Source of the DNA: Candidatus Rifleibacteriota bacterium
Lineage (GTDB): Bacteria > Muiribacteriota > Ozemobacteria > Ozemobacterales > Ozemobacteraceae
Reading direction: 5' to 3'
Assembly: GCA_012517355.1 (NCBI GenBank)
Contig: JAAYVD010000110.1
Location: forward strand, 1-64,000
Length of the DNA stretch: 64,000 nt
Every line of letters starts with the position of its first letter. Positions within the stretch are counted from its first letter, which is position 1. Below the pieces are notes generated by a model. That model saw nothing but the letters and a program-made list of their open reading frames with translations, did not search any database and was not told where the DNA came from. The translations under genes and the position numbers were made by a program. Below are positions 1-64,000 of the stretch, piece after piece.

Positions 1-2
1 CC

Positions 3-134
3 ACCGGACCCTTGGAGGGGATGAACAACAAGATCAAGACAATGAAGCGGCAGGCATACGGCTTCCGCGATGTCCCATTTTTCAAGCTCAGGATCATGGC
101 TATTCATGAGACGAAGTACGCTCTTGTCGGATGA
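3..134 (+). mobile_element. 3' end of an ISL3-family DDE transposase gene, truncated by the window edge
   Basis: Frame-3 translation is ...EGMNNKIKTMKRQAYGFRDVPFFKLRIMAIHETKYALVG* with the stop at 132-134. The NNKIK..KR.AYGFRD..FFKL.I motif is the C-terminal signature of ISL3/IS1001-type transposases. Confidence 0.6.
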
Positions 135-568
135 ACCGGATTTTTTTTGACCGGGTTCCTTTCCTCGACCGCGTATCTGGCCTTCCTAGCCCGCTCTCGC
201 TTCGCCAGCTCGCTCTCCAGCTCGGCGATCTCGGCGGCGTTGATGGCGCGCTGGTGGTGATCGGCGCGGGCAGCCCCGCCGGGGCACCGATCCCAGCGTT
301 TTTGCACCCCGCTGGAACGTCGATATTCCTCCGAAATGCCGTACCATCGACTTCGTCGTTATCTTCAAACCCTCTTCCCTGGCCGATCTTCGCGGATGGT
401 TTACAGAATACACATCCCCGGACAAAGGCCGGAACACGCATCACCACAGGAAAAGCCGGTTTTTTTCGTGCCCACGGGAAAAATACACTGTGGGGAAAGC
501 CCGGTTACCTGGATGGTAACGAAGGTTCCCTGCGAGAATTGGGTAGCACATCAAAGGAGAACCGCACC

Positions 569-940
569 ATGCCCATGTCCATCCATACCATCATGCAAGA
601 GGTCACCCATCAAGGCGGGGCCGTCACCATCGACGGCCTGGCCGATATGTTCGGCGCCGACCGGGTCCAGTTCGACAGGTTCTTCCGGCTCCTGCTCACC
701 AACAAAAAGAAGATCCTGGAATTGACCGACGGCCGCCGCGCCCTCGAGGCAGAACGCCAGCAGGCGCACCAACGCCAGATGATCGAAGAAGAGGAACGCC
801 AAGCCGCGGCCCGGCGGGAAGCCGACAGGCTGAAGGCCCTCGAGGCAACCCCGAAGGCCGACCTGGTCCGCCGCCTCGAGCGGCTGGAAAGCGAAGCCGC
901 CGCCCGCCTGGCCGGCCAGGAGGGTGGCCGGAATGAGTAG
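569..940 (+). CDS. hypothetical small protein, part of an integrative-element cargo operon
   Basis: ATG at 569 preceded by AAAGGAGAA. 123 aa with a charged coiled-coil C-terminus. The stop overlaps the next start (ATGA). Confidence 0.55.
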   Translation: MPMSIHTIMQEVTHQGGAVTIDGLADMFGADRVQFDRFFRLLLTNKKKILELTDGRRALEAERQQAHQRQMIEEEERQAAARREADRLKALEATPKADLVRRLERLESEAAARLAGQEGGRNE

Positions 941-1337
941 CACAGCCGCCGATCTGCGCCTGGTTGTCGATGCCGCCAAGGCCCTGGAAGGCAGCAAGAC
1001 CGCGGCCCAACTGGTCGAACCGCTCGAGAACGCGGCCCGGGCCGTGGAGGCCGGCGGCCCCGCCCTCGCTGGCCATGCCCGGCGCCTCGTTCATGCCGCC
1101 GCCAATGCCGCCATGGCCGACCCCAGAACCAACGAGCTGGGCCTGCAGCTTCTCGCGGTGGTTGCCGGCATGCCCGCCAGCGCCCAGCCGGCCGACCCCG
1201 CCCCGGCGGCCCCGGCCTTCACCGATTGGGACACCTACCAGGCCGCGCCCCTGGCGATCAGGGAGGCATGGGCCAAGGCCCACCCGCAGCAGCTCAAGAC
1301 CTTGGCTGACCAGGCCATGAAGCCCCGCCGGTACTGA
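924..1337 (+). CDS. hypothetical Ala-rich protein
   Basis: 137-aa ORF coupled to the upstream gene by a 4-nt overlap, same strand. No recognisable family. Confidence 0.45.
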   Translation: MAGMSSTAADLRLVVDAAKALEGSKTAAQLVEPLENAARAVEAGGPALAGHARRLVHAAANAAMADPRTNELGLQLLAVVAGMPASAQPADPAPAAPAFTDWDTYQAAPLAIREAWAKAHPQQLKTLADQAMKPRRY

Positions 1338-1360
1338 CCCGGCCGGCCAGGAGGAACAGC

Positions 1361-1636
1361 ATGGAACCCCGCGACGATGCCACCCCCGCGAAGGGAAAGA
1401 AGCCTATCGAGCCTCGGAAGTGGAAGAACGGCCCCACCCCGCCCCCCGTGGTCCGCCTGACCTCGTTTGACGGGATCCGGCAGCACCTACAATGGGCCAT
1501 CAGGGAGACCGAAAACGGCTGGCTCGATCCGAAGGTATTGAACAGCCTGGCCGCGGCTATGAACGTCCTGGCCGGCATCCTCGAACGCCATGACCTCGAG
1601 GAGCGGGTCAAGAAGCTCGAGGAGGTCACCCGATGA
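1361..1636 (+). CDS. hypothetical protein
   Basis: 91 aa. AGGAGGAACAGC ATG ribosome-binding site. The stop overlaps the next start. Confidence 0.5.
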   Translation: MEPRDDATPAKGKKPIEPRKWKNGPTPPPVVRLTSFDGIRQHLQWAIRETENGWLDPKVLNSLAAAMNVLAGILERHDLEERVKKLEEVTR

Positions 1637-1851
1637 CGAACCTTCGCGCCCGCCTGGCGTTGCTCGAGGCACGCGCCCGCGTCCCGCTGCTGCCGCCCCT
1701 GTGGATCCACCTGGAAAGCGAAGAGTCCATGCGGTTCATCCCGCCGGAATACCAGCGTGACCCCGCCGCGGAGCCCGAGGCCGACCGCCGCGCCCGCCTG
1801 GCTGCCCACGGTGGCCGATCCATCGCGCTGCGTATGGAGGTCCGCCGATGA
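1633..1851 (+). CDS. hypothetical small protein, paralog of the next ORF
   Basis: 72 aa with an ATGA overlap on both sides. Shares the motif R(A/I)ALLEAR with the following ORF. Confidence 0.45.
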   Translation: MTNLRARLALLEARARVPLLPPLWIHLESEESMRFIPPEYQRDPAAEPEADRRARLAAHGGRSIALRMEVRR

Positions 1852-2126
1852 CCACCACCCTGGAGAAACGGATAGCCCTTCTGGAAGCCCGCCAACTCTT
1901 CGACCGCGCCCTTTTCAACCGTGTCTTCGAGGTGGCCAACGAGGGCCCCGGGAACCGGTTCTGGGAGGGCCTTGGAGTCCATCCGCCCGCGGCCGCCGCG
2001 GCCGCCTGGCACGCCAAGGAACGGGAAGAGGTGGTCGCCACCCTCGAGCAGGAAACAGGGGCCCCCCTCCCGCGTTGGGCCGGCCACCTGATTGACCTTG
2101 GGGTTGCGCTGAGGGACAGCCGGTGA
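1848..2126 (+). CDS. hypothetical small protein, paralog of the previous ORF
   Basis: 92 aa. The N-terminal LEKRIALLEARQLFDRALF resembles the previous ORF. Translationally coupled. Confidence 0.45.
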   Translation: MTTTLEKRIALLEARQLFDRALFNRVFEVANEGPGNRFWEGLGVHPPAAAAAAWHAKEREEVVATLEQETGAPLPRWAGHLIDLGVALRDSR

Positions 2127-2788
2127 GCGACACAGCCCCCGCCATCGGCCCGACCACCTGGCCGGCCGTGGAGGTCCCCCCGCTGCCCGATCCCCAGGCC
2201 GAGGCCATCCGCCTGGCGCTGGCGCCTCTGCTACCCACCATCCCCCTGTTCGCCGTGGCCGCCATCGCCCGCGAGGCATCGGCCCAGGCCCGCGCGTGGG
2301 GGCGGGTGACCCCGGACCTGATGCAGAGGCACCGGATGGAACTTCCAGCGGTCCTGAGCGAGGCCCGAACGACGGCCGATCAGGCTGCCGCCCTGGCCCT
2401 GGTCGGCCGCTGCGGGGGAATGAGGCTGTATTCCCCCCACGTCATGTCCCGGCAGCTTCTCAAGACGGCCGGCGTGGATTGCGCCAAGCACCTGGTCCGG
2501 TTCTGGAGCGGGGAGCCCCTCCATGTCCCCACGGCCGAGGCCCCGCTGCGCCTCGCCCGGAATGAGGCCATCTTGGAAAGCCGGGAGGCGGGGGCCGACC
2601 TGAACGATTTGGTACGGATGTTCTGCCTGCCCTATCCCTGGGTGATCCAGGTCCTGCGGGAAGGCAGGAGGACAAGGGCCACCCCCTCCCCAACGCAAGG
2701 AAGGGCCGTTTCCGGCGAAATTCCCCGGGCGCTCCCCGCCAGGGTCAGGCCGTCCGCCTCCCCGCCTGGTCACCCTGGCCGGCCCTGA
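2123..2788 (+). CDS. Mor-family-like transcriptional activator, phage middle/late regulator type
   Basis: GTG start overlapping the upstream stop. The C-terminal region RNEAILESREAGADLNDLVRMFCLPYPWVIQVLREG matches the Mor/C-family helix-turn-helix pattern. The 3' end overlaps the integrase by about 44 nt. Confidence 0.5.
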   Translation: MSDTAPAIGPTTWPAVEVPPLPDPQAEAIRLALAPLLPTIPLFAVAAIAREASAQARAWGRVTPDLMQRHRMELPAVLSEARTTADQAAALALVGRCGGMRLYSPHVMSRQLLKTAGVDCAKHLVRFWSGEPLHVPTAEAPLRLARNEAILESREAGADLNDLVRMFCLPYPWVIQVLREGRRTRATPSPTQGRAVSGEIPRALPARVRPSASPPGHPGRP

Positions 2789-3974
2789 GCCCGTCCAGGT
2801 AGTCGGCCCACCGCTGCATCATCTCCCGCCGGTCTTCGATGAACGAGGTCCGGTTGTAGGCCCGGCCGTTCGGGTCCCTGACGGTGTGGGCAAGCTGCGC
2901 CTCTATCAGGTCGGGCCGGAACCTCAAAACCTCATCCCCCAGCGTTCGGAAGACGGCCCGCCAACCGTGGCCGGTCATGGCCCACTTGTATCCCAGGTTC
3001 GCCAGCGCGGCTACCACGGCATTTTCCGACATGGGCCGCGATCCGTCAGGGGTCCTGGGGTTGGGGAAGACGAACCGGCCCCGGCCGGTCAGGGGATGCA
3101 GCTCGCGCAGAAGATCGACCGCCCGCCGGCAAAGCGGGACACAATGCAGGGTCTTGGTCTTGGTGACGGTGAACCGCCATTCTGCTGCCTCGAGGTTGAC
3201 GTCTGTCCATTCCATCTTCCGAAGTTCGCCAGGCCGAACCACCAGCAGAGGGGCCAGGAGCAGGGCCACCTTGACGGGCAGGGTCCCGCGGTAGCCTTCC
3301 ATCGTCTGGAGCAGGGTCCCCAGTGCTTTCTGGTCGGTAATGGCCGCGAAGTGCTTTTCCTGCGGCGGGGGAAGTGCCCCGCGGAGGTCCCGGGATGGGT
3401 CGGAGGGAATTCGGCCGGTGGCGACCGCGTACCGGAAGATCCGGGACAGGTCCCCCAACGCCCGCCTGGCCGTCTCGACCGCACCCCGCGCTTCGATCCG
3501 GCGGATAGTGGTTAGCAGGTCCGGGGGAGTGATCTCGACCATGTGCCTGCTACCCAACCATGGTAGCAGGTCTTTTTCCAGGCGGTCCATGACCCGCTTC
3601 CGATGGCCGGCCACCATTCCCACGGTCTTCGTCTCGAACCATTCGCGGGCGATCACCTCGAAGGAGTCCCCGGCCACCGTCTGCCCGGCTGCCCGCCCGG
3701 CTTTCCTGGTGGCAGCGGGGTCAATGCCGGCCCGGACCTGCTTCCGCATCATCTCCCGGGTCGTCCTGGCTTCATTGAGGGACACCCCGGGGTAATTCCC
3801 CAGCGACAGCAGGTGGGCCTTGCCGTGCAGCCGGTATCTGAACCGCCAGCGGCGGGTGCCATCCGGGAAAATTTCCAGGTAGAGCCCCCCGCCATCGAAA
3901 AGGTACTTGGTCTTCTCGCCCGGCCTGGCCCTCTTGACCTCAACGTCCGTCAGTTCCACAACGCGTTTCGGCAT
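2745..3974 (-). CDS. int: tyrosine site-specific integrase, P4-type with a DUF4102-like N-terminal domain
   Basis: Start chosen at MPKRVVELTDVEVKRARPGEKTKYLFDGGGLYLEI (ATG at 3972-3974). The ORF-track extension to 4136 would run into the tRNA-Glu region. The C-terminal catalytic domain has ...HGWRAVFRT... with a conserved R/H/Y pattern. Confidence 0.85.
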   Translation of the reverse strand: MPKRVVELTDVEVKRARPGEKTKYLFDGGGLYLEIFPDGTRRWRFRYRLHGKAHLLSLGNYPGVSLNEARTTREMMRKQVRAGIDPAATRKAGRAAGQTVAGDSFEVIAREWFETKTVGMVAGHRKRVMDRLEKDLLPWLGSRHMVEITPPDLLTTIRRIEARGAVETARRALGDLSRIFRYAVATGRIPSDPSRDLRGALPPPQEKHFAAITDQKALGTLLQTMEGYRGTLPVKVALLLAPLLVVRPGELRKMEWTDVNLEAAEWRFTVTKTKTLHCVPLCRRAVDLLRELHPLTGRGRFVFPNPRTPDGSRPMSENAVVAALANLGYKWAMTGHGWRAVFRTLGDEVLRFRPDLIEAQLAHTVRDPNGRAYNRTSFIEDRREMMQRWADYLDGLRAGQGDQAGRRTA

Positions 3975-4081
3975 GGTTGGATAGCACCATCCTTTCCGTT
4001 GGGTGTCTGCTATTATCAATGATATCCAAAAAACACGAATTCCGTAATATCGGGCCGGATCGGAACGGACGGCTAAAGCAC

Positions 4082-4110
4082 GAAGACCCGCCTTGTGAGC
4101 GGGTCTTCTT
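4082..4110 (-). terminator. stem-loop downstream of the tRNA operon (GAAGACCCGC-loop-GCGGGTCTTC)
   Basis: Perfect 10-bp inverted repeat with a 7-nt loop, followed on the minus strand by GTGCTTT. Plausible terminator for the tRNA transcription unit. Confidence 0.4.
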
Positions 4111-4143
4111 GATGGTGTGGGATGGCTTCGAACCACCCCCCGG
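4111..4143 (-). other. tRNA 3'-end-like fragment (T-arm-like hairpin GGTGG-TTCGAAG-CCATC plus CCACACCA); candidate att-site remnant
   Basis: Minus-strand reading is CCGGGGGGTGGTTCGAAGCCATCCCACACCATC, immediately 3' of tRNA-Glu. It has a T-loop-like TTCGAAG but no matching 5' half. Confidence 0.3.
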
Positions 4144-4217
4144 TAGCCCCAGCGGGACTCGAACCCGCGCTCTCAGCCTTGAGAGGGCTGCGTGTTAGCC
4201 GGTTACACCATGGGGCC
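4144..4217 (-). tRNA. tRNA-Glu (anticodon CTC)
   Basis: Minus-strand reading GGCCCCATGGTGTAACCGGCTAACACGCAGCCCTCTCAAGGCTGAGAGCGCGGGTTCGAGTCCCGCTGGGGCTA folds as a cloverleaf. Acceptor GGCCCCA/TGGGGCT; anticodon loop CTCTCAA; T-loop TTCGAGT. CCA is not encoded. Confidence 0.85.
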
Positions 4218-4223
4218 ATAGAG

Positions 4224-4294
<71 letters not shown>

Positions 4295-4306
4295 ATGGTA
4301 GTGCCT

Positions 4307-4335
4307 AATCTACCATGCCGGGCTTTGCAAGTCAA
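4307..4335 (-). promoter_or_regulatory. sigma70-type promoter for the tRNA-Gln/tRNA-Glu operon
   Basis: On the minus strand: TTGACT, a 17-nt spacer, then TAGATT about 12 nt upstream of the tRNA-Gln 5' end. The -35 overlaps the stop codon of the upstream transporter gene. Confidence 0.6.
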
Positions 4336-5477
4336 GCAGGGACGGACGCTTTTTCGGCGGGCCCGGCCGCCGACGCCGGAAGGCCTTCCGATGAGGCTCC
4401 AGGGGCCCGCCGGGCGGGCCGGACGAACAGCGACCGGTACAGGAAAATGGCGCAGGGGACCCCGAGCAGCAGGCCCCAGACCCCGAACCAGTGTTCCGAA
4501 AAGACCAGGATGCAGACCGCGATGAACGGGTGGACTGACAGATGGCTGCCGACGATGCGGGGGTTGAGGAAATACGCCTCGATGAAATGGATGACCACGA
4601 TCAGCAGGGCCGCGTAGAAGGCCATGGTGAACCCGCCGGCCTTGTAGGCGATGAGGCAGATCGGAACGCTCGAGATGATCACGCCGACCACGGGAATGAA
4701 GCTGCAGACGAACACGAACACGCTCAGGAACAACTTGCTGGGGATGCCCAGGACGGTCAGTCCGATGAGGGTGAGCAGCGTGTTCACGAAGGCGATGATG
4801 ATCTGCGCCTCGAAGGCCCGCCCGACGATGTCCCCGAACCGGGCGATCGGCGGGGAAAGGATCTTGAAGGCCTTCCCCAGCCGTGAGCCGCGCAGGCCCT
4901 GCACCTCGGCCGCCAAGCGGTCGAGATCCCACAGGATCAGGAAGCTGAAGACCATCGACAGGATGAAGTGGAACGAAGTCCGGAACAGGTTCTGCATGAA
5001 GACCGTCACGCTCTGGATGATGCGGGTGAACGCCTCCTGCACTCCCTCTTCCAGGCCGGCGCTCTTGGCGATCACGGCCCAGTCCTCGTTCTGCATGATC
5101 TCCTTGATCGAGGCCAGCAGCTTGTCCTTGGCTTCGGGGATCTCGAGCGACAGCGCCTTCCCCTCCTGGTAGACCTTCGGGATGACGATCATCCCCATGC
5201 CGAACAGCACCGCCATCAACAAGAGGTAGACCGCCGAGATGATGGCCCAGTGCGGCCAGGCCACCCGCCGGCCCAGGGCCCGCATCAGGGAATTGATCGT
5301 ATAGGACAGGATGAACGTCAAAAAAAACAGCGACAGGAAGTTCGAGACGAGGTAGAAGATCCCGAAGAACACGGCCCAGACCGCCAGTGCATAGAGTTTC
5401 CGGGCATGGCGGGAGACCCAGGACGGGGGCGCCTGGTCGACAGGGGGCGGGGGTGTGAGGGAAATGCTCTCAGCCAC
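4332..5477 (-). CDS. AI-2E family transporter (PerM/YdiK-like, UPF0118)
   Basis: 381 aa, polytopic. Typical AI-2E features: N-terminal TM helices, a central soluble loop and C-terminal TM helices. The GTG start overlaps the upstream stop (GTGGCTGA). Confidence 0.8.
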   Translation of the reverse strand: MAESISLTPPPPVDQAPPSWVSRHARKLYALAVWAVFFGIFYLVSNFLSLFFLTFILSYTINSLMRALGRRVAWPHWAIISAVYLLLMAVLFGMGMIVIPKVYQEGKALSLEIPEAKDKLLASIKEIMQNEDWAVIAKSAGLEEGVQEAFTRIIQSVTVFMQNLFRTSFHFILSMVFSFLILWDLDRLAAEVQGLRGSRLGKAFKILSPPIARFGDIVGRAFEAQIIIAFVNTLLTLIGLTVLGIPSKLFLSVFVFVCSFIPVVGVIISSVPICLIAYKAGGFTMAFYAALLIVVIHFIEAYFLNPRIVGSHLSVHPFIAVCILVFSEHWFGVWGLLLGVPCAIFLYRSLFVRPARRAPGASSEGLPASAAGPAEKASVPA

Positions 5478-6699
5478 GGGCTTTCTTCCTTCCGTACCCT
5501 ATCTGGTTTTCCCACCACCCGTCAAGCACACCCGCCCGTGCCAACTTGCGAAGCCGCTCGTGCACTTCGGGGATGACCTCGCGGGTCGGCCGGTCCTGCC
5601 AGACCGCCCCGGGCAGCGCCATGAACGTGTGCATGTGGATCAGAATGCCGAACCGGGCGACCAGGTCCTCCATGAAAGAGGCCAGTTCCCTTTGCTGGGC
5701 GGCGGTCTCCCCGGGCGTTCCGATGATGAAATCGACGTGCGGGGTGAAGCCGTAGGAGCGCAGCAGTTCCAGCGCCCGCACCGCCTGCTCGCGGGTGTGG
5801 CCCCGGTGCATCGCCTCGAGACGCTCGTCGATGCCCGACTGGACGCCGATGACGATCTCCTCGTTGGTCAGGTAGGGTCGCACCACGTCGAGCACCTCGG
5901 TGGTGACGAAGTCGGGGCGCACCTCGGAAGGGAAGGACCCGAGGCTGATCTGCGGGAACCCCGCCTGCCTGATGGCCTCGAGCAGGTCGCGCAGGGCGGC
6001 GGGGTTGGGGGTGCGGCCGTCCGACCCGTAGGCGAAGGCGTTGGACGACAGGAACTTGATGCGGCGCCGGTCGGGAAAGACCTTGCGGTAGGCCAGGGCG
6101 ATCTCGACGATGCGGTCGATGCTGCGGTGGCGCAGGGTTCCCTTGAACAGGCGGGGGACGGCGCAGAAATTGCATCCGAACCGGCAGCCCCGACTGATCT
6201 CGATCGGGGGGAGGTAGCCGATGAACGGGTGGAAGCCCGGATACCGGTCGAGGTCGACCCATTCCGGGCCGGTCCTGACGATGCCGGTGGGCGGGTCGCC
6301 GGCCAGCCACGCTTCGAGAAGGCGGGGGAAATACTCCTCGGCCTCGCCGCTGACGACCAGGTCGAAGCCGAGTTCGGCCACCGCGGACGGCACGGAGGTC
6401 GCCTGGGCGCCGCCGACGGCGAAGAAGTGGCGGTGGCCGGCCCCGAGGTCGCGGCGCAGGGCCTTCATTTCCGCGGCCACCTTGTCGGTGTGGGGCATCA
6501 TGTAGGAGTAGAGACGGAGCGTGGGATGCTGCGGGGGGATAGGGGGTGGCGGCCCGTATTTTTCCCAGACCATCGGGGTGAAGCGGTCGAGGAGGGCGGG
6601 CGGGCAGGCCCCCAGGAGGGCGCCCATGCTGACCTTGTTGTAATTCTGGAGGCGGATGAGAAGGATGGGTTTGTCTGTAGGGAAGAAATCAGCAGTCAT
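5470..6699 (-). CDS. B12-binding-domain radical SAM protein
   Basis: CRFGCNFC (CxxxCxxC) radical-SAM cluster motif after an N-terminal Rossmann-like B12-binding region. Start chosen at ATG 6697-6699 (MTADFFPTDKPILLIRL); the ORF track gives a GTG at 6735 as an alternative. Confidence 0.75.
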   Translation of the reverse strand: MTADFFPTDKPILLIRLQNYNKVSMGALLGACPPALLDRFTPMVWEKYGPPPPIPPQHPTLRLYSYMMPHTDKVAAEMKALRRDLGAGHRHFFAVGGAQATSVPSAVAELGFDLVVSGEAEEYFPRLLEAWLAGDPPTGIVRTGPEWVDLDRYPGFHPFIGYLPPIEISRGCRFGCNFCAVPRLFKGTLRHRSIDRIVEIALAYRKVFPDRRRIKFLSSNAFAYGSDGRTPNPAALRDLLEAIRQAGFPQISLGSFPSEVRPDFVTTEVLDVVRPYLTNEEIVIGVQSGIDERLEAMHRGHTREQAVRALELLRSYGFTPHVDFIIGTPGETAAQQRELASFMEDLVARFGILIHMHTFMALPGAVWQDRPTREVIPEVHERLRKLARAGVLDGWWENQIGYGRKKARG

Positions 6700-6825
6700 G
6701 CGCCGACATTCTAGCACTTTTCCGGGCCCGCGCACCGGAAAGGCCGGTGTACAGCACCTGCCACCGGAGTTGGCTGCTGGTATGGGTTTTGCTTATTATT
6801 TTCGCGAACCATCAAGGGGGGCCAG

Positions 6826-7374
6826 ATGAAGAACGTTATCGCTTTTGCCGTCATCCTTCTCTTCACTGCTGTTACCATCGGGCCGGCCGTGGCCGGGACC
6901 GCCGAAGACTTCCTGGCCCTCGGGCGCCAGTATGAGCTCGACGCTCTCAGCCCGGTCAACCAGTCCAGTGACCGGGAACTGTCGCTGAACTCCCGCGAGC
7001 AGGAGCTCACCAACCGCCTTCTGGCCTCGGAAGAGGAACTCGCCAAGGTCGCGGCCCGCGCCGGTGAACTCGAGCTCGGCCTGCTGGCCCGCCTGATCGC
7101 CCGGGTGCAGTTTGAGATCACCCAGGAAGGCCGGGAAAGCCTGCAGCCCTCCCTGAAAGCCCTGATGGCCGCCTTCCAGAACCTCGGTGGCGACCTGCGT
7201 GGCAAGAAGAAGATCGCCAACATCTACGGCAACGAGGTCAACCTCCTCGACGGCGAATGGAACACCACTCCCGACGGCCGCCGCTACTGGACCAGCAACG
7301 AGTATCCCGACATCATCCTGACCCCGGCCGACTACCGCCGCTACATGGCCACCGCGGTCACCGTCGAGGACTGA
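6826..7374 (+). CDS. secreted hypothetical protein
   Basis: Signal peptide MKNVIAFAVILLFTAVTIGPAVAG. 182 aa, no recognisable family. Divergent from the radical-SAM operon. Confidence 0.6.
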   Translation: MKNVIAFAVILLFTAVTIGPAVAGTAEDFLALGRQYELDALSPVNQSSDRELSLNSREQELTNRLLASEEELAKVAARAGELELGLLARLIARVQFEITQEGRESLQPSLKALMAAFQNLGGDLRGKKKIANIYGNEVNLLDGEWNTTPDGRRYWTSNEYPDIILTPADYRRYMATAVTVED

Positions 7375-7511
7375 GCCGACCACCACCGGCAACCCAGAGC
7401 ACTTCCAGACTCTCACGGGGGGCGAGACCAACCACGGTCCCGCCCCCCGGTTGCTGTACGGGCGATCGTTGCCGGAATGGGGCCAACAACCGGGGTGGTT
7501 TGGGCCCGGGA

Positions 7512-8639
7512 TCAGATCTCGGGTTCGCGGGTGAGGTGGTGGCGGATGGTTTTGGCCAGCCAGTCGATTTCGTCGGGAGTCAGGCCCTGGCCGATCTCCA
7601 GTTCCGCCTTGTCGCTGCGGGCGAACAGGATGGGCGTCCGCAGCAGGTTGCCGGGCGTTCCTCCGCCGCTGATGCCCTTTTCGAGTTCCTCGAGCTCCTG
7701 GGCGGGCATGGCGGTCTGGGTCTTGCCGAACCAGTCGGTCCGTTCGAGGGTGATGCCGCGCGGCGACGCCAGCAGCTTCTCCTGCTGGGTGACGGTGCGG
7801 ACGACGCCGGCGATGATGGCTCCGAGCACTCCAACCATGGGGAGCGAGACGCTGCCCAGCATGATGGCCACCGGGATCCAGGAGTCGGTCTTTTCGAACA
7901 TGAAAACCAACGGAACGAGCATGACCACGCCGAAGACGGCGACGAACAGACCACCGACGATCAGGGAGATGATGGCCGGTCCGGTGAACCCGACCTTGGG
8001 CAGGATGAAGGCCCCGGTGTCCTCCCGGGACTGGTACTGCAGGCGCGGCGGCGGACCACCGGCGGGCAGCGGGGCGGGGCCGTCCTGGCGCAGGATCCGG
8101 TCGCGGAGGGGTTCGTCGAGGCTGTCAGCGGGGCGGAAGGTGCGGACGCCCATCGACGAGTCGGCGATCCCGAGGCCGAGGAACTTGGCCAGTTTCTCGG
8201 CTGCCAGGCGGGCCTGGAAGTGGTTCCCCGGCGCTTCGATCTCGATCGGTTCCCCGCTCTTGCCCTCGAGCTGCACCGGGTAGACGGTATGCTTGTTCTT
8301 GCCCCCGCGCCGGTCGATGGAAATGCCGACCTGCTCCAGGTCCTGCAGGTCGCGCTCGGTGGTGCGGAAGGGGATCAGCAGGCCCCACCACTGGATGACC
8401 TTGCGGCGGCGCCGGTCGATCGACAGGCCCGACCGCCCCAGCAGGAAGCCGGCGCCGACGGCCAGGAACGGCAGGCTCATGAGCGCGGGGACGAGCAGGG
8501 CGGGGTCGAACCCCTTCCCGCCGGACAGCTCGACGAAGGGGATCGACAGCGTGCCGAGCCCTCCGAGAAAGAACGGCAGGCCGAACAACGACACGCAGCC
8601 GCCGCCATAGTGGAATTCCAGGACCTCCGGGTCGTCCAT
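7512..8639 (-). CDS. hypothetical membrane protein (TM segments at both ends, central soluble domain)
   Basis: 375 aa. GGGAGGA ribosome-binding site 5 nt before the ATG. Hydrophobic N- and C-terminal segments. Confidence 0.6.
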   Translation of the reverse strand: MDDPEVLEFHYGGGCVSLFGLPFFLGGLGTLSIPFVELSGGKGFDPALLVPALMSLPFLAVGAGFLLGRSGLSIDRRRRKVIQWWGLLIPFRTTERDLQDLEQVGISIDRRGGKNKHTVYPVQLEGKSGEPIEIEAPGNHFQARLAAEKLAKFLGLGIADSSMGVRTFRPADSLDEPLRDRILRQDGPAPLPAGGPPPRLQYQSREDTGAFILPKVGFTGPAIISLIVGGLFVAVFGVVMLVPLVFMFEKTDSWIPVAIMLGSVSLPMVGVLGAIIAGVVRTVTQQEKLLASPRGITLERTDWFGKTQTAMPAQELEELEKGISGGGTPGNLLRTPILFARSDKAELEIGQGLTPDEIDWLAKTIRHHLTREPEI

Positions 8640-8982
8640 CGCGATCCTCCCGCGGCAAGTGGGGAAGCGATCCCCCTGGGTCCATTATGGAACAAGTCTG
8701 GGCCGGACACAACCCGCCGGGTGCCCCTGCCGATCGGATGCCGGCAGGGCCCCAGGCGCCATGGGGGGTGGCGCGAAGCGCCAGTGGCGATCAGAACGCA
8801 TGAACCGCCCGCCATTCCCCCAGAGCGATCCGGGCATTCCTGATGATCAGCGGTTCCGGAAGACCTCTCCCCCGCCAGGAAGTCTGACCGGAGCGGAACG
8901 GCAAACCGTTCCGGTGTTCAAAGAGGAAAAAACTGCCCGCCTGTCCGGAGGGGGGTGGCGGCCGGCACCCCCGGACCCGACG

Positions 8983-9011
8983 TTGCCCCCCTGCGGAAAA
9001 TCACGTATACT
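8983..9011 (+). promoter_or_regulatory. putative sigma70 promoter for the SPFH gene
   Basis: TTGCCC, a 17-nt spacer, then TATACT, about 70 nt upstream of the ATG at 9080. Confidence 0.4.
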
Positions 9012-9079
9012 CATGCGGACCCCGCGTGACGGGGCGGCCGTTGCGTTCCGGCCCACATTCGATCGGGAGGAGTACCACC

Positions 9080-10234
9080 ATGGGTTTTTTCAGCAATCAG
9101 CTCAGGTCGGTCATCGAGTGGAAGGATCCGTCCCCGGAAGTGCTCATCTGGCGCTGGGATGGCGGCAGCGACGAGTTGAAGAACGCGTCGAAACTGCTGA
9201 TCAACCCTGGCCAGGCGGCCATCTTCGTCTACCAGGGACAGGTGCAGGCCATCCACGACTATCCCGGCCTGTTCGAATTGCGAACGGCCAACCTCCCGTT
9301 CTGGACCACGATCACCAAGATCATGCAGGGGTTCGTGTCCGAACACAAGGCGAACATCTACTTCGTGCGGCTGACCGACTTCCTGAACCAGAAGTGGGGC
9401 ACCAAGGCCCCCATCAAATACGATGACCCGAAGTACAAGTTCCCGGTCGGCCTGCGCGCCTTCGGCAACTTCTCGTTCAAGATCTGCGACCCGCGCAAGT
9501 TCTTCACCGAGATCAGCAGCAACCGCGAAATCTACACGATCGCCGAGATCCGCAACGTCATCGTCGACCGTGTCCTCACCCCCTTGGCCGACCTGTTTGC
9601 CGAGTCGGGGTACAGCTATTCCGAGATCGACAAGAAACGGATGGAACTGTCGAACGAGCTGCGCAAGCGGGTCGCCGACATCTTCCCGCCGCTCGGCTTC
9701 GAATTGACCGACTTCCGCATCGAGAACACCGACTTCGACGACGACACCAAGCGCCGCATCAACAAGATCGCCGACCAGATGGCCGAGGCGCAGGCGGTCA
9801 AGGCCCTGGGTGACATCGACGGCGGCAGCATGAACAACTATACCCGGGTCGAGCAGCTGAAGGCCCTCAACGCCGCCTCCCACAACCCCGGCGGCCTGCC
9901 CGGCATGGGCGTGGGGTTCGGGGCCGCCATGGGCCTCGGCCAGACGATGGGGGCCGCCTTCCAGCCGATGCCGGTGGGACCGGCGGCCGGCCCCACCGTC
10001 GCCTGCCCCGGTTGCCAGTCGCCGATGGCTGCCAACGCCAAGTTCTGCCCGAATTGCGGCAAGCCCAACACCGCCGGCCAGGCCGCCTGCGTGGCCTGCA
10101 AGAAGCCGATGCCCGCCGGCCAGAAGTTCTGCCCCGAATGCGGGGCCCCGCAGAGCGCGGCCTGCCCCGGTTGCCAGAAGCCGATCGCGGCGGGTGCGAA
10201 GTTCTGCCCGGAGTGTGGTTACAAGATGTCCTGA
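9080..10234 (+). CDS. SPFH/band-7 domain protein with three C-terminal zinc ribbons
   Basis: N-terminal GFFSNQLRSVIEWKD...LLINPGQAAIFVYQGQV is typical of SPFH (Band_7_1-type) proteins. The C-terminus has three repeats of CPxC-x9-KFCPxCG. GGGAGGAG ribosome-binding site. Confidence 0.7.
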   Translation: MGFFSNQLRSVIEWKDPSPEVLIWRWDGGSDELKNASKLLINPGQAAIFVYQGQVQAIHDYPGLFELRTANLPFWTTITKIMQGFVSEHKANIYFVRLTDFLNQKWGTKAPIKYDDPKYKFPVGLRAFGNFSFKICDPRKFFTEISSNREIYTIAEIRNVIVDRVLTPLADLFAESGYSYSEIDKKRMELSNELRKRVADIFPPLGFELTDFRIENTDFDDDTKRRINKIADQMAEAQAVKALGDIDGGSMNNYTRVEQLKALNAASHNPGGLPGMGVGFGAAMGLGQTMGAAFQPMPVGPAAGPTVACPGCQSPMAANAKFCPNCGKPNTAGQAACVACKKPMPAGQKFCPECGAPQSAACPGCQKPIAAGAKFCPECGYKMS

Positions 10235-10253
10235 TCGTTCGACCCGGCGTCTG

Positions 10254-10285
10254 ACGGGGGCGGGAAGACGGTTTCCCGCCCCCGT
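10254..10285. terminator. strong hairpin between convergent genes (ACGGGGGCGGGAA-GACGGT-TTCCCGCCCCCGT)
   Basis: 13-bp perfect stem between the SPFH gene (+) and the Tim44/TerB gene (-). Candidate bidirectional terminator; no strong U-tract. Confidence 0.45.
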
Positions 10286-10490
10286 TCCGCGTCCGGTTGC
10301 CGCCGCTGGCCGGGGTCGTGGCCGCATCCAGGCGGAGCCCGTCCCTGGTCACGTCGGACGGAGAAAGGACGGCTGCGGATGGACGCGGATGAGAGGGGAT
10401 GAGAGCGGAAAGGTCGCCGCGTTCATCAGTGGCAAGGACGACGGTTCCTGCTTTCGGTGAAAGCGGTCGAACCTTCCGCCACCCTGATGA

Positions 10491-12845
10491 CTAGGCCGGG
10501 GGCGGGTCGCGGGGGAGGGCCTTGAGATTCTGCAGGGCGCGGCGGGCCTCCTGGAACAGGCGGGTGCGCTCTTTGGTGATGAGCATCTTCACGTCGACGG
10601 GCGAAAGGGCGATCCGCTTGCCGAAGGCGGTCAGCAGGGTCATCTCGTCGTCGCTGAGCCGCCCGTCGGCCAGGGCCATGGCCGCCATCTCCCGCAGCAT
10701 CTCCCGTGCCTCCTCGGGCGACTCCGGAACGGGGAGGGAGTCGAAGCGGCGACCACTTTCGCGCAACGCGACGATGGTTTCGCGGACCTTCGCCTCGGGA
10801 ATGCCGTTCCGCTCGCCGAACTCGCCCAGGCGGACCATCTCCCGGTCGTCGATGACGCCGTCGGCCAGCATGGTGGCCACCAGCCACTCCAGCAGCTGCA
10901 GCGGGGCGCGGACCCGGGAGACGGCGGTCCCGGTCGGGGCGGCCGCGCCAGGGCCGGCCGGCGAGTCGGGGCCTGGTGACACGGGGCCAGAGGACCCGGG
11001 GCCCGGCCGGTCGTGGGCGCCGGTCGTGGCCGCCACCGGGACCGGGCTGCCGCCCGCCGCCGGGGCGGGGGCCGGGCCGAAGCTTCCACCGGCCACGGGG
11101 GTCATGGCCTTGGCTCTGGATTGGTCGAGGTCGCGGGCCTGCCGGATGGCGGCCATGACCTCGCTGTCGGTGGCCGACAGCAGTTTCTCGAGCGTCCAGT
11201 CGCGGGAACCGTCGTTGAGCACGGTGTCGCAGTAGGGGCAGACGAACTCCTGGCCGGTCTGTTCGGGGGCCCCGCAGTTGGGACAGTGGGAGCTGTCGAG
11301 GCTGGCCTTGACCTCGGTGGTGACGCCGTGCCGGCGCACGAGCACGAACGCGGAGCGAAGGCGGCGCGGTCCTTTCCCGGCCTGGACGACCCGGCCGTCG
11401 GCCTGGCGTTCCTGCAGCCGGCCGCTCCAGGCGACCTCGACGAACACGCGGTCGAACGGGTCGCCGGGCAGGACCGCTTTGACGACGACCGCTCCGACGG
11501 CGCAGCGCGTGTAGAAGGACCGGGTGCCGTCCTCGCCGGGTTTGAGCCGGAAAGTCAGCCCTTCCATGAAGCGGTCGAGGGCGAACTTCCTCATGGGGGC
11601 GGGGTCGCCGGTCCGCTCGGCCAGGGCGTGCCGCCAGAAGATGACGGCGGCCCGGTCTTCGAGGTGCTGGACGTTGAACCCCGGGTCGGCCCGCTGGAAC
11701 GTCTTCATGCCGGGGATGGCGGCGGGGTCGGTGGCGGTCCATTCACAGGCCTGGGTGATGTCCGCCAGGACCCAGTCGTGCTCGCCGGACCGGAGGTAGG
11801 AGTTGCAGACGGGGCAGATGGCCACCCGCACGATCTCGATGGGGGCGCTGCAGTTGGGGCAGAACCCCTCCAGCAGGCCCGGTTTGGCCAGGGTCCGGGC
11901 GCCGGGCCGGCGCAGGAAGGACCAGACCTCCTCGAACACCTCGGGGGTGGTGGGCCCTTCCACCCATTTGCCGGTCCGGGCCGCGACCCGGTAGTTGGTG
12001 GCGGATGCCCGGATGGAGACGTGGACGGTGTCGAACCCGGGGTCGCTCTCCACCTGCCGCAGGGTGGTGTCGAGCACCTTCAGTTCCTCGAGGTGATCAC
12101 GCAGGCCAGCCTCGGCCAGTTCGCGGAGCAGGATCTGGAACCGGTCGTAGACGCCGTCCGAGAGGAACGCCTGGGCCTTGGCGAGGTCGGCCCGCGACCA
12201 GCCCTCCTGGATGGCGGTGAAGGCCTGGCGGACGCGGGTGAGGAACCGGGCCTGGTTCCAGGCGGGGTCGCGCTCGCGCAGCCGCCGCTCGGCGTTCGCC
12301 CGCTCGAGGGTCCCCTGCGCCTGGGTGCCCCGGCGGATGGTGTAGTCGACGTAGCGTTCCTTCCCCTCGTTGGCGGAATAGACGATGATGGCGATGACGA
12401 GGATCAGGAGCGGGATTCCCACCAGGGGCTGCTCGATGCTCAGTTCGATGAGCCGGAGGAGCAGGTAGATGGCGTCGCCGTCGAGCCCCCCGCCTCCGCC
12501 TCCCCCGCCACCGCTGTCGGACGGGCCGGGGAACCCTTCCCCGCCCCCGGCGCGGGCCAGCAGGGTTGGTGCGACCAGCACCGTCAGGAGCAGGGAAGCC
12601 GCGACCGGGACGACCCACCAGGCGGTGGAGTGGCGGCACGGGCGGTGGTCCCGAGCGGTGGCATCCGACCCCCAGCCCGGAAAGGCGGTCGTGTGCCGCC
12701 GTTCCCGCAGCGGGGCCGGGCCTCGGGTGGCGGCCTCCGGGAGGATCTGAGGGGAGGGGCGGTCACCGGGGAAGCCTGGGGAGGAGGCGGCCGGTCTGGC
12801 GGGTTCTGGCGTGGGGCGCCGATCCTGGACGGGAGAAGGCTTCAT
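10491..12845 (-). CDS. membrane protein with tandem Tim44-like domains, CxxC zinc ribbons and a C-terminal TerB-like domain
   Basis: 784 aa. Has a Gly9 run, two Tim44-like segments each followed by CPNC/CPxC pairs, and a C-terminal LADGVIDDREM...LADGRLSDDEM TerB-like repeat. Confidence 0.6.
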   Translation of the reverse strand: MKPSPVQDRRPTPEPARPAASSPGFPGDRPSPQILPEAATRGPAPLRERRHTTAFPGWGSDATARDHRPCRHSTAWWVVPVAASLLLTVLVAPTLLARAGGGEGFPGPSDSGGGGGGGGGLDGDAIYLLLRLIELSIEQPLVGIPLLILVIAIIVYSANEGKERYVDYTIRRGTQAQGTLERANAERRLRERDPAWNQARFLTRVRQAFTAIQEGWSRADLAKAQAFLSDGVYDRFQILLRELAEAGLRDHLEELKVLDTTLRQVESDPGFDTVHVSIRASATNYRVAARTGKWVEGPTTPEVFEEVWSFLRRPGARTLAKPGLLEGFCPNCSAPIEIVRVAICPVCNSYLRSGEHDWVLADITQACEWTATDPAAIPGMKTFQRADPGFNVQHLEDRAAVIFWRHALAERTGDPAPMRKFALDRFMEGLTFRLKPGEDGTRSFYTRCAVGAVVVKAVLPGDPFDRVFVEVAWSGRLQERQADGRVVQAGKGPRRLRSAFVLVRRHGVTTEVKASLDSSHCPNCGAPEQTGQEFVCPYCDTVLNDGSRDWTLEKLLSATDSEVMAAIRQARDLDQSRAKAMTPVAGGSFGPAPAPAAGGSPVPVAATTGAHDRPGPGSSGPVSPGPDSPAGPGAAAPTGTAVSRVRAPLQLLEWLVATMLADGVIDDREMVRLGEFGERNGIPEAKVRETIVALRESGRRFDSLPVPESPEEAREMLREMAAMALADGRLSDDEMTLLTAFGKRIALSPVDVKMLITKERTRLFQEARRALQNLKALPRDPPPA

Positions 12846-12855
12846 GCCGGGGCGG

Positions 12856-14823
12856 CTACCGGTTGGTGGCCGGGATCCTGGCCGTGGCGGCCTGCCCGGC
12901 CTCGATCACCTGGTTCCAGAAGGCCTGGTAATCCTCCCAGCCGTTCGCGGCGGCGTGCGCGGCCGCCCGTTTCGCCTCGTCCAGCAGGGCGGCGAGGGCC
13001 GGGGCGAGGTTGGTCAGGGCGGGGTGGGCGGCGAGGGTGGCGGCCGGCGGCGGGGCCTGCCCGGCCAGGAAGCGGACGTCATCGCGCAGGATCTGGCGGG
13101 TCTGGTTGTCGGTGCGGAACACTCCCTGCCAGTCAACCACCTGGGCGGCGTGGAACAGCCATTCCTGCTCGGGGGACAGGCCGCGTGCGGCCAGGACGCG
13201 GAAGGCGTTCAGGCGGGCGGTGGTGGAGGCGGGGTCGGCCATCGCCCGGGTGAGCCATGCTTCGAGGCGCGGGAAGAAGGCCCCGGCCGCCAGCCTCATC
13301 GCCGGCGAGTCGGTGGCCAGGAGGGTGCGTTCGAGCAAGGGGAAGCGGTCGAGGGCGGGGGGAAGCGAGGCTGGGTCGCTGGCGGTGGCGAAGAAGCCGA
13401 TGGCTTCCTGCAGAAGGGGCGAGTCTTCCGACCCGGGGGAGGAGAGGACCTCGGCCTGGTAGACGGCCGCCGCATCGACCGGCCGGCCGGCCAGCGGCAG
13501 GAGGCGGAGGGCGTTCCAGCGAAGGGCGCGGTTGGCCTCGTCGGTCGTCGCCAGGGCCTGCTCCAGGAGGGGGCCAAACCGGGCCAGGCAGTGGCTGGCG
13601 ATGAAGGCGCGGGGCTCGTCCATTCCATCATCGGGGGGGTAGTTCCGCAGGAAGTAGTCCATCGTTTCGACGAACCCGGGGTCGGCGGTGAAACTGGCGG
13701 GCTCGAAGGCGGCGCGGGCGTGCATGAACAGGACGCTCTTGGGGCCGTTGATGCCCGTGCGGTGGTAGAACCGGGCGATGCGCTCGATGGTGGAGGGCCG
13801 GGTCTTCTGCTCCTCGGCCAGGCGATCCAGCAGTTCCTCGGCCTGGCGCTTGCCGGCGAAGCCTTCCTCGGCGAGGGTCTGGGCCTCGGCCAGGGTGACC
13901 TCGGCCTCGAGGTCGGGCAGGGGCCCGAGGGAGCCGAACCGGGTGCGGTAGTCGTCGAGGAGTTCCCGGGCGGCCGAGGCCTGGTGGCGGTCGAGCGACT
14001 GGCGGACGGCCATTTCGAGGCTGCGATTGAGCAGCTCGAGCCCCTGGGCGTGGTTGGGGGAGTCGGCCAGGAGCTGCGAGACGGCGGTGAGGGCCCGGCG
14101 GGGTTCGCCGGTGTTGAGGGCGCGGTTGGCCTCGAGGAGCTGGGGCGGGATGGAAGCCTTCCAGGTCCAGAGGATGGCCAGGCAGGTGGCCAGGGCGAGG
14201 GCGGTGACCAGGATGACCACCGGCAGGGGAAGAGTGGGCGCGGGGGCGGGGGCGTTCAGGCTCATCTTCTGCTGCTGGCTGGCCAGGGCTTTCTGGAACT
14301 GCTCGGAATCGAGGTCCTGGACGACCCGGTAGATCTTCAGGGCCTCGGGGACCCCCTTCAGTCGGAACTCCCCGACCAGGCTGGTGGGGACCTCCTGCTT
14401 GTTCATGGCCAGGTAGGTGGCCTCGGTGAACCAGATCTCGTTGCCCTCGGTGATGTGCTCGACGCGCGAGGCGATGTTCACCGCCTCGCCCAGCACGTCG
14501 CCGTCGGTGAGGGAGACCTCGCCGGTGTTGATGGCGACGCGGATCTCGATCCGTTCCTCGACGGGAGCGGTGCGGTTGTAGTCGCGGAGGCGATCCTGCA
14601 TCATCAGGGAGCACAGGACGGCGTTGGTCGGGCTGTCGAAGGTGAGCAGGAAGGCGTCGCCGATGGTCTTGACCAGGGTCCCCTCGTAGCGGGCGATGAT
14701 CGGCCGCAGCAGGGCGTCGTGCTTTTCCCGCAGCTTGACCGCGAAATCGCGGCCTCCCTGCGAGGTGCGCTCGGTGAACCCCTTGATGTCGGTGAAGACG
14801 ACGCTCAGCAGTCGTGACGGCAT
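12856..14823 (-). CDS. class III adenylate/guanylate cyclase with a TM segment and C-terminal helical-repeat region
   Basis: Start at MPSRLLSVVFTDIKGFTERTS (ATG 14821-14823, GGAGAGAG ribosome-binding site). The cyclase-homology domain has a FTDIKGFT metal-binding motif. A 10-bp gap separates it from the downstream Tim44/TerB gene. Confidence 0.75.
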   Translation of the reverse strand: MPSRLLSVVFTDIKGFTERTSQGGRDFAVKLREKHDALLRPIIARYEGTLVKTIGDAFLLTFDSPTNAVLCSLMMQDRLRDYNRTAPVEERIEIRVAINTGEVSLTDGDVLGEAVNIASRVEHITEGNEIWFTEATYLAMNKQEVPTSLVGEFRLKGVPEALKIYRVVQDLDSEQFQKALASQQQKMSLNAPAPAPTLPLPVVILVTALALATCLAILWTWKASIPPQLLEANRALNTGEPRRALTAVSQLLADSPNHAQGLELLNRSLEMAVRQSLDRHQASAARELLDDYRTRFGSLGPLPDLEAEVTLAEAQTLAEEGFAGKRQAEELLDRLAEEQKTRPSTIERIARFYHRTGINGPKSVLFMHARAAFEPASFTADPGFVETMDYFLRNYPPDDGMDEPRAFIASHCLARFGPLLEQALATTDEANRALRWNALRLLPLAGRPVDAAAVYQAEVLSSPGSEDSPLLQEAIGFFATASDPASLPPALDRFPLLERTLLATDSPAMRLAAGAFFPRLEAWLTRAMADPASTTARLNAFRVLAARGLSPEQEWLFHAAQVVDWQGVFRTDNQTRQILRDDVRFLAGQAPPPAATLAAHPALTNLAPALAALLDEAKRAAAHAAANGWEDYQAFWNQVIEAGQAATARIPATNR

Positions 14824-14898
14824 GTTCTCTCTCCCGGGCGGGGATCCGCTCGGGAGTAGTGTAACACAGGAACCGGGCAGAGGGGGGGCCTGGTCAGG

Positions 14899-15052
14899 GC
14901 GAACGAAACCCTTGGAAACCCTGTCAGAGCGGACGGAGTTCCGCTCCTCCCGACCACCCCGCCAGGGGCCATCGGCCCCTGGACCCCTTTTTTCTGCCTG
15001 CCGAACGCGGAGCGTTCGGCAGGCGGGCCGCCCGCTTCGCGAGCCGACCAGG
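14899..15052. repeat. repeat family B (~150 bp structured element), copy 1
   Basis: Contains hairpins CCAGGGGCCATCGGCCCCTGG, GCCGAACGCGGAGCGTTCGGC and GGAGCGGA..TCCGCTCC. An inverted copy lies at 60437-60578. Confidence 0.6.
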
Positions 15053-15146
15053 CCGTGTGTCTCTGTTGACCATGCGGATGCCAACCTGGCATTTGCCCTG
15101 GGGGCCTGGTCGGGTCGGACCCGGAAGTGAAGATGGACTCACGGGA

Positions 15147-16121
15147 TCAGCGCAGGGGAGGTAGAAGGGTGTCGGACCAGGCCAGGCCGAACCGGGCGTA
15201 GAAGGCGGCGATGACCGCCGGTCGGCGGGCGACGGTTCCCCGGCAGAAGACGGTGACGATCCGCTGAGACGCGCCCGTGCGGCCGAACCCGGCGAACCAG
15301 ACGGCGCCGTCGTGGGTGCCCGTCTTGCCGAACAGGGCAACGGCGGGGTCGGGGCTGGGCCAGCGCAAGGCCTCGACGAGGGTGTCCCGCACCCCGGCGG
15401 GGTCGGGCAGGCGGCCGGTGGCCAGGCGTTCGAGGAAGGCCTGCTGCTGGCGGGGGGTGATCCGGAGCCTCCCGCCCTTGACGACGGGGGTCCAGTCCCT
15501 GCCCAGCCAGCCGGCCAGGGCATGGGTGGTGGCGTAGCCGCTGCGGCTGAGAAACTCCTCGATGGCCGGGCGGCCCGCCCGGGGAGCGGTCTCTTGGAAG
15601 AACGCGTTGCTGGAATAGAGCAGCGCCTGGTGCAGGTCGAGGGCGAAGGTGCCGGTGCCCAGGTAGGGGTCGTGGCAAGCGAGGCGCGTCGAGGAAGCGA
15701 CCACGCCGTGCTCGAGGGCCACCCAGGCGAGGGCGATCTTGAAAGTGGAGGCGGGGCAGAAGGGCCGGTCGGCGAGGGCGGGGTTGCCGGCGACCACCCG
15801 GGCGGGCTCCCCGTCAGAGCTTTCGAGGATGACGAAATCGGCGGTGGGAAGAGCGGCGGCCTTCTTGCCCGGCGCGGGACCGGAGTTTTGCGCCGCCATT
15901 CCTGGCGGCAAGGAAGCGCTGCCGACCTCTTGTCGGCCGGCTCGAGGCCTGGAGACCGCTCCTTCCGTCGATGAGGGGGCTTTCCTGCCCCGACCTCCGG
16001 CCTCCTGCCGGTCGGGCTCCGGTGGGGGGGCGGCCCTGGCCAAGCCGGGAACGGTGGTCAGGAACAGGACGAGGGACAGGAGGGCAAGGGCGGCGGGGCG
16101 TGGATGGTGGGCGGGGTTCAC
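15147..16121 (-). CDS. penicillin-binding/beta-lactamase-fold protein (class D or BlaR-sensor-like transpeptidase fold)
   Basis: Motifs STFK (S-x-x-K), SSN and KTG are present. GTG start at 16121 (VNPAHHPRPAALALLSLVLFL, signal-peptide-like) lies directly after the pqiB stop. Alternative start MAAQNSG at about 15898. Confidence 0.6.
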   Translation of the reverse strand: MNPAHHPRPAALALLSLVLFLTTVPGLARAAPPPEPDRQEAGGRGRKAPSSTEGAVSRPRAGRQEVGSASLPPGMAAQNSGPAPGKKAAALPTADFVILESSDGEPARVVAGNPALADRPFCPASTFKIALAWVALEHGVVASSTRLACHDPYLGTGTFALDLHQALLYSSNAFFQETAPRAGRPAIEEFLSRSGYATTHALAGWLGRDWTPVVKGGRLRITPRQQQAFLERLATGRLPDPAGVRDTLVEALRWPSPDPAVALFGKTGTHDGAVWFAGFGRTGASQRIVTVFCRGTVARRPAVIAAFYARFGLAWSDTLLPPLR

Positions 16122-17581
16122 GGCAGTTTCTCCGGCAACAGGACGACGCGGGCGGGGCGGCCGGCCTCCAGGTGGAGCAGGCCGAGCACCTTCCCGTCGG
16201 CCAGGGCGAGGACGGCCGCCCCGTGCCAGGCGGGTGGCAGGCCCAGGGCGGGGTCGACCAGCCAGGAACCGTCGGGGGCCGCTGTCAGACGCGATGCCTG
16301 CAGAGGGAGGGGCGGGGTCTGCGGGTCGCCCACGGCACAGGCGTCTTCGGGGGCGGTGGGATGCCGCCGGCGTCCGTCCGGCCAGGCCGTGGGCAGGGTG
16401 CCGGCCGCCGGGTCGGTCAATCGCAGGAAGGGGACGGCCTCGCCTGATGGGGCCGGGGCGATCCGCCAGGTCCGGCCCAGGCCCTGGATCGGCAGGGGCG
16501 AGCCGTTGCCCGCATCGACGGCGAGGTCGGCGGGGCACAGGAGACCGCCGGCGAGGGGCAGCGCCCAGGCGCGGCGGACGTGCTGCTCGGTCCACAGGCC
16601 CGCCAGCCGGGACTCGGTCCAACTGGTCTGCACCCGCACCAGTTCCGGCAGCGGGGTGCCGGGAGGCAGCAGGCGGTCGCCCAGCCACAGGGCGGGCTTC
16701 CAGGCGAGCCATTCGGGTTCGGGCCTGGCGTGCAGGGGGAACCGGTGGCCCGGCTTCACCTCCGACCCGGCCGGGTCGGGCGTGGCCAGGCAGATGCCGC
16801 CGGCCAGCACGGTCTGCAGGGATTCCATGTCGAGGGTCAGGCCCCGCAGGAGGCCGAGATCGAAGGCGAGGCCACTGGCGTTCCAGAACCGGGAGTTGTC
16901 CCGGACGAGGCCGGCGAACCGGGGCTCGACCAGCACCCGGACGTCGACCCCCACGGCATCGGGGGCGAGGCCGACGGCGAGCACCGCGCCGACCTGGCAC
17001 TGCCGGAACAGGATGGGGGCCCCGGGCCGCAGGCTGCCGCGGGAGCCGGCCTGCAGGGTGATCTCCAGGCCACCGGGCGGGGCCTCGGCGGGCGGGGCCT
17101 CCTCTTGGCCGATGAACTCCGTCCGGGGCGGCCCTTCCCCGGGAAGGACTCCGATGTAGCGCGGCCCGATCAGGGTGTCCAGTCCTTGCACCCCGTACAG
17201 GCCCGCCTGGGGGTGGACGATCCAGAAGGCCGATCCCTGGGCGGTCAGGCCCCGGTAGGCGTTCTCGATCTGCAGACGGAGGTCGACCCCGCGCAGGTCT
17301 GGGGACAATCGCACCTCGCCCACCCGTCCCACGTCGATGCCCCGGAACTTGACGGCGTCACCCGTCTTGATGCCGTGGCCGGCGCGGAACTGGACACGCA
17401 CGGTCAGGGGTTTCCGCCCCAGGGAGGCGATGCCCAGGCCGGCCACCAGGAAGAGGGCGGCCACGGGCAGCACCCACAGCCGTGTCGAGGGCAGATCGCG
17501 CAGAAGGGTGGCCCGGGGAAAAGGGGGGGTGGAGGTTCCGGCCGCTTCGGGGGCGGTTCCGCCGGAGGGTGATTCAGTCAT
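16118..17581 (-). CDS. pqiB: MCE-domain protein (PqiB/MlaD family)
   Basis: N-terminal TM helix followed by repeated MCE-like segments (VRVQFRAGHGIKTGDAVKFRGIDVGRV...). Overlaps pqiA by 8 nt. Confidence 0.7.
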   Translation of the reverse strand: MTESPSGGTAPEAAGTSTPPFPRATLLRDLPSTRLWVLPVAALFLVAGLGIASLGRKPLTVRVQFRAGHGIKTGDAVKFRGIDVGRVGEVRLSPDLRGVDLRLQIENAYRGLTAQGSAFWIVHPQAGLYGVQGLDTLIGPRYIGVLPGEGPPRTEFIGQEEAPPAEAPPGGLEITLQAGSRGSLRPGAPILFRQCQVGAVLAVGLAPDAVGVDVRVLVEPRFAGLVRDNSRFWNASGLAFDLGLLRGLTLDMESLQTVLAGGICLATPDPAGSEVKPGHRFPLHARPEPEWLAWKPALWLGDRLLPPGTPLPELVRVQTSWTESRLAGLWTEQHVRRAWALPLAGGLLCPADLAVDAGNGSPLPIQGLGRTWRIAPAPSGEAVPFLRLTDPAAGTLPTAWPDGRRRHPTAPEDACAVGDPQTPPLPLQASRLTAAPDGSWLVDPALGLPPAWHGAAVLALADGKVLGLLHLEAGRPARVVLLPEKLP

Positions 17582-18227
17582 GGGCGGCCTCGTTCCAGAT
17601 GGAGTGCGGGTCGTAGCAGGCGGAGGCGGTCAGGCTGAGGGCCACGCACAGGGTGAAGAGAGCCGCCCCTTCCCCCGGCTTGACCTCGAGGAGGTTGCCC
17701 AGTTTGACCGCCGCCACCAGGACGGCGACGAGGAGGACGTCGAGCATCCCCCACCGGCCGACCAGTTCGATGAACCGGAAGGACCCTGCCCGGAACTTCG
17801 GGGAGAGGGGCAGGAACCGCCCCGAGATCAGCAGCAGCCCCGCCAGCTTGGCCAGGGGAAAGACGAACGAGCAGAAGAAGACGATGGCAGCCAGCACCAG
17901 GTGGCCGTCCGCCCACAGCTCCACGCAACCGCGCAGGATGCCGGTCTCGTGGACATGGCCGAACCGCTCCAGGTGCAAAACCGGGAGCCAGACGGCCAGG
18001 GGGAACAGGATGAGGGCGGCCAGGGCGCAGGCCGCGGTGCGAGCGCGCCGCCGGCGGTCCTCGCCGGGCGGGGGAAAGGGGGTGGCGCAGCGGACGCAGG
18101 CCCAAAGAGCGGGGGTGGCCCCCGAACCCGAACCTTCCGCCTGGCGGGCGGAAGGGACGAACTGGATGAGGCCGCAGCAGGGGCAGGCGCGCAGCCCTTC
18201 GGCCGGCGGGCCTCCCGCCGGGGTCAT
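17574..18227 (-). CDS. pqiA: PqiA-family integral membrane protein (paraquat-inducible protein A-like)
   Basis: CPCCG...CVRC zinc-ribbon-like N-terminus followed by TM helices. 4-nt overlap with the upstream outer-membrane gene. Confidence 0.65.
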   Translation of the reverse strand: MTPAGGPPAEGLRACPCCGLIQFVPSARQAEGSGSGATPALWACVRCATPFPPPGEDRRRRARTAACALAALILFPLAVWLPVLHLERFGHVHETGILRGCVELWADGHLVLAAIVFFCSFVFPLAKLAGLLLISGRFLPLSPKFRAGSFRFIELVGRWGMLDVLLVAVLVAAVKLGNLLEVKPGEGAALFTLCVALSLTASACYDPHSIWNEAAHD

Positions 18228-19684
18228 TTGAAGAAGGCCGTGACGCCGAAGACCATCCGGTAGTTGTAGCCGTAGCGCTGGTCGTTGGTGACGGCGATGG
18301 GCACGCCGACCTCGAAGGCGAAGTTCTCGGTAGGGGTGTAGCGCAGGCCGGGTGTGACGTCGATGCGCAGCCCTTCGGCGCCCCAGTCCTGGCCGTTGAC
18401 CTCGGTCATGACGGTGACGTTGTGGTTGTGGGGATACTCGATGCCAATGTTGTAGTAGAAGATGTCGGCCAGCCCATCGGGGTAGAACTGGGTGTTGGGG
18501 TCGCCGGTCATGATGTAGCCGAGGTTCAGGTGGGCGATGATGCGCTCGAAGTTCTTGCTGAAGGCGGTGAACACCTCGAAGTCGGTCTTGCCGGTGCCCA
18601 GGCCCTTCTGATCGGAGCCGGTGGGGAACTTGAAGCCGAGCCCGAAGGCCCCGCGCATCTGGTACTGGGGGTTGTCGAACACGCGGTACTTGAAGGCCAG
18701 CTTGCAGTCGCCGGTGCCGGACTCGCGGAAGTCCTTGCTCCAGAGGATGCGGGACTTGACCGTGTAATTGAGGATCGGCAGGCTGAAGGCGAACTCCAGG
18801 TCGTTGGTGACGGCGTAGTTGAAGAAGAGCGGGATCTCGAGCAGATCGCCGCTTTCCCCGCTGGCCAGGACCCGGTCATAGACGCGGTCGAGGGCGAACC
18901 ACGAGGTGTGGAACCCGCACTTGAACGAGCCTTCCCGGCTGATGTCGGCCGAGGTGGTGTTCATCAGGCCGGTCAGTCCCATGAAGTTGGCGGCCAGCAC
19001 CCGCGACACCGCCTCGCCCAGGGGGGCGGTCATCATGGCGTCACGCGTGATGGGGGGAAGGGTCGTGCGCGAGGGTTCGGGGAGGCTCGACACCGGGGGA
19101 AGCTGCAGGGGGTCCTGGGAGTAGATCTCCTGACCGGAGCCGTACACCGGTGCGGCGCCGTAAGGGGGCGGGAAGGATGGCAGCGCGGGGGGATAATCGC
19201 CGCTGGAAACGATCGGGGCCGAGGATCTCTTCTTCGTCGGGGATTTCTTGCTGGATTTCGTCGAGCCGCTGTTCTTCTTCGGTTTGGGGTTGACGGTGGC
19301 GGCCGCGACGGGGGCTTCGGCGGGGGCGATCGCCGGGAGGGAGGGGGCGTCCCCGCCGGTTGCGGGAACGGGGGGAAGATCCGGCGCGGCGGCCGTGTCA
19401 GGGGGCCGGGGGATGGGCTGCAGGGTGGGGTCGGACCCCGAATCCCCCGCGGGGGGAGGCGGGAAGGAGGGGAGGGCGTCCTGCTGGGCGGCGATGGAGG
19501 GGGCGTCCGACAGCACCCGGTAGGCTTCCCCGGTCCTCTGGGTGGCGCGGGCGATGAACGTGCTGCTGAACCCCGAGCTGCGCAGTTGCGACTGGGTGCC
19601 GGACTGCAGGTAGTCCCGCGTCCAGCCGGTGGTCAGGAACACCGAGCAGGCGGCGAGTCCGAGGAGGATGGTCTTCTTGTTCAT
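18224..19684 (-). CDS. outer-membrane beta-barrel protein with a Pro-rich N-terminal region
   Basis: Signal peptide MNKKTILLGLAACSVFL. About 230 aa of Pro/Ala-rich low complexity, then alternating beta-strand pattern ending in a C-terminal ...VTAFFK (terminal Phe/Lys). Confidence 0.6.
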   Translation of the reverse strand: MNKKTILLGLAACSVFLTTGWTRDYLQSGTQSQLRSSGFSSTFIARATQRTGEAYRVLSDAPSIAAQQDALPSFPPPPAGDSGSDPTLQPIPRPPDTAAAPDLPPVPATGGDAPSLPAIAPAEAPVAAATVNPKPKKNSGSTKSSKKSPTKKRSSAPIVSSGDYPPALPSFPPPYGAAPVYGSGQEIYSQDPLQLPPVSSLPEPSRTTLPPITRDAMMTAPLGEAVSRVLAANFMGLTGLMNTTSADISREGSFKCGFHTSWFALDRVYDRVLASGESGDLLEIPLFFNYAVTNDLEFAFSLPILNYTVKSRILWSKDFRESGTGDCKLAFKYRVFDNPQYQMRGAFGLGFKFPTGSDQKGLGTGKTDFEVFTAFSKNFERIIAHLNLGYIMTGDPNTQFYPDGLADIFYYNIGIEYPHNHNVTVMTEVNGQDWGAEGLRIDVTPGLRYTPTENFAFEVGVPIAVTNDQRYGYNYRMVFGVTAFFK

Positions 19685-20324
19685 GCCTGGCTCCTTCGCG
19701 TAGGCCTATCCCTCACGGCGTGTGCTGCCTGACGGTCGGAAAATTTCGATCTCCGGCCGAACGACGGCAGCACGGCAGGTCCTGGATGGCCAGAACGTCA
19801 TTCATGCGGACCTCATCGGCAGGACCTGCAGGTTTGCTTAGGATGCCGGGAAAAAAAGAACGTGGATTCACCACTGAGAAAACGTGAGGAAGGAAACAAA
19901 AAGGGCAGAAGAAAAGCTCCCGTCTGTTCCAGGGCTGACGGACAGGGAACCGAAGCTTCCGCGAGGTGAACGCGTCAGGGTTCCCCTCGCCAGCAGAAAG
20001 AGTCCAGGGCCATCGGCCCTGGTGGGGTGAAGGGGCAAAGCCCCTTCGGAAAGCCTTCGTGCAGATCATCGAAGAAACAAAGCATCACCGAGGAAATCGA
20101 GGAACGTCAGGAGGCAAGGGAAGAGAGTGAGGAGAGGTTACCAGGCGGAGGGAAGGGAGGGTGGGCAAACGAAGGTGAGGGGAGGTGAAGGACAGGGCGA
20201 GGAGGCGAGGAAGGGGATAACGCCCTGGAGGGTCATGGGAGCAGGCCGGTGGACAAGAGGTGGAAAGGGAACCGGGGGGCCCTGGCGGGCCCCCCGGTGG
20301 AAAACGGATTTCTGGAACCGGCGG

Positions 20325-20957
20325 TTATTCGCCCGGACTTTCCTCTTCCTCGTCGGCGTCGGTGTCGCCCACCTGGTCCTCGCTGGCCCCGTGCTTGGAG
20401 CAGGCGACGCCGGCGGTGGCGCCCGTCAGGTCACCGGAAGAGACGTAGGTGCCGCCCTCGGGGCACTTGAGCGTTTCCTTGAGATACTTGCCACTGACCA
20501 GGGCGCTCATGTCGAGGGAGGTCATCATGGTGGAGTGATCCATGTTGTAGCACTCGATGGCGGCCATCAGCACGCGCCGGTTGGCGGCGCAGGTCTTGGC
20601 CGCGTCGGTGGTGGTGGTGCCGGCATCATCGTCGTCCTCTTCATCGTCATCGGCATCGCCGACCGTGACGGTGTCGGTGGCGGTCGAGGCCGTGTCGGAG
20701 GCGGTGACCGTGGTCGTTTCGGAAGCGACCGTGGCCGTGCCGGTCGCGGTGCCGGTGGTGGCAGCGGTGGTGGTGCCGGCGTTGTTCTTCAGAGTCTCTC
20801 CGAAGGACTTGATGCCTTCGGCCACCTTGCTGATGACGCCGGCGATCTTGGTGATGAAGTCACCGATCTTGGCCAGGTCGATGTTGCAGCCGGTCAGGGT
20901 CATCGAGGCCACCATCATCACGAGCACGAACACACAAGCCTTGAAAAACCTCTTCAT
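20325..20957 (-). CDS. lipoprotein with a Thr/Ala-rich linker and a Cys-containing C-terminal domain resembling pilin-like (prepilin-type) domains
   Basis: Lipobox LTGC. C-terminal CAANRRVLMAAIECYNMDH...CPEGGTY. Confidence 0.55.
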   Translation of the reverse strand: MKRFFKACVFVLVMMVASMTLTGCNIDLAKIGDFITKIAGVISKVAEGIKSFGETLKNNAGTTTAATTGTATGTATVASETTTVTASDTASTATDTVTVGDADDDEEDDDDAGTTTTDAAKTCAANRRVLMAAIECYNMDHSTMMTSLDMSALVSGKYLKETLKCPEGGTYVSSGDLTGATAGVACSKHGASEDQVGDTDADEEEESPGE

Positions 20958-21316
20958 GGTTCTCCCCCTTCGAAAATTTCCGGTTTCCCCAAGTGTATCA
21001 CGGCGCCTGGCGTCAGGTCGCCTTTTTCACCAGGAGGTACGCCGCAGGTTCACCAAAGGTTCAAAGTTTTTTTCACGATCCGTTCGAAGGCCATCGACAC
21101 TCCCGCAGGTGTTTGACAAACGGCTATGGCTCGACGTTCTCCCCTTGCCTCACAACCTCGAACCTCCTTGCCACGCTCTGGATAGGTTCTGACACCCCTC
21201 CCCCCTGTCTCCCATTCCCCTGCCGCCCTCGAGGTTTCTGTCGAAATGCTGAAGTCTCCGAAGAACGGGTGACGGGGCGAAGCCCCTTCGGAAAGCCTTG
21301 CAGCGGTCATCGGTTT

Positions 21317-21955
21317 TCAGGGTGGTGGCAGGTCGATCACCGACCGCCGGTTGGTGATGAAATTCGGGTGGCGCTCGAGGCGGGACTCGTATTCGGAGCG
21401 GACGGAGGTGCGCAGTTCGGTCGGGGCGTTCTTGACGTAGGGGGTGCTGGGCAGGATGAGGATCCGGATGTCGTAGAAGTTCTGGCCGAGGATGACGCGG
21501 CGCTCGATGGAGAACTGCCCGACGTTGGTGGCGAGGGTTTCGGGCTGGGCGGAGAACCCGCCGGCCAGTCGGGGATGGATCTTCAGGGAGCGCACCAGGG
21601 TCTTTTTCGCCCGGTCGAAGGTGTAGGTGACGAGGTTGACGGGGTTTTCGTCGCCCGTGTAGACCGGGCCGGTGTTGCCGGCCGGGAAGACGGGGAACAC
21701 GGCGGAGAAGGCGGCGGCGGTGGAGGCCACGGTCATGCCGGTGGTGTCGTTGAAGCAGAAGTTCTTGAGGTCGCGTTGGGCCTTTTCGAGGACGATGCGG
21801 GCCTTGGCGAGGGTCTCGAGGCGGTCGAGCCCCTTGTAGGCCGACTTCTGGGTCATGATCAGGAAGTTGATGATGGGCAGCAGCAGGATGATCCCGATGG
21901 TGCAGACGATCATGACTTCGACGAGGGTCAGGCCCCGGCGGCGGGTGTCAGTCAT
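21317..21955 (-). CDS. prepilin-type (type IV pilin / T2SS pseudopilin-like) protein
   Basis: N-terminus RRGLTLVEVMIVCTIGIILL matches the class III prepilin cleavage/methylation motif (G-x-T-L-x-E). GGGGAAGGA ribosome-binding site. Confidence 0.7.
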   Translation of the reverse strand: MTDTRRRGLTLVEVMIVCTIGIILLLPIINFLIMTQKSAYKGLDRLETLAKARIVLEKAQRDLKNFCFNDTTGMTVASTAAAFSAVFPVFPAGNTGPVYTGDENPVNLVTYTFDRAKKTLVRSLKIHPRLAGGFSAQPETLATNVGQFSIERRVILGQNFYDIRILILPSTPYVKNAPTELRTSVRSEYESRLERHPNFITNRRSVIDLPPP

Positions 21956-22439
21956 ATTCCTTCCCCACCAGGCGGGCCAGGATGACGCTTTCGCGGCGCA
22001 GGAAGGCGTCGGTCGGCTGCACGGTGACCTCGACGAGCACCACCTTGCGGGTATTGTCGTGGGTGAGCCGGATCATGCGTTTGAACAGTTTGAAGTCGGC
22101 GGGGTAGGGCAGCAGGCTGCCGTTGTCGAGCTGGACGTCGCCCAGGTCGACGAACTCGCCCGGTTTGAACCGCTGGGTGAACGAGGTGCCGGGGTTCTGG
22201 ATCAGGGAGACCAGGTTTTCATAGCCGAGTCCGGCGACCCACTCCAGGCCTTCGGTAGCCAGGCAGTAGGCGATGGTTTCCCGGTAGGAGTCGAGGGTGC
22301 CCTGGTTCGAGGACCGGTAGACGGTGAACAGGAAGACGAAGCCGGCCATCAGGAAGATGACGGCGACCAGGATCTCGAGGAGCGAGAAGGAGCGGCGGCG
22401 GCGCGGGGGCCGGCGGTCAGGGGCGGGCGCCGGGGTCAT
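21948..22439 (-). CDS. prepilin-type pseudopilin-like protein
   Basis: RSFSLLEILVAVIFLMAGF prepilin motif. 163 aa. Overlaps both neighbouring genes. Confidence 0.65.
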   Translation of the reverse strand: MTPAPAPDRRPPRRRRSFSLLEILVAVIFLMAGFVFLFTVYRSSNQGTLDSYRETIAYCLATEGLEWVAGLGYENLVSLIQNPGTSFTQRFKPGEFVDLGDVQLDNGSLLPYPADFKLFKRMIRLTHDNTRKVVLVEVTVQPTDAFLRRESVILARLVGKEYD

Positions 22440-24528
22440 CGAAGGTCATCCGGGCGGTGCGGAGGCGGCCGCCGAAGGTGGTGCAGTAGAGCAGGTCGCC
22501 GTTGAGGGTTTCGCTGTCGTAGGTCAGGGAGTTTTCGACGCCGGTGGCCATGGTTCCGAGCTGGAGGCGGTCGGCCAGCAGGTTTCCCTTGACCTGGGCC
22601 TTGCGGCCCGAGAAATTGACGATGGAAAGGCCGCCGCCCCCGGTGGGGTTGTACCGGTAGTTGAGGGCGATCAGGGAAGCCTCGATCTTGCCCGGGGCCT
22701 TGACGTTGGCGATGATGTTGCCGCGGTAGGTGTAGAGCATGCAGGGGCCGTCGGCGGCGGGGTCGGCCTTGGTGAAGTTCCCCTCGATGCGGATGTCGCC
22801 GTAGGAGAGCAGGACGCCGCGACCGCTGTATTTCAGGTCCTGTTTGATGGTGAGGCCTTCCGCCTCGTTTTCGATCATGACGATGCCGTTCAGGGTCAGG
22901 GTGTTGGTGTCGGCGTCGTAGAAGGGGCTGTTGTAGAGTTCCTGCGAGTTGACGAACCGGTAGGACCGCACCAGGAAGGGGGCGAACGGCAGGAAGTTGG
23001 TGAAATCGACGGTCGTTCCGCCGATGGTGCGGCCGACGAGGGGCGGATCGGGGTAGACGCCGGGCAGGTTGCGGTCGGCGTAGGCGGGCTTGGGCTTGAA
23101 CGGGTACAGGGGGTTGGGCATCGACATCAGCAGGGTCTTGTCGCGGTTTTCGTAGAACCTGATGACCTTGTAGATCTCCTTGGTGGAATCGGAGATGCTG
23201 GCGCTGTTCTGGAGCATGTTCAACTCGCTGTCGGAATAATACTGCACGTCGATGTTGAACTTGTCGCCGACCTGCTGGGTGATGGCCTGGTTGACCTGGG
23301 CGTTGTCGGTGATCTCGGAGAAGTCCATGCGGAAGGTGGCGGTCTGCCAGAACCGCTGTCGGACGTTGCCCTCGATCAGGTTGCACATGCTCTGGTCGTT
23401 GTCCTGTGGCCCGAGCAGGTGGATCGGCTTCTCCTTGTTGCCGATGGTGGTGCCTTCACGAATGCGGAAGAACCGGTCGAACAGCGCCTTGACGCGGGCC
23501 ACCAGGTTCTGCCACCAGCCCTGGGTGCCGACCAGGGGCTTGTGTTCCACCGAGATGATCGCCTTGACCTTCTCGGGGGTGAAGTTCACCTGCCCCTGGG
23601 CCTGCTGCTCCGCTTCCTGGATCTTGGCCTCGAGTTCCTGGGTGAACTTGGGCATGTGGTCGGCCTGCTTGAGGGTGGTCCAGGGGATGACGAGGTCGGG
23701 CGGGTTGTCGGGCAGGAGCCAGTCCATCTTCTCGTTGACGTTGACGAAGACGTATTTCTGGGTCTTGTCGGGGTCGTTCTCGCGACCGCAGCCGAGGAAG
23801 ATCTTGCCGCGCTTGCCGCTGTTGGTGTGGTCGATGATGAGGGTGCGGTCGTCGTTGTTGAGCGACTTCCCCTTCACGTTGATGTCCTGGAACTCCTGGT
23901 AGGCGTCGCGGATGTAGAGGACGTAGTCGTTCAGCGCGTTGGTGGTGTAGCCGCGGTTGACCCGCTGCGAGGGGAGGCTGCGCAGGCAGGCCCGCTTCAC
24001 GTCGAACTCGTAGAGGAAGCTCGAGAAGCGGCGTTTGTCGGAAGGCCCGAGGCCCAGGCGGAACTGGAAGCGGACGGTTCCCTGGTACTCGCGGTCGAAG
24101 GTGCTGCGCTTGCGCGTGCCGCCGATCTCCTCGATCAGGTCGTAATCGACGTGGCGGACGGTGACGGTGCCGTCGAGCTCGCAGCGCCCGCTGCCGCCGA
24201 GCAGGGAGTTGGCCATGGCGCTGGTGGAGGGGAGGTCGGCCAGACTGAAGGGGACGCCGCGGTTGTTGCTGGCGGGGTTGGCGATGAGGTTGGCGAGGGC
24301 CTGGTTGTTCTTCACGCGGTCGTGGATGGTGGCGCGGTACTCGGCGATGGCGCTCTCGGCGACCAGGCGGGCCAGGTCGTCGCGGTAGAAGACGTAGAAG
24401 ATGTTCTTCGACTGAACGGTCGAGAACAGGTACCAGGTGCCGAGCGTGGCCAGGACGGTGATCAGCACCAGCACGAAGGGCAGGATGAAGGCGCGGCGGC
24501 CGGGGGGCGGGGTCAGGGCCTGGCGCAT
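22417..24528 (-). CDS. large pseudopilin-like protein (GspK-like N-terminus)
   Basis: RRAFILPFVLVLITVLATLG hydrophobic N-terminus as in minor pseudopilins. 703 aa. AGGAGGA ribosome-binding site. Confidence 0.5.
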   Translation of the reverse strand: MRQALTPPPGRRAFILPFVLVLITVLATLGTWYLFSTVQSKNIFYVFYRDDLARLVAESAIAEYRATIHDRVKNNQALANLIANPASNNRGVPFSLADLPSTSAMANSLLGGSGRCELDGTVTVRHVDYDLIEEIGGTRKRSTFDREYQGTVRFQFRLGLGPSDKRRFSSFLYEFDVKRACLRSLPSQRVNRGYTTNALNDYVLYIRDAYQEFQDINVKGKSLNNDDRTLIIDHTNSGKRGKIFLGCGRENDPDKTQKYVFVNVNEKMDWLLPDNPPDLVIPWTTLKQADHMPKFTQELEAKIQEAEQQAQGQVNFTPEKVKAIISVEHKPLVGTQGWWQNLVARVKALFDRFFRIREGTTIGNKEKPIHLLGPQDNDQSMCNLIEGNVRQRFWQTATFRMDFSEITDNAQVNQAITQQVGDKFNIDVQYYSDSELNMLQNSASISDSTKEIYKVIRFYENRDKTLLMSMPNPLYPFKPKPAYADRNLPGVYPDPPLVGRTIGGTTVDFTNFLPFAPFLVRSYRFVNSQELYNSPFYDADTNTLTLNGIVMIENEAEGLTIKQDLKYSGRGVLLSYGDIRIEGNFTKADPAADGPCMLYTYRGNIIANVKAPGKIEASLIALNYRYNPTGGGGLSIVNFSGRKAQVKGNLLADRLQLGTMATGVENSLTYDSETLNGDLLYCTTFGGRLRTARMTFDDPGARP

Positions 24529-24616
24529 CGGCTTCCTCCTGTGGCGGGGATCTTCCCGGGGTGGTCGGTTCCCTCACCGACCCTCATAGAGTATACGCTC
24601 GTTCCAGGGGAATGGT

Positions 24617-26895
<2,279 letters not shown>

Positions 26896-26899
<4 letters not shown>

Positions 26900-27210
26900 T
26901 CCTTCTCCATCGAACACTTGAGCGGGAAGCCCCGTTCGCGGGCCAGGGCGTGGACGGTTTCGATCTTGGTCTCGGCGATGTCGCGGGTGAACACGCCCGC
27001 CAGGCCCTTGCCGTTGCGGTGGACGTGCAGCATGATCTGGGTGGCTTCCATGGCCGGCTTGTGGAAGACCTTCTCGAGGACCTCCACGACGAACTCCATG
27101 GTCGAGTAGTCGTCGTTCAGGAGGAAGACCTTGTACAAAGACGGTTCCTGCGTCTTCTGCCGGGTCTTCTCCTGGACGTCGCGGTCGGGTCGGTAGGCGG
27201 GTTGGCTCAT
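26896..27210 (-). CDS. clpS: ATP-dependent Clp protease adaptor ClpS
   Basis: 104 aa with [21 protein letters not shown], typical of ClpS. Immediately upstream of clpA with a 4-nt overlap. Confidence 0.85.
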
Positions 27211-29201
27211 CTCGGCTGGTCCTCCCGGGCGGCGGCGGGGCCGCCCGCGTCGAGCATCTGGTGGAGGGCTTCCCAGCGTTCCATCGACCGCGCCAGTTCA
27301 CCGGTGACGGCCTGGTGGCGGCTCGACAGCTGGGTCAGGTGGGCGGGGGTGCAGCCGGGGGCCGGGCTGGCCAGCTCGCGCTCGATCTGGCCGATCTCCT
27401 GTTCGAGGCGGGTGATCTCGGTCTCGACCGAGGCGATGTCGCGTTCCCAGCGCTGGCGCTGGTTGCTTTGGCGCTTGCGCTCCTTCCAGGACTCCTGGGC
27501 CTCGCGGTCGTCGGCCCCCTCACCGTCTCCGTTCCCGCCCCGGCGGTCGGCCGTGGCCTCGGCCACCGCCTGGAGGGTGCCGTGCTGGCAGGCCCAGAGA
27601 TACTGGCTGTAGTTGCCTTCGTAGGCGATGACCCGGCTGTCGCGCAGCGCCAGGATGCGGGTGGCGAGGCAGTCGAGGAAGAACCGGTCGTGGGAGACGA
27701 GGATGAGGGTGCCGGGGAAGGCGTCGAGCGCCTGCAGCAGTGCTTCCCGGCTGCTGATGTCGAGGTGGTTGGTCGGTTCGTCCATCAGCAGGAGGTTGAA
27801 GGGGCGCAGCATCAGGCGGGCCAGGCCCAGGCGGCTCTTCTCGCCGCCCGACAGCACCCGCACGGGCCGTTCGACGTCGTCGCCGGAGAACAGGAAGGCG
27901 CCGAGCAGGTTCCGCAGTTGCGGCACCATGTCGAACGGGCAGTCGCGCAGCATGCGCTGCCAGACGGTCTCCTCGCCCTCGAAGCTGATCTCCTCGTCCT
28001 GGGCGAAGTAGCCCTGCTGGACGCGGAAGCCGGGCTCGAGGCGGCCGGTGAACCGGGGGTCGGTGCCGGCCAGGATGCGCATCAGGGTCGACTTGCCGGT
28101 GCCGTTCTCGCCGATGATGGCGAGGCGGTCGCCGCGGCAGAGGGTGAACCCGACGTCCCTGAGGACGTGGTGGTCGCCGTAGGAACGGTTGAGGTTCTCG
28201 GCGGTGAGCACGGTCTCGCCGCTGGCGGGGCAGGGGGGGAAGGTGAAGTCGATGCCGCGCTCGGCCTGGAAGGTCTGCACCTCGTCCCACTTCTCGAGCA
28301 TCTTGATGCGGCTCTGCACCTGGGAGGCCTTGGTGTTCTTGTAGCGGAACCGCTCGATGAACCGGGTGATGCGGCGGCGTTCCTTGTCCTGGCGCTCCTT
28401 GGCCGCCTCGGCTTCGGCGATCCAGGAGTCGAGGGCCTCGAGGAACTGGGAGTAGTTGCCGCGGTAGGTCCGGGCGCCGTCGGGCAGCAGGGCGACGACC
28501 GAGGTGGCGAGGCGGTCGAGGAAGTAGCGGTCGTGGGAGACGATCAGCATGCCGCCGCGATAGTCGCCCAGGTATTCCTCGAGGAAGGCGATGGAGGCGA
28601 TGTCGAGGTAGTTCGTGGGTTCGTCGAGCAGCAGGAAGTCGGGCTCGGTGAGAAGCAGGCGGGCGAAGTAGGCCCGCATCTGCCAGCCGCCCGAAAATTC
28701 GCGCAGCGGGTCGTGGAAGCGGGCCTCGGGGAACCCGAGGCCCTTGAGCACGCGCACGGTGCGGGCCTGCCAGGTGAACCCGCCCTCGTCCTGGAAGCGG
28801 GTCTGCAGGACGTCGAGGCGCTCCTGGTGGGCGTGCACCTGGGGCTCGGCGGCGAGGCGGGCCTCGGCCTGGCGGATTTCGTCCTGGAGCTTGAAGAGGG
28901 GGGCGAAGGCCTGGGTGGCGAGGTCCCACAGGGTGGCGGTGGCGCGTTCGGCGTTCCAGGCGGCGTCCTGCGCGAGGAAGATCTCCTGCGGCAGGTAGCC
29001 GATGCGGGCGTCGCGGGGCCGCACCACCCGGCCGGTGTCGGCGGTCTCCTGGCCGAGGATGATGCGCATGAGGGTGGTCTTCCCCGAGCCGTTGCGGCCG
29101 ACCAGGGCGATGCGCTCGCCGGGCGGCACGGCGAAGCTCACCCCCCGGAAGAGGGTGCGCACGCTGAAGGCCTTCGAGAGGTCCTGGATCTGGAGTGACA
29201 T
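27207..29201 (-). CDS. ABC-F family ATPase (EttA/Uup/YheS-like translation factor type)
   Basis: Two ABC ATPase cassettes (GRNGSGKTT and GENGTGKST) with no TM domain, plus a C-terminal coiled-coil. Confidence 0.85.
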
Positions 29202-29456
29202 CTTGTTCTGGAGCCGATTTTAGCACATCAAGGAGTATCTCTTCAACGAGCCCACCGGGCCTCACGAACCCGGGCCCCGGAATGGGGACGGGCTTGGGGC
29301 CCAGGCCGACGCGGGCGTCGCGGTTCCTTTCCGCCATCTGGTTTCCCGGAACCTTCCGGTGGCTTTACAGGCACCTTTCTGTCGGGCATACTTCGACCGG
29401 GTGTCGGGCGCGGACCGGGGAGTGATGATCCGGCTCCGAAGCCGAAGGACCCCACC

Positions 29457-30836
29457 GTGGGAGGAACCGTGAAGCACGGCAGATGCTGGTGGGTGGTGGC
29501 CCTCGTCCTGGTGTCCGGATGGTGGTCCGCAGGGTGGGCGGTCGGGGAGCCGGGTGATCCGGCGTCCTTTTCCTCGGCCATCATCGGGGTGAACGCTGGT
29601 CAGTTCCCGGCCATCGAGGTCGATGTGAAGGTCTTTTCCCGGAACCCGGTCCCTCCTTCGCGGGACGACTTCGAGGTCTTCGAAAACCAGTCCCGGATCG
29701 CCTCCTTCACCGTTTCCCGGCGAAAACCCCGCCATTTCCTGGTCCTGGCCCTCGATCGCTCTTCGAGCATCGAGCCGGCCATGCCAGCGCTCAAGCAAGC
29801 GGCCACATCCTTTGTTTCCCTCATGCCGCAGGATACGACCATGGCCGTCCTGTCCTTCGGGTCCGACGTGGAGATCGACCAGGGCTTCACGGCCGACCAG
29901 ACCCGTCTTACCGCCGCCATCGGGAAGATCCGGCCGTATGGGGGAACCTCCCTCTACGACGCCGTCTGGCAGGCCGCCGAGCAGTTGAACAACGGGGCGG
30001 GCCGGAACGACCCCCGGACCCTGGTGGTCCTCACCGACGGCAAGGATTCCAACCCCGCCGGCACGGAGCAGATGTCCATCAGGACCCGGAAGGAGGCCGT
30101 GGAAAAGGCGGTGCGGGGCCGGGTCCGGATCATCGCCATCGGCCTGGGAAACGACCTCGACGAAGAGGCGATGAAGGGCCTGGCCAAACCGACCGGTGGT
30201 GCCTACCTGCACGCGCCCCATCCCGATCAGCTGGCCGCCATCTATGCCCGGCTGGCGGAGCGGATGAAACTCGAACAATACCTGGGCCTCCGGTATGTCA
30301 CCCCCAATCCGCTGACGGACGGGACGACCCGGATGATCCAGATCGTCAGCCGCGGTTCAGGCCGGACGGACCAGGGGACCAGCCGCTACGTCGCCCCGCT
30401 GCCGCCGCCGGAGCCGCCCCCCGCCTCTCTGGCCGCGGATCCGGACGCCCCGAAGGGCATCCGCCAGCAGTTACGGGGCGTCCACCTCAAGGTCCCCATG
30501 TATGAGGATTTCTGGGCTCCGCGGGACCCCAACGCCCCGAACGCGTACCGGAAGTTCACCGTGTATCGCAAGACCAACGAACCCCCGCAGTTCGGACCTG
30601 ACCACCCGGACCTGTATCTGGAGAAGACGGAGGCATTCGAGCTGGATGTCCATCTTCCCGCCCTTTCCGAGCATGTCCAGACGTATCTCCGGGACTATCC
30701 GGGGGCGAGGATCGTGGGGTCCCAGACCTGGGAGTGGACCACCGCGAGCGCTTCCGAGAAGAACCACGTCGAAGTCCTCGACGAGCCGGGGGAGGGGAAT
30801 GCCAGCCCCGGTTCCGCCCCGCCGGCGCAGGAATGA
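29457..30836 (+). CDS. secreted von Willebrand factor type A (VWA) domain protein
   Basis: Signal-peptide-like N-terminus. LVLALDRSSSI (MIDAS DxSxS) ...LTDG. GTG start at 29457, with 29469 as an alternative. Confidence 0.7.
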   Translation: MGGTVKHGRCWWVVALVLVSGWWSAGWAVGEPGDPASFSSAIIGVNAGQFPAIEVDVKVFSRNPVPPSRDDFEVFENQSRIASFTVSRRKPRHFLVLALDRSSSIEPAMPALKQAATSFVSLMPQDTTMAVLSFGSDVEIDQGFTADQTRLTAAIGKIRPYGGTSLYDAVWQAAEQLNNGAGRNDPRTLVVLTDGKDSNPAGTEQMSIRTRKEAVEKAVRGRVRIIAIGLGNDLDEEAMKGLAKPTGGAYLHAPHPDQLAAIYARLAERMKLEQYLGLRYVTPNPLTDGTTRMIQIVSRGSGRTDQGTSRYVAPLPPPEPPPASLAADPDAPKGIRQQLRGVHLKVPMYEDFWAPRDPNAPNAYRKFTVYRKTNEPPQFGPDHPDLYLEKTEAFELDVHLPALSEHVQTYLRDYPGARIVGSQTWEWTTASASEKNHVEVLDEPGEGNASPGSAPPAQE

Positions 30837-31085
30837 GCAGGCCTCCAACGCCCGAAACCATCGGGCCGCCGCCCTTCCACAGGACCTCGGAGGGAGGGAA
30901 TCCGTCCAACGGTTTCAACCGATGATGGCCCCCCCACCCAAGCCCCGCCACGAAAGCCAGTCTTCCCGCTCCCAGGCACCAGGATCTTCTGGGGCGTTCG
31001 GGGTCTGGCCGGACTGGTCAACGCCTGGTTCGGGCTCCAGGCCTATCTGGTCATCGACCGCACCTTCCACCATACCGGCGCCTGG

Positions 31086-31406
31086 GTGGCCGCTCCTTTT
31101 GTCCTGGCCGTTCTCGCGGTCACCTGTTGGCCTTTTCCCGACCCTTTCCGCTGGGCCCTTCTGGCCATCGGCATTTCCGCCCTCTCCCCGTTTTTCAGTT
31201 CCTACGACTTCAGCCATGTGGATGGCCAGGTCGGGTTCGCCCTTCTTCTCTTCCCGGCGATCCATTGGGCCTGTCTGATGTTTCTGATCAGCCTGGGGAT
31301 TGCCGTGGAGCTCTGGAAATTCCTCATGTCCCCCGAGCACCCTCCGGCCAAGAAGTCGAACCTTGCAGGACCGCCGGTCGACCCACCCTCGCCGCAGGGG
31401 AAGTGA
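31086..31406 (+). CDS. small hydrophobic membrane protein, start uncertain, possibly frameshifted
   Basis: The frame is open from 30837 with no ATG. ATGATG at 30922 is in another frame, next to a C7 tract. Confidence 0.3.
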   Translation: MAAPFVLAVLAVTCWPFPDPFRWALLAIGISALSPFFSSYDFSHVDGQVGFALLLFPAIHWACLMFLISLGIAVELWKFLMSPEHPPAKKSNLAGPPVDPPSPQGK

Positions 31407-31537
31407 CCCTGCTAGGGCCGCCTTTCCGGGGGTCGATGGACGGCCGTGGGGGAACATACTCACAGGCGGGACTGGAAGGGCTCTGGCACCTTTCCGGGCC
31501 GGCGTTCCGAGGGGGAACCGGGCGGGCCCCGCCCGGG

Positions 31538-32005
31538 CTACTTGCGCTCCTGGAGCAGGATGGCGCGGAGGGTCTCCCGGTGGGCCGCGGTTGCCCGCTG
31601 GACGGTGTCGAGAAGTTCACGGACCTGGTTGTCTTCCGTCTGGAAGGCCTTGGCGATTTCGCCTTCCAGGAGGGAGTTTTCGGTGTCCATCATGTAGGTC
31701 AGGGCGTAGTTGGAGTTGAGCTTCCGCTCCCGCAATTCCCCGATCTTCTGGCGGATGCCCGCGATCATGACCTGTAGCGTCTGAGGGAAGAACCGCCCGG
31801 GCGAAAAGGCGCCGGGTTTCTCCTGGATGGCCGCCTTCACTTGGGCAAAGATCCTCGCGTGGCCCTCTTCCTGCTTCGCGAGGTCGAGGAATTGTTCCCG
31901 GTAGGAGGGGAACAGGTCCTGGCAGGCCAGGTAGAATTCGGCAAGGGTTTCCTCGTTCTGGATGAACAGGTCGGCGAGCTCGAGAAGTTCCTTCTGGGTG
32001 GCCAT
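31538..32005 (-). CDS. ferritin-like/rubrerythrin-like domain protein
   Basis: Start MATQKELLELADLFIQNEETLAEFY (ATG 32003-32005, AAGGAG ribosome-binding site). Has E...EEGH and E..H-type helical motifs suggesting a di-iron four-helix bundle. Confidence 0.55.
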   Translation of the reverse strand: MATQKELLELADLFIQNEETLAEFYLACQDLFPSYREQFLDLAKQEEGHARIFAQVKAAIQEKPGAFSPGRFFPQTLQVMIAGIRQKIGELRERKLNSNYALTYMMDTENSLLEGEIAKAFQTEDNQVRELLDTVQRATAAHRETLRAILLQERK

Positions 32006-32154
32006 CAGGGTCTCCTTTCGGATGGGACCGGCTGGGAAGGGCGTCGGATTCCATGGTATCACCGGCAAGCGGAGGAAGGAAAGGCGGGTCGACCGCCGGC
32101 CGCGGGCGGTTGAATTCAGCCTCCAGGTGGGGTACCCTGTCGGTGGGGACCGCC

Positions 32155-32958
32155 ATGAAGACAACGGCAATTTCGGGGCTGATGCGGAGCACCCAGGACA
32201 TCGACGAGGCGACCCGGGTCCTGTCCCGGGAGCTGATCGGAGCCCTGGCTGCCCTCGAGGATTCGGCCATCCAACGCCGTCTGCTGAAAGACCTCGTGCA
32301 GCGGTATGTCGCCCTGGAGAAACGCGTCGAGGGGCTCCTGCAGAACACCCTGCCGCCCGCGGTGGCGGAGGAGATCAAGCGGACGGGCGGGTATCCCCCC
32401 CGGTCATTCGAGGGGACCATCCTGTTCACCGACTGCGCGGGGTTCACCCGGCTGGCCGAGAGGATGCCTGCCGAGATGCTCATCCAGCGCCTGCACGATC
32501 TCTTTTCCGGGCTCGACGGGATCGTCCGGGGCGAGGGGGGCACCAAGATCAAGACCATCGGGGATTCCTACATGGCCTTCTTCGGGGCCCCCGATCCTTT
32601 GCCCGACCATGCGGTGCGGGCCGTCCGGGCCGCCCTGGCCTGCCAGGCGTTCCTGCGGACCTTCAACGAGGGACAGCCTCTCCCGATCGAGATGCGGATC
32701 GGCGTTCATTCGGGCCAGGTCATGGGAGGGGTGGTGGGCCATGACCGGATGCAGTTCGACGTGTTCGGCGATGCCGTCAACACCGCTTCCCGGTTCGAGT
32801 CGTCCGGCGAGAAGGGCCGGGTGAACGTGTCGGAGCGCACCTGGGAACAGGCCCGGGAGGAATTCACCTTCGAGCCGCGGGGGGAGATCCCCCTCAAGAA
32901 CAAGGCGCCGATGCGGGCCTTCTTCGTCACCGGACCGCGTCCGGTCGGGAAAGGATGA
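32155..32958 (+). CDS. class III adenylate/guanylate cyclase (CHD domain) with a short N-terminal coiled-coil
   Basis: Start MKTTAISGLMRS (ATG 32155). Cyclase-homology motifs FTDCAGFT, GDSYMAFFG and RIGVHSG. Followed 4 nt later by the MBL-fold gene. Confidence 0.75.
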   Translation: MKTTAISGLMRSTQDIDEATRVLSRELIGALAALEDSAIQRRLLKDLVQRYVALEKRVEGLLQNTLPPAVAEEIKRTGGYPPRSFEGTILFTDCAGFTRLAERMPAEMLIQRLHDLFSGLDGIVRGEGGTKIKTIGDSYMAFFGAPDPLPDHAVRAVRAALACQAFLRTFNEGQPLPIEMRIGVHSGQVMGGVVGHDRMQFDVFGDAVNTASRFESSGEKGRVNVSERTWEQAREEFTFEPRGEIPLKNKAPMRAFFVTGPRPVGKG

Positions 32959-32962
32959 GGCC

Positions 32963-33775
32963 GTGCCCCTGGGCAACCTGAACTATGACCACCCCATCCG
33001 CGTGGCGGAGGGCATCTATTGGGTCGGGGTCCACGAACCGGAGGAGAAGCTGCACTGCAACGCCTACCTGGTCGTCGACGGCGAGCAGGCAGTGGTGATC
33101 GACAGCGGGAGCCGGCCATCCTTCGCCGGTGTGATGATGAAGATCCTCGAGGTCGGGGTGCATCCCGACCAGATCACCGGCCTGATCTACCAGCATTACG
33201 ACCCCGACCTGTGCGGGTCCATCCCCAACTTCCTCGACCTGTGCGGCCATCCAGGACTCCGGATCTATTCCTTCGCCAGCAACAACATCTTCCTGCAGCA
33301 CTATGTGGAGCGGAGCCGGCACTCCCTGCTGGTGGATCTCGAAAGCGTCGGGGAGCGGCTGACCCTGCAGACGCGCAGCCTGCAGACCGTTCCCACCCCC
33401 TATACCCATGCCGCCGGCAGTTTCGTGACCTTCGACGACCTGACGCGGACCCTGTTCACCGGGGACTTGTTCGGAAGTTTTTCCTCCCAGTGGAACCTTT
33501 TCCTGGACCTGAACGAGGAATGCTTCACCTGCACCGAATACCGGAACTGTCCCCGGCATGCCGGGTATTGCCCCATTCCCGAGTTCCTGGAGTTCCACCG
33601 CCGGGTCATGCCCTGCAACAAGGCCCTGCACCGGGCCGTGGACATCGTGAAGGGGCTGGCGGCGGAGATCCTGGCCCCGCAGCACGGCAGCGTCATCCGG
33701 CGGACCAAGGACCTGGCCTTCTGCCTTGCCCAGTTGGGAAAACTTCAGGACGTCGGGGTGGACGGCTTGAAGTAG
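32963..33775 (+). CDS. MBL-fold protein resembling the N-terminal di-iron domain of flavodiiron proteins (ODP-like)
   Basis: GIYWVGV..E...HCNAYLVVDGEQAVVIDSG and a HYDPD motif resemble the FDP/ODP metallo-beta-lactamase-like domain. Confidence 0.6.
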   Translation: MPLGNLNYDHPIRVAEGIYWVGVHEPEEKLHCNAYLVVDGEQAVVIDSGSRPSFAGVMMKILEVGVHPDQITGLIYQHYDPDLCGSIPNFLDLCGHPGLRIYSFASNNIFLQHYVERSRHSLLVDLESVGERLTLQTRSLQTVPTPYTHAAGSFVTFDDLTRTLFTGDLFGSFSSQWNLFLDLNEECFTCTEYRNCPRHAGYCPIPEFLEFHRRVMPCNKALHRAVDIVKGLAAEILAPQHGSVIRRTKDLAFCLAQLGKLQDVGVDGLK

Positions 33776-33898
33776 AGGCGTGGTCTTTCCCCTCCGGGAA
33801 GGGCCGTCACCAGGGAGGGCTTTCCTCCGGCCCCCCCGGGGCGGGGGGAAAGCGGGTGTGCTACACTGGCGGAACCAGAACCTGCCAAGGAGTCGCAC

Positions 33899-35371
33899 AT
33901 GAACGGGCTTTCCGAGCTGTACCGGCCTTCCCTTTCCCTGCTGACCGACCTGTACCAGTTGACCATGGCGTATGGTTACTGGAAGACGGGGACGATGGAA
34001 AAAGAGGCGGTGTTCAACCTGTTTTTCCGCAAGAACCCGTTCCAGGGCGGGTTCACGGTGGCGGCAGGCCTCAGCTACGTGCTCGATTTCGTGCGGAACT
34101 TCCGGTTCGTGGAGGCGGACACCGCGTTCCTGGCGACGCTGAAGGGGAACGACGGCCAGCCGCTGTTCGACGCGGGGTTCCTCGACTACCTCGGCAAGAT
34201 GGCCTTCTCCTGCGACATCGACGCCATCCCCGAAGGGACGGTGGTCTTCCCGCACGAGCCGCTGCTGCGGGTGCAGGGGCCCCTGGTGCAGTGTCAGTTG
34301 CTGGAAACGGCCCTGCTGAACATGATCAACTTCCAGAGCCTGATCGCCACCAAGGCGGCGCGGATCTGCCTCAGCACGCAGGGCGAGCCGGTCCTCGAGT
34401 TCGGGCTGCGGCGGGCGCAGGGCATCGACGGGGCGCTGGCTGCCAGCCGGGCCGCCTACATCGGCGGGGCGTCGGCCACCTCCAACGTGCTGGCCGGCAA
34501 GCTGTTCGGGATCCCCGTGCGGGGCACCCACGCACACAGCTGGGTGATGTCGTTCGACACCGAGCTGGAGAGCTTCCAGCAGTATGCGGCGGCGATGCCC
34601 AACAACTGCGTGTTTTTGGTCGACACCTACGACACGCTCGACGGGGTGCGCAACGCCGTCAAGGTCGGCGCCTGGCTGCGGGAGCGGGGCCACGAGATGA
34701 TCGGGGTGCGGCTCGACTCGGGCGATTTGGCCTACCTCAGCCGCGAGGCGCGCAAGATCCTCGATGGGGGCGGGTTCCCCAAGGCGGCGATCTTCGCCAG
34801 CAACGACCTCGACGAGGACATCATCAGCAGCCTGAAGCAGCAGGGGTCGGCGATCGCGGTGTGGGGCGTCGGCACCAAGCTGGTGACCGGCCACGAGCAG
34901 TCGGCGCTGGGCGGGGTCTACAAGCTGGTGGCCATCCGCCGGCCCGGCCAGCCGTGGGAGTACAAGGTCAAGCTGTCGGAACAGGCGATCAAGGTGTCGA
35001 ACCCCGGCATCCTGCAGGTGCGGCGGTTCAGCGCGGGGGCCGAGTGCATCGGCGATCTGATCTTCGACACCGGTCTCGGGGCGCCGTCCGAACCGGTGAT
35101 GGTCGATCCGATGGACCCGACCCGGCGCAAGAAGATGCCGGCCGGGGCGCCCACCGAGGACCTGCTGGTGCCGGTGGTGCGGCAGGGGAAGGCCGTCATG
35201 AAGACGCCGCCGATGGAGGAGATCCGGGCGCGGACGCTGGCGCAGGTGGCCCGCTTCCATGGAGGGGTCAAGCGGTTCGTGAACCCCCACAGGTATCCCG
35301 TGGGGCTCGAGGTGAAGTTGCACGATTTGAAGACGCGCCTGATCCTGAAGGCGCGCGGTTTCGCCGAGTAG
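33899..35371 (+). CDS. pncB: nicotinate phosphoribosyltransferase
   Basis: 490 aa; N-terminus LTDLYQLTMAYGYWK and central HSWVMSF motif typical of PncB. Confidence 0.9.
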   Translation: MNGLSELYRPSLSLLTDLYQLTMAYGYWKTGTMEKEAVFNLFFRKNPFQGGFTVAAGLSYVLDFVRNFRFVEADTAFLATLKGNDGQPLFDAGFLDYLGKMAFSCDIDAIPEGTVVFPHEPLLRVQGPLVQCQLLETALLNMINFQSLIATKAARICLSTQGEPVLEFGLRRAQGIDGALAASRAAYIGGASATSNVLAGKLFGIPVRGTHAHSWVMSFDTELESFQQYAAAMPNNCVFLVDTYDTLDGVRNAVKVGAWLRERGHEMIGVRLDSGDLAYLSREARKILDGGGFPKAAIFASNDLDEDIISSLKQQGSAIAVWGVGTKLVTGHEQSALGGVYKLVAIRRPGQPWEYKVKLSEQAIKVSNPGILQVRRFSAGAECIGDLIFDTGLGAPSEPVMVDPMDPTRRKKMPAGAPTEDLLVPVVRQGKAVMKTPPMEEIRARTLAQVARFHGGVKRFVNPHRYPVGLEVKLHDLKTRLILKARGFAE

Positions 35372-35395
35372 AAGGGGCGAATCGGGGGTAGAAAA

Positions 35396-35640
35396 ATGAG
35401 GGAGGGAAGGAGCGAGAGAAGGAGGGAGGGAAGGAGCGAGAGAAGGAGCGAGGGAAGGAGCGAGAGAAGGAGCGAGGGAAGGAGCGAGAGAAGGAGCGAG
35501 GGAAGGAGCGAGAGAAGGAGGGAGGGAAGGAGCGAGAGAAGGAGGGAGGGAAGGAACGAGAGAAGGAGGGAGGGAAGGAGCGAGGGAAGGAGCGAGGGAA
35601 GGAACGAGGGACGAGGAAAAGGGGAAGCGGAGAAGATGGG
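35396..35640 (+). repeat. polypurine tandem repeat, 12-bp period (AGGGAAGGAGCG/AGAGAAGGAGCG), about 19 copies
   Basis: The plus strand is purine-only over about 240 bp, with AAGGAG iterated in every unit. Confidence 0.85.
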
Positions 35641-35870
35641 AAATGGGAGAGCGGGAATCTGGACCTTGGCGGAAAAGAGCTTCCAGAATTGATCTCAGGG
35701 GGGGGAGATAGGCTGGGGACCGGAGAGGGAGGGAAAGAAGCGGCAGGGAAAGAGACGGCGCCGGGGTTGCCCACGGCGCGCCGGTTGGTCGCGGATCAGC
35801 GCCGAATGCGCCGGTGGGTTGAGGATCAGCGCAGAATGGTGGAGCAGCGCAGAATGCGCCGGACGATGGG

Positions 35871-36953
35871 TCAGCGCAGGATGAAGATGCGGGCGCCGGC
35901 TTCGGTGCCGACGTAGAGGCGGGTGGTGCCGTCGAGTTCGGGGCGGGCGGCGAGGCAGCGGACCGACTGGGCGGGCAGCAGGTCGGGCGTGTAGAGCAGG
36001 GGTGACAGGCGGCCGTTCTCGTAGACCTGCAGGCCGTTGGTGTGGCCGACCCAGATCCGGTTCTTCTCGAGGCACAGGGTCTTGACCGGCACGGTGGACA
36101 GGCCGTCCTTCATGCCGACCAGCTTCCAGCCCTGGCCGTCGGGGACGACGAACCCCTGGTCGGTGCCGCAGACGACCTTGCCATCCGCGGAGGGGACGAC
36201 CGCCCAGACCGCCTGGTCGGGGAAGGTGCGGCCGTAGACCCACGACTCGAACTCGACCTTGTGGCCACCGTCGGGGTTGAACCGGCACAGGCCGCCGGTC
36301 GAGGCGATCCAAAGCCGGCCGCCGCTCTCGGCGATGCCGTTCACCGATCCCTGCAGCAGGCCGTCCTTGACCTTGAGGCTGCTGAACAGGCGCAAGGTCT
36401 TCGTTCCATAGCCCTCGCCGACGAACCGGTCGATGCCGCGCTCCTCGTAGCCGATCCAGAGGCGGTTCTTGCCATCGACCAGCAGGCAGTTGGCCAGGTC
36501 GGACAGCATTTCGTTGAGGGACGGGTGGAACCGCTGCCATTTCTGGCCGTCGAACTGGAAGACGCCCTGGCCGGCGGCCGGGTTGCGCACGGCGACCCAG
36601 ATCTCGCCCGGGGCGCGGGCGGCGACCGCGACGAACTCCTCGAGCCGGAAGGGGGCGTTCTGCGCATTCCACCAGGTGCCGGTGCCGTCGGGGCGCTCGA
36701 CGAAGAGGCCGGCCGAGGTTCCCCACAGGACGGTCTGCGAGGCGAGGAAGACGGAATCGATGCGGGCTTTGGCCAGTTGCGGATCTCTTGGTACTTGTAC
36801 AGAAAGTCGTGCCTTGATATCGGCCGGCACCTGGGCTTGTACCACGGTGGCCGGGAGCAGGATCGCGCAGACCAGGAACAGGGTCACGGCGGACACCAGG
36901 GGCCAAGCGGCGGGGGTTCGGGGTTGGGCGGGCAGGGGGTGGCGCGGCTGCAT
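35871..36953 (-). CDS. secreted protein with two-component-regulator propeller (Reg_prop) repeats
   Basis: Start MQPRHPLPAQPRTPAAWPLVSAVTLFL (ATG 36951-36953, GGAGGA ribosome-binding site). Repeated ..LWIG/VGT..GL..F-type beta-propeller blades. Confidence 0.65.
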   Translation of the reverse strand: MQPRHPLPAQPRTPAAWPLVSAVTLFLVCAILLPATVVQAQVPADIKARLSVQVPRDPQLAKARIDSVFLASQTVLWGTSAGLFVERPDGTGTWWNAQNAPFRLEEFVAVAARAPGEIWVAVRNPAAGQGVFQFDGQKWQRFHPSLNEMLSDLANCLLVDGKNRLWIGYEERGIDRFVGEGYGTKTLRLFSSLKVKDGLLQGSVNGIAESGGRLWIASTGGLCRFNPDGGHKVEFESWVYGRTFPDQAVWAVVPSADGKVVCGTDQGFVVPDGQGWKLVGMKDGLSTVPVKTLCLEKNRIWVGHTNGLQVYENGRLSPLLYTPDLLPAQSVRCLAARPELDGTTRLYVGTEAGARIFILR

Positions 36954-37029
36954 GGGGTTCCTCCGAAGGGAAGGGGCGCCCCGCCGGGGGCGCCCCTGGA
37001 TCATGGATGGTGGAAGAGGGCCGGGATCA

Positions 37030-39627
37030 CTACTGCTTGATGGTCTGGCTATCGATGCTGCGGTTCTGCAGCTTGGAATCCTGGATGCGGACGTTATAGG
37101 TCAAGGTGCGGGACTGTTTGGGTCCGGAGGGGTTGGTGTACTCGGTCAGGGTGTATTCGACCTGGTACAGCCCGGGCTTGCGGAAGATGTGGTGGAACCG
37201 GTACTGGGGGCTGAACTTGTACGGGTCGCCGGTGTTGGCGCGTTCGATGAAATCCCCGGTCTTGATCTGGCCGGAATCGTCGGCGTATTCGAGGGTCTCG
37301 GGGCCGATGCGGCTGCCCGACTCATCGAGGGCGTAGATGGCCAGGCGCTGCTTGCCGATGCCGCGGAAACTCGCCATCCCGTCGACGTTGTCGTAGCCGC
37401 CGAGGGTGAACTGGACGCGGGTGTCCTCGAAGATGGCCTTCTCGGGATCGGTCTCGGGCAGGAAGGTGACCTGTTCCCGCTTGCCGTTCTTGTCCTGGAC
37501 GAAGAAGTCGTTGGACGACAGGTTGTACTGGCCGCCGAACTCGTTGGCCCCGTAGGCCTTCTCGTTGCCGGTCTTGCGGTCGCGGACGATCAGCTTCTCG
37601 CCGTAGGCCAGGGAGTCGTCACCGGGGACCTGGATGGGGACGTCGACGTTGGTGAGGGGGTTCTGCACCGACATCTGGGGCATGGGCAGCGAGGCCTGGG
37701 CGTCGTCGTGGATGAACACGCCCTCGCGGGTGTTGACGGTGGAGGGGTTGACGGTGGTCATGTTGCCGCAGCAGTCGGCCAGCACGACCTGCAGGATCTG
37801 CTTGGAGGTGAACAGGTCGGTGCTGCAGGAATCGCAGGCGGCCTGGGTGAAGTGCTTGGGCAGGATCAGGCGCTTCTCGGCGAGGATCCATTTCCCCTTC
37901 TTGATGGGCACGCCCTGCTTGTCGGCGACCCATTCCTGGTGCACCTGGGGATTGTTCTTTTCGAGGGTCTGGGGGCCGACGCAGTAGGAACCGAGGTTGG
38001 GGTCATACCCCGCGGGGGCGAACCGGAAGAAGGTGCGGTCGGCGCGGATGCCGAACGCGTCGGGGCGGGTGATGGCCTGTTCGAGGGCGGCGAGGGCGGC
38101 GAGGCCGCGGGCGGCGCCGGCGGTTTTGCGGGTGCGCAGGTCATCGCGCAGGGCGTGGAAGTAGGTGCACTTGGCCAGGCTGCCGGTGGTCCAGGCTTCG
38201 TTCAGCTGCTCGGTGATGCGCTTGGAGTTCTTGCCCTTGCCGTCGAGGCCGAGGGTGACGAAGACGACGCCCATCTCCCAGTCGGGGATGCTGTTGGACA
38301 GCCAGGCGTTGCCGTAGCGTTCGCTGACGTATTCGATGATCTCCTTGGGTTCCTTGGCGCGCCAGTAGGGATGGCCCTCGCTGTACCAGTCGAGTTCGCG
38401 GTCGCGCTGGGCGGCGCAGGTGTAGGGTCCGAACTCGTAGTTGGAGGCGAGGTAGAAGAAGTAGAGATAGGGCTGGGAGCGGGTCTCGTGGGTCGAGTCC
38501 TCGCCGTAGAAGGGGTTCTCGACCTTGTAGATGTCGCCGTTGGCCACGTAGTATTTGAGCTTGGCCTGCATCTGGTCGGATTCCTGCTTGGCGTTGATGT
38601 TGTCGTCCTCGTAGTCGATGACGACGCCGCCCTTGATGAAGCCGCCGACCGTGCCTTCGTAGGTGGCGCCCTTGGAGGCCAGGGGGCTGCCGGACGGTTT
38701 CCGATAGTCCTCGACGTAGCACAGGGCATAGGAGGAGAAGTCGCCGAGGGTCCAGATCTTGGCCAGGTGCTTGGGAACCGGGTTGATGACCTTGCCGGGG
38801 ATCCAGGCGTCGGCATCGATCGGGGTGTCGAGGGTGACGGTGCTGGTGACCTCGGTCTCGGGGTCGGCGAGGTCGGCGGTGGCGGAGTTGCCGGTGGGGT
38901 AGCCGGGGCCGTCGGAGCTGGCCGGGGTGACCTCGGCCCGTTCGTAGGTCAGGGTCATGCCGACCTGCTGCAGAATGGTGGACTCGGCGACCTGGGTGTT
39001 GCCGGTGATGCCCGAGTCATACGCGGTGGTGTGGCGGTTGGGGAAGCACTTCTTCTCGACGAGGTCGTCGGCGGTGGCCTTGTCCTCGGCGAACTTCTGG
39101 ATGAAGGGCAGCACCTCGCTCTCGAGGAGGGCCTGCCGGTAGAAGGGGGTCCAGGTGGTGGGGCCGGACTTGCCGGGCAGGTTGCCGCCCTGGGCTTCGT
39201 CAGCGGGGCTCTGCTCGAATTTCCATTCGTATTTCACCTGGCGGTAGGCGTAGAACTTGCCGGTAGCGACCTCCCTGACCAGATAAGGGTACTTGTCCCG
39301 GGTGGCGCCGATGTTGCGGTAGATCTTGGCCTTGGTGCCGTCGAGGTTGTTGGCCCGGTCGCGGACGACGGGAGGGGGTTCCATCCAGGGGCACCACACG
39401 CCCACCGAGGCCTTGGGCTCGTGGGTCATGCGGGCGGGGCGGCGGACCTCGTTGGTCTCGACCGACATCCCGGAGATCAGGGAGATGGTGGTGGGCAGGA
39501 ACTTGTCATCCTCGGCGAGGCCCGACACGTCGGTGGCGCGGGCGATCCCCGTCCACAGGACGACCAGGGCCAGGGCCGCCAGGGCCACGACCAGACGGGG
39601 GCAAGACCGGATTCTCCATCCTGACAT
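37030..39627 (-). CDS. large secreted hypothetical protein
   Basis: Start MSGWRIRSCPRLVVALAALALVVLW (ATG 39625-39627, GAGGAGGA ribosome-binding site). 866 aa, Cys pairs, no recognised family. Confidence 0.65.
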   Translation of the reverse strand: MSGWRIRSCPRLVVALAALALVVLWTGIARATDVSGLAEDDKFLPTTISLISGMSVETNEVRRPARMTHEPKASVGVWCPWMEPPPVVRDRANNLDGTKAKIYRNIGATRDKYPYLVREVATGKFYAYRQVKYEWKFEQSPADEAQGGNLPGKSGPTTWTPFYRQALLESEVLPFIQKFAEDKATADDLVEKKCFPNRHTTAYDSGITGNTQVAESTILQQVGMTLTYERAEVTPASSDGPGYPTGNSATADLADPETEVTSTVTLDTPIDADAWIPGKVINPVPKHLAKIWTLGDFSSYALCYVEDYRKPSGSPLASKGATYEGTVGGFIKGGVVIDYEDDNINAKQESDQMQAKLKYYVANGDIYKVENPFYGEDSTHETRSQPYLYFFYLASNYEFGPYTCAAQRDRELDWYSEGHPYWRAKEPKEIIEYVSERYGNAWLSNSIPDWEMGVVFVTLGLDGKGKNSKRITEQLNEAWTTGSLAKCTYFHALRDDLRTRKTAGAARGLAALAALEQAITRPDAFGIRADRTFFRFAPAGYDPNLGSYCVGPQTLEKNNPQVHQEWVADKQGVPIKKGKWILAEKRLILPKHFTQAACDSCSTDLFTSKQILQVVLADCCGNMTTVNPSTVNTREGVFIHDDAQASLPMPQMSVQNPLTNVDVPIQVPGDDSLAYGEKLIVRDRKTGNEKAYGANEFGGQYNLSSNDFFVQDKNGKREQVTFLPETDPEKAIFEDTRVQFTLGGYDNVDGMASFRGIGKQRLAIYALDESGSRIGPETLEYADDSGQIKTGDFIERANTGDPYKFSPQYRFHHIFRKPGLYQVEYTLTEYTNPSGPKQSRTLTYNVRIQDSKLQNRSIDSQTIKQ

Positions 39628-39732
39628 TGACTTCCTCCTCAGTTTCACTGCTCGTATGAGCTATCCCTGTTGACCATTATGGAACATGGGGGCATTTCGT
39701 TTCAACCTGGACGAGGCTGGATTCCCAAGCGG

Positions 39733-39796
39733 CGTGGAACAGGGGTTTCGCGCCGGCATTCCTGGCGACAAAGGGGTGGGCCGACGTCGTGTCGGC
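39733..39796 (+). repeat. repeat family A copy (degenerate)
   Basis: GGTTTCGCGCC..GGCATTCCTGGCGACAAAGGGGTGGGCCGACGTCGTGTCGGCC matches the family A consensus. Confidence 0.55.
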
Positions 39797-39888
39797 CTGT
39801 CCCCGTGAGAGGCGGGGAACGACTGGGTCGCGCCGTCTCCGTGGGCAAGGGGGCCCTTTGGCCAATCGGCCGGCCGGATCGCCACGCA

Positions 39889-41112
39889 TCACTCCTGGAG
39901 GCGGGCGAGGCTGGTTTCCAGCTTCTCGATGGTGGTGGTGATGAACGGGGTTTCGGGGTGGTCGGGAGCGAGGGCCTGCACTTCGCGCAGCAGGCGCAGC
40001 GCCCGTTCCCCGTCGTAGAACAGCTGGTATTCCTTCTGGGCCATGAAGTCCTCGTTGGAAAAGACGTTGCCGGGGAAGCTGTGGCCGATGCCGGCGAAGA
40101 TGCGGGCGAGGCGCAGCTTGACCTCGACGGCCTGGGGGCCGTAAGCCTCGGCGATCTCGTAGTTCTCGACCGCCTGGTCGACGTGGCCGCGCATCTCCTG
40201 GAAGACGCCGAGCCAGTAGTAGACCTGGGGGTTCTCGGGGTCGAGCCGCTGGGCGGCCTGCAGGTGGCGCCAGGCGGTCATGTCGCCGACGTTGGGCAGG
40301 AGCTGGGCGATGTAGGCGAGGTGGGCGGGCAGGTAGTCGGGGTCGGCCTCGAGAGCCAGCTTGAAGTGCCGGGAGGCGGTGAGCGGCTGGTTGAGCAGGA
40401 GCAGGCCGCGGCCCATGCGGACGTGGGCCCAGGGGTCGCCGGGGGCGGCCACCTGCGCGTCGTGCAGGGCGGCGAGGGCCTCCTGGTCTTTCTTCAGACC
40501 GATCAGGGCGTAGGCGATGCCGAACAGGGCCCGCTTGTCGGCCGGAGCGAGCGTCCTGGCCTGTTTGAACCAGTCGAGGGCCGCCTGGTGGCGGTTGCGG
40601 AACAGCTCGAGATCGCCGAGGGCGGTGAGGGCGGCGGCATTCTGGGGGCTGGCCTTCAGGATGGATCGGAGGAGGGTCTCGGCCTCGTCGAGTTTGAAGG
40701 GCTCGGTGAGGAAGAGGGAACGGGCGTAGGCGATCCGTTCCTCCTCGGTGGCGGCATCCTTGCGCAGGACCATGAGCCTGGCCAGCATCTCGCGGCCCTC
40801 GGCCAGCCGGGTTTCGCCGAAGTCGACGATCAGGCGGCCCAGGCGGGACATGAGGATGGGGTTCCCGGAGTCGGCCTTCCAGGCTTCGAGGAGGGCCAGG
40901 ACGGCGGGGAGGGTATGTCCGTCGCGGAGGGCGGCCAGGCCCCGGGTGAAGGCCTCCCGGGCGGGGGCGGCGACCTGGGCGGGGTCGTCGGACGCGGGGT
41001 CGGCGGGGGCGGCGAGGGGAAGGAACAACGCCAGAGCCAGGGCGGCCGCCAGAACGGGGAAGGCCGGGAACCGGGTCAGGGGGCGGAAGGGCCGGGTTGC
41101 GGATCGTGGCAT
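39889..41112 (-). CDS. TPR-repeat protein, secreted or periplasmic
   Basis: Signal peptide, then multiple 34-aa TPR-like units (W..LG......A...Y..AL...P). Confidence 0.7.
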   Translation of the reverse strand: MPRSATRPFRPLTRFPAFPVLAAALALALFLPLAAPADPASDDPAQVAAPAREAFTRGLAALRDGHTLPAVLALLEAWKADSGNPILMSRLGRLIVDFGETRLAEGREMLARLMVLRKDAATEEERIAYARSLFLTEPFKLDEAETLLRSILKASPQNAAALTALGDLELFRNRHQAALDWFKQARTLAPADKRALFGIAYALIGLKKDQEALAALHDAQVAAPGDPWAHVRMGRGLLLLNQPLTASRHFKLALEADPDYLPAHLAYIAQLLPNVGDMTAWRHLQAAQRLDPENPQVYYWLGVFQEMRGHVDQAVENYEIAEAYGPQAVEVKLRLARIFAGIGHSFPGNVFSNEDFMAQKEYQLFYDGERALRLLREVQALAPDHPETPFITTTIEKLETSLARLQE

Positions 41113-41144
41113 CGGGTACTTCTCCTGGATGGGAATGGGCTGGG

Positions 41145-42233
41145 TCAGGGCCGACGGAAGGCGCCGTCGGCGAAGTGCAGAATGAGGGTGAAGGACAGGC
41201 CGTCGCGGGTCTCGAACACCCGGCCGTCGAGGGTGCCGGCCAGCAGGGAACCGGTGGGAGAGACGGCCAGCGACTTGAACGGGCAGGACCGCTCCCAGGG
41301 GCCGGTGGTGTCGGCTACCACGAAGCGGTCATCGGGCTGTTGCACGGACCAGAGTCCCTGGGCGCCGGCCACCCAGAGGGAATCGCGCCAGCGGAGCAGG
41401 GCCTGGATGCTGCCCCGGGTCAGAGGGATCTTCTGGCGCTTGTCGCCTGGGGCGAGGCGGAAGGCGCCGTCGGCCATGGTGCCGAGGAAAACGTGGGGCG
41501 GGCTGGGAAGGAGGACGTTCACTTCGGGGTTCTCCCAGGCGTCGGGGCCGCAGCAGGTATCGTCGGGGTAGAGCCAGTCGGCCCAGGGAGCGGTGGCAGG
41601 GGCGGGAGGAGCGGGGGCCGGAGTGGCAGGGGTGGCCGAGGGGACCGGCAGCCGGAACACGCCGCGGTTGGTGGCGAACCACACCGAGTCGGCGTCGGGG
41701 ACGATGTCGTTGATCCAGTCGTCACCGAGGCCCTGGGCGCGGCCGAGACGGTGCCAGGCGCCCCCGTCGAGGACCGCCGCCCCGGAACCGACCGAACCGA
41801 TCAGCAGGCGTCCCGCGGCGTCGCGGGCCAGGCCGTGCAGGGCGCGGAAGTCGGGACCGGGGTCGGGGACGACCGGCACCCAGGCCCGGCGGCGGGTGTC
41901 GTAGCAGAGGAGGCCTTCGCCGGCGGTGGCCACCCAGAGCCGGTGGCCGTCGAGGAGCAGGCGGCTGAGGCGGCGGCTGGGGTGTTGCCCCTGCGCGTCG
42001 AGGACGGGGGCGACGCGGTCGCCCTCGACGACCCACAGGCCGGCCCCGAAGGAGCCGAGCCAGAGCCGGCCGGCGGGATCGGCCACCATGCTGCGGACGA
42101 CGCAGGTATACTCCGGAAGCGCCAGGGGCGCGGCCAATGCCGGGGGCAGGGCCGAGAGGGCCAGGAAGGTGACGATCAGGAGCAGGCGTCGGGCCTGCCG
42201 CCAGCGGGACAACGGGGGAACCGTTCGTGGCAC
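41145..42233 (-). CDS. secreted beta-propeller (Reg_prop-like) protein
   Basis: GTG start at 42231-42233 preceded by GAAGGAG (VPRTVPPLSRWRQARRLLLIVTFLALSA signal). Repeated LWLGS/LWVAT/VWFAT blades. Confidence 0.6.
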   Translation of the reverse strand: MPRTVPPLSRWRQARRLLLIVTFLALSALPPALAAPLALPEYTCVVRSMVADPAGRLWLGSFGAGLWVVEGDRVAPVLDAQGQHPSRRLSRLLLDGHRLWVATAGEGLLCYDTRRRAWVPVVPDPGPDFRALHGLARDAAGRLLIGSVGSGAAVLDGGAWHRLGRAQGLGDDWINDIVPDADSVWFATNRGVFRLPVPSATPATPAPAPPAPATAPWADWLYPDDTCCGPDAWENPEVNVLLPSPPHVFLGTMADGAFRLAPGDKRQKIPLTRGSIQALLRWRDSLWVAGAQGLWSVQQPDDRFVVADTTGPWERSCPFKSLAVSPTGSLLAGTLDGRVFETRDGLSFTLILHFADGAFRRP

Positions 42234-42446
42234 GTCGACTCCTTCCGGTGCCAGCCCGCGGTGAAGGAGAATGCAGGCCGGCGATCCGAAGGCCGGGGCC
42301 GACTGTCCGGAAAGCCCCGGCCGCGAAGATCCTGGAAAAATGGTACCCCCGGCTCGGGGAAAAAGCAAACCCCACCAGGCGTATTCAGGGATTCTCCCTC
42401 AGCGCTCCCAGGCTTTTCTGATGACCGGGGATTTCCGCAAGCCTTG

Positions 42447-42522
42447 GCCCACTCAGCAAGTCAGGCCAAAACAACCCGAAGAACCGCTTCAGCAGACATG
42501 GTGAGAATTGCTGGGCATGGGT
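42447..42522 (+). repeat. repeat family D copy 1 (conserved noncoding block ...GTCAGGCCAAAACAACCCGAAGAACCGCTTCAGCAGACATGGTGAGAATTGCTGGGCATGGG)
   Basis: About 80% identical to 61640-61705. Intergenic, upstream of a minus-strand gene. Confidence 0.55.
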
Positions 42523-42637
42523 TGGCCGGGAGGTCCTGTCCGGGCGGATTGTGATACACTTTGGGAATGTTGGTCACAGACTCTCGGAGGCTGATCGTGA
42601 GCAGGCGGGTGGCTGAACCGGAATACCGGAGGCGGGA

Positions 42638-43264
42638 ATGAGCGGGCGGCGGGGCGCGCCGGCGGGGACGGGGGACGCCTCGGCTGCCGGCAACCTGCGG
42701 AGCGGGGATCCGACCAACGGGTGTTTCGTGGCCCTCGATTTCGAGACGGCCGATCACGGCCGGGACAGCGCCTGCGCCCTCGGGCTGGTCAAGGTGTCGC
42801 CCGGCCGGCCGGTGGAGCGGCTGTATCACCTCATCCGGCCGCCGCGGCCACGCATCCTCTTCACCTGGGTGCACGGCATCGCCTGGGCGCACGTGGCCGA
42901 CCAGCCGACCTTCGCGGAACGATGGCCCGAGGTCGAGGGGTTCCTGGCGGGCGCGGATTTCCTGGTGGCGCACAACGCGCCGTTCGACCGGGGGGTGCTG
43001 CAGGCCTGCTGCCAGGCGGCCGGGGTGGCGCCCCCCGCGGTTCCCTTCTTCTGTTCGGTGCAGTTGTCGCGGCGGACCTGGAACCTGACCAGTGCCAGCC
43101 TGCCCACCGTCTGCCAGTTCCTGGGCTTTTCGTTGCAGCACCACCACGCGGCCGCCGATGCCGAGGCGTGCGCCATGATCGTGCTGGCGGCGGCGAAGGA
43201 ACGGGGGGCGCTGGGATTGCCCTGGCAGCCGCTGAAACCTCCCCGCCCGACGGCACACCCATGA
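42638..43264 (+). CDS. DnaQ-like 3'-5' exonuclease (DEDDh family)
   Basis: FVALDFETAD (Exo I), VAHNAPFDRGVL (Exo II) and HHAAADAEA (Exo III with His). GGAGG ribosome-binding site. Confidence 0.8.
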   Translation: MSGRRGAPAGTGDASAAGNLRSGDPTNGCFVALDFETADHGRDSACALGLVKVSPGRPVERLYHLIRPPRPRILFTWVHGIAWAHVADQPTFAERWPEVEGFLAGADFLVAHNAPFDRGVLQACCQAAGVAPPAVPFFCSVQLSRRTWNLTSASLPTVCQFLGFSLQHHHAAADAEACAMIVLAAAKERGALGLPWQPLKPPRPTAHP

Positions 43265-43401
43265 CCGCACCTGCCTTCCCCACCGGAGTCAGACCATGAC
43301 CGTGTCTTCCTTCCCCACCGATGTCAGATCATGACCGCGCCTTCCTTGGCTTCGCCCGAGTCAGGCCATGACCGTGCCTTTCCCACGGCCGGGCGTCAGC
43401 C
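43260..43401 (+). repeat. tandem direct repeat, 35-37 bp period, four copies, each beginning CATGACCG
   Basis: The units start at 43260, 43295, 43330 and 43367 (a fifth, partial, at 43402). They overlap the exonuclease stop codon and the 5' end of the HD gene. Confidence 0.8.
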
Positions 43402-43402
43402 C

Positions 43403-44251
43403 ATGAACGCCCCTGTCTCTCGGCCGTCCTCCCAGGCCTCGCCGGCCGGGGGGGCGCCCCCGGCCGCCCTGCCCATCGAACAGGCGATCGGCCTGCAGCG
43501 CTGGTTCGACGCCTACGTGGACCGGTTCCGGCAGCCCTCGGGAGGCCTCGAACCGATGCTCGAGCTGAAATACTTCCATTGCGGGCGGGTGGCCGCGGTG
43601 GCGGAAGGGATCGCGGCCGATCTCGGCTGGCCGGCCGACGAGGTGCGGCTGGCCCGGACGGTGGGCCTGCTGCACGACGTGGGGCGGTTCTCCCAGTTCC
43701 GACAGTTCGGCACCTACCACGACCCCGTGTCGGTCGACCACGGGCAACGGGGGTGCGAGGTGCTGGCCGCCGAGCGGGCCCTGGACGGCTGCCCCGCCGG
43801 CCTGGCCCGCCTGATCCGCGGCACGGTCCGGCTGCACAACGCCCGGGCCCTGCCGCCCTCCCTGCGGCCGGCGGCCGGCCGTTTCGTGCGCCTGGTGCGC
43901 GATGCCGACAAGATCGACGCCCTGCGGATCTTCGACGAGGCGATCGAGACGGGCACCCTGCGGGACAACCCCGAGATCTGCTGGAACATGCCGCGGCACG
44001 GTCCGCTCAGCCCGCGCCTCCTCGAGGACGTCGGGCAGGGAAGGATCGGCTCCTACGCCGAGGTCCGATCGGTCGACGATTTCCAGCTGGTGCTGCTGTC
44101 GTGGGCCTTCGACCTGCAGTTCGGCCCCTCCCGTCGCCGCGCCCGCGTCGCCGGCTATTTCGACCGCATGGTCGGCCGCCTGCCCGACGGCCCTCTCGTG
44201 CGGAGGATCGCCTCCCACGTCTTCCAGGCGCTGGAAGGGGATCCCGGCTGA
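43403..44251 (+). CDS. HD-domain metal-dependent phosphohydrolase
   Basis: HCGRV...LLHDVGR (H...HD motif) ...DADKIDAL. Start set at the first ATG after the repeat array (MNAPVSRP); the ORF-track start at 43331 lies inside the repeats. Confidence 0.6.
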   Translation: MNAPVSRPSSQASPAGGAPPAALPIEQAIGLQRWFDAYVDRFRQPSGGLEPMLELKYFHCGRVAAVAEGIAADLGWPADEVRLARTVGLLHDVGRFSQFRQFGTYHDPVSVDHGQRGCEVLAAERALDGCPAGLARLIRGTVRLHNARALPPSLRPAAGRFVRLVRDADKIDALRIFDEAIETGTLRDNPEICWNMPRHGPLSPRLLEDVGQGRIGSYAEVRSVDDFQLVLLSWAFDLQFGPSRRRARVAGYFDRMVGRLPDGPLVRRIASHVFQALEGDPG

Positions 44252-44850
44252 CCTGGCCGGCACGAGGCGGGAATTTCGCCTTGGCCGCCCCGGCGCCCGC
44301 CGCGGAAGGACCATCGTGCGCATCGCCAGGGTACGGCCGCCGCGAGGCCGGCCAGCTTCCCTTGCCGCCCTGGACGGCCGGGCGAAACCGCTCGAACCAC
44401 CTCTGCACGCCTGGGAGCTCGCTTGCCGCCCTGGCTGGCCGGGCGAAACCGCCGTTGCGGGCATCGTCCTGTCCATCGATGGGGCGGAGCGGGGGCCGGG
44501 GTGCGGGTCGGGCCCGACCTGCATCGCGGGATCCCCACCTCGCCAGTTCGGGAAACGGGTCCCGACGGACGATCCCCGGGCGTTGGGTGTCGGAGGGAGC
44601 GGTCGCTCTCGGGATCAGGAAAGGGAGTAGGGAAATTTCTGATGCGGCCTGGGTCGGCCAGGGATGCCGCCGAGCCGGGGGTACCGGGAGGAAATTCCTT
44701 GAGTTTCTGGCCGTGGGGGCATAAAATACCAACCGGTCCCATGGTGCGCCCCCCGGATCGAACCCGAGGCCGCCACGGCGTAAGGCTTTGAAGGACCCTC
44801 TCCCTGACGGGAGTTGGAATTTCATGACGCTGAAGTCGTCTGAAGGAGGA

Positions 44851-46206
44851 ATGGTTGTGTCGAAGGTCAATCCTTATGTGACTGAGGTCATCGAGCGGGT
44901 CGAGAAGCGGTATCCCTGGGAGAAGGAATTCAACCAGGCGGTCCGCGAGGTTCTCACCTCTTTGTCGCCCGTTCTCGACAAGAACCCCATCTACAAGCAG
45001 AAGCGGATCCTCGAGCGTCTTGTCGAGCCCGAGCGGGTCTACCAGTTCCGCGTTCCCTGGAAGGACGACAAGGGCAACATCCAGGTCAACACCGGCTACC
45101 GCATCGGCTTCAACAGCGCCATCGGCCCCTACAAGGGCGGCCTGCGCTTCCACGCCTCGGTCAACCTCAGCATCCTGAAGTTCCTGGGCTTCGAGCAGAT
45201 CTTCAAGAACTCCCTGACCAGCCTCCCCATGGGCGGCGGCAAGGGCGGCAGCGACTTCAGCCCGGTGGGCAAGTCCGACAACGAGATCGAGAACTTCTGC
45301 CAGAGCTTCATGACCGCCCTCTACCGCCAGATCGGCGCCAACACCGACGTCCCCGCCGGTGACATCGGCGTCGGCGGCCGGGAGATCGGCTTCCTGTTCG
45401 GGCAGTACCGCCGCATCACCAACCTGTTCGACGGCGTCCTGACCGGCAAGGGCCTCAAGTGGGGCGGCTCGCTGGTGCGGCCCGAGGCGACCGGCTACGG
45501 CGCCACCTACTTCTGCGAAGAGATGCTCAAGACCCGTGGCCAGAGCATCGCCGGCAAGACGGTCGCCGTCTCCGGGTTCGGCAACGTGGCCTGGGGCGTC
45601 TGCAAGAAGGTCGGCGAGCTGGGCGGCAAGGTCGTCACCCTCTCCGGTCCCGACGGTTGCATCTACGACAAGGACGGCATCAAGGGCGAGAAGATCGACT
45701 ACATGCTGCAGATGCGCTCGAGCGGCCGCGACCGCGTGCAGGACTACGCCGACAAGTTCAAGGTCGAGTTCCACGCCGGCAAGCGCCCCTGGGGCATCAA
45801 GGTCGACCTGGCCTTCCCCTGCGCGACCCAGAACGAGATGAGCCTCGAGGACGCCAAGACCCTGCTGAAGAACGGCTGCATCGCGGTGACCGAGGGCGCC
45901 AACATGCCCGTCGAGCCCCAGGCGATCGAGCTGTTCCTCGAGAACAAGATCCTCTACTCGCCCGGCAAGGCCTCCAACGCCGGCGGCGTCGCCTGCTCCG
46001 GCCTCGAGATGAGCCAGAACAGCATCCGCATGAACTGGTCGGCGGAAGAGGTCGACAAGCACCTCCACCAGATCATGATCAACATCCACAAGGCCTGCCT
46101 GGATGCTGCGGCCCAGTACAGCACCCCCGGCAACTACCAGGACGGCGCCAACATTGCCGGCTTCCTGAAGGTCGCCGACGCGATGATCGACCAGGGCAAC
46201 ATCTAA
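44851..46206 (+). CDS. gdhA: NADP-specific glutamate dehydrogenase
   Basis: Strong similarity in pattern to GdhA along its length (FRVPWKDDKGNIQVNTGYR, GPYKGGLRFH, LPMGGGKGGSDF, GVGGREIGF). Alternative starts are ATG at 44824 and GTG at 44857; an AAGGAGGA ribosome-binding site lies at 44843-44850. Confidence 0.9.
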   Translation: MVVSKVNPYVTEVIERVEKRYPWEKEFNQAVREVLTSLSPVLDKNPIYKQKRILERLVEPERVYQFRVPWKDDKGNIQVNTGYRIGFNSAIGPYKGGLRFHASVNLSILKFLGFEQIFKNSLTSLPMGGGKGGSDFSPVGKSDNEIENFCQSFMTALYRQIGANTDVPAGDIGVGGREIGFLFGQYRRITNLFDGVLTGKGLKWGGSLVRPEATGYGATYFCEEMLKTRGQSIAGKTVAVSGFGNVAWGVCKKVGELGGKVVTLSGPDGCIYDKDGIKGEKIDYMLQMRSSGRDRVQDYADKFKVEFHAGKRPWGIKVDLAFPCATQNEMSLEDAKTLLKNGCIAVTEGANMPVEPQAIELFLENKILYSPGKASNAGGVACSGLEMSQNSIRMNWSAEEVDKHLHQIMINIHKACLDAAAQYSTPGNYQDGANIAGFLKVADAMIDQGNI

Positions 46207-46229
46207 GCACCGCTTCCGGTTCCTCACGA

Positions 46230-46261
46230 CCCGGGCAGGGCTCTCCTGCCCGGGTTTTTCA
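46230..46261 (+). terminator. rho-independent terminator after gdhA (CCCGGGCAGG-GCTCTC-CCTGCCCGGG-TTTTT)
   Basis: 10-bp GC stem, 6-nt loop and a T5 tract, 24 nt after the gdhA stop. Confidence 0.8.
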
Positions 46262-46295
46262 TTGGCGCAGCTTCCCACGGCCGGCGCGACCCAGG

Positions 46296-49200
46296 TCACC
46301 CCTCGGGGGGAGGGGGATCCGCCGGGGGTTTGCGGGACAGGTATTTCTGGTACAGGGTCGAAACCAGGGTCAGGACGAGGGACAGGCCGATCAGCGAGGC
46401 GACCCGGAACAGGCCGCCGAGCTGCCAGAGGTCGTAGAGGAAGACCTTGATGATGGCCACGGTCAGCAGCACGAGGCTGCCGAGACGGGCGGTGCGCGAG
46501 CCGAGGCGGATGCCGATCATCAGCAGGACGAGGCCGAAGACGGTCCAGGCGAGGGAGAAGGTCATGTCGCTGGCCAGGCTGCCGGCGAAGGCGAAGGTGA
46601 GGGTGCCGGCGGGGCCGAAGGCGTCGGCGATCTCGATGTTGACCAGGAAGAAGGCGAGGACGGTACCGAGGGTCCCGAAGACCCGTGACAGGGGAAGGCT
46701 TTCGAGGCCGAAGAGCAGGTCGTCGCGCTCTTCCGGTGGCGGTTCCGGGTCGGCGGCCGGCCGGCGGGTCAGCCAGGAGGCGGTGAGCAGGCAGGCGGCG
46801 ACGAGGCCGAAGGCGTAGAGATACCAGTTGAGGATGGGAAGCCCTTCCCGCGGGTGATACGCAAAGATCGCGGGGTTCAGGCCGAGCCGGGCGAAGGCGA
46901 CCAGCAGCAGGATGGTGCCGAGGGTCCGCCACGGCGGGGCCGGGACCTGCCGGAACAGGTGGAGGAGAGTGGTTCCCTCGATGGCCCAGCCGATCGTCAG
47001 CCATTCTCGGTCGAACTGGAGGGGGAAGAAGATGGTGACGAAGAACAGGCCGACCCCGCAGAACATCTCGGGAATCCAGTCGGCAAGGGGCGACCCGGCC
47101 CGCAACCGGGCGGGCAGCCGGGGCCGGGCGGCCAGGTAGGGGGTGGCCATGGCGAGGGGCAGGAGGCCGATCAGGGCCGACCCCAGGCCCAGGGAGAGGG
47201 AATGGTAGAGCAGGGTGGCGTGGAGGAGGCCGCTGGCGGCGGCGATCAGCCAGGGCCAGTGGCGGTCGGCGAACTCAGTTTTCCCGAGAAAGGGGAAGGC
47301 CAGGAACAGGGCGTGGAAGGCGGCGAACCAGGTGGTGGCCCAGAACCAGGCGTCGGGGGTGAAGGAGAACCGGAACCAGGCGATCTCGACGATGCCGGCG
47401 CTGATGAAGGTGACCAGGAGGAGTTCATCGACCCGGGTGGTGCGGACCAGGTGCATCAGCATGCCGCAGAAGACGGCGGCCAGGAGGAAAACCGGCGTGG
47501 GGTTGGGCTGCGGCAGGCGGGTGATGACCACCAGCAGCAGGCTGAACGGCAGGAACCCGGACAGGGCGGGCAGCATCAGGGCGGTGGAGGGGTCGAGGAG
47601 GGCGGGGACGGCTGGCCGGGCGGTTTCGGCCGGGATGGTCTCCGTGGTGGGGGCATCCCTGGGGTCTGACGTGGCAGCCGGGGCCGGGCGGTCGCGCCAG
47701 GTGTCGGCGAACAAGCTCCAGAGGTAGAAGGCGAGGGCAAAGGCGGCATCGACGCCGAGGAAGAAGGGGATTTCGGCGGCGGTCAGCCGGAGCACCCAGA
47801 TGGCCAGGGCCCCGATGGTGAGCAGGAGCATGGTGATTCCCATCCAGGCGAGGGCGGCCAGCCAGGCGATGCCGACGCCGATGGCGTTGAGGAGCATGAC
47901 CGCAGGCCAGACGTAGAAGGGAACGGCCGCGTGCGAGAAGACGGGGATCATGACCAGCAGCATGATCACGGGGGGGAACAGGTAACCGAGCAGGTAAGGC
48001 TCCGATCGGGGCCGCAGGTGCTGCAGAAGGAGGGGAAGGGCGGCGTGGAAGGCCGCGAACAACAGGAAGAAGAACAACCCCGCCGGCAGGAGGTCAGGGT
48101 GGCCGGCCAGGGCGGTGCCGGTCCAGTGCAGCAGGGTGAGGAAGACCAGGACGCTGCCGGCGAAATGGAACGGCCGCGCGTCGTCCTCGGCGACGGTCTG
48201 CCAGACCAGCAGGAGGTCGAGCAGGAACAGCGCGGTGAACACCAGCACGGGGCTGCTCCCCATGGCGGGGAAGGCGACCAGCAGGAACCCGGGGAAGAGC
48301 ATGGCGCCCAGGGCCATGACGCGGGCGGCGAGGGAGAAGGAGACCTGGGGGATACCCCTCCGGCGGACGCCGGCCCAGGCGAGAGCGAAGGCAGCGGGGA
48401 AGAACAGGAACGCCGCGAATCCCCAGAAGGGGTGGTCGGGCGAGAACCAGGTCAGCGTCCAGAGCCACAGCAGGGCCAGGCCGCCGAATGCCCCGTGGGC
48501 ATGGGTCATGGCCGCGCCGGGGTCGCGGAGGCTCTGCCAGGCGAGGATGCCCTGCAGCAGGAGCAGCAGGGTGAAGCCCTGCAGGGGGCTGTTCCCCGCG
48601 TAATAGAGGGAATAGCCGACGAACAGGAGGGAGAGCAGGGGGATGGCCCGGGGCGGGAAGTCGAGCTGGGGGGCGGGTTCCTTGCCCCTGCCGAGGAAGT
48701 GGTCGGCGCCGAGGAAGAACAGGGGGATGCCGATCGTCACCGCCCCCGCCATCAACAGGTTGGTTCCGGCGTATTTTCCCATCCAGTACCAGTTGATCAG
48801 GAAGGTGACGACGCTGCCGGCCAGGTGGCAGGTCTCGGCCTCGCGGTCGCTCTTCGCCCGCCAGGCGATGGCGGTTTCGAGGGCGAGCAGCAGGGCGAAG
48901 GCGAAGACGGGCTTGCCGCCGATCTCGGCGAAGGAATACAGCCAGGCGACGAACGGCAGCGACAGCAGCGGGGCCCAGCGGGCGGCCGGGGAGGCCACTT
49001 CGCGCCGTTCCCCCCAGCCCGGCAGGTGCGAGATGCCGATGAAGTAGAACGGCCAGAACAGGAACAGGGCGTAGCCCGTCCAGGCGTTGGCGGTGGTGAA
49101 GTAGCGGTTGGTCCAGACCCAGAGCAGCAGGAAGGTGACGAGGCCACCCGCGGACAGCAGGGTGGTCGATCCGCGGGAGAGGCGGGCCACGGCCAGCAGC

Positions 49201-52200
49201 AGCAGGTTGCCGAACAGGAGGCAGGCGGTGATCAGCAGGGCGGGGGCCGCGATGGCGGGGAAGGAGAGCAGGAAGGCGGGCAGCGAGAAGGCGAAGAGGG
49301 GGAACAGCCGGGCCGGGTCGAAGAACTGCGGCTGGTCGCGGCGGTCGGGGCCGGACCACCACCAGGTTCCGACGTAATAGGCGGAGAAGCCGGCGAACAG
49401 CAGGACGAAGGTCAGCACCCGATCCTCCTGGAAGCGGAGGCCGGTGAACAGCCACAGCAGGGCGAACGTGGCGAAGGCGGCGGGCAGGTGCGTCCCCGAC
49501 CGGGCGGCCTCTTGGCGATGCGCGAAACTCTCGTTTCGCGCCGCCATCCGTGGCGACAAAGGGGTATGGCCGACTTCGTGCCGGTCGGGTGAAGCGTCGG
49601 GCGGGTCGAGGAAGACGGGGACGGTCGTCAGGCCGCACAGAAAGAGCTGGAGGGCGAACAGGGTGCCCGGGAAGCCCGCGCTGCCGGGGACGGTGCAGAG
49701 AAAGCCGACGAGGGACATGGCCAGGAGCGGGAAGAAGCGGGCTGGCCAGAAGACGGGGAAGGCGCTGCGGGCGGTGGGCGGCGCGAGGAGGCCGATCCCG
49801 CCGAACCAGGCGGCGAAGGCGGCGACCACCAGGGCGAAGGAGCCGGCCATGCCTTCCCCGACATGCTGGAGGGCGAACAGCCAGAGGAGGGCGAGGGTGA
49901 AGACGGCGGCGGGCAGGTGGGCGCCGGGGCCGTCGGCGGCGGTCGGGGCGCGGAACAGGGGGAGGGCCGCCAGCAGGCACAAGAAGACCTGCAGGGCGAG
50001 GAGGGGGGCGACGGGGAGGTTTCCGGGGGCGAGGAGACAGAGATACCCGCCGTAGGACATGGCCAGCAGGGGGAAGAGCCAGGCGGGGGCGGACAAGGAG
50101 GACCGGGCGCGGGTTTCCGGGGGGGCGAAACACCAAGTTCCCAGATACCAGGTGGAGAACCCGCCGAACAGCCAGGCGAAGAGCGGCACGAGGTCCGCCT
50201 GGTGACGGGCCAGGACGGTGGCCCACAGCAGGAGGAAGGTGAGCCCCGAGCCGTAGCAGTGCGCGTCGCCGCGGTCCGGGCGCGCCGAGGGGAGGAACAG
50301 GGGCAGGGCGGCCAGCAGGCAGAGGAGGGCCTGCAGGGCGACGAGGGCGCCCGGGGCGGCGACCTCGGACGGGAAGACGGCGATGTAGCCGACGAACAGC
50401 ATCGCCCCCAGCGGGAAAAAGCGGGCGGGGTCGAAAACCCGTGCCAGGTCGCGGCGGGGTTGGGAGAGCAGCGCCCAGACGGCGCTGTGGTAGAGGGCGA
50501 ACCCGGCGATGGCCAGCAGGAAGGGCCGGACGGGGCCGCGCAGGACGAAGCCGGCCAGGCCGAAGGCCTCGGGGCCGGACCCGGTCTGGAGGGGGGTCCG
50601 GCTGAACGCCACGAGACTCAGGAAGGTGAGGACGGCGCCCGCCAGGTGCGCATCGGCCGGGCTTTCCCCGGCCGGGTCGGAACCGTCGTCCGACCCGGTG
50701 GCGGTCTGGGAGCCGAGAAAGAGCGGGAAGGAGCCGAGCAGGCAGAGCAGGAACTGGACGAGGAACACGGCGAAGGGGGAAGCGGCCGCCTCGGGCCAGG
50801 TGCAGAGCCAGGTGACGAACAGCATCGAGAGGGGCGGGTAGACCCGCGCCGGCACCGCCAGGGCGGCCGTCTCGTTCCCCCGCCGCCGGGCCACGTGGAC
50901 GGTCGCGGCGAAGAAGGCGGCGAACCAGAGGAGGGCGAAGGAACCGGTGGCGAGTTTCGTCCAGTCGAAGAATTTCGCGAACCAGGCCAGCTCGGTGAGG
51001 GCGGTGCCGACCGCTCCGAGCTGGACGAGGAATCCCCATTCCTTGCGCAGGGCGACGGCCAGCAGGCCGACGTTCAGGAAGGTGAGGTAGGTGAACAGTC
51101 CGAGGGGGTTGTCCTGGCCCGTCGAGACGATGGCGGGGGTCAGGAACCCGACCACCATGCCCAGGATGGCCACGAACCGCGAGTCGAGCGCGACCGACAG
51201 GACGAAAGCGGCGCCGGTCACCAGGCACATGCCGCCGAAGGCGGGCAGCGCGGGGAACACGTCGTAGACCCAGGCGGCGATGATGTCCGCGTAGAGGATG
51301 GAGACGCCGGCCGCGCAGAGGGTTTCGACGGTCGTGGCCAACCCTTTGGGCCGGAGCCACAGGCCGCCGGCGATCAGGGCCAGGCCGGCCAGGAAGCCCA
51401 GGGCCAGGCGCATCTCGAAGGGGATCAGGTTGTTCTCGATGGCGTGTTTGACGAACAGGGACATGCCGAGGAACGCGCCGAAGCCGGCCACCCAGGCGAA
51501 GAATTTCACCCCCAGGAACATCTCGAAATCGAGGGTGGGCCTGGCCTCGCGGCCGGCGGCCGGGGAAGGGGCCTCGCGGTCGGGCGGCGTGGCTTCGGCC
51601 ACGTGGTTGGGCGGCGTGATCGCGGCCTCGCGGTCGATCGGCGTGATCGCGGCCTCGCGGTCGATCGGCGTGATCGCGGCCTCGCGGTCGATCGGCGTGA
51701 TCGCTGCCTCGCGGTCGGAAGGAGTGATCGGGGTCTCGCGGTCGGGCGGCGTGGCTTCGGCCACGTGGTTGGGCGGCGTGATCGTGGTCTCCCGGTCGAT
51801 CGGCGTGATCGCTGCCTCGCGGTTGATAGGCGTAATCCTGGTCTCGCCGTCGACAGGCGTGCTTGCTGCCTCGCGGGAGGGAGGCGTGGGGGATGGGGGG
51901 GGCGGTTCGGGGATGTTCGGGGCATCATCGGTCGCGGCGGCGGGGGGGGAGGTTTCGCGTTGTCGCCAGGCGGGGTAGATCTGGCTGGGCAGTTCGCAGG
52001 CATCCGGGCCCGGAACGGGGAAAGTGGCAACGGGAGGGGTTTCCGGGGAGGCGGGAGAGGTGGATGCCGGGGAGAGGGCGGTCGGGGCATCGTTCGCGGG
52101 AAGGCCGGGCGGTGGGGCGGATGAGGGGGAAGAGGCTGCCAACGGCGTGGATGGGCCGGTGGTCGGAGGGACGACGGGGAGCGTGGGTTCCGTCGCGGTT

Positions 52201-52616
52201 TCGACGGTGGCCTGCGGGGCCAAGGGAACGACGGGGGTCGCGGTTTCCGGCGGGGTCGGGGGGGCAACTGGGGTGGGGGAAGCCGGGGAGGCGATCGCCC
52301 CCGTGGATTCGGCCTTGGCAGAGGCGCCAGGCAGGGCAACGATTTCCGGCGAGGCGGAGAGGGAATGGGCCGGCTTTCCCTCCGGCGGAGCCGATTTCCT
52401 TTCGCGCAACTCGCGGCGGACCTCGGTGACCAGTCCGTCGAGGCGGTCGGCGTGGTTTTCCACGCCTTTGAGGCGCTTCTGGACCTTCTTCAGTTCCTCG
52501 GTGACGTGGCCGAGGGTCTTCTGCAGGCGCGCATACTCCTCTTCGGTCGGTCCGGAGGGTTGCTTGGCCTTCCAGACGACCACGGCGCCCAAGATCAGGA
52601 AGAGGAGGAACTCCAT
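46296..52616 (-). CDS. giant polytopic membrane protein, DUF2339-like, with internal module duplications
   Basis: ATG at 52614-52616 preceded by GGGAGGG (a TTG at 52631 is the alternative). N-terminal TM helix plus coiled-coil, a Pro-rich region with (ITPIDREAA)n repeats, then more than 40 predicted TM segments in repeated roughly 180-aa modules. Confidence 0.75.
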   Translation of the reverse strand: MEFLLFLILGAVVVWKAKQPSGPTEEEYARLQKTLGHVTEELKKVQKRLKGVENHADRLDGLVTEVRRELRERKSAPPEGKPAHSLSASPEIVALPGASAKAESTGAIASPASPTPVAPPTPPETATPVVPLAPQATVETATEPTLPVVPPTTGPSTPLAASSPSSAPPPGLPANDAPTALSPASTSPASPETPPVATFPVPGPDACELPSQIYPAWRQRETSPPAAATDDAPNIPEPPPPSPTPPSREAASTPVDGETRITPINREAAITPIDRETTITPPNHVAEATPPDRETPITPSDREAAITPIDREAAITPIDREAAITPIDREAAITPPNHVAEATPPDREAPSPAAGREARPTLDFEMFLGVKFFAWVAGFGAFLGMSLFVKHAIENNLIPFEMRLALGFLAGLALIAGGLWLRPKGLATTVETLCAAGVSILYADIIAAWVYDVFPALPAFGGMCLVTGAAFVLSVALDSRFVAILGMVVGFLTPAIVSTGQDNPLGLFTYLTFLNVGLLAVALRKEWGFLVQLGAVGTALTELAWFAKFFDWTKLATGSFALLWFAAFFAATVHVARRRGNETAALAVPARVYPPLSMLFVTWLCTWPEAAASPFAVFLVQFLLCLLGSFPLFLGSQTATGSDDGSDPAGESPADAHLAGAVLTFLSLVAFSRTPLQTGSGPEAFGLAGFVLRGPVRPFLLAIAGFALYHSAVWALLSQPRRDLARVFDPARFFPLGAMLFVGYIAVFPSEVAAPGALVALQALLCLLAALPLFLPSARPDRGDAHCYGSGLTFLLLWATVLARHQADLVPLFAWLFGGFSTWYLGTWCFAPPETRARSSLSAPAWLFPLLAMSYGGYLCLLAPGNLPVAPLLALQVFLCLLAALPLFRAPTAADGPGAHLPAAVFTLALLWLFALQHVGEGMAGSFALVVAAFAAWFGGIGLLAPPTARSAFPVFWPARFFPLLAMSLVGFLCTVPGSAGFPGTLFALQLFLCGLTTVPVFLDPPDASPDRHEVGHTPLSPRMAARNESFAHRQEAARSGTHLPAAFATFALLWLFTGLRFQEDRVLTFVLLFAGFSAYYVGTWWWSGPDRRDQPQFFDPARLFPLFAFSLPAFLLSFPAIAAPALLITACLLFGNLLLLAVARLSRGSTTLLSAGGLVTFLLLWVWTNRYFTTANAWTGYALFLFWPFYFIGISHLPGWGERREVASPAARWAPLLSLPFVAWLYSFAEIGGKPVFAFALLLALETAIAWRAKSDREAETCHLAGSVVTFLINWYWMGKYAGTNLLMAGAVTIGIPLFFLGADHFLGRGKEPAPQLDFPPRAIPLLSLLFVGYSLYYAGNSPLQGFTLLLLLQGILAWQSLRDPGAAMTHAHGAFGGLALLWLWTLTWFSPDHPFWGFAAFLFFPAAFALAWAGVRRRGIPQVSFSLAARVMALGAMLFPGFLLVAFPAMGSSPVLVFTALFLLDLLLVWQTVAEDDARPFHFAGSVLVFLTLLHWTGTALAGHPDLLPAGLFFFLLFAAFHAALPLLLQHLRPRSEPYLLGYLFPPVIMLLVMIPVFSHAAVPFYVWPAVMLLNAIGVGIAWLAALAWMGITMLLLTIGALAIWVLRLTAAEIPFFLGVDAAFALAFYLWSLFADTWRDRPAPAATSDPRDAPTTETIPAETARPAVPALLDPSTALMLPALSGFLPFSLLLVVITRLPQPNPTPVFLLAAVFCGMLMHLVRTTRVDELLLVTFISAGIVEIAWFRFSFTPDAWFWATTWFAAFHALFLAFPFLGKTEFADRHWPWLIAAASGLLHATLLYHSLSLGLGSALIGLLPLAMATPYLAARPRLPARLRAGSPLADWIPEMFCGVGLFFVTIFFPLQFDREWLTIGWAIEGTTLLHLFRQVPAPPWRTLGTILLLVAFARLGLNPAIFAYHPREGLPILNWYLYAFGLVAACLLTASWLTRRPAADPEPPPEERDDLLFGLESLPLSRVFGTLGTVLAFFLVNIEIADAFGPAGTLTFAFAGSLASDMTFSLAWTVFGLVLLMIGIRLGSRTARLGSLVLLTVAIIKVFLYDLWQLGGLFRVASLIGLSLVLTLVSTLYQKYLSRKPPADPPPPEG
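49521..49588 (+). repeat. repeat family A copy inside the giant membrane-protein CDS, in frame
   Basis: CGCGAAACTCTCGTTTCGCGCCGCCATCCGTGGCGACAAAGGGGTATGGCCGACTTCGTGCCGGTCGG encodes ...PRMAARNESFAHR... within the minus-strand CDS without stops. Confidence 0.6.
51565..51880 (-). repeat. 27-bp tandem repeat inside a CDS (GATCGGCGTGATCGCGGCCTCGCGGTC, about 10 copies) encoding ITPIDREAA repeats
   Basis: Near-perfect 27-bp units, plus two copies of a longer flanking block. Confidence 0.8.
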
Positions 52617-52965
52617 CACCAACCCTCCCAATGTGGCCGACCTTCGTGGGCCGGCCCCCTCAAGGATACCTCACAGGCCCACTTCTGCCTAACGGTTCTG
52701 TCTCCCTGGAGATCCCCGGTCAGGGCGGCGGGGAGCCCGGAAGCGTCCCGGGTTTCTCCAGTCCTGATGCGGCCAGCCGTCCGGAGACCCCCGCGGGCCG
52801 GGAAGCCTGACCGGTCAGGGAGACGGTCGGGGGTGCCCGTCGGGCCGGCACGGAAGGGGCGCATACCGGAGGTGACCGGCCGCGGATCACCGCCGTGGGG
52901 CGCGGATCGGGTGACCGGCCTCCGGAAAGCGATCCAGGATCAGGGAATGGGTAAAGCCAGAAGAC

Positions 52966-53847
52966 CTATTCCGCGGGAAGGGAGGCGAGAGCCTCCCCGA
53001 CGCCGGCGGCGAGGGCTTCCGTCATCGCCTGTTTCCCGGCTTCCGAGCTGATGAAGGCCGCGTCCACGGGGTTGTTGAGGTAGATCATTTCGACGGTGAG
53101 GGTCGGCACCTCGCTCCAGATCGAACCGATGAGGGCGCCGCCGTTTTTGGCGCCGACGGCGGTCGAGCGGTCGGTCTTCAACCCGCCGTCCGGAAAGACG
53201 CCTGCCAGGCGGCGGGCCATCCCGCGGTGGAAAGCCTCGGCGGCCATCCGGCTGCGGGTGATCACGAACTGGGAGGGGCCGGTCCGGCCGGCGTTGGTTC
53301 CCTGCGCATCGGGGTAATAGATGACGAAGCCGCTCCGGCCGGGCGCGTAGTCGCAATGGAGGCGCACCACGAGGGCCGCGCGGGCCCGGTTGGCGAACTC
53401 GGCCCGCTCGCGGTTGGTCATCATCCGCATCTTCTCCGCCCGGTTGACCAGGACGTGGATCCGGGGGTCGGCGGCCAGCCGCGCGGCCAGGGCCTGTCCG
53501 ACCTCCCAGTTGACGTCCACCTCGCGCAGGCCGTTGGCGTTGGCGCCGCCGCTGATTTCGGAAGGGTGGCCGGGGTCGATGACCACGGTGTGGCGGGAGT
53601 CGCCGTCGGGCATCCCCGCCGGTCCGCCGGGTGTGCCGCCCGTGCCGGTTGCCGGGCCTGCAGCCGAGCCCGCAGCCGAGCCCGCAGCCGAGCCCGCAGC
53701 CGAGCCCGCAGCCGAGCCCGCAGCCGAGCCCGCAGCCGAGCCCGCAGCCGTGCCGGCTGGCTCCTTCCCAGCGCCCAGGACCAGGCTTCCCGTCCCGGCC
53801 AGAACGATCAGCATCACCACCAGAACCCATTCCCTGCCTGTCATCAT
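52966..53847 (-). CDS. N-acetylmuramoyl-L-alanine amidase (Amidase_3 family) with a (GSAA)7 linker
   Basis: Start MMTGREWVLVVMLIVLAG (ATG 53845-53847, AGGAGG ribosome-binding site). Catalytic region HTVVIDPGH...E...VRLHCDYA. Confidence 0.7.
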   Translation of the reverse strand: MMTGREWVLVVMLIVLAGTGSLVLGAGKEPAGTAAGSAAGSAAGSAAGSAAGSAAGSAAGSAAGPATGTGGTPGGPAGMPDGDSRHTVVIDPGHPSEISGGANANGLREVDVNWEVGQALAARLAADPRIHVLVNRAEKMRMMTNRERAEFANRARAALVVRLHCDYAPGRSGFVIYYPDAQGTNAGRTGPSQFVITRSRMAAEAFHRGMARRLAGVFPDGGLKTDRSTAVGAKNGGALIGSIWSEVPTLTVEMIYLNNPVDAAFISSEAGKQAMTEALAAGVGEALASLPAE

Positions 53848-53926
53848 GCGCGTTCCTCCTGTGTCGATCGATCTCGGCCATCCGTTCCCCGCGGTCGGTG
53901 GAGAGCCGGACGGCCCCTTTGCGGGG

Positions 53927-53994
53927 CGCGAAACGGGCGTTTCGCGCCGCCATCCGTGGCGGCCAAAAGGCCCTTCCGACATCCTGTCGGTCGG
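53927..53994 (+). repeat. repeat family A copy (canonical)
   Basis: CGCGAAACGGGCGTTTCGCG CCGCCATCCGTGGCGGC ... CCGACATCCTGTCGG: three consecutive hairpins. Confidence 0.6.
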
Positions 53995-54111
53995 ATGGGC
54001 TCGGGCCGGCTTGTCGGAATCCGAAAAAACACTGTAACATGGGCCGCCCGGGAAACTTATATCTGACGGAACGGGATGGATCGGATGTCCTCCCGTCACG
54101 AAGGAGGTCGT

Positions 54112-54870
54112 ATGAGGAAGCAGGCGAACCGGTCGTGGATCCTGGCTGTGCTGGTGCTCGGTCTGGGCCTTGTCGGCCCCGTCCTGGCGCAGGATGGCGA
54201 CATCCTCCCCTCGGACGTGGAGGACACCTCACCAGCCGCGGCCGGCCCGGTGAACCCCGTCACAGGGGGAGACTCCGGAGCGGGCGCCACCGCTGCCTCC
54301 TCCGACGACCAGGAGATCGCTGCCCCCGCGGGTGACCAGGGGACGGGCGCCCCGGCCTCCGGGCGGGCCGATGCGGCCCCGGCAGCTGACCGCCAGCCCC
54401 GCCATGCCGTCAAGAACCAGGTGTCGTTGTCGGCGGCCACCGGCACCGTCAAGAAGATCACCAAGACCATGATCGGCGAGCAGATCGGCCAGGTCGCCGC
54501 CTCCTTTCCCACCAAGTACAAGCGGAAGGGGTCGTTCCCCTATGCCAAGGGCACCCAGAACGGCAACCTCGGCTGCGCCAACGTCGTCTCCGCCGCCCTG
54601 CGGGCCGCCGGGATCCGGATCCCGATCATCCTGGGCGTCGACGGGGTCAAGAGCAAGCTGCAGCAGATGGGCTGGAAGGCCCGGCGGCCGCCTCCGTTCA
54701 AACCGGGCGACGTCATCGTCTGGGCCCGCCGCGGCAAGCACAAGCACATCGGGATCATCGCCCGCAAGGGCAACGCGCTGATGGCCATGAACAATTCCTC
54801 GTCGGGTCGCCGTCCCGACTGGAGTTCCCCGACCTACCGGGCGGTCGAGTGCGTCATGCGGTTGGAATAG
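54112..54870 (+). CDS. secreted protein with a C-terminal CHAP/NlpC-P60-like cysteine peptidase domain (putative cell-wall hydrolase)
   Basis: ATG at 54112 with an AAGGAGG ribosome-binding site. Signal peptide, low-complexity linker, then C-terminal GNLGCANVVSAAL...PGDVIVW...HIGII (Cys...His pattern). Confidence 0.55.
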   Translation: MRKQANRSWILAVLVLGLGLVGPVLAQDGDILPSDVEDTSPAAAGPVNPVTGGDSGAGATAASSDDQEIAAPAGDQGTGAPASGRADAAPAADRQPRHAVKNQVSLSAATGTVKKITKTMIGEQIGQVAASFPTKYKRKGSFPYAKGTQNGNLGCANVVSAALRAAGIRIPIILGVDGVKSKLQQMGWKARRPPPFKPGDVIVWARRGKHKHIGIIARKGNALMAMNNSSSGRRPDWSSPTYRAVECVMRLE

Positions 54871-54886
54871 GAGACGAGGCATTCCC

Positions 54887-55846
54887 ATGAACCCCCTTCG
54901 CGCATCGCTTCCCCTGCTGTTCGGAATGGCCCTGGCCCTGGCCGCCCCGTGCTTCGGCGCGGGGTTTTCCCTTCCCTACGGTGCCGGTGAGCACCAGGTC
55001 GGCTTCGTGAACGAAACGACCGCCCCCGACCAGGAACTGCTGAACCCCCTGGGACCACTGTCCTTCCGGGTCGTCGGCGGCACCTGCTGGGTCCTCGACA
55101 CCGTCAACGGCCGGCTGCACCACCTCGCGGCCGACGGCAAGCCGATGGCCACGATCGCCCTGCCGGCCCGCGAATCCGCCGACTGGCAGGATTTCGCCGT
55201 GACCGTCGCCGACGGCAGGCCGGCCGCCTTCTACGTGCTCGACGGAGCCGAGCAGCAGGTCCTGAGGTTGTCTGCGACCGGCGAGGTGCAGGGCACGTTC
55301 GGCGGGTTGGGCGAGGAGCCGGGGAAGTTCGTCCAGGTCTTCCGCATCGAGGTCGATGCGGCCGGGAACATGTACGTGGCCGATCGTGGCCGGCAGGTCG
55401 TGTCGGTGCTGTCGCCCGCCGGCAAGGTGCTTCGCGAGATCGACTGGGAGTGGTCGGGCTTCTGCCTCGACCCGTCCGGGAACCTCTGTTACCTGCGCTG
55501 GGACGAGGACGCCGGGGTCAACCACCTGGTGGTGGAAACCCTGGCCGGCAAGTCCGTGCGGTCGGTGCCGCTGGCCATCGGGCCGCATTTCAACCCTGAC
55601 CTCTGGCGGGTCGAGGCCAACGGCGAGACCGTCGTGTCCTTCAACCTGCCGGAGGGTGCGCCGAACCAGATGCGCATCGCCCGCTGCGGCGCCGACGGCA
55701 AGGTCATCGCGGGCTGCCCCCTGACCCCGCCGAAGGTGATGAACCGCTTCCTGGACTGGGACGGCGCCACCTGCTATCTCGGGGTGGCCGATTACGGCGA
55801 GGCCCCCAAGGGCACCTTCGCGGTCGAGCCGTTTCCCTGGAAGTAG
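54887..55846 (+). CDS. secreted NHL-repeat/beta-propeller protein
   Basis: Signal peptide, then repeated ...G.F..P.GI.VD..GN.YVAD-type blades. Confidence 0.6.
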   Translation: MNPLRASLPLLFGMALALAAPCFGAGFSLPYGAGEHQVGFVNETTAPDQELLNPLGPLSFRVVGGTCWVLDTVNGRLHHLAADGKPMATIALPARESADWQDFAVTVADGRPAAFYVLDGAEQQVLRLSATGEVQGTFGGLGEEPGKFVQVFRIEVDAAGNMYVADRGRQVVSVLSPAGKVLREIDWEWSGFCLDPSGNLCYLRWDEDAGVNHLVVETLAGKSVRSVPLAIGPHFNPDLWRVEANGETVVSFNLPEGAPNQMRIARCGADGKVIAGCPLTPPKVMNRFLDWDGATCYLGVADYGEAPKGTFAVEPFPWK

Positions 55847-55955
55847 CGGACCACCACGACGCGGCCGGGTTCCTGGCAGGGCCCCGGCCGCGTTTCGCGT
55901 TGCCGGGGGTCCCCGCCCGTCGTGGCCCATCCGGGGCGGCCGGCTCCCTGGCGAA

Positions 55956-56186
55956 GGGCGAAACCCGCGCTTGGCACGGCTCTCCGTGGCGGCAAGGGGT
56001 ATTTCCGACATCCTGTCGGTCGGTCCCTTGGCGGTTCGCGAAACTGGCGTTTCGCGCCGCCATCCGTGGCGGCATAGGGGCAGTTGCGACATCCTGTCGG
56101 TGGGCCCCCTGACGATTCGCGAAACCTGCACCTCGCGTCGTTCTTCGTGGCGGTGAGGGGGGTATTTGCGATCTCGTTGCGGTCGG
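55956..56186 (+). repeat. three tandem copies of repeat family A between convergent genes
   Basis: Copies at about 55956-56022, 56036-56104 and 56117-56186, each with the CGCGAAAC..GTTTCGCG / GCCGCCA..TGGCGGC / CCGACA..TGTCGG hairpin triplet (the outer copies are degenerate). Confidence 0.6.
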
Positions 56187-56187
56187 A

Positions 56188-58011
56188 TCAGAATTCTGAA
56201 TCGAACGCTGCCGGGGATGGATCGCCGGGAATGAGTCCCGTTGGCTGGTCGGCAGCGGGGTCGGGCGGGGGAAGGTGCTGGCCGGTGAGCCAGAGGCGGA
56301 GGGCCGGTTCCCCGTCGATCGTCACCAGGGGCTGATCGGCGAGGGGAACGCGGGAGACGGCCCGGGCCTGCAGAAGGCCCCGCCCCGCGGAGCGCCCCTC
56401 AAGCTGCCACTCGATGGCCTCCAGGCCGGTGTCGGGGTCGCGGGCGGCCGCCGGTGCCAGGCGGACCAGCAGGGTGCCGGAGGGCGTGGTGGTGCCCTTC
56501 TGCAGGGGCGTGGCGGTGGTGCAGCCCCCGTCTTGCCGGAAGGGGCCGAACGCCGATTCGAGGCGGAACCCGACGGGAACTGGCCGGGCGGCCTCGTCGA
56601 GGGCCTCGACCAGGGCGCGGGCGGCACGGCGGGCGGTGTTCTCGCCGGTCACGCGAAGTCCCGCGCCGGCGGGCTCGGCCTTTCCGCTCAGGCCCATGGC
56701 CCGGAACAGGTCGTTGGCCAGGCCGGCCACGCGGGTCACGTGGGCGGGTGCCGGGCGGGCGCCCAGGGGCAGGGCCAGCGGGGCGCGGTCGCCGGCGCGC
56801 AGGTCGCGCACCACGGGGACGGGCGCCACGACGAGGCGGCGGCCCTCCCCGAAGGTGGCGAGCCCCTTGGCGCTGGCCATGGCCCGGATCAGGTCGGCCG
56901 GGGCGGGCCGGGGGCCGAACAGGAACAGCGAGACGGTGCCGCTGGCCTGGTCGTCGCAGATAACCTCGAGGTCGTCTTCGGCGGCGAAGCGGTCGACGAG
57001 GGCGGGGAAGGAGGACTCCGATTGCACCAGGCGCAGGGGGTCCCCGTCGAGGGTTTCCGTCTCCGCTTCGGCGGGGGCGCCTTCGCCGGTCGGGTCGTCA
57101 TCGCCTGCCACCGCGGCGGGGGCCGCGGGCACGGGCAGGAAGGCCCGTCCCGGGGTCTCGATGGTGAGGCGCCAGGTCAAGGTCAGGGGCCGGCCGGCCA
57201 GCCACAGTTCGCGGGTGCCGTCGGCCCCGTCGCGGGCGGCCAGGGTCTCCTCGAGGGTGACCGTCGCGCCCTGCGGGTCGCGGAGGGTGAGCCGGAAGGG
57301 GGCCAGGGCGGTCTCGCCGTCGTCGTCCACCCGTGGGGTGGCGGCCGCGTCCCAGGCCCACGATCCGCTGGCGGCCGGGGTCCAGGACAGGCGGAAGGGG
57401 CGGTGGTTCATGGTCCGGACGGCGGCCGAGGCGAGAACCGTTCCCGCCCCGTCGGTGAGTCGGAACCGGCAGAGCGTGCTCCAGACCGGGGTGTCGATCG
57501 TCTCGACGGTCATCCGCATCAGGGAGACCTCGTCGGGAGGGCCGCCCAGGAACAGGGCTTCGCCGTCGGGGTCGGCCCAGGTGCGGAGCGCCCCGAAGGT
57601 CAGTCGGGGGAGGAGGGCGGCCAGGGCGGGGCGGGGAAGATGTTGCGGGGAAGGCCAGATGGTGCGGTTCCCCTGCCAGGCGGCGGCCCGGGCATCTGGC
57701 ACCAGGACGAACAGGTCGTGGTTCCCCAGGACGCGGAAGGAGCAGACGATGCCGAGTTCGTTCAAAAACTCCTGCCAGAACCAGGGTTCGGGGTCGAGCT
57801 CCCCTTCCGCCGACCGGGCCGAGGCCCAGGCGATCTTCGTATCCGGGAGGTCGGTGACGATGTTGAAGCCGCCGCGGCGGGCGATATCGGCGAGGGCGTG
57901 GTGGAGGCCGCGGCCGGTGTAGTCGAACTCCTGCCAGCGGGCGTGCGCCGGGGCGGCGAGGGTCAGGAGGGCGGCGAGGACGAGGGTGGCGAGCGGTGTC
58001 CGGCGGTTCAT
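56188..58011 (-). CDS. secreted hypothetical protein with STN/secretin-N-like domains
   Basis: Start MNRRTPLATLVLAALLTLAAPAHA (ATG 58009-58011, AGGAG ribosome-binding site). GFNIVTDLPDTKIAWAS and LEVICDDQASGTVSLFLFGP resemble secretin-N/STN folds. No secretin C-domain. Confidence 0.55.
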   Translation of the reverse strand: MNRRTPLATLVLAALLTLAAPAHARWQEFDYTGRGLHHALADIARRGGFNIVTDLPDTKIAWASARSAEGELDPEPWFWQEFLNELGIVCSFRVLGNHDLFVLVPDARAAAWQGNRTIWPSPQHLPRPALAALLPRLTFGALRTWADPDGEALFLGGPPDEVSLMRMTVETIDTPVWSTLCRFRLTDGAGTVLASAAVRTMNHRPFRLSWTPAASGSWAWDAAATPRVDDDGETALAPFRLTLRDPQGATVTLEETLAARDGADGTRELWLAGRPLTLTWRLTIETPGRAFLPVPAAPAAVAGDDDPTGEGAPAEAETETLDGDPLRLVQSESSFPALVDRFAAEDDLEVICDDQASGTVSLFLFGPRPAPADLIRAMASAKGLATFGEGRRLVVAPVPVVRDLRAGDRAPLALPLGARPAPAHVTRVAGLANDLFRAMGLSGKAEPAGAGLRVTGENTARRAARALVEALDEAARPVPVGFRLESAFGPFRQDGGCTTATPLQKGTTTPSGTLLVRLAPAAARDPDTGLEAIEWQLEGRSAGRGLLQARAVSRVPLADQPLVTIDGEPALRLWLTGQHLPPPDPAADQPTGLIPGDPSPAAFDSEF

Positions 58012-58024
58012 GCGGGGTCTCCTG

Positions 58025-60181
58025 TCAGAACGAGGTGTCGAACGCGCGGTCGAACGGGTCGTCGTCTTCGTGGCGGTCGGGGCTTCCCGTCGGCGACCGG
58101 CGGGGGGAGCCGGTCCCGGCCGGATCGTCGGGCCGGTCGCGAGGGGGCGCGGGGTCGTCGGGGTCGACCGCGGCGGAACCGGTGTCCGGTGAGGCCGCTC
58201 CCTGGAAGGACCCCGGCCCGGATGGGGGCGGTGCCGGGTCCGGGCAGGGGTGTCCGGCGGCTTCGAGGCAGAAGCGGGCGGGGCCCGGGCCTCCGGAAAG
58301 CAGCGGTTGGAGCTGGTCAGACAGGCGAACCCAGGTTTCGGCGCCCAGGAAGCCCTGGTCGGATTGGACGTGGAGGGTGGCCCGGGCCAGGGTCGTCGAG
58401 GGCGGCGCGGTCGGGTCGGGATGGGAGCCCGGGACAGCGCTGGGTTCGGGGGCGGTGGTGGGAACGGGGTGGAGGTCGGGGGCCTGACCGGCGGTGGCGG
58501 CCGGGTCGGGGAAGCGGGGTGGGAAGGGCAGGAGTTCCGCCGTGATCGAGGCGCCGTCGATGGTCGTGGACAGGCGTCGGGGGGAGCCCAGAACCAGCGG
58601 GCCCTCCGCCCGGTGGGCCGTTGGGCCGGTGATGGCCAGGGAGAGGGAGAGCCAGCCCGGCCGCTGGTCCAGGGTGCCCAGGAGGGTGCGCAGGGTATCG
58701 ATGCCGCGGCTCTGTCCGCCGATGACGAGGGCGTTGATGCCGGTGGCGGCCACCACCTGGAGGCCGGAGATGCCCAGCGGCGGCAGCACCCGGGCGAAGA
58801 GGGCCTCCAGGCTGGCGGCCTGCCACCAGCGCAGCCGGCGGGTGATGTGGGCGCTGCGGTCGACGTGGCCCACCCGGAAGAAGATGTCCTGGGGTCGCCC
58901 GGCGATCCAGTGATTGCCGCGTTTGCCGATGGCGAGGCCCTCGAGGCGCACCAGCATGGACAGGAAGGATTCGGGGTAGGGCTCGGGGCCGTGGCAGAAC
59001 AGGGAGACCGGGGTGAGGCAGGCTGGGTGGCAGAGCAACTGGCTCCCCGTCGAGGCGACGAGGCGCCCGAGCACCTCGGAGAGGGCCTCGTTCTGCCAAT
59101 CGAAGTCGAGAAGGGGGTCGGGGTCGGCCTGTCCGGCGGCCGGCGCACCGGCGGCCGGCGCACCGGCGATGGGGGCGGTGGCGGTGACCGGCCGGCGGGA
59201 ACCGGGAAGGGGCGACTGGGCCGGGCCGGTCATCTGGTCGGGGGTGGCGCGGGGAGGGTTGCCGGAAGTCGGAGGCGCGGCCTGGTCGGGGTCGGACGTG
59301 GCGGGGCGGGAAGCGGTTCCCGGAGCCCCAGCGGAGGCCTCCTGGGGTGTGGCCGCGGCCGCCGACGAGCCTTCCCAGCGCAGCTCCCACGTGGGCCGGT
59401 CGGCCGGCCAGGTCAGGGTGGCGGGCCCGGTGGGGGACAGCTCCAGGGGCCGGTGGACGGGCAGCCCGGAGCGGGTGTTTCCCTGGAAGGAATGGACGAG
59501 AAGCAGGGCGCCGCGGGGCCCCAGTCGTGGGGTGACCGTCACGGTCAGGGGGGCGGGCGCCCCGGTGGCCGGGGCCGGCCGGAAGGTGATCTGGACAGGG
59601 GTGTCGAGGAGGGCGGCCAGGGAAAGGGTGGCGGCCGGGTCCGGGGCACCGGCCCGCCGCAGGGTCAGGGACAGGCTGGCGGCCGGGGTCGGTCGGTCGA
59701 GGGCCTCCAGGCTGTGGCGGACCGGGTCGAGGCTGCCGGGGAACCCGTCGAGGAACAGGAGGTTGGTGGCGGAATCGGCGACCGCGGCGACTGTGGCGGG
59801 CAGGCGGGGGGCGAGATCCTCCCGGATCGCGCCGACCGGCCGGTGGGCCGGCCGCCAGACCCTCGTGGAACGGCCTTCGAACCGCTCGCGGTGCGCCTGG
59901 GGCACCACGACGACGAATTCCCCGACGGCGGCGGCGGCCCGGCCGTGGCGGGCGGCGAGGGCAGTCACCACCTCGACCGCGCTGGAGGCGGCGGGCGCCC
60001 GGAAGGGGACGGCGGGGGCGTCGGGCCCGTCGACGAGGATGTTGAGCTTCCCCTCCCTGGCCAGGTCGGTCAGGGCCTGGAAGAAAGGCTTCCCCGAGAG
60101 GTCCCGGTCGGCTCCGGCGGCAGAGTTCGCGAGCAACAGCAGAGCGATGGCGAAGAGGAACATTCCCGAGGGGCGACGCAT
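58025..60181 (-). CDS. secreted hypothetical protein, paralog of the downstream gene (STN-like domains)
   Basis: Start MRRPSGMFLFAIALLLLANSAAG (ATG 60179-60181, GGAGG ribosome-binding site). KLNILVDGPDAPAVPFRA and QLLCHPACLTPVSLFCHGP parallel the motifs of 56188-58011. Confidence 0.55.
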   Translation of the reverse strand: MRRPSGMFLFAIALLLLANSAAGADRDLSGKPFFQALTDLAREGKLNILVDGPDAPAVPFRAPAASSAVEVVTALAARHGRAAAAVGEFVVVVPQAHRERFEGRSTRVWRPAHRPVGAIREDLAPRLPATVAAVADSATNLLFLDGFPGSLDPVRHSLEALDRPTPAASLSLTLRRAGAPDPAATLSLAALLDTPVQITFRPAPATGAPAPLTVTVTPRLGPRGALLLVHSFQGNTRSGLPVHRPLELSPTGPATLTWPADRPTWELRWEGSSAAAATPQEASAGAPGTASRPATSDPDQAAPPTSGNPPRATPDQMTGPAQSPLPGSRRPVTATAPIAGAPAAGAPAAGQADPDPLLDFDWQNEALSEVLGRLVASTGSQLLCHPACLTPVSLFCHGPEPYPESFLSMLVRLEGLAIGKRGNHWIAGRPQDIFFRVGHVDRSAHITRRLRWWQAASLEALFARVLPPLGISGLQVVAATGINALVIGGQSRGIDTLRTLLGTLDQRPGWLSLSLAITGPTAHRAEGPLVLGSPRRLSTTIDGASITAELLPFPPRFPDPAATAGQAPDLHPVPTTAPEPSAVPGSHPDPTAPPSTTLARATLHVQSDQGFLGAETWVRLSDQLQPLLSGGPGPARFCLEAAGHPCPDPAPPPSGPGSFQGAASPDTGSAAVDPDDPAPPRDRPDDPAGTGSPRRSPTGSPDRHEDDDPFDRAFDTSF

Positions 60182-60436
60182 GAGATACCTCCGGAGGGGC
60201 TGGAATGATGGGGAACCCGGCCGCCAGGAGGCTTTGTTTCCGCCCAGCCGGACGACCGGGACGATTCTACCACGGGTGGGGCCAGAGGGTTCCTTCCCAC
60301 TCCTGACAGGCAGGGCGAGCAAGTCGGTTCGTGCGGCCCGTGGCTGACGTGGGTCCTGACTTCCGCGAATCAGGTCGCTGCCTGGCGGACCCTGGAAACC
60401 CGCATTGACAGGAGAGACGCACCGCCTGGGCGGTCC

Positions 60437-60578
60437 GCGTTGCGGGCGGCCCGCCAGCCGAATGCCCCGCGTTCGGCGGGCAGAAAAACGGAGTCCAGGG
60501 GCTGTGGCCCCTGGCGAGGTGGTCGGGAGGAGCGGAGCTCCTCCCGCGATGACAGAGTTCCCAAGGTTTGCGTTCGCC
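60437..60578. repeat. repeat family B, copy 2 (inverted relative to 14899-15052)
   Basis: Its reverse complement aligns with copy 1 along about 140 bp, including the CCAGGGGC..GCCCCTGG and GCCGAA..TTCGGC hairpins. Confidence 0.6.
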
Positions 60579-60608
60579 TTGTCCTGCCAGGACGGTGCCG
60601 CCGGGCCG

Positions 60609-61439
60609 TCAGTTCTTGAGAAGCTCCTGCAGTCGTCCTGCCTTCTCCTTGGCCTCTTCCACGGCGCGGAAGTTGGGGTCGCGGGGATCGAGCCGGATGC
60701 CGTCGAGGAGGTCCTTCAGCTCATCGACCAGGTTCCGGGTCTCGACCATGCGGCGCGCGTGACCCTGCAGGGACTGGCTCTCCGTCTTGATATGCTGCGG
60801 CCGGTCGGCGGCCACCTTGGCGGCTTCGGCCTGGCAGCCTTCGAAATCCTTGGCGGCCAGCTTGCCGGTGGCCCCGGACAAGGTCATCGACCAGCCGAAG
60901 AATTGGACAAACGCTTTCTGGGCACCGGTTCCCAACTCATCGATGACCGGGGCATACCGGGGCAGGTTGGCGTCGTCCGACAGGATCTGCCCCTGGGAGA
61001 CGTCGCCTCCCCCGAGGCTGCCGATCCGGCCGAAGAGGGTGAGGAGGTCGGTGATGAACCGCCGGTTGATGTGGATGTTGCCGTCGGCCAGGCCCTCCAT
61101 GGGAACCTCTTCCCCCGCGGCCTCGACCAGCCTTCGGAAGAAGCCGATGGCTTCGTCCGGGGATTCGGCGGTGAATGCGAGCATGGCGAAACAGAGGCAC
61201 TTGCCCAGGTGGGCCTCCCGGAACAGGGCGCCGTCGACCCGGGTGACCTGCCCGTAGAGCCCTGCGGCCTCCAGATACTTGCCGTCGAACAGCAGCTTGT
61301 TCGCCTGGATCAGGGTTTCCGCATCGACCACCACTTCCTGGGCGGCGAGCATGGGGGCCAGGAGAGCCATCCCGACGGTCAGCGCCAGCAACAGGGTGGG
61401 CAACGAGGATTGGGGGGAAGAGGGTTGCGGTCGGAACAT
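60609..61439 (-). CDS. secreted hypothetical protein
   Basis: Start MFRPQPSSPQSSLPTLLLALTVGMALLAPMLAAQ (GGAGGA ribosome-binding site 8 nt upstream). 276 aa. Confidence 0.55.
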   Translation of the reverse strand: MFRPQPSSPQSSLPTLLLALTVGMALLAPMLAAQEVVVDAETLIQANKLLFDGKYLEAAGLYGQVTRVDGALFREAHLGKCLCFAMLAFTAESPDEAIGFFRRLVEAAGEEVPMEGLADGNIHINRRFITDLLTLFGRIGSLGGGDVSQGQILSDDANLPRYAPVIDELGTGAQKAFVQFFGWSMTLSGATGKLAAKDFEGCQAEAAKVAADRPQHIKTESQSLQGHARRMVETRNLVDELKDLLDGIRLDPRDPNFRAVEEAKEKAGRLQELLKN

Positions 61440-61576
61440 GATCGGGTTCCTCCCTTGGCATGCGGATTCCTGGAGCCGGGAAAGACCGCCCCCCGGAGAC
61501 CACCGCGAGGCGGGCCTCATCACAAGAGTACCCGAACGGCGGGGAAACCACAAGCCGGCGGCCGGGCGGCAACCAT

Positions 61577-61705
61577 TCCCACTCAGCGGTCCGGGGCTTG
61601 CCTGGCGAACAGTGATTGCCGCAGGCATCGGCCCGATCGACAGGTCAGACCGAAACAGCCCGGAAAACCGCTGCAGAGCGCATGGTGAAAATGGCTGGCT
61701 GGGGT
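61577..61705 (+). repeat. repeat family D copy 2 (with a roughly 45-bp internal insertion relative to copy 1)
   Basis: CCCACTCAGC ... GTCAGACCGAAACAGCCCGGAAAACCGCTGCAGAGCGCATGGTGAAAATGGCTGGCTGGGG. Confidence 0.55.
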
Positions 61706-61841
61706 GCGGCCAGGGCTCAGCCGGCAGCCCTGCGCGGCCAGTACCCGGGCCGGTTCGAGGCCGATCCCGGAACGGGCGCCGACGATGATGGCCCGCGGGG
61801 GGAGACCCGGGGGGGCGGTCGCGGGGGCCTGGGGTCGCGGG

Positions 61842-63338
61842 TCACTCCTCACCGGGCTGGTTCCGCTTCTTGCGGTCGATGTCGTAGCCGAGTCCCCGGG
61901 CCTGGGTGAGGTCGGCCTTGGCGTTCTCGGTGTCGCCGAGCTTGGCGCGGGCCACGGCCCGGCCGAAGAAGCACATCCCTTCCGAGTAGCCCGGGATCTT
62001 CGTGTGGAACTCCACGATGAACCCCTGGTGGGTCAGCAGCTTGGGGAAGCCGGTGAATCCGCCTTCCGCCTGGAACAGGTTGGAATTGCCGCCGCTGCGC
62101 CGCATCTGTTCGATGACCGCGATGGCCGCCGAGAAGTCGTCGGCGGCTCCCTGCCAGTCCTGCGCCTTGATCCGGATCTTGCCGCGGCACATGTGGAGGT
62201 AGGCGCCGTAGACGGCGGGGTGGAGCTCCTGCATGAACGAGATCTCGACATTCCTGGTCAGCGAGGCGGCCTGCCCGATGGCGGTGGTGTAGTCGCGCAG
62301 GGCTTCGGGGACCCGGCCGTGCTGCAGGTGCAGGGCACCGCGGACGGCGAATCCCTCGGGGAAGCCCTCGCGGCCCTCGACCAGCCGGTCGACCTTCGCC
62401 TGCAGTTCCTCGGTCTTCCCCTTCATCAGCGCCATCTGCAGGTCCTCCTCGAGGTTGCGGTTGGCGCTCTCGGTCCAGGCGCCGCCGTACCACTGGGCGA
62501 TGACCTCGCGGTTGTTGCGGCGCTCGTCGGCGAACCCGACCCACCAGGCGGCGAACAGCGCGGTGAAGAGGGCGGCGATGACCCAGGGAGACCAGCCCGG
62601 GTCGGCCGACCCGTCGCGGTGCGACTCGTCGGGGAAGACCTGCATGGTCATGCCGGTCAGGATGCCGACCGCCAGGAAGGTCAGGTCGAGCAGGTTGAAG
62701 AGCAGCCACCAGCCGAAATCCATCTGCCGGACGAAAGTGTTGTTCCGGGAGATCCCGATGGTCATCTCGCGGAAGCTGCCATCGACGATGGCTTTCACCA
62801 GGAACCCGGGGTCGAACGTGGGCAGGGCCAGGCCCATGCCGATCAGCTCGCCACCGACGAAGGCCACCGCCAGCAGGATGCTGAGGATGATCCGCAGCCG
62901 GAACGAGTGTCGGGGCCAGCTGCAGGCGGCCAGCAGCTTGCCGGTGGCCGTCCCGGTGAACCCGCCGGCCACCATGCCCTGGATGCCGATGACGAAGCCG
63001 GCGAGCAGGCGGAAATACCCGGTCAGGGCGCCGAAGAACACGGCATACAGGGCGGCCCCGATCGTGGCGTTCAGGAGGTTGCCGGTGGGAAGGGGGGAAC
63101 CCGGGCCGGGCGCCCCGTTTCCGCCGCTGGCGTTGTCGTTGCCGTCGTCGTCATCCCCGTCGTCGTCGGCCGGGGAACGGCCGGGGCCGGCGGCGTTCCC
63201 GGGGGGCGGGGGGAACGGGTGCGGCGGTGGGGGCGGGGGAAACCCTGGAGGGGGCGGCGGTGGCGGGAAACCGGAAGGGGGCGGGGGTGGCGGGGGGGGA
63301 CCCCAGCCGTCGTTGGAACCGGTGCCGTTCGCCGTCAT
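61842..63338 (-). CDS. membrane protein with a Pro-rich N-terminus, TM helices and a C-terminal TPR-like region
   Basis: Start MTANGTGSNDGWGPPPPPPP (ATG 63336-63338, GGAGG ribosome-binding site). Has a GFPPPPPPPG low-complexity stretch. Confidence 0.55.
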   Translation of the reverse strand: MTANGTGSNDGWGPPPPPPPPSGFPPPPPPPGFPPPPPPHPFPPPPGNAAGPGRSPADDDGDDDDGNDNASGGNGAPGPGSPLPTGNLLNATIGAALYAVFFGALTGYFRLLAGFVIGIQGMVAGGFTGTATGKLLAACSWPRHSFRLRIILSILLAVAFVGGELIGMGLALPTFDPGFLVKAIVDGSFREMTIGISRNNTFVRQMDFGWWLLFNLLDLTFLAVGILTGMTMQVFPDESHRDGSADPGWSPWVIAALFTALFAAWWVGFADERRNNREVIAQWYGGAWTESANRNLEEDLQMALMKGKTEELQAKVDRLVEGREGFPEGFAVRGALHLQHGRVPEALRDYTTAIGQAASLTRNVEISFMQELHPAVYGAYLHMCRGKIRIKAQDWQGAADDFSAAIAVIEQMRRSGGNSNLFQAEGGFTGFPKLLTHQGFIVEFHTKIPGYSEGMCFFGRAVARAKLGDTENAKADLTQARGLGYDIDRKKRNQPGEE

Positions 63339-63451
63339 GGAAAGCCTCCGTTGGTGAGAATGTGGGGCCATTATGGCCGATCCCCACCTGCTTGGCAACC
63401 CACCGGCCACCCCCCGGGATCCGCGAGGAAGGCAGATGGCCCCTTGGGATG

Positions 63452-63516
63452 CGCGAAACTCGCGCTTCGTTCCGCCATCGGTGGCGGCAAGGGGGTGTGG
63501 CCGACATCGTGTCGGT
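63452..63516 (+). repeat. repeat family A copy
   Basis: GCGCGAAACTCGCGCTTCG.TCCGCCATCGGTGGCGGCAAGGGGGTGTGGCCGACATCGTGTCGG. Confidence 0.6.
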
Positions 63517-63696
63517 AGGATGAGCCTCCGAATGGCTTCGTGCACCCCTGCGGGCATCGTGGGGTGGCCCTTCCCAGAACCATTGCGGGTCCTGGGGCCC
63601 CCCTTTGCCTGGAACCCGTCGGGTCGGGAATACCGTTGTGCCGGCGGGGAAATTCCCCTACAATGGCCCGGGGCGGGGTTCCGCCCGGGAGGCGAC

Positions 63697-64000
63697 GTGA
63701 ACGACCAGTGGCAGGAAGGCGGGTATGCCGACCGCTACAACCGGCAGTATGCCTTCGGCGAAGGGGAGATCGGGCGTTTTCTGGCCCCGTTGGGGCTCCG
63801 GCCCGCCGACGTCTTCGTCGATTTCGGGTGCGGGAACGGCGAGGTGCTGGCCGCGGCCGCCCCACGGGTGGCCCGGGCGTTGGGCATCGACGGCTCCCCG
63901 CGGCAGGTGGCCCTCGCCCGGGCCGCCGTCGCCCCCTGGCCTCACGTGGAAGTGCGGCAGGCCGCCTTCCTGGACTGTGACCTGGCGGGCCCGCCGGTCA
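63697..64000 (+). CDS. class I SAM-dependent methyltransferase, 5' part only (truncated by the window end)
   Basis: GTG at 63697 after GGGAGG. VDFGCGNGEVLA is SAM-binding motif I. Confidence 0.5.
   Translation, partial: MNDQWQEGGYADRYNRQYAFGEGEIGRFLAPLGLRPADVFVDFGCGNGEVLAAAAPRVARALGIDGSPRQVALARAAVAPWPHVEVRQAAFLDCDLAGPPV

Follow-up and report, generated by a model that had tools for sequence, protein, structure and literature searches.

A minus-strand operon in the window (the whole 64-kb stretch of DNA analysed, from a metagenome-assembled Candidatus Riflebacteria genome) joins an MCE transporter of the LetAB/PqiAB type to a secreted protein with the class D beta-lactamase fold. Its four genes encode, in order, a predicted outer-membrane beta-barrel protein (OMP), a PqiA/LetA-family inner-membrane protein, an MCE protein and the class D-fold protein. 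The reading that we favour, and consider probable though well short of certain, is that in one Riflebacteria clade a LetAB/PqiAB-type operon acquired, at its 3' end, the gene for a soluble periplasmic acyl-serine enzyme, which is neither an obligatory subunit of the MCE machine nor a substitute for the lipoprotein PqiC.

By analogy with LetAB, the PqiA/LetA-like protein, with its single module, would form a homodimer in the inner membrane, and the MCE protein would assemble as a hexamer whose two MCE rings are stacked under a trypsin-fold pseudo-protease cap. The barrel, carried on a long flexible linker, would probably provide the entry or exit at the outer membrane, and the cargo could be lipids or other hydrophobic molecules. 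The fourth protein, soluble in the periplasm, would work through an acyl-serine, as penicillin-binding or DD-peptidase-like proteins do, and would be co-expressed with the operon as an accessory of envelope maintenance.

Layout and limits of the transcription unit

The initial annotation had described overlapping genes in the order given above, the last encoding STFK, SSN and KTG motifs, and the open reading frames lie on the minus strand at exactly the coordinates given there. Stop and start codons overlap at all three junctions: ATGA joins the OMP stop to the PqiA start, ATGACTGA the PqiA gene to the MCE gene, and GTGA the MCE stop to the start of the class D-fold gene. The four genes form a tight unit that is probably co-translated.

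The block is flanked by hairpins on both sides. A terminator scan and a pattern search located a GC-rich palindromic hairpin, CCAGGGCCGATGGCCCTGG (20004..20022, minus strand), which precedes the OMP start by about 320 nt. This hairpin is terminator-like for the pseudopilin genes further upstream and marks the likely 5' limit of the transcription unit. A near-identical hairpin, CCAGGGGCCGATGGCCCCTGG (14962..14982, no strand assigned), lies about 165 nt downstream of the last stop codon, within the gap of about 320 nt that separates the class D-fold gene from a cyclase gene. This second hairpin marks the likely 3' limit; its T-run lies on the plus strand only, so that for the minus-strand operon it is no more than a possible terminator.

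The PqiA-MCE core and its beta-barrel partner

The second gene (17574..18227, minus strand) encodes a protein of 217 aa that belongs to the PqiA family (PF04403, E=4e-41), as its original label held, but at half the usual size: it aligns solely with the second half of PqiA models (positions 220-410 of 421) and comprises a single LetA module as defined in PMC13017536. Within this module, CPCC (aa 15) and CVRC (aa 44) make up a zinc ribbon, the membrane domain has four helices, and the motif GRWGMLDVL is found at aa 157. In PqiABC the LetA module would be expected in duplicate, within one protein or as neighbouring single-module genes, whereas only this one 217-aa gene is present; no second PqiA reading frame was found in the 64-kb window.

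The MCE protein (487 aa; 16118..17581, minus strand) matches PF02470 MlaD in two stretches (E=2e-23). Its N-terminal part (16712..17581, minus strand) consists of a cytoplasmic tail, a transmembrane helix at aa 34-55 that is also seen in the structure model, and two MCE domains at about aa 56-290. Together with the overlapping gene for an inner-membrane PqiA protein, these features place it in the MCE superfamily. The name PqiB, under which it was first listed, is loose, as there are two MCE domains rather than three and the C-terminal helix is absent. With the NCBIfam PqiB model (NF008070) it reaches 156 of the 525 bits required, over model positions 11-266 of 542.

The C-terminal domain (about aa 300-487 with the stop codon; 16118..16684, minus strand) is a double beta-barrel of the trypsin/3C/HtrA-like PA-clan fold, unlike an MCE domain, at the place where PqiB has a coiled-coil needle. 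No canonical His/Asp/Ser(Cys) catalytic triad was found there in an alignment of 18 sequences: a near-invariant His453 falls on the nucleophile position of the TEV-like 9n7y in a weak alignment (E=0.03), and neither His nor Asp is conserved at the other two positions. On this sequence comparison the absence of the triad seems moderately secure, and a PA-clan fold lacking it suggests a pseudo-protease cap that replaces the needle of PqiB.

The core therefore both resembles and departs from the LetAB and PqiABC systems of E. coli. It shares with them a PqiA/LetA gene placed directly before that of a multi-MCE protein with an N-terminal transmembrane helix, and the zinc ribbon and GRW(S/G)M-psi-D motif of PqiA. 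It differs in having one LetA module instead of two, two MCE domains instead of three (PqiB) or seven (LetB), a PA-clan pseudo-protease domain in the position of the C-terminal coiled-coil needle and a beta-barrel OMP gene upstream; the PqiC lipoprotein of PqiABC is missing among the operon proteins by Pfam.

The first gene (18224..19684, minus strand) encodes the OMP of 486 aa, a weak match of the PF13557 Phenol_MetA_deg/COG4313 type. The match is marginal (24.3 bits, cut-off 22, residues 295-475), so that the likeness to the COG4313/PF13557 channels Pput2725, SphA and TcpY, a family for which a 12-stranded barrel is the expected form, consists of a C-terminal region of about 260 aa that barely exceeds the gathering score; a PDB sequence search gave no match. 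At the N terminus lies a signal or possibly a lipobox (LGLAAC); next come about 200 aa of linker rich in Pro, Ser and Lys, and then the predicted barrel. Both this low-complexity extension and the possible lipobox are atypical of the family. COG4313 channels are implicated in the uptake of hydrophobic molecules (PMC4493636), so the OMP suits the role of an MCE partner. In an alignment judged by eye, conservation of the barrel is high, and higher than that of the MCE protein, in Ozemobacter and in the metagenomic lineages L011/L065 and L022; Cys13 is kept as well. Within Riflebacteria-type loci the beta-barrel is a steadier third partner than the class D-fold protein.

The class D-fold protein and its subfamily

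The fourth gene (15147..16121, minus strand) encodes a secreted protein of 324 aa that matches PF00905 (E=2.4e-11). Its true start is the GTG at 16121, preceded by GGAG, rather than the earliest start codon of the long open reading frame, at 17000. The GTG start yields a signal peptide ending in LARA/AP, and NCBI likewise calls a product of 324 aa (NLI77662.1). A disordered linker (aa 31 to about 92) connects the signal peptide (aa 1-30, nt 16032-16121) to the catalytic domain (about aa 93-324). The STFK (aa 125-128, nt 15738-15749), SSN (aa 170-172, nt 15606-15614) and KTG (aa 266-268, nt 15318-15326) motifs, all on the minus strand, lie in register with the catalytic motifs of solved class D enzymes in a phmmer alignment (6nhs, E=2e-12), and S125, K128, S170, N172, K266 and G268 are invariant in 57 relatives. 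The AlphaFold model has pLDDT >95 over the domain and matches class D structures in Foldseek (BPU-1, OXA-58 and OXA-24, E about 1e-14, target-normalised TM 0.75-0.81; BSU-2 was also among the matches). The SxxK/SxN/KTG triad that had been proposed from the letters is thus borne out by domain and fold searches.

Which member of the penicillin-recognising fold is it? Full-length matches at E<1e-30 comprise 49 representative clusters, below which the scores fall to those of ordinary class D proteins, about 1e-17 or weaker. The protein belongs to a distinct subfamily of about 50-60 clusters at 50% identity, named here SSN after its second motif, S-S-N-[D/E/A], which compares with S-x-V-W (S-V-V-W) in a verified class D enzyme and S-V-N-W in the verified BlaR1 P0194. 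A further motif is S-G-[YLFW] (S-G-Y in the window), where the verified class D match has xGY. In a neighbour-joining tree without support values, canonical class D lies further from the subfamily than BlaR1-like sequences do.

A divergent class D-type beta-lactamase that confers intrinsic beta-lactam resistance and is transcribed with the MCE genes by chance is one candidate. The best sequence and fold matches of the protein are indeed class D, the catalytic Ser and Lys and the KTG motif do not vary, the JGI label of its relatives is "beta-lactamase class D", and those relatives occur in stand-alone genomic contexts. The two share the fold, S-T-F-K, K-T-G and W-F-x-G at the same places, secretion and a similar domain size. 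The hallmarks of class D are Ser-x-Val and Tyr-Gly-Asn, which provide the hydrophobic setting of the carboxylated lysine, and here they are replaced by S-S-N and S-G-Y. The carboxylated lysine and hydrophobic active site of class D enzymes are described in PMC6723624. Identity to the solved enzymes is about 19-26%, the tryptophan aligned in class D enzymes is not kept throughout the subfamily, and there is an additional conserved C-terminal segment, TVFCRG..RRPAVI..FY.RFGL. The curated model bla_class_D_main (NF012161) gives E=6e-16 but 58.4 bits against a cut-off of 250, three further members of the subfamily score 49-53 bits, and the NCBI pipeline names the relatives only "penicillin-binding transpeptidase domain-containing protein". 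On these grounds we regard an ordinary class D (OXA-type) enzyme, co-transcribed by chance, as unlikely.

A sensor of the BlaR type, which the initial annotation had also raised, does not fit the domain structure. The protein resembles BlaR1/MecR1 in its class D-like fold and S-x-N motif, but the residue after S-x-N is D/E/A in the subfamily rather than W, and blaR1_generic gives 26.8 bits against a cut-off of 400, aligned at positions 387-546 only. It is a free periplasmic protein whose domain is preceded by nothing more than the signal peptide and the disordered linker, whereas BlaR1/MecR1 carry an N-terminal multi-pass membrane domain with an M56 zinc protease. Pfam and NCBIfam scans of the 324 aa detected no transducer or other further domain, and there is no lipobox or membrane anchor.

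In the acyl-serine enzyme that we favour, Ser125 would be the nucleophile and Lys128 its activator; this lysine may be carboxylated, as its counterpart is in class D enzymes and BlaR sensors. SSN and KTG would line a pocket for beta-lactams or D-Ala-D-Ala-like peptides. Deacylation is slow in BlaR1 and in PBPs, and since the Val of class D is replaced by Asn as in these proteins, good acylation with slow turnover would be expected of the SSN subfamily. By this analogy the protein is expected to be penicillin-binding or DD-peptidase-like, and not an efficient oxacillinase.

An esterase or amidase that processes lipid or other hydrophobic cargo entering by way of the COG4313-like channel and the MCE tunnel appears highly improbable. 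In its favour, the same operon encodes a putative route by which hydrophobic molecules are taken up, and SxxK-fold esterases exist in other beta-lactamase classes; against this, we know of no esterase with the class D fold, the motif set is the penicillin-recognising one and most members of the subfamily have no transporter neighbours.

Linkage to MCE genes and the place of PqiC

Synteny in relatives, on which the proposed coupling to pqiAB depends, is present but narrow. The full order OMP-PqiA-MCE-class D-fold recurs outside the window only in Candidatus Ozemobacter sibiricus and in the more distant metagenome-assembled lineage L013/L022 (48% identity in the MCE protein, 42% in the class D-fold protein), where the gene that follows is a different one; L005/L015 retain a partial junction of the MCE and class D-fold genes. 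Among 31 PqiA-MCE loci with room downstream (at least 1.2 kb), 6 carry the class D-fold gene, representing two lineages besides the window, and 25 lack it. Riflebacteria are thinly sampled, and a large share of the metagenomic contigs is short. Conversely, more than 40 loci with SSN-subfamily genes have no PqiA or MCE gene within 8 kb. These are mostly labelled Verrucomicrobiota or Methylacidiphilales, with a few others, and the neighbours are unrelated housekeeping genes: Pfam identifies photolyase, aspartokinase, SDR and inositol monophosphatase, and on reading the sequences we took others to be SerA- and PurB-like. The linkage to pqiAB thus breaks down elsewhere, from the side of the enzyme as well as from that of the transporter. 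With the subfamily mostly unlinked and a sensor transducer lacking, the case for functional coupling to the MCE system comes down to operon membership in one narrow clade.

The PqiC question bears on the same loci. The initial annotation had placed the class D-fold protein in the position of PqiC as the third envelope component, and had suggested a trans-envelope MCE system tied to peptidoglycan or beta-lactam sensing or remodelling. On this view, local trimming of peptidoglycan might, for example, let the MCE tunnel cross the wall. Its gene is the last cistron and is coupled by a start/stop overlap, the four-gene order is kept in three lineages though the next gene differs, no PqiC-family Pfam annotation is found among the four operon proteins, SSN is a PBP-type motif and the transpeptidase region of PBP2 is weakly similar (TIGR03423, E=6e-6). 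However, the called genes of the Pfam-annotated related PqiA-MCE loci have no PqiC-family annotation either, with or without the class D-fold gene, so that nothing has been "replaced". The closest lineage lacking the enzyme (L010-12 and L065, MCE protein 59% identical to that of the window) retains the OMP, and the subfamily as a whole is overwhelmingly unlinked to MCE genes. Moreover, a protein with a cleavable signal peptide and no lipobox cannot serve as an outer-membrane anchor, and a transducer domain for sensing is absent. A third component in the place of PqiC is accordingly unlikely.

The junction with the MCE gene is nevertheless tight across diverged lineages: the two genes overlap by GTGA in the window and are separated by 9 nt in L013, despite only 48% identity of the MCE proteins. 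Coupling that is kept while the following gene changes goes beyond accidental adjacency, and a direct functional or physical link is possible. In its strongest form the protein would be an MCE accessory subunit, docked on the pseudo-protease cap or on the OMP linker as a dedicated peptidoglycan DD-peptidase, which we consider quite unlikely. Such an enzyme would open the wall, or keep watch over it, at the point where the two-ring tunnel, which is short, reaches the barrel of the outer membrane. A wall-remodelling activity reserved in this way for a lipid-transport bridge would have its parallel in the specialised lytic enzymes that serve secretion systems.

Taken across these loci, the class D-fold gene is a clade-specific add-on that usually stands alone elsewhere. 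In the neighbour-joining tree mentioned above, built without bootstraps, the MCE-linked proteins form one clade beside the stand-alone genes of Verrucomicrobiota.

Organization of the operon and its flanks

Four open reading frames lie in series on the minus strand between positions 15147 and 19684. The first (18224-19684, 486 aa) encodes an outer-membrane β-barrel protein (OMP) that matches PF13557 (Phenol_MetA_deg) barely over the gathering score. It is followed by a PqiA-family gene (17574-18227, 217 aa; PF04403, E=4e-41), an MCE gene with two MlaD/MCE stretches (16118-17581, 487 aa; E=2e-23) and a β-lactamase-like gene (15147-16121), the product of which matches PF00905 (E=2.4e-11) and the NCBI general class D model (E=6e-16). 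The start of this last gene, a GTG at 16121 with GGAG ahead of it, overlaps the MCE stop codon in the sequence GTGA, and the remaining two junctions overlap too (ATGA and ATGACTGA). The reading frames, domain matches and junction sequences thus confirm the four-gene arrangement proposed in the initial annotation. Every part of it falls within a known superfamily and all of the genes can be annotated; the novelty lies in their combination and in two variant forms, an S-S-N branch of β-lactamase-like proteins and a two-MCE family, read as carrying a pseudo-protease domain, that accompanies a single-module PqiA. A non-exhaustive literature search returned a description of neither the S-S-N branch, which has no characterised member, nor the two-MCE family, and only unrelated papers on PqiA or PqiB together with a β-lactamase.

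A strong hairpin, CCAGGGCCGATGGCCCTGG, is found at 20004-20022, ~320 nt upstream of the OMP gene, and a near-identical one at 14962-14982, ~165 nt past the β-lactamase-like stop codon and within the ~320-nt gap before a cyclase gene. Both conform to the GC-rich palindrome CCAGGG(G)CCGATGG(C)CCCTGG, which has a third, weaker match at 45115-45129; at the stringency used, an equal number of matches was obtained in 3 of 100 shuffles. The flanking palindromes may act as terminators or belong to a REP-like repeat of the genome. A sigma-70 promoter scan found no promoter. Taken together, the overlapping junctions and the hairpins make the four genes look like a single translationally coupled unit, presumably transcribed as an operon.

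Two other starts for the β-lactamase-like gene were rejected: GTG 17000, the first in the long reading frame, is inside the MCE gene in a different frame, and ATG 15899, chosen by one gene caller (protein P0001), loses the conserved signal peptide. From GTG 16121 the N-terminus reads MNPAHHPRPAALALLSLVLFLTTVPGLARA/AP; this is a Sec signal peptide that lacks a lipobox cysteine and would place the protein in the periplasm. The NCBI protein NLI77662.1 (Candidatus Riflebacteria bacterium, same MAG) has the identical length of 324 aa.

The cyclase gene downstream (12856 to ~14826, minus strand) encodes a class III adenylate/guanylate cyclase with an N-terminal catalytic domain, one transmembrane helix and a large, helical, probably periplasmic C-terminal part. 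It also follows the β-lactamase-like gene in Ozemobacter (L001) and in L006, and is not found there in the related loci L013/L022; a signalling link between the cyclase and the periplasmic β-lactamase-like protein is conceivable. The next gene (10491-12845, minus strand), syntenic with the cyclase gene, encodes a protein of 784 aa whose N-terminus is rich in Gly and whose C-terminus is TerB-like, with CxxC pairs resembling a zinc ribbon; the counterpart in Ozemobacter carries a faint Tim44/TerB annotation. Upstream of the operon (20325-24528, minus strand) is a run of pseudopilin-like genes with prepilin-type N-termini (e.g., GLTLVEVMIV, FSLLEILVAV) and, among them, a gene for a 703-aa protein. 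Candidatus Ozemobacter sibiricus has this set ahead of its OMP gene as well, with a weak ComGC_C match for one of the genes; the set may represent a module for type II secretion or type IV pili adjoining the MCE operon.

A compact transporter and its putative outer-membrane partner

Among the routes by which lipids cross the Gram-negative envelope, MCE systems are the least understood, and their mechanism has been studied almost entirely in three systems of E. coli. The present locus points to a compact, non-proteobacterial design, combining a one-module LetA-like permease with a two-ring MCE protein that appears to be capped by a trypsin-fold pseudo-protease. The PqiA-like protein consists of one LetA module, with a zinc ribbon (CPCC...CVRC), a four-helix membrane domain and the motif GRWGMLDVL. 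The LetA module and its GRWSM-psi-D-psi-F motif were defined for LetAB, and modules occur either as two fused copies or in two adjacent single-module genes (PMC13017536). No second module gene was found in the 64-kb window and, with only one at hand, we infer by analogy that the PqiA-like protein forms a homodimer. Single PqiA genes are likewise the rule among the relatives examined, which were called at about 150-264 aa, and three loci (L089, L091, L092) have two adjacent PqiA reading frames.

The MCE protein aligns to PqiB at positions 11-266 only. Comparison with hhalign relates its two MCE domains to one another (98.6%) and neither of them to the last ~190 residues (<3%), which have no match in Pfam. 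This C-terminal domain is kept in 18 homologues with the signature W-H-G-A-x-V...D-G-x-L-I-G, and its structure is modelled with confidence. A profile search of PDB sequences gave a weak match to a TEV-like hydrolase (E=0.03), with the near-invariant His453 at the position of the nucleophile, and no conserved His or Asp was seen for the rest of the catalytic triad in the alignment of the 18 homologues. An active protease was rejected on account of the histidine at the nucleophile-aligned position, and we read the domain as a trypsin-fold pseudo-protease cap, in the place taken by the coiled-coil needle in PqiB. The MCE rings would, by analogy with LetAB, be hexameric. A published account of MCE architecture is silent on protease-like domains and on PqiC.

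The OMP barrel is strongly conserved across the Riflebacteria-type loci (L001, L011, L022, L065), by eye above the level of the MCE (48-59%) and β-lactamase-like (42-60%) proteins. A PDB sequence search with the barrel gave no match. The N-terminus carries a conserved LGLAAC followed by a low-complexity linker of ~200 residues rich in Pro, Ser and Lys; the LGLAAC may be a lipobox, and the OMP could be a lipidated, tethered β-barrel. COG4313 proteins form channels in the outer membrane, are implicated in taking up hydrophobic molecules and are annotated as meta-pathway of phenol degradation, the name that PF13557 itself bears (PMC4493636). A channel of this type would be a sensible partner for the MCE tunnel, and the COG4313-like barrel is the likely outer-membrane partner of the MCE system in Riflebacteria. 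The system widens the range of known MCE architectures and offers testable constructs.

Fold, family and chemistry of the β-lactamase-like protein

The β-lactamase-like protein matches only class D β-lactamases in a phmmer search of the PDB (top match 6nhs, Nostoc 'YbxI', E=2e-12), and its STFK and KTG are in register with the catalytic motifs in these alignments. An AlphaFold model built with 57 relatives as input has pLDDT >95 from about residue 93 to the C-terminus and low scores for the signal helix and a linker of ~60 residues. Foldseek matched the domain to BPU-1, OXA-58, OXA-24, BSU-2 and others (E ~1e-14, target-normalised TM 0.75-0.81). The assignment to the class D/BlaR-type fold is secure. 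S125, K128, S170, N172, K266 and G268 are invariant in the 57-sequence alignment, indicating selection on the active site, which can probably be acylated. The SxxK/SxN/KTG motifs noticed in the initial annotation therefore hold up.

Class D family membership is not secure: the protein scores 58 bits where the class D model NF012161 requires 250, and 27 where the BlaR1 model requires 400. A BlaR1-type sensor was rejected since the protein has no transducer. A word-indexed protein search retrieved only 4 relatives, and more emerged when 1.84 billion representatives were searched exhaustively with a profile. This gave 49 clusters at E<1e-30, all of ~245-330 aa with full-length matches, beyond which scores fall to ordinary class D proteins (~1e-17 or weaker) with partial profile matches. 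Public names of the relatives are 'hypothetical protein', 'beta-lactamase class D' (JGI) and 'penicillin-binding transpeptidase domain-containing protein' (NCBI). In an alignment of all 150 matches listed by the profile search, the close group has a distinct motif set, S-S-N-[D/E/A] and S-G-[L/F/Y/W]; long BlaR1-type proteins have S-x-N-W, and the remaining matches have the class D motifs S-x-V-[W/P] and x-G-Y. As a check on these labels, protein P0130, at 285 bits, exceeds the cut-off for class D and P0194, at 708 bits, that for BlaR1, and three members of the close group reach only 49-53 bits on the class D model. In a distance tree that is indicative only, being neighbour-joining without support values, canonical class D enzymes lie farther from the subfamily than BlaR1-like sensor domains do.

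What would such a site do? In class D enzymes the Val of S-x-V belongs to the hydrophobic setting of the lysine, and BlaR1 and PBPs, with their long-lived acyl-enzymes, have Asn there. Both class D enzymes and BlaR sensors rely on a carboxylated lysine, the carboxylation of which is favoured by hydrophobic surroundings in the active site (PMC6723624). With the Asn of S-S-N, members of the subfamily are expected, by analogy, to be acylated by β-lactams or D-Ala-D-Ala-like substrates and to turn over slowly, so that each would be a penicillin-binding or DD-peptidase-like protein rather than an efficient oxacillinase; this is the weakest step of our reading. The gene represents a sizeable, uncharacterised branch of the class D/BlaR fold in environmental bacteria, with S-S-N for S-x-V. 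Whether its members hydrolyse β-lactams, bind them or act on wall peptides bears on the origin of class D enzymes and BlaR sensors from PBPs and on the labelling of such genes in resistome surveys.

Narrow linkage to PqiA-MCE genes

In Candidatus Ozemobacter sibiricus the order is again OMP (518 aa), PqiA, MCE and β-lactamase-like gene. The flanks match those of the window, with pseudopilin-like genes upstream and the cyclase and Tim44/TerB-like genes downstream; the entire region being syntenic, this order alone says little. More informative are the loci L013/L022 of an unclassified MAG (MCE 48% and β-lactamase-like protein 42% identical to those of the window), which have the same four genes in the same order, with a 9-nt gap ahead of the last and then a different gene, for a protein of 374 aa that has no Pfam annotation and looks like a membrane protein. 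The MCE-β-lactamase-like junction recurs on a short contig (L005/L015, 84% identical). However, linkage to PqiA-MCE has a narrow phyletic range. The next-closest loci (L010-12 and L065, MCE 59% identical) have OMP-PqiA-MCE followed by an opposite-strand gene and lack the β-lactamase-like gene, five remoter full-length MCE relatives, one from a Planctomycetota MAG, have the PqiA-MCE pair alone among unrelated neighbours, and a metagenome scan seeded with the MCE protein added ~30 PqiA-MCE loci, all of them without the β-lactamase-like gene. Among the 31 loci in which the sequence extends 1.2 kb or more beyond the MCE gene, it is present in 6 (four from Ozemobacter sibiricus, two from L013/L022) and absent from 25.

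A reverse scan with an alignment of 12 β-lactamase-like sequences, against one genome per species, gave 50 loci, and in more than 40 of them the gene has no PqiA or MCE reading frame within 8 kb. These unlinked loci are labelled Verrucomicrobiota, Methylacidiphilales, 'Blastochloridaceae' and Lysobacterales; the Lysobacterales and other Pseudomonadota matches are the remotest and fall outside the S-S-N clade in the neighbour-joining tree. Their neighbours are unrelated (photolyase, aspartokinase, SDR and inositol monophosphatase by Pfam, and two that from their sequences resemble SerA and PurB), and a survey of the subfamily's surroundings in Verrucomicrobiota for conserved genes turned up only unrelated housekeeping ones, which give no functional hint. 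In the same tree, without support values, the PqiA-MCE-linked proteins form one clade beside those of Verrucomicrobiota, which fits a single recruitment of the gene into the operon.

The best-supported reading is a compact LetAB/PqiAB-type transporter to which one Riflebacteria clade appended an SxxK enzyme as a co-expressed accessory; a stand-alone periplasmic enzyme of this type would have joined the end of the operon in that clade. The initial annotation had instead seen in this protein a replacement for PqiC that couples lipid transport to wall or β-lactam sensing. The PqiC of E. coli is a lipoprotein of the outer membrane (PMC10897342). Neither the operon nor the called genes in Pfam-annotated related loci, with or without the β-lactamase-like gene, showed a PqiC-family Pfam annotation, so that there is no sign of a PqiC to be replaced, and the protein, lacking a lipobox, was rejected as a PqiC analogue. 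With neither anchor nor transducer, with the gene missing beside the closest MCE relative and with its subfamily unlinked nearly everywhere else, such a coupled replacement is improbable, if conceivable within the clade. That headline claim is weakened, and the locus is useful for tests of MCE diversity and of class D enzyme evolution.

The β-lactamase-like genes of MAGs labelled Blastochloris or Blastochloridaceae (L025, L026, L029, L035) nest among those of Verrucomicrobiota and Methylacidiphilales in the tree, and L029 has a photolyase-type upstream neighbour, as in Verrucomicrobiota-labelled loci, which suggests mis-binning or a wrong taxonomic label for these MAGs.

Follow-up and report, generated by a model that had tools for sequence, protein, structure and literature searches.

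A family A palindromic repeat in frame in the N-terminal linker of a putative secreted class D beta-lactamase-fold protein

Introduction

REP elements are single imperfect palindromes of 20-40 nt, often paired as inverted doublets, that are found strictly outside genes, and REPINs are mobilised by RAYT transposases, enzymes of the IS200/IS605-like Y1 type. MIRU are intra-operon repeats of 40-100 nt that run in one direction with respect to transcription, often stand in tandem, have lengths compatible with translation and carry short ORFs overlapping the flanking stop and start codons. Insertions in frame within bacterial ORFs are documented for MITEs and for RPE, and MITEs sometimes become fused in frame with the ORFs of their hosts (PMC10969869). 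The RPE, with a unit of about 150 nt, occurs between genes as well as in frame within unrelated genes, where it is read in a fixed frame and adds an extra peptide that spares the fold (PMC10969869).

The DNA analysed here, hereafter the window, is a 64-kb stretch whose positions are counted from its first letter. It carries family A, a palindromic interspersed repeat of REP/MITE type that has not been described before but behaves in a known way; one of its copies lies within the gene of a class D beta-lactamase-fold protein. Like RPE, family A is palindromic and interspersed and can sit in frame in an ORF that stays uninterrupted, with a second such case in a DUF2339 ORF; of about nine loci in the window, two fall inside genes, in the same orientation and the same frame. 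In contrast to RPE, it resides in a relative of Ca. Ozemobacter, an unrelated lineage with a genome of 68% GC, its unit is only about 81-88 nt long, and it consists of a three-way junction followed by a hairpin. The locus adds a non-Rickettsia example of palindromic repeats in frame within protein-coding genes.

With REP, BIME and REPIN, family A has in common a high local density, GC-rich imperfect palindromes, tandem arrays and sites located just downstream of stop codons or between genes that are transcribed together. However, it is two to four times longer than REP and has three palindromes, its units form no inverted doublets (they are arranged head-to-tail, in one orientation relative to genes), and two of its copies are intragenic. 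Likewise, MITEs such as Correia, ERIC, Chunjie and Nezha are short dispersed repeats that are non-coding and strongly structured, but family A lacks terminal inverted repeats, its ends forming a direct repeat instead, and has neither a readable target-site duplication nor a known parent insertion sequence. The ORF arrangement of MIRU was not seen in family A. Membership in RPE, REP/REPIN or MITE is not claimed for it, and what it appears to have in common with RPE is only a way of working.

The family A copy and its architecture

The copy within the host gene is well preserved. The family profile (nhmmer) matches it over 15855-15940 (model positions 3-88; E 7.8e-18), and the covariance model over 15851-15942 (model positions 1-92; 88 bits, E 1.6e-14), ranking fourth within the window. 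Two blocks of the window sequence mark it, GTTTTGCGCCGCCATTCCTGGCGGC at 15885-15909 and GCCGACCTCTTGTCGGCC at 15921-15938, and the first of these, a 25-mer, has four matches in the window at three mismatches or fewer, against 0.00 expected from 100 shuffles. The consensus form of the copy lies on the + strand; the mRNA, transcribed from the minus strand, carries its reverse complement. A sequence-only reading of this DNA had placed a family A copy in frame within the CDS, and both models, together with the minus-strand reading frame, bear this out. Its dimensions need correction: the unit measures about 81-88 nt, with a structured core of 78 nt, rather than about 65 bp, and a start at 15876 leaves out the 5' arm of the outer stem as well as half of hairpin 1, the real extent being 15853-15940. 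The parts of the copy are as follows:

15853-15940, + strand: family A repeat copy (nhmmer, covariance model, pairing and MFE)
15859-15917, + strand: three-way junction of P1, hairpin 1 and hairpin 2 (alignment A4, pair counts and MFE)
15859-15868 with 15908-15917, + strand: outer stem P1, 10 bp
15872-15880 (GCGCGGGAC) with 15885-15893 (GUUUUGCGC), + strand: hairpin 1
15894-15898 (CGCCA) with 15903-15907 (TGGCG), + strand: hairpin 2
15922-15936, + strand: terminal hairpin 3 (CCGACC / TCT / TGTCGG), which encodes RQEVG on the mRNA strand

This architecture is supported by an alignment of 16 copies (A4), eight from the window and eight from a related MAG. The family unit comprises the 78-nt core, or 88 nt with the common CGGNCGG ends, and is repeated in tandem with a period of 80-81 nt. 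Hairpin 1 of the family is GCGCGAAAC/GTTTCGCGC (9 bp), hairpin 2 is (GC)CGCCA/TGGCG(GC) and, 4 nt further on, hairpin 3 is CCGACA/TGTCGG. Across the 16 copies, standard pairs fill 85.8% of the pair cells, as opposed to 39-47% when the partners are slid. In the copy at 15853-15940, 28 of the 30 model pairs are standard (24 Watson-Crick and 4 G-U), and MFE folding reproduces the three-way junction on both strands, reaching -45.6 kcal/mol on the mRNA strand. Covariation among the 16 copies barely exceeds that of shuffled controls, and the G-U-compatible changes, 35 on the + form and 27 on the mRNA strand, favour neither strand and are uninformative as to which one is functional. Because covariation stays near the controls and the G-U changes are strand-neutral, what the data show is a palindromic DNA repeat rather than a demonstrably selected RNA.

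The ends of the element form an imperfect direct repeat in alignment A4 (CGGNCGG...CGGTCGG), and these 7 nt may belong either to the element or to its target, the empty site described below being too diverged to distinguish the two. None of the three gene-sense frames contains a stop codon in any of the 16 copies, which is unremarkable in a genome of 68% GC.

Several other identities were considered for the element and rejected. An Rfam 15 scan of the whole window returned two tRNAs only and no match to the element, and on a tandem array of family A units the best Rfam match scored 11 bits against a gathering score of 196. An intrinsic terminator is likewise dismissed, since no terminator-like hairpin followed by a T run is present on either strand between 15700 and 16300, nor does either strand of the family consensus contain a T run. 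No promoter consensus was found at the element. The core motifs of an integron attC site do not fit and the neighbours are syntenic core genes; CRISPR and tRNA-like identities were rejected from sequence and context.

The host gene and its linker

The features of the host gene that bear on the position of the element are these:

15147-16121, minus strand: host gene, encoding a putative secreted class-D-beta-lactamase-fold/transpeptidase-domain protein of 324 aa
16032-16121, minus strand: predicted signal peptide, residues 1-30, MNPAHHPRPAALALLSLVLFLTTVPGLARA followed by APPP (from its sequence; conserved in orthologs P0002 and P0004)
15837-16031, minus strand: 65-residue linker (31-95) with a high content of Pro, Gly, Ala and Arg, missing from the distant ortholog

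The protein matches Pfam PF00905 over residues 117-239 (E 2.4e-11) and, among PDB entries, class D beta-lactamases, with 6nhs as the best match (E 2.4e-12). Alignments to OXA-10 in the same PDB search start at host residue 96, corresponding to OXA-10 residues 21-23. The catalytic motifs STFK (residues 125-128) and KTG (residues 266-268) are invariant in the orthologs. The NCBIfam model bla_class_D_main scores 58.4 bits, below its cutoff of 250; by these comparisons the protein is assigned a class D fold and is not an established beta-lactamase. The gene stands in the order PqiA-MlaD-X-adenylate/guanylate cyclase.

The element at 15853-15940 encodes residues 62-90 of the protein (GRQEVGSASLPPGMAAQNSGPAPGKKAAA), and the minus-strand frame gives ...AGRQEVGSASLPPGMAAQNSGPAPGKKAAA... 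without stops, exactly the peptide quoted in the sequence-only reading. That reading had also located the element between the signal peptide and the catalytic domain, in agreement with the signal-like character of residues 1-30, the Pfam match and the residue at which the OXA-10 alignments begin.

AlphaFold2 predicts a helix at residues 10-22, no secondary structure and pLDDT <50 for residues 22-87, and a domain modelled confidently from about residue 90, with pLDDT >85 for most of it. The alignment behind this model is shallow (five sequences), which makes the low pLDDT a weak sign of disorder; on this prediction the linker is probably disordered. Tolerance of an inserted repeat within a disordered linker, one of the two options in the sequence-only reading, thus finds support in the AlphaFold2 model, in class D homology beginning at residue 96 and in the orthologs described next.

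Empty, occupied and decayed states of the site

Four homologs of the host protein were found (P0001 to P0004). P0001 is a public call of the identical protein and is considered below together with the start codon, and P0003 is cut by a contig end and is uninformative. P0004, from Ca. Ozemobacter sibiricus, is 56% identical and lies in the same PqiA-MlaD-X-cyclase synteny. In this ortholog, the signal peptide (…LLYAWPSWA) is joined directly to ..LALPAGEFIILES / QVLALPAGEFIILES, with no linker in between. As aligned, the site in P0004 is effectively empty, and at 56% identity, the only empty site available, exact insertion boundaries and any target-site duplication are unreadable. Comparison with an element-free ortholog had been proposed as a check on the insertion, and it shows the signal peptide adjoining the domain.

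P0002, from MAG binchicken_co135_42, is 84% identical and has the signal peptide followed by PPPEPD and RPTVGTASLPPRAATRNARPAPGRKAAALP. Its DNA at the linker matches the family profile (nhmmer, E 3.7e-6). Because derived features, such as GGCGGCCTTC..GCGCGGGAC and AAGGAAGCG, are common to the P0002 and window copies, the two are orthologous and the insertion is older than the species split. The pattern named in the sequence-only reading as speaking against a mobile repeat, likeness of the peptide over unlike DNA, was not encountered, given this profile match and the presence of copies at unrelated loci. The copy in P0002 has decayed: it has lost the ATG, its hairpin 2 is destroyed, and it folds no better than shuffles (z +1.05). 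In the 5' region, the sole difference in length between the window gene and P0002 is a single gap of 75 nt (25 codons). The linker is about 65% identical between the two, compared with 84% overall, a divergence that fits a segment under weak constraint. Both informative orthologs, P0002 and P0004, have in turn retained the signal peptide in frame. P0004, the window gene and P0002 allow the same site to be compared when empty, when occupied and after decay.

These comparisons bear on the idea that the element is kept for an RNA or single-stranded DNA structure, acting as a REP-like mRNA stabiliser or processing site or as a pause after the signal peptide, with the peptide as a by-product. The window copy is among the best-structured in the window, as its covariance score and MFE indicate, compensated changes in the outer stem are common to both orthologous copies, and the consistent antisense orientation of the family, a flipped array included (see below), is suggestive of selection or of a transcription-linked mechanism. 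However, the orthologous copy has dispensed with hairpin 2 and folds like shuffled sequence, the covariation and G-U counts point to no selected strand, and neither an Rfam match nor a terminator-like T run accompanies the element. A structural function of this kind is accordingly regarded as unlikely at this site.

The same orthologs speak to another view of the gene, in which the insertion has split the signal peptide from its domain to leave a nascent pseudogene, or in which the locus is an assembly chimera formed at a repeat. Repeats are classic sites of misassembly, and the linker does evolve fast, at the identities given above. Yet the full-length ORF is intact, STFK, KTG and more than 100 alignment columns are invariant across the four orthologs, the gene order on both sides is the same in independent assemblies, and the element recurs at this position in a MAG that was assembled independently. 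Gene decay or misassembly is thus hardly credible as an account of the locus.

The 75 nt by which the window gene exceeds P0002 lie as follows:

15929-16011, + strand: stretch containing the extra 75 nt (25 codons, ...QEAGGRGRKAPSSTEGAVSRPRAG...) that the close ortholog lacks (single gap when the two DNA sequences are aligned)

The boundaries of this segment are ambiguous, as CCGAC/GTCGG motifs repeat there. The additional 25 codons stand between PPPEPD and the element, and their gene-sense start resembles hairpin 3 (CCGACC…GGTCGG). Compared with the 3' third of the family, the segment scores 2.4 bits in nhmmer, a value reached by none of 1000 shuffles (best shuffle, 2.2), and the covariance model matches 15974-16017 with 16.5 bits and E 0.3. 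The segment may be the relic of a second tandem unit that the ortholog lost by recombination between the repeated motifs.

The start codon

The gene offers two candidate starts, one of which is carried by the element itself:

15897-15899, minus strand: element-borne ATG (Met75), in the loop and stem of hairpin 2; the start in public gene call P0001

The other is GTG 16121-16119, which overlaps the stop codon of MlaD (TGA 16120-16118) as GTGA and is preceded, 8 nt upstream, by GGAG at 16133-16130. The close ortholog has the same arrangement, with GGAG, 8 nt and a start at an ATGA overlap.

A start at Met75 would make the protein one without signal peptide and cytoplasmic, and would place the element in the 5' untranslated region, where it would supply the start codon. 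This is how the gene is read in its one public call, P0001, which is identical in sequence, has 250 aa and begins at Met75, with MAAQNSG. Additionally, ATG is a stronger start codon than GTG, and the third-position GC of the element region, judged by eye, is below that of the rest of the gene. Against these points, the ortholog with 84% identity has GCC in place of the ATG and reads PRAATRN there; the frame upstream is open and its Sec-type signal peptide is conserved in close and distant orthologs; the single 75-nt gap relative to the ortholog keeps the frame; and AGGA directly abuts the element ATG with no spacer, whereas GTG 16121 has its GGAG at -8 and the overlap with the MlaD stop. Class D beta-lactamase-fold domains, moreover, act outside the cytoplasm. 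Taken together, this evidence makes initiation at Met75 very improbable.

Four facts favour translation from GTG 16121 through the element: the orthologs retain the signal peptide in frame, the close ortholog differs in length by whole codons, it lacks the internal ATG, and the GTG is coupled to the upstream gene. The same facts argue against a cytoplasmic protein beginning at Met75. On these sequence grounds, the true start is probably GTG 16121 and Met75 is probably not a start. The sequence-only reading had left room for a cytoplasmic protein starting at MAAQNSG, an option disfavoured here by the missing ATG in the close ortholog, the abutting AGGA and the better-placed GTG. Its doubt nevertheless mirrors a real annotation problem, since the P0001 call does start at the element ATG. 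The call drops the signal peptide, so that a secreted protein of penicillin-binding fold would look cytoplasmic. As the ATG is carried by most family copies, the same error in start calls may recur across the lineage.

Origin and fate of the insertion

The locus is most probably explained as an old, tolerated insertion of the repeat, in frame, in the linker of a secreted protein that is translated from GTG 16121, with the copy now drifting. One copy, or possibly a tandem pair, would have inserted into the DNA encoding the junction of signal peptide and catalytic domain, in an ancestor common to the window genome and MAG binchicken_co135_42 and after the split from the Ca. Ozemobacter lineage. 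The reading frame would have survived because the element has no gene-sense stops and the insertion added a net whole number of codons. Translation would start at GTG 16121, coupled to that of the upstream MlaD, and the precursor would be exported by means of its signal peptide. The element would be translated as residues 62-90, about 29 floppy residues of an N-terminal linker outside the fold, and would be tolerated because the linker lies there. Since the insertion, the copy would have drifted under weak constraint, with the frame kept and the sequence and hairpins free to decay, and the repeat itself would be selfish or neutral. As a counterpoint, the window copy still folds well, and compensated changes in the outer stem are common to it and its ortholog, which may point to structure still being under some constraint, or simply to an origin from another subfamily.

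Other copies of family A and their orientation

The window holds eight strong copies of family A, all on the + strand (nhmmer E 2e-16 to 6e-23; 0 expected by chance), and about five decayed ones, at 39793-39878 (+), 44251-44466 (three, minus) and around 8724-8813 (minus). The loci of interest outside the host gene are these:

49501-49588, + strand: second intragenic copy, in a DUF2339 ORF (nhmmer E 5.7e-23)
46296-52670, minus strand: the DUF2339 ORF, 2124 codons, uninterrupted (Pfam DUF2339, E 7e-61)
55937-56187, + strand: tandem array of three units (55937, 56017 and 56098; period 80-81 nt), head-to-tail
39713-39878, + strand: one good unit (39713-39799) alongside a decayed one, located between two minus-strand genes
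53907-53994, + strand: copy about 55 nt upstream of the start of a minus-strand amidase gene (MMTGREW...)
63432-63519, + strand: copy upstream of, or within a doubtful N-terminal extension of, a minus-strand TPR/membrane gene
44251-44466, minus strand: three decayed tandem units between + strand genes (HD-domain protein and glutamate dehydrogenase)

The copy at 49501-49588 has the same orientation and reading frame as the one in the beta-lactamase-fold gene and encodes …PDRHEVGHTPLSPRMAARNESFAHRQEAARS…. The DUF2339 protein contains five paralogous internal repeat units of about 110 residues each, and the unit bearing the element is longer by exactly 27 aa than its closest paralogous unit, the extra residues lying in a loop between hydrophobic segments. 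No ortholog for this protein was found by a word-indexed search, and an exhaustive search gave two matches only, at 29-30% identity. Since no usable ortholog exists for an empty site, the 27-residue insertion rests on the comparison of paralogous units of the same protein; by that comparison, the window contains a second in-frame insertion, at 49501-49588.

The sites outside genes fall into recurrent positions. The array at 55937-56187 reaches up to the stop codon of a minus-strand gene that terminates at 56188, and copies likewise follow stop codons closely at loci L001 and L002; the copy at L002 also lies between same-strand genes, as does the one at 39713. Similar to the copy at 53907, those at loci L003, L004 and L006 stand upstream of gene starts. 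In the decayed array at 44251-44466, the covariance model matches 44251-44341 (30.3 bits, E 8e-4) and local nhmmer gives E 2e-5 to 2e-4.

Beyond the window, a scan of 185,579 species-representative genomes with the exact core found the family only in MAG binchicken_co135_42; a 24-nt match in Pseudoroseomonas is due to chance. About 9 kb of Ca. Ozemobacter contained no family copy, and two conserved-core scans of JGI metagenome contigs yielded no true member, a partial match in the second (L012), limited to hairpin 2 and part of P1, being rejected as chance. A consensus peptide probe in the three gene-sense translations returned nothing at E<=10 against 5.8 billion proteins, a collection so large that a match of 27 residues could not become significant. 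Within the scope of these collections, the family is confined to this lineage. We infer its mobility from the dispersed copies.

The consensus form lies opposite the coding strand at six of six unambiguous loci, and no locus contradicts this; the six are the two intragenic and two inter-operonic ones in the window together with L002 and L007. Because the decayed array between + strand genes is flipped, the orientation appears tied to transcription. That it follows transcription rather than simply one replichore is suggestive at roughly p <=0.03 with so few loci, and the GC skew in the window is largely driven by the coding strand, so that it offers no clean separation from an orientation linked to replication.

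A broader reading, tentative and rather doubtful, is that family A is a structured element oriented by transcription that is spreading in a Riflebacteria-related lineage, donating flexible peptides to envelope proteins and possibly playing an RNA role between genes. If so, an RPE-like process would have arisen independently outside obligate intracellular bacteria. Its antisense form relative to genes, the stop-free gene-sense frames and a tandem period of about 27 codons are in line with such a donor, and the two recipients seen in the window are the linker of a putative secreted enzyme and a loop of a giant membrane protein.

Orientation and in-frame copies of family A

At every unambiguous locus among those in the window and L001-L007 outside it, the consensus form of family A, an interspersed palindromic repeat with a unit of ~81-88 nt, runs opposite to the coding strand of its host or neighboring gene. 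A decayed array at 44251-44466, flanked by two + strand genes, is flipped in keeping with this antisense orientation, which may stem from the insertion mechanism or from selection at the RNA level. Family A also forms a head-to-tail array in a convergent intergenic region:

55937-56187, three units with a period of 80-81 nt, directly next to the end of a minus-strand gene (stop codon 56188-56190)

Another example of an in-frame copy is found in the gene for a giant DUF2339 membrane protein (~2100 aa; ORF 46296..52670, minus strand), which carries family A at 49501-49588, with orientation and reading frame matching those of the copy in the beta-lactamase-fold gene. At this copy, one loop of the DUF2339 protein is longer by exactly 27 residues than in the closest paralogous internal unit. 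In its N-terminal part, this ORF contains a separate repeat:

51490-51921, tandem repeat with a 27-nt period, in which a 9-residue motif (…REAAITPID…) is encoded ~16 times

Start-codon calls

The repeat also touches gene annotation. The public call of the window's beta-lactamase-fold protein (P0001) begins at an ATG internal to the repeat (15897-15899), yielding a protein of 250 aa that has lost its signal peptide. Since this ATG recurs in most family A copies (…PPRMAARN…), similar start miscalls may exist at other sites. In the related MAG (locus L007, 266-540), which has ~220 nt that are absent from the window, the gene call of the ortholog begins at an ATG overlapping the MlaD stop, and this places ~85 residues ahead of the signal peptide. 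The true start seems to be an internal ATG at ~485 (MAGHVRIRPRPRG…), and thus the public call of this ortholog is probably too long.

Gene neighborhood of the beta-lactamase-fold gene

The order PqiA, MlaD, class-D-fold protein and adenylate/guanylate cyclase is kept between the window (12856-18227, minus strand) and Ca. Ozemobacter sibiricus (locus L008). This conserved order suggests that the beta-lactamase-fold protein is a partner of an envelope lipid-transport system instead of an enzyme conferring resistance.

Other repeats, base composition and RNA genes

Further repeats lie elsewhere in the window, and the direct-repeat family among them shows no relation to family A:

35347-35670, tandem repeat with a 12-nt period, at the 3' terminus of ORF 33776..35371 (+ strand) or slightly past it
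43248-43414, short direct-repeat family, three copies of ~60 nt spaced by 35 and 72 nt, where the RNase T-like and HD-domain genes meet
53628-53769, tandem repeat with a 12-nt period in an N-acetylmuramoyl-L-alanine amidase gene, encoding (AAGS)n right behind the membrane anchor

GC skew follows gene orientation across the window, the coding strand being C-rich: on the + strand it ranges from +0.05 to +0.21 at minus-strand genes and from -0.06 to +0.08 at + strand genes. Besides this orientation effect, a smaller constant positive component is left over throughout the window. The sole Rfam matches within the window are two neighboring genes:

4144-4294, minus strand, two tRNA genes

What the first reader, a model, noticed from the sequence alone, without database searches (positions are those of the whole stretch)
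39733..63516. Family A: ~65-bp triple-hairpin repeat, at least 8 copies in 64 kb, all in the same orientation
The consensus is CGCGAAAC-NNN-GTTTCGCG, then GCCGCCATCCGTGGCGGC, then AAGGGG..., then CCGACATCCTGTCGG. That is three successive perfect inverted repeats. Copies lie at about 15876, 39733, 49521, 53927, 55956, 56036, 56117 and 63452. All are in plus orientation regardless of the local gene strand. Three are tandem between convergent genes. Two are inside CDSs in frame. This looks like a REP/MITE-like element family or a structured RNA module. The uniform orientation hints at a strand-specific function or an insertion bias.
Basis: seen in the sequence. Interest (0 to 1): 0.7.

Follow-up and report, generated by a model that had tools for sequence, protein, structure and literature searches.

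The report
Small mobile palindromic repeat family
This is a real family of about 81-base hairpin-rich repeats in an uncultured Riflebacteria genome that behaves like a small parasitic mobile element: it sits just after genes, or in frame inside them, and always points the same way relative to the neighbouring gene.

Summary
The repeat family is real. The window has eight clear copies, all on the + strand, plus two to four degenerate ones. The unit is about 81 nt (tandem period 80-81), not about 65 nt, and it has four helices, not three.

The window comes from a Candidatus Riflebacteria MAG. Full-length copies also occur in a sister MAG (GCA_964554555.1) and on one other metagenome contig. No other occurrence turned up in the collections searched. 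No Rfam family matches.

Orthologous loci show presence/absence: a 172-nt dimer is cleanly missing from the sister genome. Two insertions lie in frame inside genes, and one of these is shared with the sister genome but absent from the Ozemobacter orthologue. Diverged copies lose base pairs, with no bias towards either RNA strand.

The uniform orientation is a local effect. The reverse complement of the element is co-oriented with the adjacent gene wherever this can be judged. A clear copy 9 kb beyond the window is flipped, and so are its neighbouring genes.

Best reading: a non-autonomous mobile repeat that behaves like REP, MITE or RPE elements and is a new family of that known kind. The mobilising enzyme is unknown. 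Interest is modest.

The parts
15853..15940 (+). Full copy, translated in frame on the minus strand. It lies in the linker between the signal peptide and the mature domain of a class-D beta-lactamase/transpeptidase-like gene (15147-16121, minus strand).
   Evidence: R1 scores 83 bits and R2 81 bits. See the translation. Pfam Transpeptidase begins at aa 117. The Ozemobacter orthologue lacks the insert, and the sister MAG has one unit at the same site.
15941..16015 (+). Extra 75-nt degenerate unit in tandem with the copy above. Only a hairpin like the third hairpin (CCGGCCTCCTGCCGGTCGG) is recognisable. It is in frame and is absent from the sister MAG.
   Evidence: Weak R1 and R2 hits at 15970-16020. 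A 75-nt gap appears in the L026 alignment and a 25-aa gap in the protein alignment.
39713..39800 (+). Diverged copy forming the proximal half of a dimer that sits 11 nt after the stop codon of the TPR gene 39889-41112 (minus strand).
   Evidence: R1 scores 53.8 bits. Window 39716-39887 is absent from the orthologous locus L022, whose flanks are 92% identical.
39801..39887 (+). Heavily degenerate second unit of the same inserted dimer.
   Evidence: It is part of the 172 nt missing from L022. Its resemblance to the consensus was judged by eye. The covariance models do not detect it.
44253..44340 (-). Probable degenerate copy in the opposite orientation. It starts directly after the stop codon of the plus-strand HD-domain gene 43331-44251.
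   Evidence: R1 scores 23.2 bits, E 0.02, and R1 was built without this copy. See the alignment. Identity to consensus is 64%. The 56-bit R2 score is circular, because this copy was in the R2 seed.
49501..49588 (+). Full copy inserted in frame (87 nt, 29 aa) in a loop between internal repeats of the 2106-aa DUF2339 membrane protein (46296-52616, minus strand; NLI77686.1).
   Evidence: R1 scores 94 bits. See the translation and the paralogous linkers of 9 aa against 38 aa. The CDS is annotated as such.
53907..53994 (+). Best-preserved copy, lying in the divergent intergenic region upstream of the amidase gene (52966-53847, minus strand) and of 54112-54870 (plus strand).
   Evidence: R1 scores 99 bits. 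The orthologous site in L023 holds unrelated sequence.
55937..56186 (+). Head-to-tail array of three units (period 80-81) that share the CGGTCGG junction. It ends 1 nt from the stop codon of the minus-strand gene 56188-58011 and lies 91 nt from the stop of the plus-strand gene 54887-55846.
   Evidence: The orthologous site in L023 holds 170 nt of unrelated sequence.
63432..63519 (+). Copy lying 94 nt upstream of the start (63338) of the minus-strand TPR gene 61842-63338, in a divergent intergenic region.
   Evidence: R1 scores 82 bits. The gene call is confirmed.
8726..8811 (-). Possible very degenerate copy in a divergent intergenic region. The evidence is weak.
   Evidence: R1 scores 19.6 bits, E about 0.1, and R2 22.6 bits, E 0.02. 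See the alignment.

Best explanation
Family A is a non-autonomous, selfish mobile DNA repeat. It behaves like REP, MITE or RPE elements.

**Anatomy.** The unit is about 81 nt. It carries a three-way junction in which a helix CCCCTTTG/CAAAGGGG encloses the hairpins GCGCGAAAC-N4-GTTTCGCGC and GCCGCCA-TCCG-TGGCGGC. A third hairpin, CCGACA-TCN-TGTCGG, follows. A CGGTCGG-like heptamer lies at both ends.

**Shown.**
- Copies have been inserted, and sometimes tandemly amplified, at different places in closely related genomes.
- After insertion they decay.
- They persist where they do little harm: within 0-60 nt after stop codons, in 5' leaders, or in frame inside disordered protein linkers.
- In-frame survival is possible because the consensus has no stop codon in any of the six frames, and the intragenic units are 75 or 87 nt long.
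- Orientation follows the adjacent gene.

**Inferred.**
- Mobilisation is by an enzyme supplied in trans.
- I found no terminal inverted repeats and no target duplication, and the hairpins are subterminal. The polarity is strict, and head-to-tail arrays share the terminal heptamer. Together these favour a single-strand, HUH/Y1-type (IS200/IS605- or RAYT-like) or otherwise strand-sensing mechanism over a classical DDE cut-and-paste mechanism.
- I put that sub-claim at about 0.3.
For: **The family is real and structured**
- 88% of cells in four helices form standard pairs, against 39-46% when partners are slid. There are 13 double-change cells against 6.1 expected.
- Stems are 88% identical to consensus and unpaired positions 78%.

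**Distribution is narrow**
- An exact-pattern scan of 185,579 species genomes found the full element only in 9 contigs of one MAG.
- A six-frame peptide query against 5.8 billion proteins found 2 proteins, and both of them carry the element.

**The element is mobile**
- The MAG copies lie at loci not orthologous to the window. The element is the only shared DNA there, at 80-92% identity.
- A 172-nt dimer at 39716-39887 is cleanly absent from the orthologous L022, whose flanks are 92% identical.
- The sites of 53907 and of the triple array hold unrelated sequence in L023.
- The intragenic insert in the beta-lactamase-like gene is absent in Ca. Ozemobacter sibiricus. It is present as one unit in the sister MAG, and as that unit plus 75 nt in the window.

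**Copies decay after insertion**
- G:U and A:C mismatches number 39 and 31.
- Diverged copies keep only 13-18 of 28 Watson-Crick pairs.
- Hairpin 2 is destroyed in the MAG's orthologous copy.

**In-frame tolerance**
- All six frames of the consensus are open.
- The 87-nt insert in DUF2339 stands out against the paralogous linkers.

**Orientation follows the gene**
- It is co-oriented in 6 of 6 independent loci that are flanked by same-direction genes or lie inside a CDS.
- It is co-oriented in 5 of 5 loci with one known neighbour.
- In 3 of 3 convergent loci the element lies closest to the stop of the co-oriented gene.

**Not a known RNA or terminator**
- No Rfam family matches, and there is no T tail.
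Against: - No transposase was found in the roughly 85 kb of this genome that I could read. The only recombinase is a phage-type integrase next to tRNAs at the contig end.
- Only one clean empty site is available (L022). It shows neither a target duplication nor an obvious target motif, so the insertion chemistry is unconstrained.
- The semi-conserved left GGNNGG appears to belong to the insert rather than to the target.
- An IS200/IS605-type mechanism predicts orientation tied to replication. Here the orientation flips with gene strand within one contiguous 73 kb, which fits a transcription-linked rule better.
- Stems being better conserved than loops is also what a functional RNA or DNA structure would show.
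- Placement right after stop codons is compatible with an adopted role in the 3' UTR.
- The MAG copies were ascertained with an exact 25-mer, which biases them towards well-preserved copies.
- Gene calls in the MAG loci are GC3-based heuristics.
Confidence: 0.78

Rival explanations
1. The element is primarily a functional RNA module in mRNAs. When transcribed on the sense strand just after stop codons, its very stable three-way-junction fold blocks 3'-to-5' exonucleases or ends transcription, as E. coli REP/BIME elements do. Its spread reflects selection for that role.
For: - Ten loci have the element 0-62 nt after the stop codon of a co-oriented gene.
- Polarity relative to transcription is strict.
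- Stems are better conserved than loops.
- Predicted folds are very stable, at -33 to -50 kcal/mol, with z-scores of -2.2 and -3.7 on the sense-strand RNA for the two copies folded.
Against: - At least five to seven copies lie upstream of genes in divergent regions or inside CDSs, where a 3'-end role makes no sense.
- There is no U tract. The genome does have ordinary hairpin-plus-T terminators, for example after 54887-55846 and in Family B.
- Mismatches show no G:U excess on either strand.
- Orthologous genes in relatives do without the element.
- Old copies lose helices.
- Loops and linkers are 80-90% conserved between genomes, which points to common descent by copying and not to convergent structure.
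Confidence: 0.12
2. The copies are a minisatellite-like tandem repeat (MIRU/VNTR type) that expands and contracts by replication slippage. It spreads by recombination between existing copies, not by transposition.
For: - Head-to-tail arrays have an 80-81 nt period.
- Copy number differs between orthologous loci: one unit against one unit plus 75 nt.
- Dimers occur at 39716-39887, in L007, in L012 and in L015.
- Orientation follows the flanking genes, as reported for MIRUs (PMC12548453).
Against: - Slippage cannot create new solo copies at unrelated loci. Here at least 20 dispersed loci in two genomes share only the element.
- The L022 empty site lacks any copy to slip from.
- By my own recollection, which I did not check here, MIRUs lack dyad symmetry. 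This unit consists of four helices.
Confidence: 0.05
3. The repeats are DNA-level binding sites for a host protein, such as a nucleoid-associated protein, gyrase or an IHF-like factor as at BIMEs, or a chromosome-organising factor. Polarity is set by chromosome or replication orientation.
For: - All eight clear copies in 64 kb share one strand.
- The palindromic arms could bind dimeric proteins.
- The weak best Rfam hit is to naRNA4 (15 bits, E 0.9). By my recollection naRNA4 is encoded by a REP element. The hit is at chance level.
Against: - Orientation flips inside the same contig together with gene strand.
- Copies are absent at orthologous sites in relatives.
- Copies decay.
- Density is very uneven: 8 copies in 64 kb against 1 locus (a copy with a diverged tandem neighbour) in the 20.6 kb of L015.
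Confidence: 0.05

Closest known systems
Rickettsia palindromic elements (RPEs)
   Same: Both are short palindromic repeats, dispersed in intergenic DNA and also inserted in frame inside unrelated protein-coding genes, where they add a peptide segment without breaking the gene (review PMC10969869). Here there are two such insertions, both read in the same frame of the element.
   Different: RPEs are about 100-150 bp and specific to Rickettsia. This unit is 81 nt, GC-rich, often tandem, and found in Riflebacteria. I did not test sequence relatedness. As with RPEs, no mobilising enzyme is known.
REP / REPIN elements mobilised by RAYT transposases
   Same: Both are short, extragenic, hairpin-forming repeats that often lie in 3' UTRs, occur singly or in clusters, and are lineage-restricted and non-autonomous (PMC3116915, PMC3337134).
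   Different: A REP is a single palindrome of 20-40 nt, and a REPIN is two inverted REPs forming one long hairpin. Family A is one 81-nt unit with four different helices. It occurs as direct head-to-tail arrays, never as inverted pairs, and has strict polarity relative to genes. RAYT presence could not be tested.
IS200/IS605-derived palindrome-associated elements (single-strand 'peel and paste')
   Same: No terminal inverted repeats and no target duplication were seen at the one empty site available. The hairpins are subterminal and the element is strongly strand-polar (PMC5027513, PMC6006769).
   Different: Those elements are oriented relative to the replication fork and insert 3' of a fixed tetra- or pentanucleotide. 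Here the orientation follows the local gene strand and no fixed target was found.
MITEs (for example Correia/NEMIS, ERIC, Chunjie, QMITE2)
   Same: They share small size, high copy number, presence/absence polymorphism, placement in 3' UTRs or operon spacers, and occasional in-frame intragenic copies (PMC10969869).
   Different: MITEs are defined by terminal inverted repeats and target-site duplications. Neither is present here.
Mycobacterial interspersed repetitive units (MIRUs)
   Same: Both have tandem units of tens of nucleotides located between genes, a fixed orientation relative to the flanking genes, copy-number variation between strains, and a design that minimises harm to neighbouring genes (PMC12548453).
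   Different: MIRUs insert at start codons, with a small translationally coupled ORF. Family A sits mostly after stop codons or in leaders, and no coupled ORF is evident. By my recollection MIRUs also lack dyad symmetry, whereas Family A is built of palindromes.

Membership tests
REP/REPIN-RAYT | The unit is a single short (about 20-40 nt) imperfect palindrome. REPINs are two such REPs in inverted orientation forming one long hairpin. | tested here: not met
   The unit is 81 nt with four distinct helices. Clusters are direct head-to-tail arrays with a period of 80-81. No inverted doublets were seen.
REP/REPIN-RAYT | A cognate RAYT (Y1/HUH) gene is present in the genome, usually flanked by the repeats. 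| not testable with these tools
   Only about 85 kb of this genome and short MAG contigs could be read. Pfam annotation shows no Y1_Tnp in what was read.
MITE | Terminal inverted repeats. | tested here: not met
   In the + form the ends are (CGGTCGG)CCCCTTTGCG... and ...TGTCGGTCGG. The ends are direct repeats of the heptamer, not inverted repeats.
MITE | A target-site duplication flanks each insertion. | tested here: not met
   The one clean empty/filled pair is L022 against window 39716-39887. The junctions are GACGAG|GCTGG and CCACGC|ATCACT, with no duplication. This rests on a single site with 8% flank divergence.
MITE | Presence/absence polymorphism at orthologous sites, as evidence of mobility. 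| tested here: met
IS200/IS605-type single-strand elements (PATE) | Subterminal hairpins, no terminal inverted repeats, no target duplication. | tested here: met
   This is consistent with the class but not specific to it.
IS200/IS605-type single-strand elements (PATE) | Insertion 3' of a fixed tetra- or pentanucleotide target. | tested here: inconclusive
   The 5' flanks in both orientations show no fixed motif outside the element. The semi-conserved GGNNGG seems to belong to the insert.
IS200/IS605-type single-strand elements (PATE) | Orientation is fixed relative to the direction of replication. | tested here: inconclusive
   Within 73 contiguous kb the orientation flips with gene strand at 44253 (a weak copy) and at about 72.6 kb (a strong copy). 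The replication direction is unknown, and GC skew follows gene strand.
Rickettsia palindromic elements | Palindromic repeats found in frame inside protein-coding genes. | tested here: met
   DUF2339 carries an 87-nt (29-aa) insert. The class-D beta-lactamase-like gene carries an insert of about 58 aa in the window and about 33 aa in the sister MAG (87-nt unit plus 75 nt). The Ozemobacter orthologue lacks it.
Rickettsia palindromic elements | Sequence relatedness to one of the RPE families. | not tested
   No RPE sequences were compared. The host phylum and base composition are unrelated.
Intrinsic (Rho-independent) terminator | A GC-rich hairpin immediately followed by a U tract. | tested here: not met
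   The terminator scan flags none of the copies. The 3' flanks in either orientation lack T runs.
Any curated RNA family (Rfam 15) | A score at or above the family's gathering threshold. | tested here: not met
   Only two tRNAs reach threshold in the window. The relaxed scan of a copy gives at best 15 bits against thresholds of 36-98.
MIRU-type oriented intergenic tandem repeats | Tandem units between genes, in a fixed orientation relative to them, with copy-number variation. | tested here: met
MIRU-type oriented intergenic tandem repeats | A small ORF in the unit overlaps the stop or start codons of the flanking genes (translational coupling). | tested here: inconclusive
   All frames are open. 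Distances to stop codons vary from 0 to 62 nt with no fixed overlap.

The most novel reading that the evidence does not exclude
The strict co-orientation with the adjacent gene and the placement within a few nucleotides of stop codons may reflect a targeting mechanism that reads transcription direction. For example, the element could insert into the displaced non-template strand or into R-loops at gene 3' ends, through a single-strand (HUH) or RNA-templated enzyme. That would make Family A the non-autonomous partner of a transcription-coupled mobile system not yet described, in a candidate phylum with no cultured genetics.
Probability: 0.1. Interest if true: 0.7.

Novelty: new member of a known kind. 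Interest (0 to 1): 0.33.

Why it matters
- It documents a previously undescribed small repeat family in Riflebacteria (Ozemobacter relatives). It shows clear insertion polymorphism, tandem amplification, and RPE-like in-frame insertions that lengthen real proteins: a periplasmic beta-lactamase-like enzyme and a giant DUF2339 membrane protein.
- On the practical side, these repeats break metagenome assemblies (several MAG contigs end in or next to them). They also cause gene callers to extend or truncate ORFs. They could serve as strain markers.
- The one feature that is less ordinary is the strict polarity relative to transcription. If it is mechanistic and not due to selection, it would point to an unusual targeting mode.
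- Otherwise this is an ordinary kind of bacterial selfish DNA.

Tried and rejected
1. The spacer is 4 nt.
2. The Rfam gathering scan of the window and a relaxed scan of one copy found nothing relevant.
3. The metagenome-contig scan with the 25-mer pattern returned only a chance match, the same Sphingorhabdus contig as in the genome scan. L003, L006 and L008 from the genome scan are also chance matches that lack the rest of the element.
4. A search for homologues of the DUF2339 segment around the insert gave no scored hits, because the candidate list was saturated by low-complexity words. I used paralogous linkers within the protein instead.
5. Single-sequence folds were inconsistent between copies and only weakly better than shuffles. 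The structure rests on the alignment.
6. tblastx between the MAG loci and the window found no orthologous loci among the first nine. Orthologues were obtained instead through 90% protein clusters.
7. L024 and L025 end before the informative sites.
8. GC skew follows gene strand, so it cannot give the replication direction.
9. The sequences that replace the element in L023 are not repeated anywhere in the DNA I held.
10. I considered and rejected several other identities: hammerhead or other small ribozymes (no core motifs, no Rfam hit), a CRISPR array (no spacers), parS (half-sites in the wrong order), integron attC (ordinary housekeeping genes and no integron integrase among those annotated) and a tRNA-like fold (the third hairpin lies outside the junction).

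Full report
**1. The observation**

The motifs for the second and third hairpins are strongly over-represented, and only on the + strand. There are 5 and 6 matches against 0.5 and 0.4 expected, and 0 of 100 shuffles reach that. The real spacer is 4 nt.

Repeat finding and alignment give eight clear copies:
- 15853-15940
- 39713-39800
- 49501-49588
- 53907-53994
- a head-to-tail triple at 55937-56186
- 63432-63519

TRF reports the array with a period of 81 and 2.8 copies. The unit is therefore about 81 nt, or 88 nt with a CGGNCGG heptamer at the left that mirrors the CGGTCGG at the right end and is shared between tandem units. RNAalifold adds a fourth helix, CCCCTTTG...CAAAGGGG, which encloses hairpins 1 and 2.

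**2. Where the window comes from**

Exact protein look-ups place the window in a MAG annotated as Candidatus Riflebacteria bacterium (locus tags GX442_146xx-148xx), on a 375,593-nt contig from sample ERR1876141. The window is the reverse complement of the last 64 kb of that contig. GC content is 68%.

**3. Distribution**

- The Rfam gathering scan finds only two tRNAs in the window. A relaxed scan of one copy finds nothing above 15 bits.
- An exact scan of one genome per species (185,579 species) with a 25-mer from the core found the complete element in nine contigs of one MAG, binchicken_co135_42 (GCA_964554555.1). It also found three chance matches that lack the rest of the element.
- The metagenome scan added nothing.
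- A query made of all six translations of the consensus found only two proteins among 5.8 billion. Both carry a full copy in their DNA. One is on another contig from the same sample and one is on an 863-nt contig from another study.
- The family is therefore narrowly distributed. Exact-pattern searches would miss diverged relatives.

**4. Structure**

On 23 copies, 88% of cells in the four helices form standard pairs, against 39-46% when partners are slid. Thirteen cells are double changes against 6.1 expected, mostly in the closing helix and the third hairpin. Paired columns are 88% identical to consensus and unpaired ones 78%.

Mismatches show no strand signature, however. There are 39 G:U against 31 A:C, the latter being G:U on the other strand. 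Diverged copies (39713, 55937, 56098, L004b) keep only 13-18 of 28 Watson-Crick pairs. The palindromes are thus a property of the source copies and are not maintained after insertion.

**5. Mobility**

The sister MAG shares more than 90% identical proteins with the window genome, and orthologous DNA is 86-92% identical.

1. At the TPR gene, window 39716-39887 is cleanly absent from L022. This 172-nt segment holds two units and starts 11 nt after the stop codon. No target duplication is seen there.
2. In L023, an orthologous contig from ERR14373510, the sites of copy 53907 and of the triple array hold unrelated sequence between conserved flanks. No copy is detected anywhere in L023, even with filters off.
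3. The MAG's own copies lie at loci with no other similarity to the window.
4. One insertion is older than the split of the two genomes, as described in the next section.

**6. Copies inside genes**

*Copy 49501-49588.* This copy lies in the annotated 2106-aa DUF2339 protein. The protein has internal repeats of about 110 aa. The linkers between repeats are 5-9 aa long, but this linker is 38 aa long. The extra 29 aa (87 nt) are the element.

*Copy 15853-15940.* This copy lies in a class-D beta-lactamase/transpeptidase-like gene. I read that gene as 15147-16121 on the minus strand, for these reasons:
- A GTG start overlaps the MlaD stop as GTGA.
- A signal peptide follows.
- The S-T-F-K motif follows later, and Pfam Transpeptidase begins at aa 117.

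The public gene call starts inside the element and would lack the signal peptide.

*The orthologues settle this*:
- Ca. Ozemobacter sibiricus goes straight from signal peptide to mature domain.
- The sister MAG carries one unit in frame at the same site. It shares the derived GTCCCGCG change with the window copy.
- The window carries that unit plus a further 75 nt.
- In the MAG's copy the second hairpin is no longer complementary, yet the frame is intact.

*Reading frames.* Both intragenic copies are read in the same frame of the element. All six frames of the consensus are free of stop codons.

*The other two copies the ORF list suggested.* Copies 53907 and 63432 lie upstream of the called starts and are not in CDSs.

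**7. Orientation**

- **Loci between same-direction genes or inside a CDS.** S is co-oriented with the genes in 6 of 6 independent cases: 15853, 39713, 49501, 44253, L004 and L011.
- **Loci with only one neighbour on the contig.** S is co-oriented in 5 of 5: L001, L002, L005, L009 and L012.
- **Convergent loci.** In all three, the element abuts the stop of the co-oriented gene. The distances are 1 against 91 nt for the array, about 20 against about 65 nt in L019, and 19 against about 750 nt in L015.
- **Divergent loci.** 53907, 63432, L007 and L010 are uninformative.

Eight + copies in the window therefore reflect the predominance of minus-strand genes here. The probable degenerate copy at 44253-44340 is reversed and follows the stop of a plus-strand gene within a small plus-strand gene island. 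A strong reversed copy (95 bits) lies about 9 kb beyond the window, where genes switch strand.

GC skew follows gene strand and cannot give the replication direction. A replication-linked rule is thus not excluded, but it fits less well.

**8. What it is not**

- It is not an intrinsic terminator. No T tail follows any copy. The genome does use ordinary hairpin-plus-T terminators, for example after 54887-55846, conserved in three genomes, and in a second repeat family.
- It is not a MITE in the strict sense, because it has no terminal inverted repeats and no target duplication.
- It is not a REPIN, because it is not an inverted doublet of one palindrome.
- No transposase gene lies in the DNA I could read. 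The only recombinase is a phage-type integrase next to the tRNAs at the contig end.

**9. Interpretation**

The best-supported reading is a non-autonomous selfish repeat, at about 0.78. It inserts and amplifies at different sites in related genomes, decays afterwards, and persists where it is harmless. In behaviour it is closest to Rickettsia palindromic elements, which insert in frame (PMC10969869). It also resembles REP/REPIN elements (PMC3116915, PMC3337134), and has MIRU-like polarity and tandem variation (PMC12548453).

The absence of terminal inverted repeats and of a target duplication, the subterminal hairpins, the strict polarity and the head-to-tail arrays sharing the terminal heptamer suggest a single-strand HUH-type mechanism (PMC5027513, PMC6006769). 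This is an inference, at about 0.3. It is weakened by the orientation following transcription and not obviously replication.

A primary role as a 3'-UTR RNA structure is possible for some copies. It does not explain the leader and intragenic copies, the decay of helices, or the absence of the element from orthologues.

**10. Verdict**

This is a real, well-defined new family of a known kind of bacterial repeat. Interest is modest. The transcription-linked polarity is the one feature worth following up once complete genomes can be scanned.

Noticed in passing
window 14907-14988 (+), 60490-60571 (-); L010 2643-2727: There is a second repeat family of about 100 nt, shared with the sister MAG. It has a hairpin GCGGGAGGAGC-TCC-GCTCCTCCCG followed by a terminator-like hairpin CCAGGGGCC-N4-GGCCCCTGG and a T run. 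It looks like a dispersed intrinsic-terminator repeat.
   Followed up: partly
window 1-4300: A phage-type integrase (2745-4136, minus strand) lies next to two tRNA genes (4144-4217 and 4224-4294, minus strand). A Mor-like gene and several small ORFs run to the contig end. This is probably an integrated element or prophage at a tRNA, cut off by the end of the contig.
   Followed up: no
window 15147-16121 (-): The public gene call for the class-D beta-lactamase-like protein (250 aa) starts inside the repeat and lacks the signal peptide. The 324-aa reading, with a GTGA overlap to the MlaD stop, restores the signal peptide. Repeats of this family mislead start-codon choice here. They also create long spurious N-terminal ORF extensions at 53848-54099 and 63339-63557.
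   Followed up: yes
window 51490-51921, 53628-53769, 35347-35670: Three in-frame coding or near-coding microsatellites were seen. A 27-nt repeat of about 11 copies lies in the N-terminal part of DUF2339 and encodes a DREAAITPI-like motif. A 12-nt repeat of about 9 copies in the amidase linker encodes (GSAA)n. A 12/24-nt repeat of about 18 copies lies at 35398-35611. The ENA and NCBI versions of DUF2339 differ in length (2115 against 2106 aa), which suggests differences in repeat number between assemblies.
   Followed up: no
window 55846-55905; L023 6398-6460; L025 1547-1618: A GC-rich hairpin, CGCGGCCGGG...CCCGGCCGCG, followed by TTTCGCGTT lies directly after the stop of gene 54887-55846 (+). 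It is conserved in all three related genomes. It is probably the genuine terminator of that gene and is separate from the Family A array.
   Followed up: partly
L023 4436-4560 and 6471-6645: At the two orthologous sites where the window has Family A copies, the related genome has unrelated sequences of 125 and 175 nt. These are not repeated in any DNA I held. The first has its own hairpin (GCCCGCC...GGCGGGC) and a faint resemblance to Family A. It could be an older, unrecognisable copy or another element using the same sites.
   Followed up: partly
window 43248-43426: A 35-nt tandem repeat of about 3.4 copies (consensus CCATGACCGCGCCTTCCTTCCCCACCGGAGTCAGA) spans the gap between the RNase T-like gene (42638-43264) and the start of the HD-domain gene (43331-44251).
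   Followed up: no
L025 (CAZKPI010001017.1), L012, L002, L001: Several contigs of the sister MAG end within or a few tens of nucleotides from a Family A copy or its expected site. This suggests that these repeats fragment short-read assemblies of this lineage.
   Followed up: no
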